From Burkholderiales bacterium (GTDB lineage: Bacteria; Pseudomonadota; Gammaproteobacteria; Burkholderiales; SHXO01): DNA of 64,000 nucleotides. Position numbers and translations under genes: made by a program. Below are positions 1 to 64,000 of this stretch, piece after piece. Below the pieces are notes generated by a model, which saw only the letters and a list, made by a program, of their open reading frames with translations, was not told the origin of the DNA and did no database searches. The stretch covers positions 21,277 through 85,276 of the forward strand of contig DAIQQA010000002.1 in assembly GCA_036787045.1 (NCBI GenBank), written 5' to 3'. Positions within the stretch are counted from its first letter, which is position 1; every line of letters starts with the position of its first letter.

Positions 1-434
1 ACCTCCGCGTCCGACAGGGTACCGACGTCGTGGGTCACGCTGGGATGCCCGGCCAGCGCAGCGCGCATCTGCGCGAAAGTCCAGCCCTCGATGAAGGTGA
101 TCTGCGCCTGGCTTACCTCGCCACGCGCGATCATCTCCAGCAGGCGATAGGGGGTGATGCGCGTCGGGAGCTCATAGTTACCGGCTTTGACCGCATTGGC
201 CTGCCCTAACAGCCTGGCCATCCATACGAAGCTCCAGGGTTCCCCAAGCACGCCCGCGGCGACCAGGTCGCGCCCGATCCCCCGCACGGACCGCCCTTTC
301 TTTATCGTGAGCTCCCTCGCATCGACGGGGACGTCGACCGGAGTGAGAGCGAAGTGAGACAGCCACCCCGCGGCGGCAACGATGCCGAGGAGCAGTCCGG
401 CGAAGGTGAACTTGACAAGACGAATCACGCGCAT
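1..434 (-). CDS. mltG: endolytic murein transglycosylase MltG (YceG family), N-terminal part; 3' end lies beyond the window edge
   Basis: Not in the ORF track (no stop in window). My translation of the minus strand from ATG 434: MRVIRLVKFTFAGLLLGIVAAAGWLSHFALTPVDVPVDARELTIKKGRSVRGIGRDLVAAGVLGEPWSFVWMARLLGQANAVKAGNYELPTRITPYRLLEMIARGEVSQAQITFIEGWTFAQMRAAL... This gives an N-terminal TM helix plus a YceG-like core. It lies downstream of fabF, as in the E. coli fab-pabC-mltG neighbourhood. Confidence 0.8.
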   Translation of the reverse strand, partial: MRVIRLVKFTFAGLLLGIVAAAGWLSHFALTPVDVPVDARELTIKKGRSVRGIGRDLVAAGVLGEPWSFVWMARLLGQANAVKAGNYELPTRITPYRLLEMIARGEVSQAQITFIEGWTFAQMRAALAGHPSVTHDVGTLSDAE

Positions 435-554
435 GGGATGACCTGTCGCGCCAGGCGCGCAGCCCGGCCCCGATCCACCGACCGCTGATGCAATTATGCG
501 GCCCGGCCCTCCACCCTATCAGCCGTCCCGTGACCCTGGCCGGCGGACCGGCTC

Positions 555-1793
555 TCAGACCGGCCGGAAGGCGAGCGTCGCGTTGGTCCCGCCGAAGCCG
601 AAGGAGTTCGACAGGGCAAGCCGGATGCGCATCTCGCGTGCCTGGTTGGGCACGTAGTCGAGGTCGCACTCCGGATCGGGGTCATGCAGATTTGTGGTCG
701 GCGGGGCGATCTGGTGCTCGATACCTAGAACGGTGAATACCGCCTCCACACCGCCGGCTGCACCCAGGAGGTGCCCGGTCATCGACTTGGTGGAGCTCAC
801 CGCGAGCTTCGCAGCGTGGTTGCCGAAGCAACGCTTGACCGCGATGGTCTCGGCCAGGTCCCCCAGCGGCGTCGAGGTGCCGTGCGCGTTGATGTAGTCC
901 ACCTCGTCGAGGTTGGCGCGCGCATCCTTCAGGGCGTTGATCATGCAGCGCCGCGCGCCGTCGCCGTCTGCGCAAGGAGCGGTCACGTGATGGGCGTCGG
1001 CGCTCATACCGTAACCGACCAGCTCTGCGTAGATCTTCGCGCCGCGCGCCTTGGCGTGCTCGAGCTCTTCGAGCACCACAACGCCGGCACCCTCCCCCAG
1101 CACGAACCCGTCACGCCCCCTGTCCCATGGGCGGCTCGCCGTTGCCGGATCGTCGTTGCGCGTGCTGAGCGCGCGGGCCGACGAAAAACCCGCGATCGCC
1201 AGCGGGCACACTGTGGATTCCGAGCCGCCCGCGACCATGACGTCGGCATCGCCATAGGCGATCAACCGCGCCGACTCGCCGATGCAATGCGTCGAGGTCG
1301 TGCATGCTGTCGTGATCGCCAGGTTCGGGCCCTTGAAGCCGTACATGATCGACAGGTTCCCCGAGATCATGTTGATGATCGTGCCAGGGATAAAAAACGG
1401 CGAGATCCGTCGCGGCCCCTGCTGTGTCAGCGTACGTGCCCCGTCCTCGATCATCGGCAGCCCGCCGATGCCCGACCCGATGTTCACGCCGATGCGCTCG
1501 GCATTGGCCTCGCTTGCCTTGATACCGGCGTCTGCGATGGCCTCGATCGCGGCCGCCGTGCCGTAGTGCAGGAACAGGTCGAACCGGCGAGCCTCTTTGA
1601 CCGCCAGGTACTTGCTGACGTCGAAACCCTTGACCTCGCCGGCGATCTGCGCGGCAAAAGGGGCGGCGTCGAACCGCGTGATGCGCGTGATGCCCGACCG
1701 GCCGGCAAGGACATTTGCCCAGGCCTCGCTCACTCCGATGCCCACCGGGCTGACGATCCCCAGCCCGGTAACGACGACTCTGCGTTTGGACAA
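555..1793 (-). CDS. fabF: 3-oxoacyl-ACP synthase II (KAS II)
   Basis: 412 aa. N-terminus MSKRRVVVTGLGIVSPVG, active-site context ACTTSTH, C-terminal NSFGFGGTN. Immediately downstream of acpP. Confidence 0.95.
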   Translation of the reverse strand: MSKRRVVVTGLGIVSPVGIGVSEAWANVLAGRSGITRITRFDAAPFAAQIAGEVKGFDVSKYLAVKEARRFDLFLHYGTAAAIEAIADAGIKASEANAERIGVNIGSGIGGLPMIEDGARTLTQQGPRRISPFFIPGTIINMISGNLSIMYGFKGPNLAITTACTTSTHCIGESARLIAYGDADVMVAGGSESTVCPLAIAGFSSARALSTRNDDPATASRPWDRGRDGFVLGEGAGVVVLEELEHAKARGAKIYAELVGYGMSADAHHVTAPCADGDGARRCMINALKDARANLDEVDYINAHGTSTPLGDLAETIAVKRCFGNHAAKLAVSSTKSMTGHLLGAAGGVEAVFTVLGIEHQIAPPTTNLHDPDPECDLDYVPNQAREMRIRLALSNSFGFGGTNATLAFRPV

Positions 1794-1811
1794 ATCGACC
1801 CCGGAGCGAGG

Positions 1812-2054
1812 TTACTGCTTGAGATGGGTGTTGATGTAGTCGACAGCCTGCTGGACCGAGGTGATCTTCTCCGCCTCCTCATCGGGGATCTCGCATTCGA
1901 ACTCCTCCTCGAGGGCCATCACCAGCTCGACGGTGTCCAGCGAGTCGGCGCCCAGGTCGTCGACAAAGGTCGATTCCGGCCGGATGTCCGCCTCGTTCAC
2001 ACCGAGCTGCTCAGCAACGATTTTCTTGACGCGTTGTTCAACGGTTTCCATCAA
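1812..2054 (-). CDS. acpP: acyl carrier protein
   Basis: 80 aa with the phosphopantetheine attachment motif [19 protein letters not shown]. The start may be the second Met. Confidence 0.97.
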
Positions 2055-2244
2055 GTTGCCCTTCCTGTTTACGAGAGTGTGCGCGGGCGACTGTCCCCAA
2101 CCTCCGGGCCGCGCTGGTGTCGCCCCGTTTCAAAACGGCCGTCTTGTGGTGAGCTGCGGCCCCGAAAAAGACGTCGAATTCTACCAAAATTGCACCAGCA
2201 CAGTGGGTGCGCCGGGCCTGTATCGTGACCCGCCCAGCGTCCCG

Positions 2245-2991
2245 CTAGCGCATGAGCATGCCGCCGTTGACGTCGAGCGTTGCCCCTGTGATGTATGCGG
2301 CCGCAGGCGATGCAAGGAATGCGACCGCCGCGGCGACCTCCTCCGCCGTCCCGAAACGCGCCAGCGGGATATGCTGGGTGGCAGCCTGGCGCTGTGCCTC
2401 CGGCAGAACGCGGGTCATGTCCGTATCGATGAAACCCGGTGCCACGCAGTTCACCGTCACATTCCGGCTCCCGATCTCCCGCGCGAGGGATTTGCTGAAA
2501 CCGATGACGCCCGCCTTGGCAGCCGCGTAGTTGGTCTGCCCCGCATTGCCCATCTCGCCCGAGACGGACGTCACATTGACTATCCGGCCCTCGCGCGCCT
2601 TCAACATGTCGCGCACAACCAGCCGGCACAGGCGGAACACCGACTTCAGGTTGACCTCCATAATTTCGTCCCACTCTTCATCCTTCATCCGCATGAGCAG
2701 GTTGTCGCGCGTGATCCCCGCGTTGTTGATGAGGGCATAGATCCGCCCGAAGTCGGCCTGAGCGGACTCGATCAGGCGCTGCATGCCGGCCTCATCCGCC
2801 ACGTTGAGCACGTGGCCCTTTCCGCGTATGCCCTCGCTCCCCAGCAGCTCGGTGATCGCGGTCGCGCCAGACTCGCTGGTTGCGGTCCCGGCCACGGCCG
2901 CGCCCTGCCGCCCCAACTCCAGCGCAATGGCTCGACCGATGCCGCGGCTGGCGCCTGTCACCAGTGCGAGCTTGCCCTCCAGTGGCTTCAT
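2245..2991 (-). CDS. fabG: 3-oxoacyl-ACP reductase (SDR)
   Basis: 248 aa. TGASRGIG cofactor motif, NNAG, catalytic YAAAKAG. Sits in fabD-fabG-acpP order. Confidence 0.93.
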   Translation of the reverse strand: MKPLEGKLALVTGASRGIGRAIALELGRQGAAVAGTATSESGATAITELLGSEGIRGKGHVLNVADEAGMQRLIESAQADFGRIYALINNAGITRDNLLMRMKDEEWDEIMEVNLKSVFRLCRLVVRDMLKAREGRIVNVTSVSGEMGNAGQTNYAAAKAGVIGFSKSLAREIGSRNVTVNCVAPGFIDTDMTRVLPEAQRQAATQHIPLARFGTAEEVAAAVAFLASPAAAYITGATLDVNGGMLMR

Positions 2992-2998
2992 GCCGTCC

Positions 2999-3937
2999 TC
3001 ACATCGATTTCAGTTGCTGTGCCAACTGCTGCAGCTGCGCTCCGTCCTTCAACGCCACGGCCTCGACCCCCGGGGCACTTCGTTTGTTGAGCCCGGTCAG
3101 CACGCTGCCCGGTCCGCATTCGATCACCTGCGTGATTCCCCGCCGCGGCATCTCCTGCATGCACTCGACCCAGCGCACCGGGCAGTGCAGCTGGCGCACG
3201 AGGCTGTCCTTGATCTGCGCAGGCTGCTCTGGAGACGCCACATCGACGTTGTTGAGCACGGGTGTGCGCGGAGGCTGGAGGCTGATGCCGGCAAGCTGCT
3301 CGGCAAGACGCATGGCGGCATTCCGCATCAGACTGCAATGAGACGGCACACTCATGGGCAGCAGTAGCGCGCGCTTGGCGCCCCTGGCCTTGGCCAGCTC
3401 CATCCCGCGTTCCACCGCCTCGCGGTGTCCGGCGATGACGACCTGACTGGGGGCGTTGAAATTGGCCGCCTCGAGCACCTGGCCCTGCGCCGCGTCGGCG
3501 CAGACGGCGCGGATGGCATCGTCGTCGAGTCCGAGGATCGCGGCGATTCCGCCGGTGCCCTCAGGCACCGCTTCCTGCATCGCCTGCGCGCGACAACGGA
3601 CCAGCGGCAGGGCCTCATCCAAACGCAGCGCGTCACTGGCCACTAAGGCCGTATATTCCCCGAGGCTGTGCCCAGCCAGCAGCGTCGGCTCGGGGCCACC
3701 CGCTGCGCGCCAGGCCTTAAAGAGGGCATAGCCCGCGGTGAGCATCACGGGCTGCGTGTTGACGGTCTTGTTGAGCTCCTCTGCTGGACCGTTTGCCACC
3801 AGCGCCCAGAGGTCCTGCTTCAGAATGGCGCCCGCCTCGGAGAAAGCCTGATGCACCTCCGGCAGCGCCTCGAACGGTGCCATCATGCCCACCGACTGGG
3901 AGCCCTGGCCGGGAAAAACGAAGGCAAATCGGGTCAT
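2999..3937 (-). CDS. fabD: malonyl-CoA:ACP transacylase
   Basis: 312 aa. FVFPGQGSQ and the active-site GHSLGEY motif. Confidence 0.93.
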   Translation of the reverse strand: MTRFAFVFPGQGSQSVGMMAPFEALPEVHQAFSEAGAILKQDLWALVANGPAEELNKTVNTQPVMLTAGYALFKAWRAAGGPEPTLLAGHSLGEYTALVASDALRLDEALPLVRCRAQAMQEAVPEGTGGIAAILGLDDDAIRAVCADAAQGQVLEAANFNAPSQVVIAGHREAVERGMELAKARGAKRALLLPMSVPSHCSLMRNAAMRLAEQLAGISLQPPRTPVLNNVDVASPEQPAQIKDSLVRQLHCPVRWVECMQEMPRRGITQVIECGPGSVLTGLNKRSAPGVEAVALKDGAQLQQLAQQLKSM

Positions 3938-3952
3938 GAGAGACGATCCGGA

Positions 3953-4912
3953 TCAGATCCACCGCATCAGACAGGCGCCCCAGGTGAAGCCGCCACCCAC
4001 GGCCTCCAGCAGGAGATGCTGGCCCGGTCGGATGCGGCCATCGCGCACCGCTTCGTCCAGCGCCAGAGGGATGGAGGCTGCAGAGGTATTGGCGTGCCGG
4101 TCGACGGTGACGACAACCTTTTCCATCGGCAGGCCCAGCTTCCGCGCGGTGGCTTCGATGATTCGGATGTTGGCCTGGTGGGGAATCAGCCAGTCGATGC
4201 GCTCCTTCGGCAAAGCGGCCGCTGCCATCACCTCCTCCACCACCTCTGCGAGCACTTTCACCGCGAACTTGAAGACGACGTTGCCCTCCATCGTAACGAA
4301 GGGCTTGCCCCGAACGCCCCCGGCGCAGACCTGGCCGGGCACCGCCAGCGCCTTGCTGTGGCTTCCATCGGCGTGCAGCCGGCTTGCGAGCAGTCCGGGA
4401 TGGTCGCTCGCGGCCAGCACGACCGCTCCGGCTCCATCCCCGAACAGAACGCAGGTGGTTCGGTCGGTCCAATCCAGGATACGGGAGTACACCTCGCTGC
4501 CCACTACCAGTGCGTAACGGCAGTGGCCTGCCCGCAGGAACAGGTCTGCGGTGGTCAGCGCGTAAACGAATCCGCTGCACACAGCCTGGACGTCGAAGGC
4601 CGGTCCGCCACGGATGCCCAGCTTGGCCTGCAGAATGCAGGCGGTGCTGGGGAAGATCATGTCGGGAGTGGTCGTCGCGACGACGATCAGGCCAAGCTCC
4701 TCCGGGGCGATCCCTGCCGCAGCCAGGGCGCGCTGCGAGGCCTCCAGTGCCAGATCGCTCGCCATCTCGCAGTCAGCGGCCACGCGCCGCTCGCGGATGC
4801 CCGTGCGCGAGACGATCCACTCGTCCGAGGTATCGACCATGCTTTCGAGATCTCGGTTGGTCAGCACCTTCTCCGGCAGGTAGCTGCCGGTGCCGATGAT
4901 CCGGGAGTGCAC
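3953..4912 (-). CDS. fabH: 3-oxoacyl-ACP synthase III (KAS III)
   Basis: The conserved N-terminus [18 protein letters not shown] starts at GTG 4912, one nt after the plsX stop (4914-4916). The track ORF (to 5041) overlaps plsX and carries a non-homologous leader. Motif AVCSGF (active Cys). Confidence 0.9.
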
Positions 4913-4913
4913 G

Positions 4914-5948
4914 TCAGCCCACTCCCTGGACGCGGGGAGGCGTTTCGTCCAGCGGCGGCAGATGCTCTCTGATGCGCTCGAGGATGCCGCGGTTCGCCTC
5001 CTCCCAGGCACGGTCGATCGCCACCTCGAAGGCCAAGGCATCGGCCGAGCCGTGGCTCTTCACCACGATGCCGCGCAGCCCCAGCAGGCTGGCACCGTTC
5101 AGTCGGCGCGGGTCTACCCGTCGGCGAAACGCGTTGATCACCGGCAGCGATGCCAACGCGACGAGCCTGCTGAACACGCTGCGTTTGAACTCCTCCTGCA
5201 GGTAGGAAGCCAGCATCCGCGCCAGGCCCTCGGAGGACTTGAGGAACACGTTGCCCACGAAGCCGTCGCACACGACGACATCGGTGGTCCCCTTGTAGAT
5301 ATCGAAGCCTTCGACGTTGCCGTAATAGTTCAGGCCGCTCGTCTTGAGCAGCTCGCCGGCCTGCTTCACCACCTCGTTGCCCTTGATATCCTCTTCGCCG
5401 ATGTTGAGCAGACCGACGCTCGGGCGCTCCACCTTCTCCACGACCGAATACAGGGCTGCACCCATGACGGCGAACTGGAGCAGATGCAGCGCAGTGCAGT
5501 CGACGTTGGCGCCGAGATCCAGCACGCAGCAACGCCCGCGCATCGTGGGTACCATCGAGGCGATGGCAGGACGCTCGACACCCGGCATCATCTTCAGCAC
5601 GAAGCGCGAGATCGCCATGAGCCCGCCGGTGTTTCCGGCGCTGACGCAGGCGTCGGCCTCGCCATTCTTGACCAGATCCACCGCGACCCGCATCGAGGAG
5701 TCGCGCTTGCCGCGCAGGGCGATGGCGGGCGGGTCGTCCATGCCCACGATCTCCGACGCATGCTGCACGCGGATGCGCGGATCGTCCGCACGATTGCGCG
5801 CCCGCAGAGCATTCGCGATGCTCTCCGCGTCGCCCACCAGCACGACCCTGGCATCGGCGCGCCGGTCGAGAAAGTTCAGGGCAGCGGGAATCGTCACGGG
5901 CAGGCCGTGATCGCCCCCCATGCAATCCAGCGCGATCGCTACACCCAT
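4914..5948 (-). CDS. plsX: phosphate acyltransferase PlsX
   Basis: 344 aa. [16 protein letters not shown]-terminus typical of PlsX. rpmF-plsX-fabH synteny. Confidence 0.92.
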
Positions 5949-6135
5949 CGTGCTGGATGCGCCCGGTAGCGGGTGCGCCGAGGCGCGCGCGAACTGACGG
6001 CCCGTATTGCGGATGTGGTGCCCGTCAACATCCAGTGTCCCGGGCTACCGGGCGTGTCATCGCACAGGCGAACTGAGGCGATCCGGCGCGTCGTGACCCG
6101 TCCGGGATCGCGAGTGACGTTCGGCAAAGCCAGGA

Positions 6136-6315
6136 TCAGTCGTCCTGGGACTTGACGATCCGCTTGCCCCGGTAGTAGCCGTTGGGGCTGATGTGATGGC
6201 GGAGGTGGACTTCGCCGGAGACCGGCTCGAGCGCGAGCGGAGGGTTGCCGAGCCGGTCGTGCGCGCGTCGCATGTTGCGCCTCGACGGCGACTTCTTGTT
6301 CTGCTGTACAGCCAT
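6136..6315 (-). CDS. rpmF: 50S ribosomal protein L32
   Basis: Below the ORF-track size cut-off. My translation: [59 protein letters not shown] (ATG 6315, TGA 6136-6138). Canonical L32 N-terminus, between yceD and plsX. Confidence 0.9.
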
Positions 6316-6354
6316 GATGGTGTGCTCCTGTATCGTATGGACGCTTGCGCAGCG

Positions 6355-6888
6355 TCAATGCTTCAGCCGGGCGAGCGAGGCGAAAGGAGAGGTGCTCCCC
6401 TGCGCGCCAACCTCTCCCACCGGCCGCAGATGACACTCGCCCGCGGGATGTCGCGGCGCCATCGGCAAGGCCAGCAGGACCTCCTCTTCCACCAACTCGC
6501 GCAAATCGACTCGATCCATCGCCGGGATGGTATCGACGAATTCCTCTTCGTCTGCAGGCTGGTTGAACTCCTCCGCGCCCGCCACCAACACGATCTCGCG
6601 CCGCAGCGCCAGCGGAAAGCTCAATCGCTCCATGCAACGCTGGCAGCGCAAGCCGATCTCCCCGCCTACCTCGATGCGCAGGGCGGGCTGATCGTTGGGC
6701 GTGATGAAGCCGGTCACCCGGTACTCGATCGTGCTGCCCTGCTGTCTGCTGTCGCCCGGGGAGTCGAAGAGCAGCTCCGCAAGCCGCTGCAGCGTCTCGG
6801 CCCCGAACGACCCGCTCGCACTCGCCCCCGCGCGTGCGAACTTCCTCGGTTCGATAACCAGCGGATCGATGATAGCGGGGTCGACCAT
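6355..6888 (-). CDS. yceD: YceD/DUF177 family 23S rRNA accumulation protein
   Basis: 177 aa with a CQRCMERL motif and an acidic C-terminal half. Conserved position upstream of rpmF. Confidence 0.85.
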   Translation of the reverse strand: MVDPAIIDPLVIEPRKFARAGASASGSFGAETLQRLAELLFDSPGDSRQQGSTIEYRVTGFITPNDQPALRIEVGGEIGLRCQRCMERLSFPLALRREIVLVAGAEEFNQPADEEEFVDTIPAMDRVDLRELVEEEVLLALPMAPRHPAGECHLRPVGEVGAQGSTSPFASLARLKH

Positions 6889-7057
6889 GACCTGCTCGTA
6901 CGACCCAACCGTTGCGACCTCGCCGGCTGCATCGGCTGTCTCGCGACCCTGGGCTGTCCGAATTGAAACGGCGCATGTTAGTATTTTTCCTACACACTGT
7001 CAAAACCTTACCGGGCAAGACCACCTCCCCTGGGCTTCGGGCGCATCCCTCTGCTGC

Positions 7058-7630
7058 ATGCTCGTGCTGGCCTCTACCTCCCCTTACCGACGCGAGCTGC
7101 TGGCGCGCCTCGGCCTTGCCTTCGAGGTGCTCTCGCCCGGAGTGGGCGAGGAACCGCTACGCGACGAGGCACCGGCAGATACCGCTATACGGCTGGCGCA
7201 AGCCAAGGCGCGGGCGGGCGCGGCGCGCTATTCCGATGCCTTGGTGATCGGCTCGGACCAGGTCGCGGAGCTCGACGGGCATCGGCTCGACAAGCCCCGG
7301 ACCCACGAGCGCGCGGCGCGGCAGCTGGAACTGCTCAGTGGCCGGTTCGCTGATTTCCATACTGCGGTAGCCGTCGTGAACAGCGCCTCCGGTCGGTTGC
7401 AGGCGCGGCTCGTTCCCACGCGCGTCTTCTTCCGCCCGCTCACCAGCCGGCAGATCGATGCCTATCTGCAGAGGGAGCAGCCGTTCGACTGCGCAGGCAG
7501 CGCCAAGTCGGAGGGCCTCGGGATCGCACTGATCCGGCGCATCGAGGGAACCGACCCTACGGCGCTGATCGGCCTGCCATTGATCGCCCTGACGGAGATG
7601 CTGCAGGCAGAGGGGCTGGAAGTCCTTTGA
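7058..7630 (+). CDS. maf: Maf-like nucleoside triphosphate pyrophosphatase (YceF type)
   Basis: Homologous region begins at ATG 7058 (MLVLASTSPYRRELL...); motifs GSDQV and AGSAKSEGLG. The upstream part of track ORF 6695-7630 is antisense to yceD. Confidence 0.85.
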   Translation: MLVLASTSPYRRELLARLGLAFEVLSPGVGEEPLRDEAPADTAIRLAQAKARAGAARYSDALVIGSDQVAELDGHRLDKPRTHERAARQLELLSGRFADFHTAVAVVNSASGRLQARLVPTRVFFRPLTSRQIDAYLQREQPFDCAGSAKSEGLGIALIRRIEGTDPTALIGLPLIALTEMLQAEGLEVL

Positions 7631-8410
7631 ATGGGCGGCGCGTTGTACTTGGTTCCAACCTCGCTGGGTCCCGATGTGCTGCCCGCCAGCGTCCCGCCGG
7701 GCGTCCAGCAGACCGTGCTGGGCCTGGAGGGGTTCATCGCCGAGAACGCCAGGAGCGCGCGGCGATTCCTCAAAGCCCTCGGCTATCCGCTGCCGCTGGC
7801 CAAAGTGCCGATTGCAGAGCTGAACGAACACACACCAGCGGCCGCACTGCCCGCGCTCCTTGCGCCCGTGCGTGCCGGACAGCGCATCGGCGTGCTGTCC
7901 GAGGCCGGATGTCCGGCGGTCGCGGATCCGGGCACTGCCCTGATCGCCTTGGCGCATCGGGAGGGGCTGCGTGTGGTGCCACTGGTTGGACCTTCCTCCC
8001 TGTTGCTGGCGCTCATGGCCTCCGGCCTCAGCGGCCAGCGGTTCTGCTTTCACGGCTACCTGCCGGTGGAGCGTGACGATTGCACGCGTGCCCTCAGAAT
8101 GCTGGAATCGGAGTCGCTCGCCAGGCAGAGCACGCAGATCTTCATCGAAGCGCCGTACCGGAACGCAAGGCTGCTGGAGACCATCCTCAGCGCGTGCCGC
8201 GCGGACACCCTCCTTTGCCTCGCCGCCGAGCTCACGCTGCCAGGAGAGCAAATAGCGACGAAGACGGTCGCACAGTGGCGCAGCGTGGCCGTCGACCTCC
8301 AACGTCGGCCGACGGTGTTTCTGCTCCAGGCTGTGTCGGCCGGCTTGAGCGAAGCGCCTTGCCGGGGTTCCCTTGGCCAGCACATCCCCCGCAAGGCTCG
8401 ACCAAGGTGA
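7631..8410 (+). CDS. SAM-dependent methyltransferase of the tetrapyrrole-methylase/RsmI-like family
   Basis: 259 aa. LYLVPTSLG N-terminus, SEAGCPAVADPG and PLVGPSSLLLAL motifs characteristic of RsmI/YraL-type methylases. The ATG abuts the maf stop (TGAATG). Confidence 0.65.
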   Translation: MGGALYLVPTSLGPDVLPASVPPGVQQTVLGLEGFIAENARSARRFLKALGYPLPLAKVPIAELNEHTPAAALPALLAPVRAGQRIGVLSEAGCPAVADPGTALIALAHREGLRVVPLVGPSSLLLALMASGLSGQRFCFHGYLPVERDDCTRALRMLESESLARQSTQIFIEAPYRNARLLETILSACRADTLLCLAAELTLPGEQIATKTVAQWRSVAVDLQRRPTVFLLQAVSAGLSEAPCRGSLGQHIPRKARPR

Positions 8411-8416
8411 CCGGGC

Positions 8417-9376
8417 CTAATGAAGTTGCGGGCCCGCGGTATGCCGCACCAACGTCTGCGCCATTGCGGCGCCGAGGCGTCGGGCAAACCGCTCGACGAT
8501 GCTCTCGCGGGTGCTGAAGTCGACGATGTCCTCGGCCTTGATCACCTCGCGGGCAACGTAGTCGACGCTGCCGAGCTCGTCGGCGAGCCCCAGCTCGATG
8601 CTCTGTGCACCCGTCCAGATCAACCCGCTGTACAGCTCCGGCACCTCCCTGAGGCGCGCGCCGCGCCCCTGTCGAACCGTGTCGATGAACTGGCGGTGGA
8701 TCTCGTCGAGCAGCTTCTGCGCATACTCCCGCTGCTCCTGAAGCAGCGGCGAGAACGGATCCAGAAACCCCTTGTTTTCCCCCGCGGTGAGCAGGCGCCG
8801 CTCGACGCCAAGCTTGTCCAAGGTGCCGGTGAAGCCGAACCCGTCCATCAAGACTCCGATGGAGCCGACGATGCTCGCCTGATCGACGTAGATCCTGTCC
8901 GCCGCGGCGGCTACGTAGTATCCGCCCGAGGCGCAAACGTCATCCACCACCACGTACAGAGGCACCTTAGGATGCAGCGCGCGCAGGCGGCGCATCTCTT
9001 GGCTGATCTGGTTGGCCTGCACCGGACTGCCGCCGGGGCTGTTCACCCGCAGGATCACCCCGACGGTGTTCTTGTCCTTGAAAGCGTCCTGCAATCCCGC
9101 GTTCACACGATCGGCGCTCGCGTCGCTGTCGGCGGCGATCACGCCGTTGATCTCGACCAGGGCGGTATGACGCCCAGGTAGCGAGCGTTCCTTTCCCCCG
9201 ATCATCCCCAGGAAGACGAACAGCAGGATGAACAGATACAGGAATGTGAGGCCCTTGAAGAAGATCCCCCAGCGGCGCGCCCGCCGCTGCTCATCCAGAG
9301 CTGCACGGGCAAGCCGCTCGAGGGCGTCACGCTCCCAGGAAGTCCCGGAGCTCGGTTCGGGGCTGGATTCAGCCAT
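8417..9376 (-). CDS. sppA: signal peptide peptidase SppA, 36K type (S49)
   Basis: 319 aa. N-terminal TM segment, NSPGGS and ASGGYY motifs of S49 peptidases. Confidence 0.85.
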   Translation of the reverse strand: MAESSPEPSSGTSWERDALERLARAALDEQRRARRWGIFFKGLTFLYLFILLFVFLGMIGGKERSLPGRHTALVEINGVIAADSDASADRVNAGLQDAFKDKNTVGVILRVNSPGGSPVQANQISQEMRRLRALHPKVPLYVVVDDVCASGGYYVAAAADRIYVDQASIVGSIGVLMDGFGFTGTLDKLGVERRLLTAGENKGFLDPFSPLLQEQREYAQKLLDEIHRQFIDTVRQGRGARLREVPELYSGLIWTGAQSIELGLADELGSVDYVAREVIKAEDIVDFSTRESIVERFARRLGAAMAQTLVRHTAGPQLH

Positions 9377-9388
9377 CGCAGTGCCCTG

Positions 9389-9733
9389 TCAGTCGATCAG
9401 GAAGACCTTGCCTTCTGCCTCCGCCACTCGCAGGGGCGTGAGACTTCTGCCGCTGCACGGCCCGGCAATGCAGCGGCCGCTCTCCGGCAGGTAGGTGGCG
9501 CCGTGAGTGGCGCAGACCAAGTATAACGCGCTGAGGTCGAAGAATTCCCCTTCACTCCAGTCGAGCTCGACCGGCACGTGCGCGCAGCGGTTAAGGTAAG
9601 CCCGCACGACGCCGTCGAAGCGCACGGCGAAGGCCGGTTCGCTCCGTCCGTACCAGTCCACGCTGAAGCGCACGGCTTTGCCCCGCTCCTTCAGATCGGT
9701 GCTCTCGCAGATTAGGCGTTGGCCTGCAGCCAT
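9389..9733 (-). CDS. Rieske [2Fe-2S] domain protein
   Basis: 114 aa with CAH...CATHG Rieske ligand motifs. Overlaps the upstream HAD gene stop by 22 nt. Confidence 0.8.
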   Translation of the reverse strand: MAAGQRLICESTDLKERGKAVRFSVDWYGRSEPAFAVRFDGVVRAYLNRCAHVPVELDWSEGEFFDLSALYLVCATHGATYLPESGRCIAGPCSGRSLTPLRVAEAEGKVFLID

Positions 9734-10368
9734 GCAATGAGCTCGGGGAAGGAGGCGATGCAGGCTGCCGGCGCGCAGGCGCGCAGCGCTGATTCCTCAT
9801 GGGCGCCGTAGGTCACGGCCAGTCCGGTCACCCCTGCCCCTCGCGCCATCTCCATGTCATGGGAGGTATCTCCGATCATGAGCGTGCGCTCAGGTGCCAC
9901 TGCCAGCGCCTCCATTAAATAGATCAGCATCTCCGGATGCGGCTTGGGAAACCCCTCATCGGCGCAACGCGACAGGTGGAAGAACGGCAGCAGGCCCGAG
10001 TCCTGAAGGGCACGGTCGAGGCCACGCCGGCTTTTGCCGGTCGCTACGCCCAGGAGGAAACCGCCGTTGTGCAGGGTGGCGAGGCCTTCGCGGACCCCCA
10101 TGAAAGGCGTGACCTGGTGGTCGCCCGCCAGATAGTGATAGCGGTAGCGTTCCGCCAGGCGCGGATAGTCGGCTGGCGCAAGGTCGGGCAGCAGATATGC
10201 CAGCGCGTCGGTCAGCCCGAGCCCGATGATGTACCGGGCACGCTCGGGACTGGGCACCGGCAGACCCAGATCGCGGCAGGCCGCCTGGATCGATTCGACG
10301 ATGTGGCCCGCCGAGTCCACCACCGTCCCATCCCAGTCGAACACCAGCAGGTCGAACCGCTTGCCCAT
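9712..10368 (-). CDS. HAD-IA family hydrolase (phosphoglycolate phosphatase-like)
   Basis: Start reset to ATG 10368 (MGKRFDLLVFDWDGTVVDS, HAD motif I), one nt after the rluC stop. GDTSHDM is motif IV. Confidence 0.8.
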   Translation of the reverse strand: MGKRFDLLVFDWDGTVVDSAGHIVESIQAACRDLGLPVPSPERARYIIGLGLTDALAYLLPDLAPADYPRLAERYRYHYLAGDHQVTPFMGVREGLATLHNGGFLLGVATGKSRRGLDRALQDSGLLPFFHLSRCADEGFPKPHPEMLIYLMEALAVAPERTLMIGDTSHDMEMARGAGVTGLAVTYGAHEESALRACAPAACIASFPELIAWLQANA

Positions 10369-10369
10369 G

Positions 10370-11347
10370 TCAGGCCACGGCGATGTCGTCCGGCCGCTCC
10401 AGCCGGTCGAGGAACGCCTGCAGATCCGGTGGGAGCGGTGCCTCGACGCGCACTGCTTCTCCCGAAGCCGGGTGAACAAACTCGACCGCCAGCGCGTGGA
10501 GGAACATGCGCTTGAGGCCCTGTTTGGCGAGCGCCCGGTTGAGCGTGAAATCCCCGTACTTGTCGTCGCCCGCGATGGGGAACCCGAGGTGCTGGAGGTG
10601 GACGCGGATCTGGTGTGTGCGGCCCGTTTTAAGCTCTGCCTCCAGTAGCGTGAAGCCGGAGTAACTGTGCCGAAGACGGAAAAACGTCTGGGACGGAAGC
10701 CCCTCCCGGTCCACGCTCACGCGCCGCTCTCCGGCAGCCGTCACGAACTTGGTCAGAGGCAGCCGGACATCGCGGTGGGCATCGCGCCACTGCCCGGCAA
10801 CCAGGGTCAGGTACCACTTGCGCATGCTGCCTGCGCGGATCTGCTCATGCAGGGCCGTCAGCGCGCTGCGCTTCTTCGCCAGCAGCAGCACCCCCGAAGT
10901 GTCCCGGTCGAGCCGGTGGACCAACTCCAGGAAGCGGGCCTCGGGGCGCTCCAGACGCAACTGCTCGATCACCCCCCGGCTTACACCGCTGCCGCCATGC
11001 GCCGCCACGCCCGCAGGCTTGTCGAGCACCAGGAGCCAGTCGTCTTCGACCAGGACCTGTCGGGAGAGGACGGGTGTCCGTGGTATGGGTGCGGCGGCCG
11101 GGCGTGCGGTCCGTACCGGGGGAATCCGCAGGCGGTCCCCGGCCTGCAATCGGTATGTGGCGTCCACTCGGCTGCTGTTCACGCGCACCTGCCCCGTACG
11201 CAAGATCCGGTATATATGGGTCTTCGGAACCCCTTTCAGCGCCCGCAGCAGGAAGTTGTCGATTCGCTGCCCGGCCGCCTCGTCGTCGATCTCGGTCCAC
11301 GTGGCGGCGTCTGGCCGGGCTTCTGGGCCTTTCCTTAAGCCGTTCAT
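10370..11347 (-). CDS. rluC: 23S rRNA pseudouridine synthase RluC (RluA family)
   Basis: Start reset to ATG 11347 (MNGLRKGPE...). S4 domain (RIDNFLL...RILRTGQVRVN) and catalytic HRLDRDTSG. Divergent from rne, as in many beta/gamma-proteobacteria. Confidence 0.85.
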   Translation of the reverse strand: MNGLRKGPEARPDAATWTEIDDEAAGQRIDNFLLRALKGVPKTHIYRILRTGQVRVNSSRVDATYRLQAGDRLRIPPVRTARPAAAPIPRTPVLSRQVLVEDDWLLVLDKPAGVAAHGGSGVSRGVIEQLRLERPEARFLELVHRLDRDTSGVLLLAKKRSALTALHEQIRAGSMRKWYLTLVAGQWRDAHRDVRLPLTKFVTAAGERRVSVDREGLPSQTFFRLRHSYSGFTLLEAELKTGRTHQIRVHLQHLGFPIAGDDKYGDFTLNRALAKQGLKRMFLHALAVEFVHPASGEAVRVEAPLPPDLQAFLDRLERPDDIAVA

Positions 11348-11459
11348 TTTGCTTATACTATTGAATGCGCCGGAAAGTACACATCTGGCGCCACCGCGGA
11401 GACCGACGTTCCCGCACGATGGCGGGCGGCTCCCCAGGCTCGTGACCTGAATCAATCAT

Positions 11460-11689
11460 GACGGGTTAACGTCGCTGGCCCGAGAAAGTAGCGACCGATA
11501 CACGCGCTCACAGCAAGAGCACCCAATCCCTCCCGAAGCGCGCTTCGGGACCGGCATGGCAAACGCCCATTAGCTATTCGTAGGTCCTCAATTATGGCAG
11601 CACCGGTCGAATAGTCACCAAGCGGGGGGCGCCTCGGGAGGCGCTCGATGTTTGCCGCGCCCGCGAGCTTGAGCGCGGGGGTAAACAGA
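11460..11689 (+). promoter_or_regulatory. putative structured 5' leader of rne
   Basis: 342-nt gap between rluC and rne. Contains a perfect 20-nt palindrome TCCCGAAGCGCGCTTCGGGA (11531-11550) and a GC hairpin GCGCCTCGGGAGGCGC (11629-11644), followed by CCGCGC...GCGCGG just before the SD. E. coli rne is autoregulated through leader hairpins. The 5' boundary here is not determined. Confidence 0.4.
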
Positions 11690-14449
11690 ATGAAACGCAT
11701 GTTGTTCAATGCGACCCAGGCCGAAGAGCTGCGGGTCGCAATAGTAGACGGTCAGAAGCTCATTGACCTGGATATCGAAACCGCAGGGAAAGAGCAACGC
11801 AAAGGTAATATCTACAAAGGAGTCGTCACCCGCATCGAACCCGGCCTCGAAGCCGCCTTCGTCCACTATGGGGCGGAGCGGCACGGGTTCCTGCCATTCA
11901 AGGAAGTAAGCCGCTCCTTCTTCCAATCCGACGTCGACCCGGGCCGTGCGCGCATCCAGGACGTAATGCGCGAGGGCCAGGAGCTGATCGTGCAGGTCGA
12001 CAAGGACGAGCGCGGCAACAAGGGCGCTGCGCTCACCACCTTCATCAGTCTGGCCGGGCGCTACCTCGTCTTGATGCCCAACAACCCTCGCGGCGGCGGC
12101 GTGTCGCGCCGCGTCGAGGGGGAGGAGCGCAACGAGCTGCGCGACCTCATCACCAGCCTGGAGGTGCCTGCCGGGATGAGCATCATCGGCCGCACTGCGG
12201 GGCTCGGACGCTCGCTCGAGGAACTGCAGTGGGACCTCAACTACCTGTTGCAGCTGTGGCGCGCCATCGAGAACGCATCGAAGCAGCAGTCCGGGGCCTT
12301 CCTGATCTACCAGGAGTCCAGTCTCGTGATCCGCGCGATCCGCGACTATTTCCACCAGGAAATCGGCGAGCTGCTGATCGACACCGAAGCGATCTACGAG
12401 CAGGCCCGGCAGTTCATGGCCCACGTGATGCCGGGGAACGTCAACCGGGTCAAGCTGTACAAGGACGACGTTCCGCTGTTCTCGCGGTTCCAGATCGAGC
12501 ACCAGATCGAGACAGCCTACTCGCGCCAGGTCGCCCTCCCCTCCGGCGGTGCAATCGTGATCGACCACACCGAAGCGATGGTGACGATCGACGTCAACTC
12601 GGCACGCGCCACGCGCGGCGCGGACATCGAGGAGACGGCGTTGCGCACCAACCTGGAGGCGGCAGACGAGATCGCTCGGCAGTTGCGCCTGCGCGACCTC
12701 GGGGGCCTGGTGGTGATCGACTTCATCGACATGGAAAGCGCGCGCAACCAGCGCGAGGTCGAGAACCGTCTGCGCGACGCCTTGCGCTACGACCGGGCCC
12801 GCGTGCAGATGGGGAAGATCTCGCGCTTCGGGCTCATGGAGTTGTCCCGGCAGCGCCTGCAGACCTCTCTGGGCGAGACGACCCACATGTCCTGCCCGCG
12901 CTGCCACGGCATCGGACACATCCGCAGCGTGGAGTCCTCGGCACTGCACATCCTGCGCATCCTCCAGGAGGAGGCGATGAAGGAGAACACCGCTGCGATG
13001 CACGCACAGGTCCCGGTCGACGTTGCAACCTTCCTTCTGAACGAGAAGCGCTCCGAGTTCCATGCCATCGAGCAGCGTCTGAAGGTCAGCGTCGTACTGA
13101 TCCCGAACATCCACCTGGAGACGCCCAACTACGCCGTCACGCGGCTGCGCCACGACGAGCTCAACCAGATGGAGCCGCTGCCGGCCAGCTACCGCATGAT
13201 GGACCAACCGACCGAGGCAGAGAAGCCGGCTGTCCCCGGCGCCGAGGTCAAGCCAGTCAGGCCGCAGGCAGCCGTTCAGGGCATCACGCCCGAGCAGCCC
13301 GCACCGGTGCCGGTCGAGCCCACAGCGCCGGCCAAGCCCTCGATCCTGCAGAAGATCTTCGGCTGGCTCACACGCAAACCCGAGGAGAAGCCGGAGCCGG
13401 TCAAGGCCAAGCCACGCGAGCAGCGTCGCCCGTCCCGCGAGGGTGGCCGGCACGAGCGGCGCGGCCGGGACGAACAAGGTGCCCGGCGGCACGGCCAGGG
13501 GGAAGGCACACGCGCGACCCAGCAGCCGCCGCAGCGGCGGGAGCGTGGCGAACGGGGCCAGCAGCGCGGACAGCCGCAACCGGGAGGTCAGCCTGCGCGG
13601 GCCGAGCACGTGGCCCAGACCGACGCCCGCGCCGCTGCTGGGGAGCAGCGCGGCGAACGGCGCGAGCGCCCGGATCGGGGCGAGCGTCGCGAGCGGGCCG
13701 AGCGGCAGGAGCGACCGGAGCGCCAGGAACGGCCAGAACGTCAGGAACGGCCAGGACGTCAGGATCGGCCGCGCGGCGAGAGTGGAGCGCAGGAGGCCGG
13801 AGAAGGTCGCGGCCGCCGACGCCGCGGCAGGCGTGAGCGCGGTGGCCGTGCCGAGGGCGAGGCATTACGGCCTGAGGCCGAGGGAACCCGGCGTGAGTTG
13901 GTGGCGGCAGCAGAGGCGCCTCTGGGGATCGAGCCCAGCTTGGAACAGCGTGGCGACGAACGCGCAGCACCGCTGAGCGAGCCGGTCGCGACCGAGCCCA
14001 TCACAACCGCCCCGCGCGCTTATCGGGAGCCCACGCCAGTAGAGTCGGCGCCAATGCCGTCGGCGTTGACGGTGTCTACGTGGACGCAGCCGGCAGCGGC
14101 AGCGCCTGTCGCGCACACCGTGACCGAGGTCGGGCTGCAGAGACCCGAGCCGGAGCCTGCTGCACCTCCCCGGTACGAACCTGCCGTCGAACCCCGCCAA
14201 ACGACAGCGCCGGCGCTGCCCCAGCCCGAGCCCCTGGCGTATCGTGCGCCGGCTCTAGTGCAGGCCTACACGATTCCCCCTGACATGGTACAGGTGGAAA
14301 CGACCCATGCTGCCGTACCGGCGGAACCCGATGTGCAGGCGGAGAGCCAGCCGCGCAGGGTGCGCCGTCCCCGGCCCGAGGAGACTGCTGTGGAAAGCGA
14401 GCCGCTAGTGCAGGTGGAGACGCGGTCCGCGACGTCCGGCTCCGAATAG
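11690..14449 (+). CDS. rne: ribonuclease E
   Basis: Start at ATG 11690 ([24 protein letters not shown]). S1 domain, catalytic domain, then an Arg/Pro/Glu-rich low-complexity scaffold C-terminal half. Confidence 0.95.
13706..13777 (+). repeat. four tandem 18-nt units inside rne encoding (R)QERPE repeats
   Basis: CAGGAGCGACCGGAGCGC / CAGGAACGGCCAGAACGT / CAGGAACGGCCAGGACGT / CAGGATCGGCCGCGCGGC. The protein reads [24 protein letters not shown]. Confidence 0.8.
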
Positions 14450-14453
14450 ACTG

Positions 14454-14977
14454 TCAGGTCGGGCCGTCTCCCGTGCGGCCCAGAGGTCGCACGGGAGCGT
14501 TGCCCTCCAGTTCCCGCCTCAGATGGTCGAGGAGGCCAGAAGCAGCCTCCTCCACCAGATCCAGCACCAGTTCGAAGCCCTCCGTGGTCCCATAGTAGGG
14601 ATCCGGCACCTCGCGATGTTCCAGGTGTGGAGCGAAGTCCAGGAACAGACGCACCTTGTGGCGGTGCTCGACCGGGCTCAGGCGACGCAGGTCCGCCAGG
14701 TGCCCCGTGTCCATAGCCAGCACGTGATGGAACTCGCTGAAGTCCTCGGGCCTCACCTGGCGCGCACGCAGGCGGGAAAGATCGTACTTGCGCTTCCTTG
14801 CCGCGGCCTGGGCACGCGGGTCGGGCGGCTCGCCTGCGTGATAGTCGAGCGTGCCGGCCGAGTCGGCAACGATCCGGCGGGCCAGACCGGCGGCCTGCAC
14901 GCGCTGCCGGAACACGCCTTCGGCCGTGGGCGATCGGCAGATATTGCCCGTGCAGACGAACAGGACTTTGAAAGTGG

Positions 14978-14981
<4 letters not shown>
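14454..14981 (-). CDS. low-molecular-weight protein-tyrosine phosphatase
   Basis: 175 aa with the P-loop [10 protein letters not shown] and a DPYY motif. The GTG start overlaps the uvrB stop (GTGA). Confidence 0.9.
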
Positions 14982-17113
<2,132 letters not shown>

Positions 17114-17254
17114 GGGAGCGCGAGGGCGCGCAGAAAGGACGGCTATTTTCCCATAGCTGGGTGCCTGCCGCCAGCACCGGATTGCGACGCAGTAGAATAG
17201 CGTCCGGCGCAACCGAATGCGCTCGTCTCCCCACCAATTCATGCCCGCATACCC

Positions 17255-18457
17255 ATGAGCGCATCCATACTCACCGGCATCGAAATGGCGCCGCGCGATC
17301 CGATCCTCGGCGTGACCGAAGCCTTCAACGCCGACCCCAATCCTCGGAAGGTCAATCTGGGGGTCGGTGTTTACTACGACGACAACGGGAAGGTCCCGCT
17401 GCTCGAGTGCGTGCGGCGGGCCGAGCGGCAGCTGGTGGAGAACGCCCCGCCGCGCAGCTATCTGCCGATCGACGGCCTGCCCGAGTACGATCGTCGGGTG
17501 CAGGCACTGGTGTTCGGCGAGGACAGCGCTGCGCGCAGCGACAAGCGCATCGTGACGGTGCAGGCCCTCGGCGGCACCGGCGGCTTGAAGATCGGCGCGG
17601 ACTTCCTGCGGCGCGTCGATCCGGCGGCAGAAGTGTGGATCAGCAGCCCGAGCTGGGAGAACCACCGCGCACTCTTCGAGAACGCCGGCTTCGTGGTGAA
17701 GAGCTACCCCTACTACGACGCCGCGACTCATGGAGTCGATTTCGCCGCCATGCTGAATACGCTGGAGGGGTTGCCCGCCGGCACCATCGTCGTGTTGCAC
17801 GCCTGCTGCCACAACCCGACCGGCGTGGACCCGACCGCCGAGCAGTGGACTCGGGTAATCAACGCAGTGAAAGCCAGGGCGCTGGTGCCCTTCCTGGACA
17901 TCGCCTACCAGGGCTTCGGCGACGGCTTGGATGCCGACGCCGCGCCGGTTCGGCGCTTCGCGGAGGCCGGCATGCCGGTGTTCGTGTCCAACTCCTTCTC
18001 CAAGTCCTTCTCGCTCTACGGCGAGCGAGTCGGTGCGCTGAGCGTGGTCGCTGCGAGCAGCGACGAGGCAGCGCGCGTGTTGAGCCAGTTGAAGCGGCTG
18101 GTGCGCACCAACTACTCGAACCCACCGACACACGGCGGCAAAGTCGTGGCGACCGTGCTGGGCGATCCCGAGCTGCGCGCGCTATGGGAGCAGGAGCTCG
18201 GGCAGATGCGCGCCCGCATCCGCAGCATGCGGCAGCAGTTGGTCGACAAGATCCATGCGCGCGTGCGGGGAGTGGACTATGGCTTTGTCACCCGCCAGCG
18301 CGGCATGTTCTCCTACTCCGGGTTGTCGAAGGCGGCCGTGCAGCGGCTGCGTGAGGAGTTCTCCGTCTACGCCATCGACACCGGACGCATCTGCGTCGCG
18401 GCGCTGAACTCGCACAACCTCGACTACGTGACCGAGGCCATCGCGCAAGTCATTTAG
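17255..18457 (+). CDS. class I aspartate/aromatic amino acid aminotransferase (AspC/TyrB type)
   Basis: 400 aa. [22 protein letters not shown], and [16 protein letters not shown] (PLP-binding Lys context). Confidence 0.9.
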
Positions 18458-19826
18458 CGGCGCGGCCGGGAGGTGGTACGGGCTCGGGGTCCGGAGCGGA
18501 GCGGGTGGGGTCCGGGCTGCGCTTGCGCCCGAACAGCCTGTCCGTGAGCTGCCCTGCTTTCAGACCGACGGCGGTACCGATCCCTGGAAAAAGGACCGAG
18601 CCCGCGACCGCCCCTGCGACTGCCGTGGTGGTGGGCCTCACGCTGGGATCGCGCAATGTGCCGCCGACCCGTAACGGGACGGCGAGCAAGGGCCCAGTAC
18701 CCTTCAGCTGCGCATCGATACGCCCATCCAGCTGCTGATCGCGAGAGACGGAGATCTCACCGGCCGCCGCGAGCAGCCCGGACTCGACCTCGAGCCCGCT
18801 GAAGTGGTAGCCCTCGCGGTCGATCTCCAGGTGCCCAGTGAGGCGCTCGAAGCGAGTCGAGCCACGGCGTGCAGCGTTGCGCGAGAGAGGATTCCTGGTG
18901 GCTGCTTCCAGGTCGATCTGCTGGAGCACCCCCTCCTCAACCTGGAAACTCGACTGCAGTTTGAGGCTTGCGATCAGCGCCGAGGAATCGCGCGCATGCA
19001 CTGCGAAGCGGGGCTTGGCCTGCAACCGTCCGCTCAGTGCCGCATTCGATGAGAGCAGCCGCGCCAGCGGCTGCACCTCGATGCCCTCGAGTGCGAGCTC
19101 GCCGGCGATCGACCAGGCCGGCCGCCACGTGACCGCGACCGGACCCGCAAGTCTGCCGCCGTACAGGCTGGCAGATAATGCCGATGTGCTGATCCCCTTC
19201 GCGGTGAGCTGTGCGGTCGCTTTGATCCGGTCGAACAGGATGGGCGGGCCGGCAGGTGCCGTCCACCGACGAGCGTCGATGGCAAGCTCGAATCCCCCTG
19301 CGATGGGCGTGGCTGCGATGCGCAGCCGCTCGCCCTGATGCTGCACCCGAATCTCCTTCACGGTGCCGTCGCTGGCAAGTGTTATGAGCCCGTCCAGCGA
19401 AGTGAGTGTCGTGCGTTCGAAACGCAGCGCAACGTCGCTGAGTACGATGCGACGGACGCGCACCCCGGATGGACCCGCGGATGCTGGTCGGGCCGCCATT
19501 CGGCGGAAAAACTCCGCTCTGACCCGGACGCGCTCCAGCCTCACTTCGTCCAGGACGCGGGTATGCGAGAAGAGGTGGAGCAGGCTCGGACGCACGGTTA
19601 TGCGCCCGACCTCGGCCAGAGGGGAGGTGACCTGAATCGCGGTGACTTGCGGCGGCAGGAGCGACAGGCGCAGCGCCGCCAGCTTGACCGGCTGGCCCAG
19701 GCTCTCGCTGGCCCGCGCTTCGACCGATGGGATGAACGCGCCCAGCGGCACCACCCAGGGCGCGGCGATCAGCAGGGCCAGGATCCCGGCCAGGGTGAGG
19801 GTCAATGCTTTGAGTTTGCGAGACAT
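18450..19826 (-). CDS. AsmA-family/AsmA-like membrane-anchored protein
   Basis: 458 aa. N-terminal anchor (LTLTLAGILALLIAAPWVV), long beta-rich body, C-terminal region resembling the AsmA C-terminal domain. Family assignment is from recollection only. Confidence 0.5.
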   Translation of the reverse strand: MSRKLKALTLTLAGILALLIAAPWVVPLGAFIPSVEARASESLGQPVKLAALRLSLLPPQVTAIQVTSPLAEVGRITVRPSLLHLFSHTRVLDEVRLERVRVRAEFFRRMAARPASAGPSGVRVRRIVLSDVALRFERTTLTSLDGLITLASDGTVKEIRVQHQGERLRIAATPIAGGFELAIDARRWTAPAGPPILFDRIKATAQLTAKGISTSALSASLYGGRLAGPVAVTWRPAWSIAGELALEGIEVQPLARLLSSNAALSGRLQAKPRFAVHARDSSALIASLKLQSSFQVEEGVLQQIDLEAATRNPLSRNAARRGSTRFERLTGHLEIDREGYHFSGLEVESGLLAAAGEISVSRDQQLDGRIDAQLKGTGPLLAVPLRVGGTLRDPSVRPTTTAVAGAVAGSVLFPGIGTAVGLKAGQLTDRLFGRKRSPDPTRSAPDPEPVPPPGRAAK

Positions 19827-19890
19827 GAGCCGCAGGCCCGCCGCATTGACCGACTATCGAGCCGTCTGTATGATACGCGCCTTCGCGAGT

Positions 19891-19966
19891 TCCCCGATAG
19901 CTCAGTCGGTAGAGCGACGGACTGTTAATCCGCAGGTCCCTGGTTCGAGCCCAGGTCGGGGAGCCA
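19891..19966 (+). tRNA. tRNA-Asn (anticodon GTT)
   Basis: TCCCCGATAGCTCAGTCGGTAGAGCGACGGACTGTTAATCCGCAGGTCCCTGGTTCGAGCCCAGGTCGGGGAGCCA. Acceptor stem TCCCCGA/TCGGGGA, anticodon loop CTGTTAA, GGTTCGAGCC T-arm, encoded CCA. Confidence 0.95.
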
Positions 19967-20106
19967 ACCACTCCCTCTTCCCAGCGTGATACAAGTTTTG
20001 GGCCAAGCCCGATGCGCGTCTCGCGCGTTGACGCAACGGCCAGCGCTGCGTTGCGCGGAACGGCGCAGCTGTTCTATCCTGCCGCGTTGATTACGCGCGG
20101 ATTCCC

Positions 20107-20907
20107 ATGTCGGTCACCATCAAGACCCCAGACGAGATCGAGAAGATGCGCGTCGCTGGCCGCCTCGCCAGCGAGGTGCTCGACTTTGTCACACCACACG
20201 TCAAGGCTGGCGTGACTACCGACGAGTTGGACGCACTGTGTCACGACTACATGGTAAAAGTGCAAAAAACGGTGCCGGCGCCGCTCAATTACGCGCCGCC
20301 CGGCTATCCGCCCTACCCCAAGTCAGTGTGCACGTCGGTCAATCAGGTGGTGTGCCACGGTGTGCCTGGAAGCAAGCGCCTGAAGGCCGGCGACATCGTC
20401 AACATCGACGTGACCGTCATCAAGGACGGCTATCACGGCGACACCAGCCGCATGTTCTATGTGGGCGAGCCGTCCATCCAAGCCAGGCGGCTGGTCGAGA
20501 TCACCTACGAGTGCATGTGGTTCGGCATCCGCGCGGTGCGGGCGGGCGGTTTTCTCGGGGACATCGGCCACGCGATTCAGAGTCACGCGGAAGCGCACGG
20601 GTTCAGCGTCGTGCGCGAGTTCTGCGGTCATGGCATCGGCCGGCGCTTCCATGAGGAGCCGCAGGTGCTGCACTATGGCCGCCCGCAGACCGGGCTCAAG
20701 CTGCAGCCCGGGATGATCTTCACGGTCGAACCCATGATCAACGCTGGCAAGGCGGGCATCCGCCAGCTCGCCGACGGCTGGACCATCGTCACCAAGGACC
20801 ACAGCCTGTCGGCGCAGTGGGAGCACACCGTTCTGGTGACTGGAACGGGGTTCGAGGTACTCACCCTTTCGACCGGCTCGCCCCAGCCTGCGGCACTCGC
20901 CGCCTGA
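20107..20907 (+). CDS. map: type I methionine aminopeptidase
   Basis: 266 aa. Metal-ligand context DIVNIDV, HGIGRRFHEEP, EHTVLVT. Confidence 0.95.
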   Translation: MSVTIKTPDEIEKMRVAGRLASEVLDFVTPHVKAGVTTDELDALCHDYMVKVQKTVPAPLNYAPPGYPPYPKSVCTSVNQVVCHGVPGSKRLKAGDIVNIDVTVIKDGYHGDTSRMFYVGEPSIQARRLVEITYECMWFGIRAVRAGGFLGDIGHAIQSHAEAHGFSVVREFCGHGIGRRFHEEPQVLHYGRPQTGLKLQPGMIFTVEPMINAGKAGIRQLADGWTIVTKDHSLSAQWEHTVLVTGTGFEVLTLSTGSPQPAALAA

Positions 20908-20918
20908 TCGGGCGCAGC

Positions 20919-23528
<2,610 letters not shown>

Positions 23529-23533
23529 GCCTG

Positions 23534-23744
23534 ACCGCAGAGGCGCGGAGACGCAGAGGACCCGAGGAGAAGAAACGAGGAAGATCGGCGCGAGGCTCGC
23601 CGGCGCAATGAACGCAATCGAGTAGAGTGACCAGCTCGCTGTGAGTCCGATCACCTGTCCAGCGTCAGATCTCATGTCCGGTGACCACGAAGGGACAGCC
23701 GTTTCTTCCTCTGCGTTTCCTCTGCGTTTCTGCGCCTCTGCGGT
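23534..23744. repeat. composite hairpin element A (CGCAGAGG-type arms)
   Basis: Left arm ACCGCAGAGGCGCGGAGACGCAGAGGACCCGAGGAGAAGAAAC. Reverse complement of the right arm: ACCGCAGAGGCGCAGAAACGCAGAGGAAACGCAGAGGAAGAAAC. Core is about 125 nt. Lies between the convergent glnD and flhB-like genes; the right terminus touches the flhB-like stop codon. Confidence 0.8.
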
Positions 23745-24049
23745 TATGGGGTAGACCGCGGAGCGGCAGGGAGTAATGGTAGGCCTTCCCCGCGCTCGAT
23801 GCGGTACAACCACGCGAGCAGCTCCGCCACGGCGACGTAGAGCTGCGGCGGGATATGCTGGTCCAGGTCCACCTGCATGAGCAGCGCGACCAGCTCCGGC
23901 GACTCGTGGACGTACACGCCGGCGTCACGCGCGCGTTCGACGATGGCCTGCGCGAGCAATCCCCGGCCTTTGGCCACGACGCGGGGAGCCCCTTCCTCCT
24001 CCTGGTAGGCCAGGGCGACCGCCAGATTCGGTGGATCAGGCTGGATCAT
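23744..24049 (-). CDS. standalone FlhB C-terminal-domain protein (EscU/YscU/HrcU switch-domain family, YlqH-like)
   Basis: 101 aa, no TM region. LAVALAYQEEEGAPRVVAKGRGLLAQAIVERARDAGVYVHESPELVALL...ELYVAVAELLAWLY matches the post-cleavage FlhB-CC subdomain. Confidence 0.75.
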   Translation of the reverse strand: MIQPDPPNLAVALAYQEEEGAPRVVAKGRGLLAQAIVERARDAGVYVHESPELVALLMQVDLDQHIPPQLYVAVAELLAWLYRIERGEGLPLLPAAPRSTP

Positions 24050-25136
24050 CGGTCGCTACCGAAAACCCTGAAAGCGTGAGCCCGGCCTCTCGCAGCGCGT
24101 CGGCAAGCGCACCCTGCCCGTCCCGTAGGAGGCCCGCGGCTACCCCGTCATCCGCAGCGAGGCGCAAGCGCACACGGCCGGCGCTCAGGCCCAGCTCTGC
24201 GCTCACCTCGCCCAGCCGGGGCAGCGTCAGTCGCAGATGCGTGGTCCACGGCGCTGGCTCAGCGCGTGCGGTGTCATGTTCGGGCGGCTCCTCGATGCGC
24301 CATTCGAGTGGCGTCCCGGGCCAGGCCTGCCCGTGCCAAGAAATCTGGCGGTGCTCGATAACGTCGAGCTGACTGCGGATCTGGGCGAGCGTTTGGGCGT
24401 CGAACGGCTGCGCGTCGCGCCGGGGCTCGCCTGTCTGCGCACGCGGGACGCCGGCGTCGGGCGCAGACGTCACGGGGTTGCGGACCGGTTCCGCATCGAG
24501 GTCCTGGGGACTCGGCGGAGAGGGCGGGGAAATCGTCGACAGCCGCCCCTGGGGCTCGTGCAGCAGCGCCGCGAGCGGCCGCTCCCCCGCAAACCACTGC
24601 ATCAGGTGCGACTCGTAGAAGAGCCCGCTGCGATCCACTGTACGCTGGAACGCGGAAGCCAGGACCGCGGCCGTACTTGGCGGGCCCGGCAGGAGCGGCA
24701 CCGGGTCCTCGACTGGTGCAGGCGACGGGGCTGCCGAGCGTGCGACGTTCGCTTCGTTTTGCAGCGCCGCGGTGAGCACGCGTCCGGCAGCGCTGATCTG
24801 GACCTGTGGCGGCCGACCAGGCAGGGCATTCTCGGCGGCTTGCCCCTGGCCGGCGTCGGTCAGCACGGCAAAGGCGACACGCGGAGAAGCGGACAAGAAC
24901 TCGAGCCGCAGCGCATCGCCCACCTGCGCCTTGACCGGCAGCTCGACGTCGAACTGGAAGGTGGCCACGCGGATCTGATAGCGCCCGCCAGGCAGCTCGC
25001 GCTCGACCTGGGCGGTCAGGCGTTGCCCAGATGTCCAGGGCACTTGTGGCCCATGGGCCTCGTCGCTCGTTCCGGTGAGCGACGCGTCGACCGCCGTGCG
25101 CAGTGCGAGGACCTGGGCCTGCAGGGTCACCGCCAT
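24036..25136 (-). CDS. FliK-like flagellar hook-length control domain protein
   Basis: 366 aa. Pro/Ala-rich middle and a C-terminal block (LRLTLPRLGEVSAELGLSAGRVRLRLAADDGVAAGLLRDGQGALADALREAGLTLSGFSV) typical of the Flg_hook/FliK C-terminal domain. Overlaps the flhB-like start by 14 nt. Confidence 0.65.
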   Translation of the reverse strand: MAVTLQAQVLALRTAVDASLTGTSDEAHGPQVPWTSGQRLTAQVERELPGGRYQIRVATFQFDVELPVKAQVGDALRLEFLSASPRVAFAVLTDAGQGQAAENALPGRPPQVQISAAGRVLTAALQNEANVARSAAPSPAPVEDPVPLLPGPPSTAAVLASAFQRTVDRSGLFYESHLMQWFAGERPLAALLHEPQGRLSTISPPSPPSPQDLDAEPVRNPVTSAPDAGVPRAQTGEPRRDAQPFDAQTLAQIRSQLDVIEHRQISWHGQAWPGTPLEWRIEEPPEHDTARAEPAPWTTHLRLTLPRLGEVSAELGLSAGRVRLRLAADDGVAAGLLRDGQGALADALREAGLTLSGFSVATDDPA

Positions 25137-25185
25137 TGCTGATCCCCCCGGCCATGGCCGCGGGACAGTGCCTCCGGGCGGTGGA

Positions 25186-25590
25186 CTAGATGCGCAGCTT
25201 GCGGTAGAGCGCGACGATCAGCTCGGCTTCGCCCCGGGAGATGCCGCAGCGACTGGACACTTCCGAGGCGCTGAGTCCCTGGCGGGCCATCTGGATCGCG
25301 TGGTTGTAAGGCGAGACGGCAGGGGGCGTAGCCGACTTCAGGCGGTCCAACTCGCTTTGCAGCCTTACCACCTGGCTGCGCAGTTCGCCGATTTCCAGGC
25401 TCAACGCGTTCAGGGCCTGGCCCTCGGAGCTGGATGCCGTGCGTGCCCACGGATTCACCCGGCGGCCCGACCAGCGCAGCAGGAGCAACACTTCCGCCAC
25501 GTAGATGGCCAAGACGGCGATAACGACGACCAACAACTCACGCCAGGTAATGACCAGGGCTTCCACTGCGCGCTCCCACCGCTTCGCCAC
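25186..25590 (-). CDS. DUF2802-like flagellar-cluster protein (TM + coiled coil + C-terminal HTH-like segment)
   Basis: 134 aa. TM helix LLVVVIAVLAIYVAEVLLLL and a C-terminus QMARQGLSASEVSSRCGISRGEAELIVAL resembling DUF2802 proteins found in flagellar loci. Confidence 0.55.
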   Translation of the reverse strand: MAKRWERAVEALVITWRELLVVVIAVLAIYVAEVLLLLRWSGRRVNPWARTASSSEGQALNALSLEIGELRSQVVRLQSELDRLKSATPPAVSPYNHAIQMARQGLSASEVSSRCGISRGEAELIVALYRKLRI

Positions 25591-25687
25591 ACGAACCGCA
25601 TCGAGTTTGCTACTTTAGGCAGTGGGCGTCAACACGGGCCATCGGCAACGGATCGGTTGACATTTCGGCGAAGGAGCCGGGCCGGTT

Positions 25688-26011
25688 TCAGGGCCCGTAG
25701 GTACGGTTCAGCCGCTGCTCGGCGCTGATGCTGCCCAGCACCTCGCGCAGCTCGTGCATCCAGTCCTGGGTAAGCAGCTGTATCTGCTCGTCCAGACGCA
25801 GCATCGTTTGGATGACCTCGCGCTTGCGGTTGCGCGACGAAGCGTCGCTACCGGGGTCGGGATCCTCCTGTCTGAGGCGATCCACGAGAACAGAGCGCTC
25901 CCGCTCCCGCTGCACGAGCGCATCCCAGTCGCCCTTCTGCGCCGCCTCCAGCATGGTGCGCGTGAGCTCGAGCGCGCGCTCGTAGCACTGGAGCACGCTC
26001 CGGGACTCCAC
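25688..26011 (-). CDS. fliT: flagellar export chaperone FliT-like
   Basis: 107 aa, helical. ...MLEAAQKGDWDALVQRERERSVLVDRL resembles FliT. Located directly downstream of fliS. Confidence 0.6.
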   Translation of the reverse strand: MESRSVLQCYERALELTRTMLEAAQKGDWDALVQRERERSVLVDRLRQEDPDPGSDASSRNRKREVIQTMLRLDEQIQLLTQDWMHELREVLGSISAEQRLNRTYGP

Positions 26012-26015
26012 CCCG

Positions 26016-26483
26016 TCAGACCCGCCCGTAGCTCAGCGCCGGACGTTGTGCCGGCTCATCGGCCTGGCTGCGTTCCAGTTGGGCCTGACGGCCTTGCCGC
26101 TCGAGCGCTTCCCAGGCCCCCTTGAGCTCGACGAGCAGGCTCGCCGCCTCGTCGAGCGACGGCTCGTCGCCCTTCAGGTTCGCGTACAACAGGCGATTCA
26201 CGATATATTCGTAAAGCGCCATGAGGTTGGCAGCGATGTCGCCGCCAGCCTCCAAATCCAGCGCAGGTCGCAACCCTTCGTCGATGATCGCGATGGCCCG
26301 GGATATGGATGCCCCGCGCGCGCCGACGTCCTTGCGCGCCACGGCCGCCTTGGCATTGTAGATGGCCTTCGCCGCGCCTTCGTAGAGCATTACCACTAGC
26401 TTCTGCGGGCTGGCGGCTGCCACCCCCGTTTCTATCTCGAGCCGCTGGTACGCGTCCAGCGCCTGCTCTACCCGAGCCGTCAT
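26016..26483 (-). CDS. fliS: flagellin-specific chaperone FliS
   Basis: 155 aa. YEGAAKAIYNAK...AIAIIDEGLRPALD...LYEYIVNRLLYAN, the FliS four-helix signature. Confidence 0.9.
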   Translation of the reverse strand: MTARVEQALDAYQRLEIETGVAAASPQKLVVMLYEGAAKAIYNAKAAVARKDVGARGASISRAIAIIDEGLRPALDLEAGGDIAANLMALYEYIVNRLLYANLKGDEPSLDEAASLLVELKGAWEALERQGRQAQLERSQADEPAQRPALSYGRV

Positions 26484-26507
26484 CGCTGTTCTCCTGGTTG
26501 GGTTCGG

Positions 26508-28511
26508 TTACTGCTGAGTCGGGTCAGGCAGCTTGTCGAGCTGCTGCGTCAGAAAGTTGCTCGTTGCCGTCAGGTTGCTGATCAGCGTGTCCAGAGTAGT
26601 GAACTGCGAGCGATAGCGCCGCTCGACATCTTCCAGGCGCCGGCTGAGCGTCTCCCTGCGACGGTCGAGCTCGGCAATGCTGCGGTTGATTCCTTCGGTG
26701 CGCCCGGCGACGCCCCCCTCCCCGGACAGCCAGCTCTCCAGGAGACCGGTCAGCCGCTCTGCGTAGCCGCGCGTGAAGTTGACGGCGCCGCGCGCCCCGA
26801 TGCTGCCACCGGTGACCTCGAGTACCAGTCCGTCTACCGCAGACCCGGATGCGCCGGTCAGGCGCTGACCGGATCCGGTCGCCGCCAAGCCGTTGATGGC
26901 ACCCGCCACGTCCACTCCGGCCGCAGCCACCGGAGCCGGCCCGAACAGTGTAGTCGCGGCGCTGCCTGCTGCGGCGACGGTCGAATTCGAGCCAAATCGC
27001 TTGGAGGTCATCGTCAGCAACCCGCCGGATTCCGTCACGACGACCTGGGCGCCCGCACCGCTCAGTGCCGCGCTGCCGTTCACGGCCGCCTGCACCTGGG
27101 CAGCGAGTGCCGACGCGGTGTAGGTTCCGGCAGCAAGCGTGACGCTGGCAGCCACGCCGTCCACGGTCACCGACAGGGCGTCGTTGACGCCAGCGGAGAT
27201 CGTCAGGCCGGCTGGAGCCGACCCGGTGAGCGTTCCCTGGCTCGCGAGTGTCGTGACATCCACGCTATACAGCCCCGGGGCCGTGCGCGTTCCGCTGGAG
27301 ATCACTTGCACCTGAACATCGGTCGCTGTCCCGAGCGACGCAAACAGTCGCGCGACATCGTCGGGGTGGCTGGCCAGTGCCTCCCCCAGCTTGCCTGAGT
27401 CGAACCCCAGTGAACCGTCGCGCTGGAAAGCGATCCCGGCCTGACCGAGGATGCGCACACTGCTGGTCTGCAGTCCTGGGAGGGCGGTCGAGAGTGCCGA
27501 GCGAAGCTGGGACTGGACCGCTCGCGCAGCCGGGTCGCCCAGCAGGGGCCCGCCCTGTCGCGTCTGCGGATCGTACTTGGTCAGTTCGCTAAGGGTAGTG
27601 TTGAAGTCGTTGTAGGCCTTCACCAGCGCCTGCAGCGCCTGAGTCACGCCCGCGGTGTCCCGCGCCAGTGTGAGCGTCGTGCTGCCGACCTTCGCAACGT
27701 TCAGGCTGATGCCCTCCAGCGCGTCGCCGACCACGTTGGATGAGCTGGAGATGGCAACGCCGTTGATCGAAAGCTTGGCGTCCTGAGCCGCAACGCTTTG
27801 CGTCAGGTTCTGGGTGCCAGAAGCGTCGTACGCCAGCAACGCCTGCACAGCGGCGTCTCCGCTCACCGAGACGCGCAGGCTGCGCGCTGCGCCGCTGCCG
27901 TCGCTTTGCAGCACCAGGCGGTAGGGTGCCGCGCTGCCGTCCTTGACGATGCTCGCGGTCACGCCGAGGCTTGCGGAGTTGATCGCATCGCGCACGCCCT
28001 GCAGGGAGTTGTTGGAAGCATCGATGGTGACCGTGCCTGCGGGGACGCTGCCGTCCTGCGTGAAGCTCGCGCCAGTGTAGATACCGCTCGACAGGGTGCC
28101 GCCGGCGATCGTGCCGAACTCGAAAGTCAGCGTCGTGCTCGCACCTGCTCCAATCGCACCGGTTGCGCTCGTCTGGCCTGCGGCAACCAAGGTCTGCTTC
28201 TGCGCCAGCTGACTGACGTCGATGGCGTAGCCGCCCGGCGACTTCGCGCTGGAGACCGAAGCGGACAGAATCGAGCTGTCCGCTGCCGTTGCCTTGAAGG
28301 CCTGGAAGCTTGACGGGCTATCCAGTGCCGACGCAGCGGTCTGCAACGCCGAGAGCGCACCGCGCAGGTTGCCGTAACCCGACAACTTCGCCTGGTACGC
28401 CGCCTCCTTGCTGTCGAGCAGCGTGAGCGGGCGCCGCTCGATGGTCATCAGCTGTGTGACGATGCTGTTGACGTCGAGGTTGGAGCCTACGCCCGGCGCC
28501 GAGATTGCCAT
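26508..28511 (-). CDS. fliD: flagellar filament cap protein FliD
   Basis: 667 aa. N-terminus ISAPGVGSNLDVNSIVTQLMTIERRPL and C-terminus YRSQFTTLDTLISNLTATSNFLTQQL. Long Ala/Gly/Ser/Thr-rich central region. Confidence 0.9.
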   Translation of the reverse strand: MAISAPGVGSNLDVNSIVTQLMTIERRPLTLLDSKEAAYQAKLSGYGNLRGALSALQTAASALDSPSSFQAFKATAADSSILSASVSSAKSPGGYAIDVSQLAQKQTLVAAGQTSATGAIGAGASTTLTFEFGTIAGGTLSSGIYTGASFTQDGSVPAGTVTIDASNNSLQGVRDAINSASLGVTASIVKDGSAAPYRLVLQSDGSGAARSLRVSVSGDAAVQALLAYDASGTQNLTQSVAAQDAKLSINGVAISSSSNVVGDALEGISLNVAKVGSTTLTLARDTAGVTQALQALVKAYNDFNTTLSELTKYDPQTRQGGPLLGDPAARAVQSQLRSALSTALPGLQTSSVRILGQAGIAFQRDGSLGFDSGKLGEALASHPDDVARLFASLGTATDVQVQVISSGTRTAPGLYSVDVTTLASQGTLTGSAPAGLTISAGVNDALSVTVDGVAASVTLAAGTYTASALAAQVQAAVNGSAALSGAGAQVVVTESGGLLTMTSKRFGSNSTVAAAGSAATTLFGPAPVAAAGVDVAGAINGLAATGSGQRLTGASGSAVDGLVLEVTGGSIGARGAVNFTRGYAERLTGLLESWLSGEGGVAGRTEGINRSIAELDRRRETLSRRLEDVERRYRSQFTTLDTLISNLTATSNFLTQQLDKLPDPTQQ

Positions 28512-28541
28512 GCGCCCCTCCTGGGATCTAGTGTGAGCATA

Positions 28542-28568
28542 TTAACGTCCGGGCTGGTGCTGGCTTTA
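28542..28568 (-). promoter_or_regulatory. candidate sigma-28 (FliA) promoter for fliD
   Basis: Minus strand reads TAAA-N15-GACGTTAA (consensus TAAA-N15-GCCGATAA; 6/8 in the -10 element), ending about 30 nt upstream of the fliD ATG. Confidence 0.45.
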
Positions 28569-28624
28569 ACCTGCCGTTCGGGCTGCAGCAGGGCGCAGGA
28601 TGCCCCCTGCGGCCCGGCCGGAAG

Positions 28625-28981
28625 CTACACCCGTTGGTGCAGCAGAAGCCCCTGCAGCCGTTCCAGCGAGCGGCTGACGGCCAGCACTTCCTCTGACGGG
28701 ATCTGCCGGATCAACTCGCCGCTGTCGCTGTCGACCACTCGGACGATGGTCTTGCCGGTGTCCTCATCGATGGAGAAGCGGATGTTCTGCGCAGCCGCAC
28801 GCAGCTGCTCGTTGATCCGCTCGACCGCAGTCCCGAGCTGCAGGGTATCTGGCTGTTGGGGTTGCGCGGGACCGGTACTGGGTGCAGCCGCGCTCACGGG
28901 CTCGCTGCGCGCGGGCGCCGGCTGCTGCGGGGTGTCCGGACGCAGCCCCGCGGCACTGCTCGTGATGGATTGAATCGCCAT
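28625..28981 (-). CDS. flaG: flagellar protein FlaG
   Basis: 118 aa. C-terminal FSIDEDTGKTIVRVVDSDSGELIRQIPSEEVL is the FlaG family signature. Between fliC and fliD. Confidence 0.8.
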   Translation of the reverse strand: MAIQSITSSAAGLRPDTPQQPAPARSEPVSAAAPSTGPAQPQQPDTLQLGTAVERINEQLRAAAQNIRFSIDEDTGKTIVRVVDSDSGELIRQIPSEEVLAVSRSLERLQGLLLHQRV

Positions 28982-29054
28982 AACCTCACCTCATTCAGCC
29001 AGCTCCTCGCCTCGCGTGAAGTTGCGTGGCGCGGTGGGCCCGTGGGCTGCATGA

Positions 29055-29081
29055 GGGGCAGGGAGATCGCTCCCCCTGCCC
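29055..29081 (-). terminator. GC-rich stem-loop downstream of fliC (no U-tract)
   Basis: Minus-strand RNA GGGCAG-GG-GGAG-CGAU-CUCC-CUGCCC, 31 nt after the fliC stop. It lacks a poly-U tail, so it may be a partial terminator or a stabiliser. Confidence 0.4.
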
Positions 29082-29111
29082 TGCTCGGCTTACCGGTTAC
29101 TGCCTACCGCG

Positions 29112-30620
29112 TTACCGCAGCAGCGTCAGAACGTTGTTGGGAACCACGTTGGCCTGCGCCAGCACCGCCGTACCCGCCTGCTGCAGAATCTGCGCACGCG
29201 TCAGATTCGCCGTCTCAGCGGCGAAGTCCGCGTCGCGGATGCGCGAGCGGGATGCCGACAGGTTCTCGGAGGTCGTCTGCAGGTTCGAGATGGTCGTCTC
29301 GAAGCGGCTCTGGAGGGCGCCGTACCGGGCACGCTGACCGTTCACCGCATTGAGCGCGTTGTCCACGATCGCCAAGGTCCGGTTAGCGGCGTCGACGTTC
29401 GACACATCGAGCTTGCTGACGTCTTGCAACTGCCCGGCTGCGGCGGCGACGTCGAAGATGTCCCCGGCCGTCGCGCCGGTGATGCCGAAGCTCTTGTCGG
29501 AATCGAGCGTGATCGCGCCGGTGATGACCGCTGCCGCAGCACCGCCCGCAACCGCCAGGTTGTTGCCTCCGGCGATGTCCTTGATATTGAATGCCGACGC
29601 AGCGACGGAGTTGTTGTCGAGCGTGATGTCCTCGCCGGACGCATTCAGCAGGAAGATTCCGGTACCGGCAGCATTGACACGCGCCGTCACGCCGGTCTTC
29701 GACGAGGTGTCGTTGAACGCATTGACCACCGCGGACAGGCCATCGGCATTCACGGTACCGCCAACGGTGAACGAGAGCGTGACCGCCGTCGTATTGTCGG
29801 ACGTGACGTCGACGGAGTAGGTTGCCCCGGCCACCCATCCATCCAGCAGCACCTCGGTACGCGCGCTCGCGGTCACGCCCGTCTTCGCCGCTTCTGCATT
29901 CACGGAAGCCGCGACATCCTTGACGCTCGCAGCGGCCGCGACCGTGATCGTCGCAGAGCCGGCGGCACCGTTTACAGTAAAGCTGCCAGCGGCAACACGG
30001 CTGGTCGTTGTCGTTGCGAAGCCCAGCGTGGCATCCTCGGCCGCGGTGCCAAGAACGAGGTCGCCTGCGGTAGAAGTTGCCGTCGCGGCCAGCGAACCGA
30101 GACGGTAGTTGCCGTAGGCGGTGTTGCGGAAATTGGCGGAGGTGGCGATGATCGTTTGGTTAGCGTTGGCCCCGACCTGGAACTGAGCAGACGTGAACGA
30201 GCCGTCGAGCAGCTTCTGGCCGTTGAACTCCGTCGTGAGCGCGATGCGGTCCAGCTCGGCGGTGAGTTGGGCGACTTCGGAGTTCAGCGCCTGGCGGTCG
30301 CCGGCGGAGTTCGTCGCGTTGGCCGACTGCACCGCCAGCTCACGGATACGCTGCAGGATATCGCCAGCCGAGGCGAGCGCACCCTCCGCGGTCTGCGCGA
30401 GCGAGATGCCATCGTTGGCGTTGCGGCGTGCCTGGTCGAGACCGCGGATCTGCGCGGTGAAGCGTTCCGAAATTGCCAGACCGGCGGCGTCATCGCGCGC
30501 ACTATTGATGCGCAGACCGGAGGACAAGCGCTGCAATGCTTGCGCGAGCGCGCCCTGCGAAGTGTTCAGGTTTCGCTGCGCGGTCAGCGATGGCACGTTG
30601 GTGTTGATGATCTGAGGCAT
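29112..30620 (-). CDS. fliC: flagellin
   Basis: 502 aa. Conserved N-terminus ([54 protein letters not shown]) and C-terminus ([34 protein letters not shown]), with an Ala/Thr/Gly/Val-rich variable middle. Confidence 0.95.
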
Positions 30621-30823
30621 TCTTTACTCCTTACTCCTTTGTTGAGAGCCGGAAAGCGAAGTCCAGTAACGTTGTGTTCTGGCTGCGACCGTTGCTCCAG
30701 ATTAACGGCAGAAGTTGCCGGAACTTGAGTTGCCGGTTGCCGCTGAAGAGGATGGGAAGGAGTAGGGAAAGCGGCGTGGATGCTCGATCTTCGAGGATTG
30801 ATCGATGCGCCGCTTGAAGCGGA

Positions 30824-30850
30824 TTTACGGCACGAGCCGGAAAAACTTTA
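30824..30850 (-). promoter_or_regulatory. sigma-28 (FliA) promoter for fliC
   Basis: Minus strand reads TAAAGTTTTTCCGGCTCGTGCCGTAAA, i.e. TAAA-N15-GCCGTAAA against consensus TAAA-N15-GCCGATAA (7/8). Predicts a leader of about 195 nt. Confidence 0.7.
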
Positions 30851-30872
30851 GCGGACAGAAGTCCGCGCGACG

Positions 30873-31406
30873 TCAGTCGTCCCCGGCCGGCTGGTCCGGA
30901 AAGAGAATGGCGTGAAAGCCGAAGTTGCGCATGTCTCGTATGCGCATCGGGTAGAGTATGCCATCCAAATGATCGCATTCGTGCTGAACGACGCGCGCGT
31001 GAAAGCCCCCGACGGCCCGGTCGATCGGTGCGCCATACTGGTCGACGCCACGGTAGCGCAGCTGACTGTAGCGTGGCACCAGGCCCCGCATGCCCGGCAC
31101 GCTGAGGCAGCCTTCCCAGCCCTCCTCCATCGCGTCCGACAACGGTGTGATGACGGGGTTGATCAGCACGGTGTGAGGCACCGGCTCGGCATGGGGATAG
31201 CGCGGATTGCGCGCGACGCCGAAGATCACCACCCGCAGCGGCACACCGATCTGAGGCGCCGCCAGGCCGGCGCCACTCAACGCCTCCATGGTGTCGTGCA
31301 TGTCGGTCAGCAGCGCGTGCAGCTCGGGCGTGTCCAGCTCCTCGAGTTCGCGCGCACGTTCCAGCAGCCGTGGATCCCCCATGCGCAGGACCGTTCTAAC
31401 CGCCAT
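30873..31406 (-). CDS. def: peptide deformylase
   Basis: Start reset to ATG 31406 ([14 protein letters not shown]). Motifs [27 protein letters not shown]. Confidence 0.92.
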
Positions 31407-32142
31407 GGTGATCCGCCAGCTCCTCGATGATCCTGCGCACCTTGCCCAGTGCGATCTGCAGCGTCGCGTTAATCTCCTCCATGCGGATGCCTTCGCGGCT
31501 GCCGGCGCGGCCGGCGGCATGGTTCGCGACCACCGCGATCGCTGCGTAGCGCAGGTCCAGCTCGCGGGCGAGCGCAGCCTCAGGCATCCCGGTCATGCCT
31601 ACCATGTCCGCACCGTCGCGCTCGAACCGATCGATCTCGGCGGCAGTCTCCAGCCGTGGTCCCTGACTGGTGGCGTAAACGCCACCGTCCACGATCGCCT
31701 GGCCGGCGCGACGGGCTGCGTCGAGGCAGCTCTGGCGCAGCTGCTCGCAATAGGGATGCGTGAAGTCGATGTGCACGACGCCGCGCTCATCGCCTTCGTA
31801 GAAGGTGTGCTTGCGCCCGCTCGTGTAGTCGATGATCTGATGCGGCACGGCGATCACGCCGGGGCCCAGATCCGCTCGGATGCCGCCGACTGAAGCGACC
31901 GAAACGACGTGCGTGACCTTCTCGACGTGCAGCGCCCAGATGTTCGCGCGGTAGTTCACCATGTGCGGCGGGATGGTATGGCCGTAGCCGTGCCGCGCTA
32001 GGAACACCACCTGACGGTCATTGACTTTGCCGAAGGTGAGCGCACCAGAGGGCTCGCCCCACGGCGTGCGCACCACCTGGCGTCGGCTGACCTCCAGGTT
32101 GGACAGCTGGGTGAGGCCGGTGCCTCCGATGATCGCTAGCAT
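31396..32142 (-). CDS. mtnP: S-methyl-5'-thioadenosine/thioinosine phosphorylase (PNP family 2)
   Basis: [10 protein letters not shown]... at ATG 32142 (an alternative GTG at 32157 lies inside repeat F). [25 protein letters not shown] is typical of MTAP/MTIP. Confidence 0.85.
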
Positions 32143-32148
32143 GATGAA

Positions 32149-32236
32149 TACGAGCACTGAGCACCGAGTATCGAGTACCGTGTGATCTGCGTCGGGCTTG
32201 CGACGTCACTCGGTCCCCAGCACTCAGCGCTCATCA
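32149..32236. repeat. composite hairpin element F (GAGCAC/CGAGTA-type arms)
   Basis: Left arm ACGAGCACTGAGCACCGAGTATCGAGTACCG. Reverse complement of the right arm: ATGAGCGCTGAGTGCTGGGGACCGAGTGACG. About 25-nt core, between the hpt stop and the mtnP start. Confidence 0.6.
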
Positions 32237-32779
32237 CTTCTCCTTCAGTGCATAGATTGCCGGCAGGTTCCGCCACGCCTCCTCCACATCCATGCCGAAG
32301 CCGAAGACGTAGCGGTCGGGCACAGTGACGCCGACGAAGTCGGGATGCACCGGCTTCGGTCGCCCGATGTCCTTGTTGGCGAACACGGCGCAGTAGACTT
32401 CCCCGGCGCCGTCGTCGAGCAGCCGTCGCTTGATCGCCGCCAGCGTGTCGCCTTCGTCCAGGATGTCGTCCAGCACCAGAACGACACGGCCGCCGATGGG
32501 TTGGCGGGGCAGGACCTTCCACGTCAGCACGCCGCCACGGGTCGCACCGTCGTAGCGGGTCGCGTGCAGGTAGTCGAACTCCAGCGGGAACCGAAGTAGC
32601 GGCAGGAGTTGGCCGCTGAACACCACGCTGCCGCCCATCACGCTGAGCACCAGCGGATGCCGGTCGCGCAGGCGCGCGGCGATCTCCTCGGCCAGGCGTC
32701 GCAGCGCCTCGCCCACGGCTGCTTCGCTGCAGACCAGCTCCGCGCTGCGCAGGACCGCCCAGGCCCGATCCCGATCCAT
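32234..32779 (-). CDS. hpt: hypoxanthine-guanine phosphoribosyltransferase
   Basis: 181 aa with the PRPP-binding motif VVLVLDDILDEGDTL. Confidence 0.85.
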   Translation of the reverse strand: MDRDRAWAVLRSAELVCSEAAVGEALRRLAEEIAARLRDRHPLVLSVMGGSVVFSGQLLPLLRFPLEFDYLHATRYDGATRGGVLTWKVLPRQPIGGRVVLVLDDILDEGDTLAAIKRRLLDDGAGEVYCAVFANKDIGRPKPVHPDFVGVTVPDRYVFGFGMDVEEAWRNLPAIYALKEK

Positions 32780-32783
32780 GTGC

Positions 32784-36847
<4,064 letters not shown>

Positions 36848-36995
36848 GACTATCCCCGGACGGGGTCCTCCCTCTGGGTCCGCGTCACCGCGGACACTGC
36901 CCTCCGTGATTTCGTGCCCGCGCGCTCATGCGGCGCTTCTTCGATCAGGCCGTCACGATACACGCAGCACGGGCGAGCGGCCACGGCTTGCCGGA

Positions 36996-39900
36996 TCACG
37001 CCGCCGCCTCGGTCTCCTCGCGGATCCGCAACGCTTCGTCGATGTCCACCGCTACCACCTTGGACACTCCCTGCTCGGGCATGGTGATGCCGACCAGCTG
37101 CTCGGCCATCTCCATGGTGATCTTGTTGTGGCTGATGAACAGGAATTGCGTCTGCTGCGCCATCTGCTGCACCAGCTTGCAGAAGCGCTCGGTGTTGGTG
37201 TCGTCCAGCGGCGCGTCGACCTCATCGAGGAGGCAGAAGGGCGCGGGATTGAGCTGGAACAGCGAGAACACCAGCGACAGCGCGGTCAGCGCCTTCTCCC
37301 CGCCGGACAGGAGGTGGATCGATGCGTTGCGCTTGCCCGGCGGGCGCGCGACGATGCTGATGCCGGCGTCCAGGATCTCCTCGCCCGTCATGACCAGGCG
37401 CGCTTCGCCGCCCCCGAACAGGGCCGGGAACAGTTGGCTCAAGTTGCCGTTCACCTGGTCGAACGTAGCCTGCAGGCGCTCGCGCGTTTCCCGGTCGATG
37501 CGCCGGATGGCATTCTCCAGCGTGGTTACCGCCTCGTGCAGATCGCGCGACTGAGCCTCGAGGTAGGAGCGCCGCTCGCGCCCCGCCGTGAGCTCGTCCA
37601 GAGCGGCCAGGTTCACCGCTCCCAGCGCGGCGATCTCCTCACCCAGCCGGTTGATCTCGGTCTGCAGCGCGCCCGGCCGCATGCCCTTCTCCAGCTTGCC
37701 GGCCAGCTCCGTCTCGTCGACCCCCGCTTCCACCAGCTGCGCCGAGAAGTTTTCCTCGGCGAGCCGGGCCTCCTGCTCCTTCAGCCGCAGGTCGCCAGCG
37801 CGCTCCCGCAGCGGCGCGAGCTTCTGCTCGCTTGCCATTCGCTGCTGCTCGGTCTCCTTCAGATTGCGTTCGGCCTCCTCGAGCTCCTGGCGAGCGAGAT
37901 TCAAGGCCTGCTCGCGCTGCAGGCGCAGCTCGAGTGCCGCCCCCAGTTGTGTCTGCAACGGGCGTTCGTCCAGACCGGACAGCTCCTCGTTCAAGCCCTG
38001 CAGCGAACGGTCCAGGCGCTCGATCTTGTCGCTGAGCGCACGGATGCCGTTCTCCGTGTCGACAATCCGCTGCGATGCCGACCGATGGTTGAAGATGGCC
38101 TCCTGCAGTCGCCGTGCAGCCACCTGCGCGCTCTCGCGCCGCTGGGCCAGCGTCTCACCCGCGCGTGCATGCGCCTCTCGGGCACCGTCCAGTTGCGCGG
38201 CAGCCTCCTCCAGACGTGCGGACAGCTCCTCGAGCCGCAACGAGGCCCGGGTGCGGGCGGCCGCCTCGCGCTCGATCTGTCCGGCGACCTCCTGTACTTC
38301 GTCGGCGAGCTGCGACCGGCGGTGCACGATGCGCTCCATCTGCTCCGACAGGCGTACCTGGTCCAGTTCCAGGTCATGCCGCCGCTGCTGGGCCGCGTCG
38401 GCTTCCTGGCGCAGCTTCTGCAGCTCCAGACGCGCGTGATCCAGCTCGGCCTGCGCTTCTACCACTTCCGAGCGCGCGGCCGCTTGGGCCTGCTCCAGGT
38501 CTTCGCGTCGGGCCTTGAGCTCCTCGATCTCGCGCTGGCGCGACAGGATGCCGTGGATCTCCGAATCGGCGGCGTGGAAGCTCACGCTGCTGCGTGTGAA
38601 AACGTGGCCCTGCGGGCAGACAATCATCGCGCCGGCGGCCAGCTCTGCCCGTTGCGCGAAGCCCTCGGCTGCGTTGCTGACGACGAATACGTTGGCGAGC
38701 CAATCGGTCAAGACTGCGGCAACACCCGCGTTGGTGCACGTGATGTATTCGCGCAAGGGCGTGCGGCCGCCGGCTGCCGTGCTGTCGGCCTCGCCACTGC
38801 GCTTCTGGAAGAAGGACACCTTGCCGGGCGGCGGTTGAGTCAGCCAGCTGGCGGCACGCTGCAGGTCTTCCAGAGCGATGCCGTTCAGGCGCTCCCGCAG
38901 CACCGCCTCCAGGGCATCTTCCCAGCCCGGCACGATGCGGATGCCCTGCCACAGGCGGCCAAAACCATCGAGCTGGTGGTCGTCCAGCCAGGCGTGCATC
39001 TCACCCGAGCGGCTGACCTGCTGCTGCAGCAGCTCCAGCGCCGTTGCGCGGGCATCCAGCGCGGCCAGCTCGCGGGAGGCAGTTTCGGCCGCTTCTGTTG
39101 TCTGGCGGTGGGTTTGCTCCAATGCGGGCAGACTGGCTTCGGCCTGCGTCAGCGCATCGCGCTTCTCCCGGTGCTGGTAGTCCAGCTCGCCCAGCTCGCG
39201 GGTGAGCCGATCGAGCTCTTCGCGGTCCACGTCCTCCAGGGTCTGCTGCTCCTGCAGGAGTCGTTCGCGGCGCTGGCCCAGCTGGACTAGCAGTCCGGCC
39301 GCGTGGTCGTGGCGCGTCAGCTCGACCTGCTCTTCCTGGCGATGGCGCGCAAGGTCCTGGGTCAACCGATCCGCCTCGGTCCGCGTGGTCGCAAATACCT
39401 GCTCGGCGGCCGGAAGCTGCTGGGATTCGAGGCGCTCCTGCTCGCGGCATTCGTCGAGCTGCTGCGCAGCCGTCTCCAGCTCGCTGCGCTCCTCCGCCAG
39501 GCCAGTGTGCAGAGTCTCGAGCTGGCTGGCGGACTCTGTGCGCTCCTGCGACACCGCGCCGATCTGGCTGTCCACCCGGCGCCGGCTGTCGCGCAGGTGC
39601 TGCAGGGACTGCTCCAGGCGGGCCGCCTCGGCGTTGGTTTCGTACATGGCACCCTGTGCCGCATGCACGTGGTCGCTGGCAGCGTAGTGCGCCACGCGCT
39701 GCTCCTCCACGTGGCTTTCCAGCTCGCGCATGCGCGCCGTCTCGGCCTCCAGGTCGATCGCCACCTGGTCCAGCTCGCGCTGCAGCCGGGTGCGGCTACT
39801 CACGGCGTCCTGCTTGCGCAGCAGCCACAGCAGGTGCTGCGTGAGCCTGAGGTCGGCCTCGAGTGCGCGGTACTTAGCCGCGACTTCGGCCTGGCCCTCG

Positions 39901-40523
39901 AGATGCGCGAGCTGTTTGCCGAGCTCTTGCAGAATGTCGTCCACGCGCGCCAGATTGTCCCGCGTGTCCTCCAGCCGCTGCTCGGTTTCCTTGCGCCGCT
40001 CGCGGTACTTGGAGATTCCGGCGGCTTCCTCCAGAAAGGTGCGCAGCTCTTCGGGACGCGCCTCGACGATGCGCGAGATCATCCCCTGCTCGATGATGGC
40101 GTAGGCTCGCCCACCCAGCCCAGTGCCCAGGAAGATGTCCGCCACGTCCCGCCGGCGCACGTGCATGTTGTTGATGTAGTAGGACGATTCGCCGTCGCGC
40201 TCGAGCAGGCGCTTGACCGAGATCTCGGCGTACTGGGCCCAGGGGCCGCCCGCTTTGCCCAGGCTGTTATCGAACACCAGCTCCACACTGGCGCGGTTGG
40301 ACGGCTTGCGCTCGCCCGAGCCGTTGAAGATCACGTCCTGCATCGTCTCGCCGCGCAGATGCTTGGCCGATGATTCCCCCAGCACCCAGCGCACGGCGTC
40401 GATGACGTTGGATTTGCCGCACCCGTTCGGGCCGACTACACCGACCAGGCTGCCCGGCACGGGGATGTGGGTTGGATCGACGAAGGACTTGAAGCCGGCG
40501 AGTTTGATGTGGGAGAGACGCAA
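36996..40523 (-). CDS. smc: chromosome segregation protein SMC
   Basis: 1175 aa. Walker [10 protein letters not shown], long coiled coils, hinge, signature [11 protein letters not shown], Walker [13 protein letters not shown]. Confidence 0.95.
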
Positions 40524-40739
40524 TTGGACCGGACCGGATTAGAATTAGCGGGTAACCTCAAGCCCTCCCGGCAGCGACAGAAAACAAACGCCCAGTCCTA
40601 CACAACGCATCAGGACCGGGCGCAGTTCACGGGCCGGCAGAGCTGCTGGAAGGTCGCGGCGCAATCACATCAGGCTCAATTGCCGGATCGCTGCCCGACC
40701 TGGGAACGCATTTTAACCGATTCGTCATTGGCAGTGACA

Positions 40740-41159
40740 ATGAGTGCACAGCCTGGCCGGCTGCTGGAGACCTTCGACAATCCCCAGCCCGGGCGCGACT
40801 ATCTCATCCATATGGAGATTCCGGAGTTCACCTGTCTCTGCCCAAAGACAGGCCAGCCGGACTTCGCCACATTGCTGCTCGACTATATTCCGGACTGGCG
40901 CTGTATCGAGCTGAAGAGCCTGAAGCTGTACGTCTGGTCGTATCGCAACGAAGGCGCCTTTCACGAAGCGGTCGCCAACCGCATTCTCGACGATCTCGCA
41001 GCGGCGACGGCACCACGCTTCATGCGGCTGACGGCCCGCTTCTTCGTGCGTGGCGGGATCTTTACTACGATCGTGGCAGAGCACCGCCAGTCGGGTTGGC
41101 AGCCCGCAGCACGGGTAGACCTGGAACAAGTCCCCTCGGCTTCAAGCATCGGCGCGTGA
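40740..41159 (+). CDS. queF: NADPH-dependent 7-cyano-7-deazaguanine (preQ0) reductase, type I
   Basis: Start at ATG 40740. Motif [15 protein letters not shown] (catalytic Cys) and the QueF motif [17 protein letters not shown]. Confidence 0.9.
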
Positions 41160-41160
41160 G

Positions 41161-42033
41161 TCAGCCGTGCTCCCGCCCGAGGCGCCCGGATAGAAGGGTG
41201 GCAGCCACGATCATGCTCCCGCCGGCCCACTGGGTCCAGCGCATGGCCTCGAGTGCCAGGACGTAGGAAGACAGCGCTGCCACTACCAGCTCCGACAGCA
41301 GCAGCACGATGGCGCGGTTGGCGCTGACGCGCATCAGGCCGTGCTGGACGGCGAGGTTGGTCGCAAAGATCACCAGGCCGAGGACGAGCAGCAGCAAAAG
41401 GGGCCCCGGCCCGGCCGCGAACGGCTCGCTCAGCGGCGCACCCTCCAAGGCGGCGACAACCAGCGCAGTCGCCACTACGCCCGCGAATACAGCCACCGCT
41501 TTCACCGGGACCTCCAGATGACGCGCCTTGCGGATCAGAACATTCGAGAGCGCGAACCCGATTCCTGCGGATAAGCCGAACCACTCGGCGGCGCTGTGCG
41601 GAACGGGCAGACTCATCCCAGGCTGCCAGAGCATGGTGGCCGCGCCCGCCAGCGACAGCAGGATGACCAAAAACCCCGTGCTGCCCGGCCGCTCGCCAAG
41701 GAGCAGCGCGGCGAACAGGACAGTCCATAGCGGCGCGAGGTAGAACAGCAGTAGTACCTGCATGACCTGTCCGTGGATCATGCCCAGGACGTAGCCGAGA
41801 TTGGTCCACCCGGCAGACAGGGCGATGAGAATCAGGAGCCGGTCCGGACGGTGCAGGGCGCTGAGGTTGCGGCGGAACAGGATGCACGCGGCGAGCAGCG
41901 CAACGGCGTAGGTGGCCAGCGTCGACAGGGTGCCGCGCACGCCCGCCTCCTCGAGCAGCCGATAGGGGTACCAGATCAGCCCCCAGACCAGTGCCCCGGT
42001 CAGCAGACCGGCAACCGCGCTCGCCTTGCCCAA
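41161..42033 (-). CDS. DMT-superfamily (EamA-type) transporter
   Basis: 290 aa, about 10 hydrophobic segments, duplicated EamA-like halves. Confidence 0.75.
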   Translation of the reverse strand: MGKASAVAGLLTGALVWGLIWYPYRLLEEAGVRGTLSTLATYAVALLAACILFRRNLSALHRPDRLLILIALSAGWTNLGYVLGMIHGQVMQVLLLFYLAPLWTVLFAALLLGERPGSTGFLVILLSLAGAATMLWQPGMSLPVPHSAAEWFGLSAGIGFALSNVLIRKARHLEVPVKAVAVFAGVVATALVVAALEGAPLSEPFAAGPGPLLLLLVLGLVIFATNLAVQHGLMRVSANRAIVLLLSELVVAALSSYVLALEAMRWTQWAGGSMIVAATLLSGRLGREHG

Positions 42034-42091
42034 TGCCCGCCCCTTATAATTAGCCGCTTGCCGGCAGCAACCGGCCGTCCGGTCGATCCCG

Positions 42092-43285
42092 ATGAACCCG
42101 AACCTCAGCCGCCTGCAGCCCTACCCATTCCAGAAACTCTCCGCGCTGTTCAAGGGGCTGCAGGCAAGCCCGGCTCATGCGCCGATCAATCTTTCCATCG
42201 GCGAGCCCAAGCACGCCACACCGGCATTCATCAAGCAGGTGCTGGTCGAGAACCTGGACGGACTGGCGTCCTACCCCGCGACGGCCGGTAGCGAGGGACT
42301 GCGCCGCGCAATCGCGGGCTGGCTTCAGCGGCGCTACCAGCTCGATGCGCTGGACGCGACAAAGGAGGTGCTACCGGTAAACGGCAGCCGCGAGGCTCTA
42401 TTCGCCTTCGCCCAGGCCGTCGTCGACGGCAGTCGTGCCGGCGCGCGCGTAGTCATGCCCAACCCCTTCTACCAAATCTACGAAGGGGCAGCCCTGCTGG
42501 CTGGCGCCGAGCCGGAGTTTATCAACATCATCGCCGAAAACAACTTCCGCCTCGATCTGTCACAGCTGCCGGAATCGGTCTGGGCCAGGACCCAGCTGCT
42601 GTACCTGTGCAGCCCGGGCAATCCAACCGGCAGCGTGATGACCTTGGAGGACTGGGAGCAAGTCTTCGCGCTCTCCGACCGGCATGGCATCGTCATCGCC
42701 AGCGACGAGTGCTACTCGGAGATCTATTTCGACGAGTCCGCACCGCCGCTCGGTGCCCTCGACGCGGCACACCGCCTGGGGCGCGCGGGCTTCCCGCGTC
42801 TGGTCGTGTTCGGCAGCCTGTCCAAGCGCTCCAACGTGCCGGGCATGCGCTCGGGCTACGTGGCCGGCGACGCCGCCATCCTGGAGAAGTTCCTGCTGTA
42901 CCGCACCTACCACGGCAGCGCCATGAGCCTCGCGATCCAGGCGGCCAGCCGCGCGGCCTGGGAAGACGAAGCGCACGTGCGCGACAACCGTCGCCTGTAT
43001 CGGGAGAAGTTCGAGGCGTGCACCCGCATCCTGCGCGAAGTCGCGGACGTGAAGATGCCGGAGGCTGCTTTCTATCTCTGGCTGCGCACGCCGATCCCGG
43101 CCGCCGAGTTCGCCTGCCGCCTGTACGAAACCTATAATGTGAAGGTCCTGCCCGGGGAATTCCTGGCCCGCGAAGCACACGGCGTGAACCCCGGTGAGCG
43201 GTTCGTGCGCGTCGCGCTGGTGTCCACGCCGGCGGAATGCATTGAGGCTGCTGAGCGCATCCGGGCCTTCCTCTCCAAGCACTAA
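42092..43285 (+). CDS. dapC: succinyldiaminopimelate transaminase
   Basis: 397 aa class I aminotransferase. [17 protein letters not shown]-terminus as in betaproteobacterial Dap[15 protein letters not shown] (PLP Lys). Directly upstream of dapD. Confidence 0.8.
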
Positions 43286-43304
43286 GCAACAGGAACAGAC
43301 GACC

Positions 43305-44126
43305 ATGACGGGACTGCAATCGGTCATCGAAACCGCTTTTGAGGATCGCGCCGCCATCACTCCGGCCAATACCGACCCGCGACTGCGCGATGCGGTGAAC
43401 GAAGTCCTGGCCGGCCTGGACGCCGGCAAGCTCCGGGTGGCGGAGAAGACCGGCGCGGAATGGATTACTCATCAGTGGATCAAGAAAGCCGTGCTGCTGT
43501 CTTTCCGGATCGAGGACAACACCGTGGTGCGCGACGGCTACACCAACTACTACGACAAGGTGCCGGCCAAGTTCGCCGCCTATGGCGCCCAGGATTTCAA
43601 GGCCGGCGGCTTTCGGGTGGTGCCCCCGGCAGCGGTGCGCCGGGGCGCCTTCATCGCCCGCAATGTCGTGCTGATGCCTTCGTATGTCAACATCGGCGCG
43701 TACGTGGATGAAGCAACGATGGTGGACACCTGGGCCACCGTCGGCTCCTGCGCCCAGATCGGCCGAAACGTGCACTTGTCAGGGGGCGTGGGCATCGGCG
43801 GCGTGCTGGAGCCGCTGCAGGCCAATCCCACCATCATCGAAGACGATTGCTTCATCGGTGCGCGCTCCGAGGTCGTCGAAGGAGTGATCGTCGGCGCCGG
43901 ATCGGTGATCTCGATGGGCGTCTATATCGGGCAGAGCACCAAGATCTACAACCGGGAGACCGGCGAGGTCACCTACGGGCGCATTCCGCCGGGGTCGGTG
44001 GTCGTGTCGGGCAATCTTCCGTCCGCCGATGGCAAGTACAGCCTCTATTGCGCAGTGATCGTCAAACAGGTCGACGCCAAGACCCGCGCCAAGACCAGCA
44101 TCAACGAGCTGCTGCGCGGCGACTAG
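43305..44126 (+). CDS. dapD: 2,3,4,5-tetrahydropyridine-2,6-dicarboxylate N-succinyltransferase
   Basis: Start at ATG 43305. Hexapeptide-repeat region ([25 protein letters not shown]...GGVLEP). Confidence 0.92.
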
Positions 44127-44323
44127 CAGCGGCGCGACTCTACTCATCTAGCTTCCCCGCATAGCCTTACGCCGGGGGGTCTCGCCGCTGCCGCTCGGCT
44201 GCGGCTGGTCGCCCCGCCTTGGGGCGCGGCCAGGCTATCGCCGGCCGCATCCAGGCTGCGCCTGAAACTTGCTTTGGCCCCCCGGGTTGGTGACTGGACT
44301 GACCGCGTGCAAAGAGGATTGCC

Positions 44324-45481
44324 ATGTACCTGACTCCTGTGCTCAAGCTGATGGCCGAAAAACAGGCATCCGACCTGTTCATCTCGGCCGGCATGCCCAT
44401 CTCCATCAAAATCCTGGGCACGATCATGCCCGTCAACGCGGACGTGCTGGACCCTGAGACGGTAAGAAAGATCGCCTACGAGATGATGTCGGAGAAGGAG
44501 CAGCAGGACTTCGAGCAGACCTGGGAGATGAACTTCTCGTTTCCGGTCCCGGAGGTCGGGCGCTTCCGCGTCAACGTCTTCCGGCAGCGCGGACACGTCG
44601 CGCTGGTCATCCGCTACCTGCGCACCCAGACGCCAGGCATCGAGGCGCTGCGCCTGCCGCCGATCCTCAAAGACCTGATCATGGAGAAGCGCGGCCTCGT
44701 TTTGGTAGTCGGGGCCACCGGTTCGGGGAAATCGACCACGCTGGCAGCCATGATCGAGCACCGCAACAACACCCGCGGTGGGCACATCCTCACAATCGAG
44801 GACCCGATCGAGTTCGTGTTCAAGCACAACCGCTCTGTGATCAACCAGCGGGAGGTCGGGCTCGACACCAAGTCCTACGGCAGCGCCCTGGTCAACGCCA
44901 TGCGCGAGGCGCCTGACATCCTGATGATCGGCGAGTCGCGGGATCGGGAAACGCTGCAGCAGGCGCTGCTCTATGCACAAACCGGCCACCTGTGTCTGTC
45001 CACGCTGCACGCCAACAACAGCTACCACGCGCTCAATCGGATCATCAACTTCTTTCCCTACGATGCGCGCCCTGCTCTGTTGAACGACCTGGCAGTCTGC
45101 CTGAAGGCGATCATCTCCCAGCGCCTAGTCAAGGCGGTGGACGGCTCCCAGGTAGCCGCAGTCGAGGTGCTGCTCAACAGCAAGCACATCCAGGAGCTGA
45201 TCGTGAAGGGTGAGATGGACCAGATCAAGGAAGCCATCGAGAAGAGCCTCTCGCCGGGCTCGGTGAGCTTCGAGCAGGCGCTGTTCAAGCTCTATGCCGA
45301 AGGCAAGATCACCAAGGACGAGGCGCTGCGCAACTCCGACTCCGCAACGAACCTGTCCTGGATCATGAACAATGCCGAGCAGGCGGCGGCGCGCGTCGGC
45401 GCGAAGGGTCCCATTCGAACCGACCTGGCCACCTCGTCTTCCTTCGACGACTTCAAGATCAATATCAACGCTGGGAACTGA
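44324..45481 (+). CDS. pilU: PilT/PilU-family type IV pilus retraction ATPase (PilU-like)
   Basis: 385 aa. SDLFISAG, Walker A GATGSGKSTT, TIEDPIEF, GESRD, STLHANN motifs. N-terminus resembles P. aeruginosa PilU. Confidence 0.85.
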   Translation: MYLTPVLKLMAEKQASDLFISAGMPISIKILGTIMPVNADVLDPETVRKIAYEMMSEKEQQDFEQTWEMNFSFPVPEVGRFRVNVFRQRGHVALVIRYLRTQTPGIEALRLPPILKDLIMEKRGLVLVVGATGSGKSTTLAAMIEHRNNTRGGHILTIEDPIEFVFKHNRSVINQREVGLDTKSYGSALVNAMREAPDILMIGESRDRETLQQALLYAQTGHLCLSTLHANNSYHALNRIINFFPYDARPALLNDLAVCLKAIISQRLVKAVDGSQVAAVEVLLNSKHIQELIVKGEMDQIKEAIEKSLSPGSVSFEQALFKLYAEGKITKDEALRNSDSATNLSWIMNNAEQAAARVGAKGPIRTDLATSSSFDDFKININAGN

Positions 45482-45486
45482 GCACA

Positions 45487-45594
45487 AAGGCGTGACAGCG
45501 TGAAGACCACGCTTCCCGGTCACGCCTTCCGGTTACGCTTTTCTGTCACGCCTTGCCTGTCACGCCTTTCTGTCACGCTCCTCGGTCACGCCTT
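45487..45594. repeat. composite element G: two inverted GGCGTGAC-type words followed by six GTCACGCC-type direct repeats with 13-14 nt phasing
   Basis: GGCGTGACAGCGTGAAGACCACGC, then GTCACGCC at 45519, GTTACGC 45532, GTCACGCC 45545, 45559, GTCACGC 45572, GTCACGCC 45585. Ends in TTATAAT (45593-45599), 9 nt before the dapE ATG. Confidence 0.8.
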
Positions 45595-45598
45595 ATAA

Positions 45599-47645
<2,047 letters not shown>

Positions 47646-48602
47646 CGGCTGGCGGGCGGGGTGGCTCCGCTTCGGGAGCTGGTCTCACGAGAGTAGCAGA
47701 CCACGCCAGGATCGCATTGGTGTGCTCGTCGTCCAACTCGCGCCAGGCGCCCCGCCGCAACGCAAAAGGCAACGACACCGTGCCGAAGCGCACACGCATC
47801 AACCGGCTGACCTTGTATCCCACGGCTTCGAACATACGTCGCACGATGCGGTTGCGCCCCTCCCGCAGCACGACGCGGTACCAGTTGTTCAACCCCCGTC
47901 CGCCCCGCTCCTCCAGCTCTTCGAAGCGCGCTACGCCATCTACCAGGTGCACGCCTTTCTTGAGGCTGCGCACCTCATCGTCCCCCAGCTTGCCGATGAT
48001 GCGCACGGCATACTCGCGCTCCACCTCGTAGCGCGGGTGCGTGAGGCGGTTGGCGAGCTCTCCGGATGTGGTGAACATCAGCAGCCCGCAGGTGTTGTAG
48101 TCGAGCCGGCCGACCGCGAGCCATTTGCCACGGCGCATCGGCGGGAGCTTGTCGAACACGCTGGGACGCCCCTGCGGATCGTCGTGACTGACGATTTCCC
48201 CTTCCGGCTTGTGATAGAGGATGATGCGCGGAAGTTTCGCGCTGTCGCGCACGGTGACCTGACGCTTGCCGACCCGGATCACGTCGCCCGGCTGCACGCG
48301 CATGCCCACCTGGGCCAGCGAACCGTTGACTTTCACCCGGCCGGCGCGGATCAGCTCCTCCATCTCACGCCGCGATCCCAGCCCGGCCTGGGCCAGCACC
48401 TTATGGATCTTCTGCGGGCCGCTGCCGGCGTCCAGCGTTTCGGAATGCGCGACAGGCTGCGTCTGCTGCCGGCGATTGTGGCCGGCGTCGCGCGACTTCG
48501 CAGCCGGGCGGGGAGAGGTGCGACTATCGCGCTGCGGGCGGCGGTCCCTGTATGCCTTGGGTTTGGACATGCGATTGGCGGATGCGGGCGCGGTCGTTGC
48601 GG

Positions 48603-49199
48603 TCAGACCTCTCGCCGCTCTAGCACAGCCTGGGCCAGGGTACCGCTGTCGACATACTCCAGCTCGCCCCCGACTGGCACTCCTCGCGCGATGCGGGTCA
48701 CCTTCAGCCCCTTCGCCCGCAGCAGCTCGCCGATGTAGTGCGCCGTCGCTTCACCCTCTACTGTGAAGTTGGTCGCCAGGATCACCTCCCGCACCGTGCC
48801 ATCGCTGGCGCGCCGGACCAGACGGTCAAGGTGGATGTCGCGCGGGCCGATGCCGTCGAGCGGTGACAGCCGGCCCATGAGCACGAAATAGCGCCCACGG
48901 TAGGATTGCGATTGCTCCATCATCAGCAGATCGGCGGGCGTCTCGACGACGCACAGCAGCGACTCGTCGCGACGCGGCGAGCGGCAGAGCTCGCACAGCG
49001 ACTCCTCGGTGAAGGTGTTGCAGCCCTCGCAGTGCCGCACGAGGGAAAGCGCCCGTGACAGCGCCTGCGCCAGGCGCGCAGCGCCGGGATGGTCGCGTTG
49101 CAGAAGGTGGTAGGCCATGCGTTGGGCCGACTTCGGCCCGACCCCGGGGAGGCAGCGCAGCGCCTGGATGAGATCATCCAGGCTGGACGGCGTGTTCAT
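48603..49199 (-). CDS. recR: recombination protein RecR
   Basis: 198 aa. Hh[15 protein letters not shown]4 zinc finger CEGC...CELC, Toprim domain. Confidence 0.95.
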
Positions 49200-49286
49200 G
49201 CGCTTATGGTAAACGTGAACTGCGACACGTGATACATGTGCGTGGCACGCGAGGCGCCTGCCACATGCTCCAACCGCCGCGACGGG

Positions 49287-49613
49287 CTAGAACGGCATCT
49301 TGAAGCCCGGCGGCAGGCCCATCCCGGCGGTCAAGCTGCCGAGCTTTTCCTGGGTGGTGCTCTCCGCCCGGCGCACCGCGTCGTTGAAGGCCGCCGCGAC
49401 CAGGTCCTCCAGCATGTCCTTGTCGTCGCCCAGCAGGCTGGGGTCGATGCTGACGCGCTTGACATCGTGCTTGCAGGTCATCACCACCTTGACCAGGCCG
49501 GCGCCGGACTGGCCCTCGACTTCGACGGTGGCGAGCTGTTCCTGTAGCTTGCGCATGTTCTCCTGCATCTGCTGGGCCTGCTTCATCAGCCCTGCCAGCT
49601 GTCCTTTCATCAT
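49287..49613 (-). CDS. ybaB: YbaB/EbfC nucleoid-associated protein
   Basis: 108 aa. [27 protein letters not shown]... family signature. ATGA overlap with the dnaX stop. Confidence 0.92.
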
Positions 49614-51319
49614 GCTTTAGCTCCTCTCGCCTCTTGCCTATCGCCTGGTCCGATGGGGCGTATCGATTCGTCAATGACACGCGCGTCGAAGTTTTCCACC
49701 AGCTCGCGCACAAATGGATCCTGGTCGATCGCTTGAACCGCGGCCTCCTGGCGCACCTGCAGCGCGCGGTCTTCCAGCTCCGCCGGCGTCTGGCCGGTCG
49801 GCTGCCCGAGCGCAAACTCGATCCGCAGACGCCGCCCGAAATGCTCCTCCAGTGCCGCCTGCAGTTTGTCCCGGTAGGGCTTCTCGAGAAGATGCTTGTG
49901 CGCCTCTGGCACGCGCAGCCGCATGCCCTGGCCGTCCCACATGCTCAGTTCGCTGTGCTGGGCGAGCATGCGTGCCATGCCGCCGACCTTCAGCTCGACC
50001 AGCAGCTGTCCCCAGTCGAGTCGCTCATGCGCAGCGACCTTCCCGGGTTCGCCTGTGGCGGCTGGTGCCGGTACCGCCTGGATGTCAGCCGCAGTGCTGG
50101 GAGGCGGTGCGTCGCTCTGCGGCCGCACCGACTGGCTGGTCCCGTGCGGTTGCGCCGACGGGTTTCTGTTTCCGGGCTGAGCTTGACCAGCCCCCCGATC
50201 GCTCCCTCCGGCCTCCCGGGGTGCGAAGGCAAGCATCCGCAGAAGGGTCATGGTGAAGCCTGCGTACTCATCTGGAGCAAGCCACAGATCGGCACGTCCT
50301 TGCAGGGCGATCTGGTAGTCCAGCTGCAGATCCTCGGCGGTGAAGCTGGCTGTCAACGCTTGCAGCCGGTCCCGGTCGGGCTCGTCGGGCGGCATCGTGT
50401 CGGGCACAGTCTGCAGCAGCGCGAGCCGGTGCAGCATGCCCGCCAGCTCCTGCAGCGCAGCTTCAAGAGACAGGCTGCGGCTCTGCATCTGCTCTGCGAT
50501 GCGCATCATCTGCGGCCCGTCCTGGCCGGCCAGCGCCTCCAGCAACGCGTACAGGTAGGTCTGGTCGACGGCACCGAGCATCTCCCGCACCGATGCCTCG
50601 GTCACGCTGCCGGCGCCGTGAGCGATGGCCTGATCGAGCAGGCTCAGCCCGTCGCGCATGCTGCCGTGTGCCGCACGGGCAATCAGATTGAGCGCTGCCG
50701 GCTCGAAGGCGACGCTCTCCTGCTCGAGCACGCGGCTGAGTTGGTCGCGGATCTGCGCCACCGGAATCTGTTTCAGGTTGAACTGCAGGCAGCGCGACAG
50801 CACGGTCACCGGAACCTTCTGCGGGTCGGTGGTGGCAAGGATGAACTTGACGTGCTCGGGCGGCTCTTCCAGCGTCTTCAGCATCGCGTTGAATGCCGAG
50901 CGCGACAGCATGTGCACTTCGTCGATGATGTACACCTTGAAGCGCGCCCGGGTCGGCGCGTAGAGCGCGCTCTCCAGCAGCTCGCGCATCTGGTCGACCT
51001 GCGTGTTCGAGGCGGCATCCAGCTCGATCAGGTCGACGAAGCGTCCACCGTCGATTTCGATGCAGGCGGAGCACTTTCCGCAGGGCGAGGCCGTCACTCC
51101 GGTCTCGCAGTTGAGCGCCTTGGCCATGACCCGTGCGAGTGTCGTCTTGCCCACGCCGCGGGTGCCGGTCATGAGGTAGGCGTGATGTAGGCGGTTGCGC
51201 TCCAGCGCGTTGGTCAGGGCACGCACCACGTGCTCCTGGCCGACCATCTGATCGAAGCTGCGGGGGCGCCACTTGCGCGCCAGCGCCTGGCCGGACCCGG
51301 CGGGGACGGCGGGACTCAT
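49610..51319 (-). CDS. dnaX: DNA polymerase III subunit gamma/tau
   Basis: Start reset to ATG 51319 ([31 protein letters not shown]). Walker [10 protein letters not shown], zinc module CGKCSAC, DEVHML. The upstream part of the track ORF covers the SRP RNA gene. Confidence 0.93.
49621..49648. repeat. solitary repeat arm H (GGCGAGAGG type) inside the last codons of dnaX
   Basis: Plus strand CTCCTCTCGCCTCTTGCCTATCGCCTGG; reverse complement CCAGGCGATAGGCAAGAGGCGAGAGGAG. Same word family as element E. Encodes the dnaX C-terminal ...[11 protein letters not shown]. Confidence 0.5.
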
Positions 51320-51379
51320 GCGCGGAAGGGCGGGAGGGCGGCGGAGCGGACCCGTGCCGTCCGCTCCGCCGCACCGATA

Positions 51380-51479
51380 GGGTGGCGAGCCTGACCCCCG
51401 GCACTTGCAGGTAATAGCTGTGGCTGCTTCCTTCCGGACCTGACCAGATTCACTAGCCTGCAATGCGGGGAGGCCCGCC
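51380..51479 (-). ncRNA. ffs: signal recognition particle RNA (4.5S/small bacterial SRP RNA)
   Basis: Minus strand: GGCGGGCCUCCCCGCAUUGCAGGCUAGUGAAUCUGGUCAGGUCCGGAAGGAAGCAGCCACAGCUAUUACCUGCAAGUGCCGGGGGUCAGGCUCGCCACCC. Contains the universally conserved domain IV core GGUCAGGUCCGGAAGGAAGCAGCC, and the 5' and 3' ends pair. The usual ffs-dnaX neighbourhood. Ends are approximate (+/- 5 nt). Confidence 0.85.
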
Positions 51480-51485
51480 ATAGAA

Positions 51486-51609
51486 ACCGATAGGCGATAG
51501 GCGAGAGGCGGGAGGCGAGAGGAACAAGCCTACGGCGTTTCCGATCGAGCGATCGCCACGCGCCTGTCTCCCCCACCTCTAGCCTCTTGCCTCTAGCCTC
51601 TCGCCATCG
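51486..51609. repeat. composite hairpin element E (CGAGAGG-type arms)
   Basis: Left arm ACCGATAGGCGATAGGCGAGAGGCGGGAGGCGAGAGG. Right arm ACCTCTAGCCTCTTGCCTCTAGCCTCTCGCCATCG (reverse complement CGATGGCGAGAGGCTAGAGGCAAGAGGCTAGAGGT). About 52-nt core, between the fumarase stop and the ffs 5' end. Confidence 0.75.
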
Positions 51610-51620
51610 TCGTCCCGGGG

Positions 51621-53135
51621 TTACGCCGGGACGACGGGGATCTTCCCGATTTTGGCCCGCCATTGCGCGGGCCCCGTATTGTGGACGGAGTTGCCGGCGC
51701 TGTCGACTGCGACGGTGACCGGCATGTCCTTCACCTCGAACTCGTAGATGGCTTCCATGCCCAGGTCCTCGAAAGCGACTACGCGCGCGGCCTTGATCGC
51801 CTTGGACACCAGGTAAGCCGCGCCGCCCACTGCCATGAGGTAGACGGCCGCATAGTCCCGTATGGCCTCGATCGCCGCAGGCCCCCGCTCGCCTTTCCCG
51901 ATCATGCCGACCAGTCCGGTCTTCTCCAGCATGGTGCGGGCAAACTTGTCCATCCGCGTGGCGGTCGTGGGACCGGCAGGGCCCACCACCTCGTCGCGTA
52001 CCGGGTCGACCGGCCCCACGTAGTAGATGAACCGGTTGGTGAAATCCACCGGCAGCTTCTCGCCCCGGGCTAGCATGTCGACGATGCGCTTATGGGCTGC
52101 ATCGCGGCCGGTCAGGATTCTGCCGTTGAGCAGCAGCACATCGCCCGGTTTCCAGGCGCCGACCTCCTCACGCGTGACTTTGTCGAGGAACACCCGCCTG
52201 CCTTTCGAAAAGTCATAGGTCAGACTGGGCCAGTCGTCCAGCGACGGCGGCTCGAGGCGGGCCGGGCCGCTCCCGTCGAGGGTAAAGTGAACGTGGCGAG
52301 TAGCGGCGCAGTTCGGAATCATCGCGACGGGCAGGCTAGCGGCATGGGTCGGATAGTCCTTGATCTTGACATCCAGCACGGTGGTCAGCCCCCCCAGCCC
52401 CTGGGCCCCGATCCCCAGCGCGTTGACCTTTTCGTACAGCTCGGTGCGCAGCTCTTCGATGCGGCTGCGTGGCCCTCGCGTTAGCAGCTCCTGCATATCG
52501 ATAGGCTCCATCAGCGCCTCTTTGGCCATCAGCATGGCCTTCTCCGCAGTGCCGCCGATGCCGATGCCCAGGATCCCTGGCGGGCACCACCCGGCGCCCA
52601 TCGCGGGAACCGTCTCGAGCACCCAGTCGACTATCGAGTCGGAGGGGTTGAGCATCACGAACTTGGACTTGTTCTCGGAACCGCCACCTTTGGCGGCCAC
52701 CTCGACCTCTAAGGTGTCGCCGGGAACCAGGCTCACGTGGATCACCGCCGGCGTGTTGTCGCGGGTGTTCTTGCGGGTTCCCGCCGGATCTGCCAGCACG
52801 GATGCCCGCAGCTTGTTGTCCGGATGCAGGTAGGCACGGCGCACGCCCTCGTTGACCATGTCCTCCACGCTCTGCGTTGCAGCCCACCGCACACCCATGC
52901 CGACCCGCAGGAAGACATTCACGATCCCGGTGTCCTGGCAGATCGGCCGGTGGCCTTCGGCGCACATGCGCGAGTTGATCAGGATCTGCGCCATCGCGTC
53001 GCGGGCCGCCGGGGCCTGCTCCTTCTGATAGGCGCGGTAAAGATTGGAGATGTAGTCCGCCGGGTGATAGTAGGAAATGAACTGCAGCGCGTCCGCCACG
53101 CTGTCGACCAGATCGTCCTGCCGGATGGTGCTCAT
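51621..53135 (-). CDS. fumA: class I (Fe-S dependent) fumarate hydratase
   Basis: 504 aa. ...[13 protein letters not shown]... and the C-terminal beta-domain motif GKGERG, consistent with fused alpha/beta class I fumarase. Confidence 0.9.
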
Positions 53136-53286
53136 AGTGATGGTGAGCCCGATGCGATGTTCTCTGCCCGCAATTGTACCACCCCGACCTGTGCCGCCGT
53201 CCCTGCGCAGGCCTGATGGCTGGGCTTCCCGCTATAATTCCCGGCGTCAGAAGACCGTTGAACACTCTAAAAGGGGAGGAAGCTCG

Positions 53287-55254
<1,968 letters not shown>

Positions 55255-55283
55255 GTTCGGGCACCTCAGCCGTGTCGGGAAGC

Positions 55284-55306
55284 GGGCGCTCGGAGCGCCC
55301 GTTTTT
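55284..55306 (+). terminator. rho-independent terminator of acs
   Basis: GGGCGC-TCGGA-GCGCCC followed by GTTTTTG, 30 nt after the acs stop. Confidence 0.7.
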
Positions 55307-55454
55307 GCTTTGACAGACAATGGCTTCTGGTTTAATCTTCGGCCCCTTCCATGCGGCCAATCAGCGCATGTCGCGACGGACGAAGACGCTACCGGGTGGT
55401 TGAACGCGCAGGCCTGGGCGTTACGTCACTGACCAGGCATCACGGCGCAGAAAC

Positions 55455-55547
55455 GGAGAGGTGACCGAGTGGTTGAAGGTGCACGCCTGGAAAGCGTGTG
55501 TACGGGCAAAACCTGTACCGCGGGTTCGAATCCCGCTCTCTCCGCCA
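55455..55547 (+). tRNA. tRNA-Ser (anticodon GGA)
   Basis: 93 nt: GGAGAGGTGACCGAGTGGTTGAAGGTGCACGCCTGGAAAGCGTGTGTACGGGCAAAACCTGTACCGCGGGTTCGAATCCCGCTCTCTCCGCCA. Anticodon loop CTGGAAA, long variable arm, GGTTCGAATCC T-loop, encoded CCA. Confidence 0.93.
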
Positions 55548-55617
55548 TCGCTTGGCGATGACCTTAACCTTCGCCGCAATCAGCCAAAGGCTGATTGTCC
55601 CGCCCTCTCCGCCATCG
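55531..55617 (+). repeat. 19/20-nt direct duplication of the tRNA-Ser 3' end (att-like)
   Basis: TCCCGCTCTCTCCGCCATCG (55531-55550, the tRNA 3' end) and TCCCGCCCTCTCCGCCATCG (55598-55617). The 47 nt between them carry two small hairpins: CATCGCTTGGCGATG (55546-55560, its first five nt lying within copy 1) and AATCAGCCAAAGGCTGATT. Confidence 0.8.
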
Positions 55618-55668
55618 ATGCGCGGCGTGAACCGTTGGGGTCTCTGAAGGGATCAGGAACAGTGCCGC

Positions 55669-55701
55669 GAAAGCAAAGAGGGCGTCCGACGGGACGCCCT
55701 C
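55669..55701 (-). terminator. rho-independent terminator of hupB
   Basis: Minus-strand RNA GAGGGCGUCC-CGUC-GGACGCCCUC followed by UUUGCUUUC, 26 nt after the hupB stop. Confidence 0.75.
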
Positions 55702-55726
55702 CCTTTGCCATGTCTGGTTGTCGTGG

Positions 55727-56005
55727 TCAGCGCTTGTTCACCGCTTTCTTGAGCTTGGCGCCGGCGGAGAACTTGGCGACCTTCGATGCGGGGATCTTGA
55801 TCTCAGCACCGGTCGCGGGGTTGCGGCCTTTGCGGGCAGCCCTCTTCGACACCGAAAAGGTACCGAACCCGATCAGCGCGACCGAATCGCCCTTGCCGAG
55901 AGCAAGGGTGACGGTGTCCATGAGTGCATCCAGCGTTCCCTCCACGGCAGCTTTGGTGCCACCGGTCTTCTTCGCGATTGCTTCCACCAGCTCTGCTTTG
56001 TTCAT
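55727..56005 (-). CDS. hupB: HU family DNA-binding protein
   Basis: 92 aa. MNKAELVEAIAKKTG...GFGTFSVSKRAARKGRNPATGAEIKIPASKVAKFSAG, the canonical HU/IHF fold signature. AAAGGAG RBS. Confidence 0.93.
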   Translation of the reverse strand: MNKAELVEAIAKKTGGTKAAVEGTLDALMDTVTLALGKGDSVALIGFGTFSVSKRAARKGRNPATGAEIKIPASKVAKFSAGAKLKKAVNKR

Positions 56006-56321
56006 CTAGTCTCCTTTCAATCTGAAAGACACACCCATGTGCCGATGCTGAGGCGTCTCTGCGGGCCGGCCCTCGCGCGTGTAGAGGCCGCACCTCGAAG
56101 ACGCGGCGCGCGTTCCCGCGCGCCACACATGCACAGTCGATTCAGCTCGGCGGCTCAAACCCTGGTTCGCAGAAGCGTCGCATTGTAGCAAGCCGCAACT
56201 GCACCGGGCGAGAAAAACACGCAAGAGGATGTGCAGGCGATTGAATGCGCTGAAACCCGATGTGATTCTGCGGTGGGCATCGCCGCGAAGGTGACGTCGT
56301 CGGACGACAGCAGCGCGCGCG

Positions 56322-57212
56322 CTACTCCCGTGGACCGTCCGATGGAGCCGTGCGAATCTGCACTTCGTTCTGGATCTCGACGATCATCAGGTCGCGTCCG
56401 ACCTGCAGAGGACCTCTGTAGTACCGCTGGGTCCTGCGCACGAGCTCTTCTTCGGTGACGCCGAACAGCCGCAGATGCGAGTACACGGCGAGATAAGGTC
56501 GCGCGGCGCGGAATATCCTCCCGGCCTCCTCAGGGGAGGCATGACGCGCCGACGCTTCTCCCGAACGAGCATCGCTTGGCGCACGCTGGGCATCGCCCGC
56601 GGTGGCCTCGTTCAACAGTACCTGGACGCCAAGTGCGCTGTGCGCGACGTTTTCCGTGTAGCGCGAGCCAGCGAGCAGTGCGACTGCACGACGGTTGCGG
56701 TCGATACGATAGCCATAGGCATGCGGCTGCGTCGGGTCGTCGGCGACAATCGCCGTCACCCTGACATCAGCGGTCTCGTAGACGATGTTCTCGTTGATCT
56801 CGTAGGGATAGATTCCGTCGGGGCCGTCGGTGTTCGTTGCCCCGGCCCATTCTCGCACCGCCTGGATGGTTCCGGCTGGCCCCCACACCATGAGCGGCTG
56901 TTCCGTTCCCGTCTCGCGGCGTGCACCCAGCAACTCGCCGCAGCCGGCGACGTGCGTGACCTCGAGGCTGGTGAGGAAGATGGCGGTCAGTTCGCGCAGG
57001 AGGACGCGGGCGCGTTGCAGCTGCTCTAGCGTGCCGGCCCCGCAATCGAACAGCAGCACTTCGTCGCTGGCCTCGACCAGCGTACTGGGTCCGCCGGACC
57101 CGTCCGGCACGGACCGACCGAGCAGAGTGAGGCGGATGCCGTCGAAGGCCGCGACCGGCCCTGTCAACGTCAGCAGAAGTGATACGGCCAGCGCGGCCCA
57201 GATGCGGGTCAT
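56322..57212 (-). CDS. secreted MBL-fold (RNase Z/beta-lactamase-like) protein with degenerate HxHxDH motif
   Basis: Start reset to ATG 57212 (GAGGAG RBS). Signal peptide MTRIWAALAVSLLLTLTGPVAA. LLFDCGAGT and the C-terminal HASPEEAG...LAVYSHL match MBL-fold motifs, but the HxHxDH position reads SLEVTH. Confidence 0.6.
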   Translation of the reverse strand: MTRIWAALAVSLLLTLTGPVAAFDGIRLTLLGRSVPDGSGGPSTLVEASDEVLLFDCGAGTLEQLQRARVLLRELTAIFLTSLEVTHVAGCGELLGARRETGTEQPLMVWGPAGTIQAVREWAGATNTDGPDGIYPYEINENIVYETADVRVTAIVADDPTQPHAYGYRIDRNRRAVALLAGSRYTENVAHSALGVQVLLNEATAGDAQRAPSDARSGEASARHASPEEAGRIFRAARPYLAVYSHLRLFGVTEEELVRRTQRYYRGPLQVGRDLMIVEIQNEVQIRTAPSDGPRE

Positions 57213-57249
57213 GGTCTCCTCGGTCCATCTGGACGAATAGTAACAGGCA

Positions 57250-57293
57250 CATCCTCGCACCGCCGAGTTTGGGGCCATCTGGTGTCGAGGATG
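57250..57293. promoter_or_regulatory. 12/13-nt inverted repeat in the divergent MBL-like/cupin intergenic region
   Basis: CATCCTCGCACC (57250-57261) ... GGTGTCGAGGATG (57281-57293), complementary except for a one-nt indel. Lies 38-81 nt upstream of the MBL-like ATG. Operator or leader hairpin candidate. Confidence 0.3.
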
Positions 57294-57438
57294 CGTACTA
57301 CGTCGCGCGTCACCCGGCGGCCGCACCGGGACGCGGCCGCACGGCGTTCTGGCCCTTCGTGCTAACATTGCGGCCCATAACGACAATCAGACGGATGTGC
57401 CAAGGGAGCAGCAACCCAAACGTATAGGATCAAGCTCG

Positions 57439-57933
57439 ATGCAGACAATGCACAAAGCCCTTGTTTCCTTGCTCGGCTCAGCCCTGGCGCTCGGCGTGTG
57501 CGCCATCCCAGTCGCTTTCGCGCAGGAGACAGGCTCCGGGATGACCATCATCGTCCCGGGCGACAAGCAGTGGCAGAAGAGCAAGGACATGCCGTACGGC
57601 ATGCGAATGATGTATCTCCATGGCGACCCTTCGCAACCGGGACCGTACGTGCTTCGTATCCGGGTGCCTACCGGCTACAAGATTCCGCCAGTGAAGTACC
57701 CCGACGATCGTGTCACCACCGTGCTCAAGGGCAAGATGTGGAACGCGGAGGGGGAGCGCTACGACCCGATGAAGATGCAGGAATGGGAGGCGGGAACAAT
57801 GTTCGTCACTCCCGCCAACACACCGCACTACCAGTGGGCTCGCACGGAGTTGATTCTGCAAGTGGTAGGATTCGGACCGATCGACAACCCCGTGACGTAC
57901 ATCAACCCCGACGACGATCCTCGCACGCAGTAA
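57439..57933 (+). CDS. secreted cupin-domain protein, paralog 1 (His cluster lost)
   Basis: ATG 57439 gives MQTMHKALVSLLGSALALGVCAIPVAFAQE (signal peptide); the track ORF starts at GTG 57397. Paralogous to the next gene (LHGDPSQPGPYVLRIRVPTGYKIPP vs LHGSPDKPGPYIFRVKFPAGYKLPP) but reads VKYPDD where the paralog has HHHQD. Confidence 0.6.
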   Translation: MQTMHKALVSLLGSALALGVCAIPVAFAQETGSGMTIIVPGDKQWQKSKDMPYGMRMMYLHGDPSQPGPYVLRIRVPTGYKIPPVKYPDDRVTTVLKGKMWNAEGERYDPMKMQEWEAGTMFVTPANTPHYQWARTELILQVVGFGPIDNPVTYINPDDDPRTQ

Positions 57934-58001
57934 GTAGGCATCACCCGATCCGAGGGGCGGCGCACAGCGCCGCCCTTCGCGTTCTCGAACAGGAGGCCTG
58001 A

Positions 58002-58496
58002 GTGACCAAGATGACCAAACGATCGGTGCCGGCGGCCGTGCTCGGTCTCGCCCTGCTGGGCGCGGGCGTGCCGACCGTTGCCGAGCAGACGCTGTTGATG
58101 AAGGGACACGACACAGTCGCGGCGCCGGAGCTTCAGTGGGTAGAAGCGGAATCGATTCCGCCCGGCGCACGGATGATCATGCTGCACGGGAGCCCCGACA
58201 AGCCGGGGCCTTACATCTTCCGGGTCAAGTTCCCGGCCGGCTACAAGCTGCCCCCCCATCATCACCAGGACGCCCGCTCGGTGACGGTGCTCACCGGCAG
58301 CTACTGGTCCGCAGTGGGAGATAGCTACGATCAGTCCAAGTTGAAGAAGTTCGGTCCGCGCGACTACTACACGACCGACGCAGGCGTGAGCCACTTCGCC
58401 TGGGCCGAGACCGAGGTCATCATCCAGGAGATGGGGATGGGGCCGGTGTCCTCGCCCGTCGAGTACGGCAACCCGGCGGACGACCCGCGCAAGTAG
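58002..58496 (+). CDS. secreted cupin-domain protein, paralog 2 (PPHHHQD metal motif retained)
   Basis: GTG 58002 lies 5 nt after AGGAGG. Signal peptide ...AAVLGLALLGAGVPTVAEQ. Cupin motif 1-like PPHHHQDARSVTVLTG and motif 2-like AGVSHFAW. Confidence 0.65.
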   Translation: MTKMTKRSVPAAVLGLALLGAGVPTVAEQTLLMKGHDTVAAPELQWVEAESIPPGARMIMLHGSPDKPGPYIFRVKFPAGYKLPPHHHQDARSVTVLTGSYWSAVGDSYDQSKLKKFGPRDYYTTDAGVSHFAWAETEVIIQEMGMGPVSSPVEYGNPADDPRK

Positions 58497-58510
58497 GAAC
58501 CAACCTACAC

Positions 58511-58673
58511 CTCGACGCAAAAGCGTAAAGGACGCGAAGGAAAGCAAGAGAGTCTGGCAGGACGGCGGCTTGTCGTGCCAGCATGGCTGGATCCTCTGTT
58601 GCTCTTATCGCGACGGTATGGTTGGGCCACTCTATCCAGTTTTTCTTTGCGTCCTTTGCGCCTTTGCGTTGAG
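58511..58673. repeat. composite hairpin element C (CGCAAAGG-type arms)
   Basis: Left arm CTCGACGCAAAAGCGTAAAGGACGCGAAGGAAA. Reverse complement of the right arm: CTCAACGCAAAGGCGCAAAGGACGCAAAGAAAA (about 28/33 identical). About 90-nt core, between the convergent cupin-2 and prpE. Confidence 0.8.
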
Positions 58674-58691
58674 ATTTCGACCTTGACCTGA

Positions 58692-60599
58692 TTAGTCGCG
58701 CGACGCCGCAACAGCAGAGCGGATCTGCTCCAGCGCGGCCGGATCCTCCAGAGTCGTCAGGTCCCCCGGGTCGCGCCCCTCGGCCAGTGCCTGGATGCTG
58801 CGCCGGAGCAGCTTGCCCGAGCGCGTCTTCGGCAGCAGGTTGACGAAGTGCACCCGGGAAGGCCGCGCGATGGCGCCCAGCTGCTGGTCGACGGTGGCCA
58901 TGACTTCCTTCTCATGCAACGCCGCCAGCTGCGGCGTAGCGATCTTCGAGAGATCCTTCACCACGGCGAAAGCCAGCGGCATCTGCCCCTTGAGCTGGTC
59001 ACTGACGCCCACTACTGCAACCTCGGCGATGTTGGGATGCGCCTGCATGGCCTCCTCGATCTCACGTGTGCCGAGACGGTGACCCGCGACGTTGATGACG
59101 TCGTCGGTGCGCCCCAGGATGAAGTAGTAGCCGTCCCTGTCGCGGATCCCCCAGTCGAAGGTCGAGTATACCTGCCGGGTGCTGAACGTCTTGAAATAGG
59201 TGTTCACGAAGCGCTCATCGTCGCCCCATACCGTGCTCATGCAACCGGGCGGCAGGGGCGGCGCGATAGCGACCACTCCTTTCTCCTCGTCGGCCGCAGG
59301 GCTGGCGTCGGTCTCTCTCAGCAGCTGCAGGTCGTACCCGAAAGCCGGAAACGACGGGCTCCCGAACTTGATTGCCGTGTTCTCGATTCCAGGCACGGCA
59401 GTCAGAATCGGCCACCCGCTTTCGGTCTGCCAGTAGTGGTCCACTACCGGCTTGCCCAGCGCGTCCATGATCCAGCGATGGGTTGGCTCGTCGAGCGGCT
59501 CGCCCGCCAGGAACAGATGCTTCAGCGATGACAGGTCGTACTTCTTCAGATAGGCAGGATCCTGCTTCTTCAGCACCCGGATGGCAGTCGGCGCGGAGAA
59601 CATCACTCGCACTTGGTTGTCCTGCACGATTTTCCACCAGATGCCCGGGTCGGGGCGGATCGGTACGCCCTCGTACATGACCGTGGTCATCCCGGCGATA
59701 AGCGGGCCATAGATGATGTACGAGTGGCCCACCACCCAGCCGATGTCCGACGTGGTGAACATAGCTTCGCCGGCGTCGCCGCAGTAGATGTGCTTCATCG
59801 AGGCGGCGAGCGCCGTCGCGTATCCGCCCACGTCGCGCTGCACCCCTTTCGGCTTGCCGGTCGTGCCCGACGTATACAGTATGTACGAGGGCTCGTTGGA
59901 CTCGAGCCACGCGACCGGCACATCGGCATCCAGGTACTGGCTGCGCAGCGAGGCATAGTCCACGTCACGGCCCGCAGTCATCGGCATGTTTCTGTCGATG
60001 CCCCGGTTGATCAGTACCACCTTTTCTGGCGGAGACTTCGCCAGGCGGATGGCTTCGTCGAGCAGGTGCTTGTAAGGGACCGCTTTGCCGGCACGCATAC
60101 CGGCATCGGACGAGATGATCAGCTTCGGCCGCGCGTCGTCGATGCGTGTCGCGAGGCTGTGCGAGGCGAACCCGCCGAACACCACCGAGTGGATGGCGCC
60201 GATGCGGGCACAGGCAAGTATCGCGAAGCAGGCCTCCGCGATCATCGGCATGTAGATAATTACCCGATCGCCTTTGCCCACACCGAGGCCGAGCATGGCC
60301 GCTGCGAAACGCCGCACTTCGTCGTGCAGCTCGCGAAAGCTGTAAGACTTCTCCTCACCGGTCTCAGTCGAGATATAGACCAGCGCTTTCTGCTCGCCAC
60401 GCGTCGCCAGATGTCGATCCACGGCGTTGTAGCACAGGTTGGTCTGTCCGCCCAGGAACCACTTCGCGAATGGTGGCCGGCTGAAGTCGAGCACGCGCTC
60501 GAACGGCTTGTGCCAGTGCACCAGTTGCGCCTGCTCGGCCCAGAAGCCCTCGCGGTCTTCGATCGATCGTCGGTGGAACGCCTTGTATTCGCCTGCCAT
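58692..60599 (-). CDS. prpE: propionate--CoA ligase / short-chain acyl-CoA synthetase
   Basis: 635 aa. Acs-like N-terminus (FWAEQAQLVHWHKPF), [32 protein letters not shown]. The shorter N-terminus and overall pattern resemble PrpE rather than Acs. Confidence 0.8.
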   Translation of the reverse strand: MAGEYKAFHRRSIEDREGFWAEQAQLVHWHKPFERVLDFSRPPFAKWFLGGQTNLCYNAVDRHLATRGEQKALVYISTETGEEKSYSFRELHDEVRRFAAAMLGLGVGKGDRVIIYMPMIAEACFAILACARIGAIHSVVFGGFASHSLATRIDDARPKLIISSDAGMRAGKAVPYKHLLDEAIRLAKSPPEKVVLINRGIDRNMPMTAGRDVDYASLRSQYLDADVPVAWLESNEPSYILYTSGTTGKPKGVQRDVGGYATALAASMKHIYCGDAGEAMFTTSDIGWVVGHSYIIYGPLIAGMTTVMYEGVPIRPDPGIWWKIVQDNQVRVMFSAPTAIRVLKKQDPAYLKKYDLSSLKHLFLAGEPLDEPTHRWIMDALGKPVVDHYWQTESGWPILTAVPGIENTAIKFGSPSFPAFGYDLQLLRETDASPAADEEKGVVAIAPPLPPGCMSTVWGDDERFVNTYFKTFSTRQVYSTFDWGIRDRDGYYFILGRTDDVINVAGHRLGTREIEEAMQAHPNIAEVAVVGVSDQLKGQMPLAFAVVKDLSKIATPQLAALHEKEVMATVDQQLGAIARPSRVHFVNLLPKTRSGKLLRRSIQALAEGRDPGDLTTLEDPAALEQIRSAVAASRD

Positions 60600-60613
60600 G
60601 CTCTTCTCCCTAG

Positions 60614-60815
60614 ACCGCTCACTACTACCCCTAACCTCTTACCACGAAGACACGAAGGCACGAAGACAAGACCAAGAAGAGCACCAACCGAGCGTCATCA
60701 CTCGATCCGGCGATGCGGTGACCCAATCCCACCGCTTCCCTCGAACTTCTCGCGCTTTGCTCAGCCTGCAGGTCGTCCTTTCTTGCTTTCTTCGTATCTT
60801 CGTGGTGAGCGGTAG
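60614..60815. repeat. composite hairpin element D (CACGAAGR-type arms)
   Basis: Left arm ACCGCTCAC[18-nt insert]ACCACGAAGACACGAAGGCACGAAGACAAGACCAAGAAG. Reverse complement of the right arm: CTACCGCTCACCACGAAGATACGAAGAAAGCAAGAAAGG. About 95-nt core, between the acuI stop and the prpE start. Confidence 0.8.
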
Positions 60816-60832
60816 TAACTTCAGCGCGCAGC

Positions 60833-61825
60833 TCAACCACCAACCTTGACCACAGCGCGCCCCCGGAATTGCGCCTTGAGGATCTTATCGAACACTGGCT
60901 TCATGCCATCCAGTTCCACCGTTGTTACCATGGACTGAAGGTGGCGGGGCTTCAGGTCGGTTGCCAGCCGCTCCCAGACGCTCCGCCGCACCGGCATCTG
61001 CGTGTTCACGGAATCCACACCGAGCAGGCTGACGCCACGCAAGATGAACGGCATGACCGTGGTGTTGAAAGTATGGCTGGCCGCGAGCCCGATGCTCGCC
61101 AGCGTTCCGCCCACGTTCATCGTGCTGGCAAGCCAGGACAGCACCTCGCCGCCGAGATTGTCCACCGCACCCGCCCACGCTGCCTTGTCCAGTGGCTTGA
61201 TCTTCGTCAGATCGAGCGCGCTGCGCAGCATCACCTCCTTGGCGCCCAGGCCTTTCAGATAGTCGCTCTCGGCTTCCTTTCCAGTCAGCGCGACCACGTG
61301 GTAGCCGGCCCCGGCGAGGATATCTACTGCGATGCTGCCCACGCCGCCGGTCGCGCCGGTGACTATAACCGGTCCGTTGTCAGCCTTGAGGCCTTCGTGC
61401 TCCATGCGCACGACCGCCAGACCCGCTGTGTAACCGGCGGTACCGAGCGCCATGGAATCGAACAGCGACATGCCCTTGGGCAGCGGCACAACCCAACCAG
61501 CCGGCAGACGCATGTATTGGGCGTAGCCGCCGTCGTGGGCAACGCCGATGTCGTAGGATGTGGCGATGACCTCATCGCCTTCCCGGAACCGGGGGTCGGT
61601 CGAGGAGACCACGGTACCGCAACCGTCGATGCCACCCACACAGGGGAAGCGCCGGATGATCTTGCCGGTGCCCGTCGCCGCCAGCGCGTCCTTGAAGTTG
61701 ATGCTCGAGAACGCGGTCTTGATGACCACCTCGCCGGGATCCAGCTCATCGAGAGTCATCTCCACCAGCCGGGAGACGACCTTGCCCTCTTCGCTGAAGA
61801 TCCGGAATGCCTTGAACTTCGCCAT
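60833..61825 (-). CDS. acuI: YhdH/AcuI-type NADPH:acrylyl-CoA reductase (MDR family)
   Basis: Start reset to ATG 61825 (MAKFKAFRIFSEEGKVVSRLVEMTLDELDPGEVVIKTAFSSINFKDALA, as in the YhdH/AcuI subfamily). GATGGVGS cofactor motif. Confidence 0.8.
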   Translation of the reverse strand: MAKFKAFRIFSEEGKVVSRLVEMTLDELDPGEVVIKTAFSSINFKDALAATGTGKIIRRFPCVGGIDGCGTVVSSTDPRFREGDEVIATSYDIGVAHDGGYAQYMRLPAGWVVPLPKGMSLFDSMALGTAGYTAGLAVVRMEHEGLKADNGPVIVTGATGGVGSIAVDILAGAGYHVVALTGKEAESDYLKGLGAKEVMLRSALDLTKIKPLDKAAWAGAVDNLGGEVLSWLASTMNVGGTLASIGLAASHTFNTTVMPFILRGVSLLGVDSVNTQMPVRRSVWERLATDLKPRHLQSMVTTVELDGMKPVFDKILKAQFRGRAVVKVGG

Positions 61826-61878
61826 ATCTGGTCTCCTGTTTTGCTTGCCTGCGCCGCTCCCGCCCCGACAGATCCGAG

Positions 61879-62958
61879 TCACGCAAGATGCGGCTTGCTC
61901 AGGTACTGCGCGGTCTGCATTTCGATCAGGCGGCTGCGCGTGCGCTCCAGCTCCGAGGCGGCTGGCATACCGGCGTGCAACTCGTAAGCCGGCACCTCAG
62001 CGGCCACGATCAGCTTGACGTTGCGGTCGTAAAATTCGTCGACCAGCCAGGTGAAGCGTCGCATGCTCTCGGCCATTCCCGGGCCGAAGTGCCGCAAGCC
62101 CCATAGCAAGACCGTATGGTACCGCCGGGCGAGCTCGATGTAATCGGCAGTCCCGCGCGGACCCTCACAAAGCTCGCGAAAGTCGAACCACGCGGTGCCC
62201 GGCGCGAGACGCAGCGCCCGGATCGTGCGCCCTTCGATTTCCACCGAGGCTGCGTCCTCGCCATGCTCGCCCGCCACCCCCTCGAAGGCTTGCTCCAGGT
62301 GGCGGCGCGCGGCCGTGTCTAGCGGCCAGTGGTACACGCCCGCGCGCTCCAGAGTACGCAGCCGGTAGTCCTGTTCCCCATTCAGCTCGACCACCTCGGT
62401 GTGCTGCTTCAGCAGCGCGATCGCCGGTTCGAACTGCGCGCGTTGCAGGCCATGTTCGTACAGCTGGTCGGGGTGCTGGTTGGACGTCGTCACCAGAGCG
62501 ATACCCCGTACGAACAGCCCTTCCAGTAGGCCGCGCATGAGCATAGCGTCGCCGATGTCGGTGACATGCAACTCGTCCAGGCACAGCAGGCGGGTGTCGT
62601 TCGCAACATGCTCGGCGATGATCGCGAGCGGTTCGGCCTGGCCTTGTAGCTGCTTGAGCCGATGATGGATGCCCTGCATGAAACGATGGAAGTGCAGGCG
62701 GCGCTTGGCTTGCACCGGCGCGAGCTTGAAGAACTCGTCCATCAGAAAGCTCTTGCCGCGCCCTACCGGGCCCCACAGGTAGATCCCGCGCACCGGCCGG
62801 CGCCGACCCAGCAGGCGGTCGAGCACACCGCCGTTGTCACCCAGTTCTGCCGCGAGGCGCTCGAAGCTCTCCGCCACCCGCTCCTGAGCGGGATCCAGCT
62901 CGAAGCCGTGGTGCGCGGCTGCGTGCCTGAGCTGGCTACGGAAATCGGCACTCCCCAC
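61879..62958 (-). CDS. zapE: cell division protein ZapE (AFG1-like ATPase)
   Basis: 359 aa. Walker A GPVGRGKSFLMD, Walker B LLCLDELHVTD. GTG start. Downstream of lpdA, as commonly seen. Confidence 0.85.
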   Translation of the reverse strand: MGSADFRSQLRHAAAHHGFELDPAQERVAESFERLAAELGDNGGVLDRLLGRRRPVRGIYLWGPVGRGKSFLMDEFFKLAPVQAKRRLHFHRFMQGIHHRLKQLQGQAEPLAIIAEHVANDTRLLCLDELHVTDIGDAMLMRGLLEGLFVRGIALVTTSNQHPDQLYEHGLQRAQFEPAIALLKQHTEVVELNGEQDYRLRTLERAGVYHWPLDTAARRHLEQAFEGVAGEHGEDAASVEIEGRTIRALRLAPGTAWFDFRELCEGPRGTADYIELARRYHTVLLWGLRHFGPGMAESMRRFTWLVDEFYDRNVKLIVAAEVPAYELHAGMPAASELERTRSRLIEMQTAQYLSKPHLA

Positions 62959-62971
62959 CTACTGCAACCCT

Positions 62972-63151
62972 AACCGCAGAGGCGCAGAGGCGCGGAGGAA
63001 CGCAGAGGAAGAACCTTCGCGTGAGTGAGAGAGCACCGCCATCCGTTGAAGGCGGATTCTTGCCGATGCGCGCTTGCTGGTTGCCGAAAACGCCAGACGG
63101 AGAATCGGTGAATCCCTCCGCGCAACTCCGCGCCTCTGCGCCTCTGCGGTT
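62972..63151. repeat. composite hairpin element B (CGCAGAGG-type arms, same subfamily as A)
   Basis: Left arm AACCGCAGAGGCGCAGAGGCGCGGAGGAACGCAGAGGAAGAACC. Right arm CCCTCCGCGCAACTCCGCGCCTCTGCGCCTCTGCGGTT. About 98-nt core. Flanked on both sides by CCCT. Confidence 0.8.
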
Positions 63152-63158
63152 CCCTGCA

Positions 63159-64000
63159 TCAGATGTTGAGCGACCGCTTGTGCACGCCGAGCGCAGCCTC
63201 GTGCATGGCCTCGGACAGGGTGGGGTGCGCATGCACGATGCGGGCGATGTCCTCGCTGCTGGCGCCGAACTCCATTGCCACCACCGCCTCTGCGATCAGC
63301 TCCGATGCGTAAGGCCCGATGACGTGGACACCGAGAATGCGGTCGGTCTCGGCATGCGCGAGCATTTTCGCGAAGCCTGCGACCTCTCCCAGCGCCCGCG
63401 CCCGTCCGCTGGCCAGGAAGGGGAACTGGCCGGCGCGATAAGGCACGTTCTCGGCCTTGAGCTGCTGCTCGGTCTTGCCCACCCAGGCGATTTCAGGCGA
63501 GGTGTAGATCACCCATGGAATCGTGTCCAGGTTGACGTGGCTCACCTCGCCGGCGATGGTCTCTGCCGCCGCCACGCCTTCCTCCGAGGACTTGTGAGCA
63601 AGCATGGGACCGCGCACGACGTCGCCTATGGCGTAGACGTTTTGCAGATTGGTGTGGTTCTGTTCGTCCACCTCGATGTAGCCGCGAGCATCGAGCTTGA
63701 GCCCCAGCGCCCCGCCGTTGAGGCCGGCGGTATTCGGAATCCGGCCGATAGCGACGATCAGCTTGTCGAAGTCGGCCATCTGGGTGCTGCCCTCGCGGTC
63801 GGTATAGGTGACCGAGACCCCTTTCTTGGAAGTCTTGACCGATGTGATCTTCACGCCGGTGTAGATCTTGAGGTCCAGCGCGCCGTTGAACACGCGGAAC
63901 GCTTCCTTGGCCACCTGCTCGTCCGCTGCCGGAAGGAAGGCCGGCAGCGCTTCCAGGATGGTTACGTCCGACCCGAGCCGGCGCCAGACGCTGCCCATCT
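63159..64000 (-). CDS. lpdA: dihydrolipoyl dehydrogenase, C-terminal ~280 residues (5' end beyond window)
   Basis: Frame is open to the window edge. AIGDV, the interface domain and HAHPTLSEA (catalytic His-Glu dyad region) are present. Confidence 0.92.
   Translation of the reverse strand, partial: MGSVWRRLGSDVTILEALPAFLPAADEQVAKEAFRVFNGALDLKIYTGVKITSVKTSKKGVSVTYTDREGSTQMADFDKLIVAIGRIPNTAGLNGGALGLKLDARGYIEVDEQNHTNLQNVYAIGDVVRGPMLAHKSSEEGVAAAETIAGEVSHVNLDTIPWVIYTSPEIAWVGKTEQQLKAENVPYRAGQFPFLASGRARALGEVAGFAKMLAHAETDRILGVHVIGPYASELIAEAVVAMEFGASSEDIARIVHAHPTLSEAMHEAALGVHKRSLNI

Follow-up and report, generated by a model that had tools for sequence, protein, structure and literature searches.

Composite hairpins at gene ends

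The window analysed here, a 64-kb stretch of DNA from an uncultured betaproteobacterium of soil and wetland, carries a set of hairpins (A–H) whose arms are arrays of short tandem words, which raises the question of what such foldback repeats are and how their two arms stay complementary. The observation is largely real and is partly confirmed. An earlier note had described seven complete elements and one half-element, all intergenic; inverted repeats, word arrays and folds bear this out for A–E, whereas F is a weaker hairpin and neither G nor H fits the description. A–E are among the 11 longest inverted repeats of the window (C ranks first, B second, D third, A fourth and E eleventh), and TRF arrays of period 7–8 occur on both sides in B and E and on one side in A, C and D, the right arm of A giving periods 8 and 11. 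Folding against shuffled controls, which the note had proposed, gives z-scores of −5 to −10 for A–E on both strands.

The layout runs from an outer AAC(C) through purine words, a spacer and complementary pyrimidine words to an outer (G)GTT. The purine-rich arm holds 3–5 tandem words, each of 7–13 nt and mostly CRCRRAGR, and the spacers are non-coding, unique to their locus and 11–170 nt long. The purine arm comes first on both strands in all elements examined, from the window's genome and close relatives. Correspondingly, the two-word pattern CRCRRAGRCRCRRAGR, with at most one mismatch, has 12 matches, all within A–D, where 0.79 are expected; this count was reached in 0 of 100 shuffles, and the plus-strand matches all lie in left arms and the minus-strand matches all in right arms. 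Density is about 9 elements per 86 kb in the part of the window's genome that was examined, and the elements sit in intergenic DNA at gene ends, H being the exception.

A (23534–23744; like B–E and G, without assigned strand) is of class CGCAGAGG, with arms at 23534–23569 and 23709–23744, a T-less run at 23533–23584 and an A-less run at 23698–23745. Its neighbours converge on it, glnD (+) from one side and an flhB-like gene (−) from the other; it has a unique spacer, folds with a z-score of −7.4 and is identical in 10 independent assemblies. B (62972–63151; arms 62972–63008 and 63115–63151) is of the same class, encloses a unique spacer of 106 nt, occupies the gap between the minus-strand genes lpd and zapE, and folds with a z-score of −7.0 and a perfect helix of 26 bp. 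C (58511–58673; class CGCAAAGG; arms 58511–58558 and 58626–58673) separates the convergent cupin gene (+) and prpE (−), its plus strand folding at −89 kcal/mol and the other strand at −61 kcal/mol. D (60634–60813; class CACGAAGA; arms 60634–60672 and 60775–60813) separates two minus-strand genes, one of the ADH family and prpE. E (51485–51609) uses the 7-mer CGAGAGG, with arms at 51488–51522 and 51576–51605 and a spacer of 53 nt; it comes after the terminator hairpin of fumarase, has its end 5 nt upstream of the SRP RNA gene (51381–51479, minus strand) and has orthologues in L179 (decayed) and L182 (with a 23-nt loop).

The remaining three need separate treatment. F (32149–32236, minus strand), unchanged across 9 assemblies, is a hairpin in the gap that separates the genes for a phosphoribosyltransferase and for MTA phosphorylase; its z-score is significant on the minus strand only (−5.3, against −2.1 on the plus strand), and its transcribed strand forms a 19-bp helix that includes 6 G.U pairs. 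The arms had been described as purine-rich words of 7–9 nt, which holds for A–E but not for F, whose words (GAGYAYY) contain T; its membership of the family is therefore that of a candidate only: a diverged copy, perhaps, or else an ordinary hairpin. G (45487–45594; class GGCGTGAC), taken earlier for a complete element, consists of one inverted word (45489–45496) followed by a direct array of 6–7 words with a period of about 13. At this site L085 and L089 (about 97% nucleotide identity) carry a full element, its two arms enclosing a spacer of about 95 nt, and they differ there by one word copy. Judged by these sister sequences, G is a deletion remnant that has lost its spacer and most of one arm. 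Its last words form a sigma-70-like site, CTGTCA-18-TATAAT (45570–45599, plus strand), the top-scoring one in the 44–64 kb region and shortly upstream of an M20 peptidase gene. H (49621–49648, minus strand) is a solitary purine-word array, GGCGATAGGCAAGAGGCGAGAGGAG on that strand, of the same CGAGAGG class as the words of E. Rather than being intergenic, it spans the last ~11 codons of dnaX, and its end is the Shine-Dalgarno sequence of ybaB, the two genes overlapping by 4 nt; it is kept in L179 (a 92% relative) and L085.

Insertions with clean empty sites

B, C and D are missing in relatives at 87–89% protein identity, and D is missing also in the 92% relative. D is absent from L179 and L180, and in L179 the empty site joins CCAAAGCC directly to GGGGGTAG; in this otherwise collinear stretch the whole unit has gone in at one point. 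In a sister strain it has the same words in 2 or 3 copies and a largely different spacer. The C site is empty in L180–L183 and holds class CGCAGAGG elements in L176 and L179, with spacers that are barely alignable. At the B site, L177 has an orthologue at 93% identity and L181 carries an element, and in L182 and L183 the genes abut without any intergenic spacer. In L217, one element is nested within another. Since relatives at 87–92% protein identity have clean empty sites without target duplication, the elements are lineage-specific insertions at gene ends rather than conserved regulators. Selection on a hairpin, one of the two processes suggested in the earlier note, is not supported as the main one, given the absence of B, C and D from relatives.

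Words, arms and spacers

The words had been regarded as specific to each locus. Those of A–D, on the contrary, all fit the one degenerate word CRCRRAGR, and discrete classes recur at unrelated loci, in distant genomes, in other Betaproteobacteria and on environmental viral contigs of IMG/VR; near-identical arms of 25–44 nt and the termini AAC(C)...(G)GTT are common to unrelated loci and genomes. The arms thus collapse in part, with a shared degenerate consensus and recurring classes, towards the single consensus that the earlier note had named as fatal to its reading. The element of L024 has the word class of S, the sucB–lpd element of the window's genome; the sucB–lpd site is filled in 6 genomes by 4 different classes, among them, in L001, the class GGCGTGAC seen in G. 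Different classes at a single intergenic site across relatives, which count against the family that we favour below, could mean either that insertions struck a hot spot more than once or that a resident element changed its class.

Within each element the arms co-vary, as had been proposed: in one genome, own arms pair at a mean of −52 kcal/mol and foreign arms at −30 kcal/mol, a difference matched by 0 of 100,000 permutations. This is a preference and not the exclusivity first described, since pairing across loci is strong among A, B and S and between C and H, and A with B is nearly as strong as A or B with itself. At the orthologous sucB–lpd site, one genome has CGCAGAGG/CCTCTGCG for every word where the window's genome has CACAGAGG/CCTCTGTG, the switch from CGCAGAGG to CACAGAGG involving every word in both arms together, and G.T intermediates persist in the genome with the former words. 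S differs from its counterpart in L181 by 2 double-sided pair changes and 2 G.U intermediates, with pairing kept in 97% of cells; the covariation count, from three sequences, is not significant alone (130 of 500 shuffles). That the same variant occurs in all six S-site words speaks for homogenisation rather than six independent mutations, and arm-to-arm homogenisation, one of the two processes originally suggested, is thus the right kind of process. Word number is also polymorphic within populations (L177 against L176 and L178; L089 against L085).

The turnover of spacers, on the other hand, is very rapid, and deletion gives rise to half-elements. The spacers of C and D diverge far beyond the fourfold-site divergence of 6–12%, and that of B matches the neutral fourfold rate (93% identity). 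No similarity was found between spacers of non-orthologous elements in the ~3.5 Mb of sequence compared; this is unusual for a copy-and-paste element and counts against the propagating family that we favour below. A recurring core word, ATCGAG, is indeed present in 4 of 25 cores (TCGAG in 7 of 25, with 2.5 expected), yet the signal is weak and post hoc.

A probable propagating family and its alternatives

We consider it probable that these elements form a propagating foldback repeat family, shaped by slippage and arm-to-arm homogenisation, in which most copies are neutral or selfish and some have been co-opted.

The alternative that retains most support, though unlikely, is that they are cis-acting structured RNAs (mRNA stabilisers, processing sites or atypical terminators), in which the hairpin is selected and the arms co-vary through compensatory mutation. 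The very negative fold z-scores and the G.U intermediates at the S site fit this, as does E, whose region 51381–51612 shows 0 differences from a ~97%-identity strain, while the adjacent 108 nt of spacer show 8. Both strands fold equally in 5 elements; in the 13 asymmetric cases the better fold belongs to the transcribed strand 10 times and to the other strand 3 times, with G.U pairs enriched on the transcribed strand, although the sign test is weak, with some orthologues included in the count. Against this reading, the two strands usually fold near-equally, close relatives do without B, C and D, their genes abutting, and spacers are non-homologous even among strains of ~97% nucleotide identity; U-tract terminators are not present, and the elements have no match in Rfam. 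The single variant in all six S-site words, as noted, points to homogenisation.

It is also doubtful that the hairpins lack common descent and mobility and were each formed on the spot, where slippage and fold-back template switching acted on an existing terminator or Shine-Dalgarno-like purine tract. Unique spacers, polymorphic word number, solitary purine arrays at Shine-Dalgarno positions and the lack of a visible target-site duplication speak for it, and template switching can create hairpins (PMC8794818). Against a local origin stand termini and near-identical arms common to unrelated loci and genomes, an entire unit at one point of a collinear empty site, the nesting of one element in another, and the purine arm coming first in all elements examined.

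We regard as still harder to sustain the proposal that the arrays are convergent pairs of binding sites for one or more nucleoid-associated or global regulator proteins, as suggested for Geobacter metallireducens, where analogous paired arrays are read as IHF/HU or 'global regulator' sites (PMC2700814). Fixed word polarity, word classes kept over large phylogenetic distances (L024 and S) and solitary arrays (H, L273 and L292) are consistent with it, but a 7–9 bp period falls out of step with the helical turn of DNA, at least five word classes per genome would need as many proteins, the class switches at an orthologous site, presence varies among close relatives beside core housekeeping genes, and there is no linked regulator gene. 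Finally, assembly or chimera artefacts of a metagenome-assembled genome are scarcely credible, for although the short-read contigs L172–L174 end within the right arm of C, identical elements occur in many independent JGI, ENA, NCBI and Logan assemblies, including long spanning contigs.

For a propagating foldback family, words would multiply and homogenise by replication slippage, and arm complementarity would be kept mainly by template switching or gene conversion within the hairpin instead of independent compensatory mutations; template switching in hairpins has mechanistic precedent (PMC8794818, PMC5941160). The family would spread by a copying mechanism that leaves no target duplication. 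No transposase, integrase or RAYT lies in the 64-kb window, as first reported, and no transposase or RAYT in the ~86 kb of the genome examined, which, within that span, tells against a mobile family. Each copy is predicted to fall within a transcription unit or at its end, so that its RNA would contain a perfect helix of 17–27 bp, which by its size might be cut by RNase III or hold up 3'-exonucleases. The majority of copies would be neutral or selfish passengers, the few co-opted ones possibly including E, beside the ffs promoter region, and G, with its promoter-like site.

Relation to known repeats

Similar paired arrays have already been recorded in Geobacter and Xanthomonas and never explained, and these are closer than the REPIN/BIME doublets and MITEs that had been named as nearest analogues. 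In G. metallireducens, Aklujkar et al. (2009, PMC2700814) annotated paired tandem-repeat 'global regulator binding sites' of classes 1–4. As here, 3–5 tandem copies of a 5–9 nt word are paired on opposite strands at variable distance in intergenic DNA (for example the proB/proA gap, or 3' of convergent genes), with several word classes per genome, two of them 'evolutionarily related' with hybrid sites, and G. sulfurreducens, the sister species, lacks the sites. On the opposite strand, the consensus of class 2, TCTCCGTS[Y], becomes CACGGAGA and fits CRCRRAGR, a likeness by description only. The Geobacter sites differ in being annotation features in supplements, read as IHF/HU-type protein sites without evolutionary analysis, and in that IS110-family insertions adjoin those of class 1, whereas none is seen next to the present elements.

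The GGGAATC heptamer arrays of Xanthomonas (Rehm et al. 2015, PMC4692102) are likewise tandem 7-mers, 89–93% intergenic, at a mean of 28 nt from the upstream ORF and rare between divergent genes, with 70–75 convergent, stem-loop-capable inverted pairs per genome, species-dependent array length, no IS linkage and transcription of most arrays. They use, however, a single G-tract word genome-wide, studied as a G-quadruplex former, whereas the present words fall into several classes without G-tracts; and conservation between species extends to 83% of the Xanthomonas sites, while several present sites are confined to a single lineage.

REPINs and BIMEs are RAYT-mobilised REP doublets (Bertels & Rainey 2011, PMC3116915) and share extragenic inverted doublets with long hairpins, several 'flavours' per genome, insertion into or beside existing elements without target duplication, and singlets that look like decay products. 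Each REP unit, on the other hand, is a short palindrome in its own right, headed by GTAG or CGTC, whereas the present arms are direct word arrays without self-pairing; no RAYT was found here, and the spacers of different copies bear no relation to one another. Correia/NEMIS elements of Neisseria and other bacterial MITEs (PMC2649163, PMC3184786) are comparable in that the former are betaproteobacterial, intergenic and bounded by terminal inverted repeats, are co-transcribed with neighbouring genes, form hairpins that are RNase III substrates and have ends that can create promoters. Correia elements have a conserved core, simple 26-bp terminal inverted repeats and a TA duplication, in contrast to the word-array arms of the present elements, which have neither such a core nor a duplication. 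Finally, the eukaryotic Foldback transposons (Drosophila FB, Galileo and Tetris; PMC3573991, PMC4079207) are of kilobase scale and use P- or MULE-type transposases, and the likeness is architectural only: long terminal inverted repeats of tandem subrepeats, variable in number, around heterogeneous centres.

Foldback repeats with word-array arms

The hairpin elements belong to a real and abundant foldback repeat family whose arms are arrays of short tandem words flanking a spacer. Five of them, A (23534-23744), B (62972-63151), C (58511-58673), D (60634-60813) and E (51485-51609), bear out the hairpins with tandem-word arms that an earlier note had described. Ranked by length among the window's inverted repeats, A, B, C and D take the first four places and E the 11th; for every one of them TRF detects an array of period 7-8 in one arm or both (in A's right arm, period 8 and 11), uninterrupted helices measure 13-27 bp, and the folds beat shuffled controls, a check that the note had proposed, by 5-10 standard deviations on both strands. 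Left arms are almost without T and right arms almost without A; the purine arm thus comes first on both strands, and a single arm is unable to pair with itself. The eight longest T-less or A-less stretches of the window include the left arms of D, A and B and the right arm of A. A degenerate two-word pattern, CRCRRAGRCRCRRAGR, has 12 matches in the window versus 0.79 expected, all within A-D, with plus-strand matches only in left arms and minus-strand matches only in right arms. The elements begin and end with AAC(C)...(G)GTT, and their spacers range in length from 11 to 170 nt; the spacers in the window hold no credible ORFs, only short ones lacking a Shine-Dalgarno sequence and inconsistent between elements. 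The core word ATCGAG that had been noted gives, like TCGAG, only a weak and post hoc signal. D is also accompanied by an outer pair of complementary blocks, GACCGCTCACTACTACC (60614-60630) and GGTGAGCGGTAGTAAC (60806-60821), whose sub-block order does not suit a nested helix and hints at either local rearrangement or alternative pairing.

Two further loci had been listed as complete elements and one as an intergenic half-element. F (32149-32236) is indeed a hairpin, but a shorter one, significant on the transcribed strand only and with words that contain T. G (45487-45594) is not complete. The site is occupied by a full element, with GGCGTGAC words in both arms and a spacer of ~95 nt, in two sister strains at ~97% nucleotide identity (L085 and L089), and the comparison indicates that G in the window strain was reduced by deletion to a half-element, the spacer and the greater part of one arm being gone. 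H (49621-49648) is a solitary array as described, but it is not intergenic: it lies inside the final dnaX codons, ends in the ybaB Shine-Dalgarno sequence and is kept in a relative at 92% identity. A ninth candidate at 30624-30775 was rejected, its fold having a non-significant z of ~-2; it is the 5' end of fliC with what looks like a duplicated Shine-Dalgarno sequence, TTACTCC occurring twice directly upstream of the gene (30624-30640; AAGGAGTAAGGAGTAA on the minus strand).

The setting is one of syntenic housekeeping genes only, at 66% G+C (the fab cluster, rne, uvrB and glnD; a flagellar block; ligA, zipA, smc, dapCDE and pilT; recR-ybaB-dnaX-ffs; fumarase, acs, prpE, zapE and lpd). About nine elements occur in the 86 kb of the window's genome that could be read, or ~1 per 9 kb. 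They start 0-35 nt past a stop codon, between convergent genes in two cases, co-oriented genes in five and divergent genes in none. The same population is represented by many JGI, Logan and NCBI assemblies that span the window at 99.7-100% identity, to which a sister strain at ~97% nucleotide identity is added; the nearest species-representative genome is an uncultured Burkholderiales MAG with a PrpE identity of 86%. JGI samples with this population include 3300027818, 3300027979, 3300009078 and 3300038549, and contig CAYYEA010000003.1 of the MAG GCA_964470675.1 matches the final 8.4 kb of the window at 99.94% identity. The contigs recovered for A and F all come from one 99.9% population, with identical copies.

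Word classes and their distribution

It had been proposed that each right arm complements its own left arm only and that the word is particular to its locus. Among nine elements of one genome, pairing between own arms averages -52 kcal/mol versus -30 kcal/mol with foreign arms, and none of 100,000 permutations of the arms reaches the observed sum; the preference for the own arm is thus upheld. Its exclusiveness is not, since A, B and S (the element at the sucB-lpd site of the window's genome) cross-pair with near self-pairing strength, as does C with H. The full cross-pairing matrix resolves discrete word classes, namely CGCAGAGG/CACAGAGG, CGCAAAGG/CGCGAAG, CACGAAGA/CACCAAGG, CGAGAGG (E and H) and the GGCGTGAC class of the full G-site element. 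These classes recur elsewhere, an outcome that the earlier note had itself named as a partial refutation of locus-specific words. Relatives and distant Betaproteobacteria carry the same classes, with the same termini, at loci that are not orthologous. In IMG/VR, an 18-mer of class 1 is present in 17 contigs versus a rough expectation of ~3, a figure that depends on our own estimate of the collection size (~58 Gb), and a 16-mer of class 2 in more than 120 contigs, several of them multi-copy. As the classes recur across loci and genomes, they therefore form a family with a degenerate consensus and sub-families. BLAST searches of sequenced plasmids and isolated phages returned no match, although low-complexity masking may conceal some, and the exact word strings were not found in the literature.

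Insertion and modes of change

Orthologous gaps, whose comparison had been recommended, show the elements to be insertions rather than conserved regulators: the sites of C, B and D are empty in several relatives, although other sites are occupied there. The gap between ADH and prpE, which holds D, is only 24-62 nt in relatives at 87-92% PrpE identity, where the empty site reads CCAAAGCC|GGGGGTAG. In the sister strain the filled site carries the unit TACCTCTCACCACGAAGA...TCTTCGTGGTGAGAGGTA exactly at the empty-site point (...AAAGCC[TACCTCT...AGAGGTA]GGGGTAG), and comparison of empty and filled D sites reveals no target-site duplication. C is missing from four genomes (L180-L183) and B from two of these (L182 and L183), in which lpd and zapE abut; these genomes have family members at other loci. 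Four word classes share the sucB-lpd gap, which is filled in six genomes; elements also occupy the sdhB-sdhE and fumarase-ffs gaps, and in a viral contig (L217) one element is nested in the loop of a second.

Four modes of change can be seen. First of all, word number varies: in D, the left arm of L176 and L178 is one word shorter than that of L177 (two versus three), and the full G-site element has one word more in L089 than in L085. Second, words change in concert. At the sucB-lpd site, L181 has the words CGCAGAGG/CCTCTGCG, with one CCTCTGTG word and two G.T pairs, and the window's genome has CACAGAGG/CCTCTGTG in 6/6 words. Because one variant has reached every word in both arms, the switch points to homogenisation rather than six independent transitions. 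Pairing is kept in 97% of the cells of this comparison, double-sided changes numbering two; a formal covariation test, with only three alignable orthologues, has no power. Template switching inside inverted repeats is an established origin of such changes (PMC8794818, PMC5941160). Of the two processes originally put forward, homogenisation of the arms is the one that the concerted word change favours over selection on a hairpin; B, C and D are insertions and not conserved regulators. Third, spacers turn over fast. In an all-against-all BLAST on both strands only orthologous spacers match; spacer inversion is excluded because non-orthologous elements have no similarity on either strand. B is 93% identical between strains whose fourfold-site divergence is 6-12%, and thus looks neutral; the spacers of C and D can hardly be aligned between the same strains. 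Loop length differs too: relatives (L182, L183, L013 and L004, at S, H and E) have short loops of 11-35 nt, and the window's lineage has long ones of 53-132 nt. The fourth mode is deletion to half-elements, as seen in G.

Comparison with known repeat types

The closest likeness is to paired arrays described in Geobacter and Xanthomonas, whose architecture closely resembles that of the present elements. G. metallireducens has four classes of paired opposite-strand sites, each with 3-5 tandem repeats of 5-9 nt, intergenic, with a variable distance within pairs and absent from G. sulfurreducens (PMC2700814); their authors guessed at sites for an IHF/HU-type regulator (PMC2700814). Xanthomonas genomes contain ~185 arrays of the heptamer GGGAATC, of which 70-75 form convergent inverted pairs (PMC4692102), at a mean of 28 nt from the upstream ORF and with no link to IS elements (PMC4692102). 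A-E likewise have at least two copies of a 5-9 nt word, in inverted arms on opposite strands across spacers of variable length. They occupy intergenic positions shortly past the 3' end of an upstream ORF and are flanked by genes in co-oriented or convergent arrangement, and cross-pairing matrices and empty sites give them several word classes per genome and a lineage-specific occurrence. The reverse complement, CACGGAGA, of the Geobacter class 2 consensus TCTCCGTS[Y] fits CRCRRAGR, the degenerate word consensus of A-D, a likeness that concerns the published consensus alone. Paired word-array repeats are a kind already recorded but poorly studied, to which the present family is newly added.

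Other repeat types fit less well. REPINs share the inverted doublets that form a hairpin, as well as multiple flavours, insertion into existing copies and the lack of duplication (PMC3116915). No RAYT gene occurs in the 64-kb window, as had been noted, or in 22 kb beyond. Classical MITEs also have terminal inverted repeats, but they are rejected, since D lacks a target-site duplication and the elements have no common internal sequence; no parent IS with matching termini was found in the sequence examined. REPs, with imperfectly palindromic units of 20-40 nt, are rejected because a single arm cannot self-pair and the termini are not a GTAG or CGTC head. Integron attC sites (RYYYAAC...GTTRRRY) are rejected as well, given flanks that misfit the core sites, syntenic housekeeping neighbours and, again as first noted, no integrase in the window. 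Intrinsic terminators, short GC-rich hairpins with a U tract behind them, are dismissed in that no U-tract terminator accompanies the elements and no terminator-like site of the 44-64 kb region lies in or adjoins one. The suggested Rfam search matched no element: at the gathering threshold the whole window yields only the SRP RNA and two tRNAs, and at E<=10 the 58.4-63.3 kb region yields no match.

The best reading of the family is DNA that propagates, mostly as a neutral or selfish passenger, is kept palindromic by homogenisation and is now and then co-opted. A more far-reaching, process-defined reading, which we consider unlikely, would make it a bacterial foldback 'palindromic minisatellite', with transposase-free seeding, concerted evolution of words and arms, and purine arrays doubling as Shine-Dalgarno-like RNA signals. 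New copies would arise, for example, through hairpin-primed or template-switch synthesis from a single word array, concerted evolution would then reshape words and arms, and phages would place the Shine-Dalgarno-like purine arrays directly upstream of their genes. If so, hosts and phages would share a widespread, undescribed means of making and reshaping long RNA and DNA hairpins at gene boundaries. Although Geobacter and Xanthomonas are on record as having paired short-word arrays at gene ends, the nature and origin of these arrays were never explained. This lineage offers a dense natural series of filled and empty sites, word-number variants, a deletion derivative and an orthologous site in mid-homogenisation. 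It makes testable how long perfect hairpins arise and stay perfect without many independent compensatory mutations, as well as the choice between selfish DNA, RNA processing signals and protein-binding arrays.

Possible roles at gene ends

Several observations hint at a function. E lies so close to the SRP RNA, ending 5 nt short of it, that the ffs promoter region must be overlapped by its right arm. E and the SRP RNA gene together (51381-51612) show 0 differences between two strains, and the remaining 108 nt of the 340-nt comparison show 8 (p ~0.002 by our own hypergeometric estimate). A separate perfect hairpin, CGTCGTCCCGG...CCGGGACGACG, adjoins E across the fumarase stop codon (51609-51640) and contains 3/8 of the region's strain differences. 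The best sigma-70-like match in the 44-64 kb region (CTGTCA-18-TATAAT) is made up of the final words of G and lies close upstream of an M20 peptidase gene. Solitary purine arrays stand directly upstream of start codons in the viral contigs L292 and L273, as H does for ybaB. In other IMG/VR intervals (L296, 2414-2694 and 8879-9135; L292, 5439-5680) a purine array containing a Shine-Dalgarno sequence is followed by a small ORF and, past its stop, by the complementary array; as the arrays flank small ORFs, arm pairs there bracket whole genes. When the two strands of 18 elements lying between co-oriented genes were compared, the transcribed strand gave the better fold for 10 and the poorer one for 3, with 5 ties, a bias that is suggestive only. 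Correia elements form co-transcribed terminal-repeat hairpins, are cleaved by RNase III and create promoters (PMC2649163).

Consequences for assembly and further observations

In practical terms, the elements disrupt short-read assemblies and can mislead gene callers. Three independent short-read Logan contigs (L172, L173 and L174) all stop at window position 58670, inside the right arm of C; these hairpins do interrupt such assemblies. Foldback repeats can also yield spurious small genes in annotation, a 39-aa ORF called at 310-429 of L182 being merely the sdhB-sdhE element. At 12104-13152 of L205, a population contig, in the part that corresponds to window 57.3-58.5 kb, there may be a recombination mosaic directly beside C: the contig encodes a PrpE identical to that of the window, but its two cupin genes are of the 161-aa type of the ~97% strain.

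Elsewhere in the window, a coding 18-nt tandem repeat, GAACGGCCCGAGCGCCAG, is present in 6.4 copies (13655-13770) within the gene for RNase E (11648-14449, plus strand), in its C-terminal half, and the window's longest T-less run lies in the same repeat region. The dapD-pilT spacer (44127-44302) includes 62 nt in a row without A (44170-44231). Contig L086 of the same population is out of register with the window from ~44143, and an indel there would fit.
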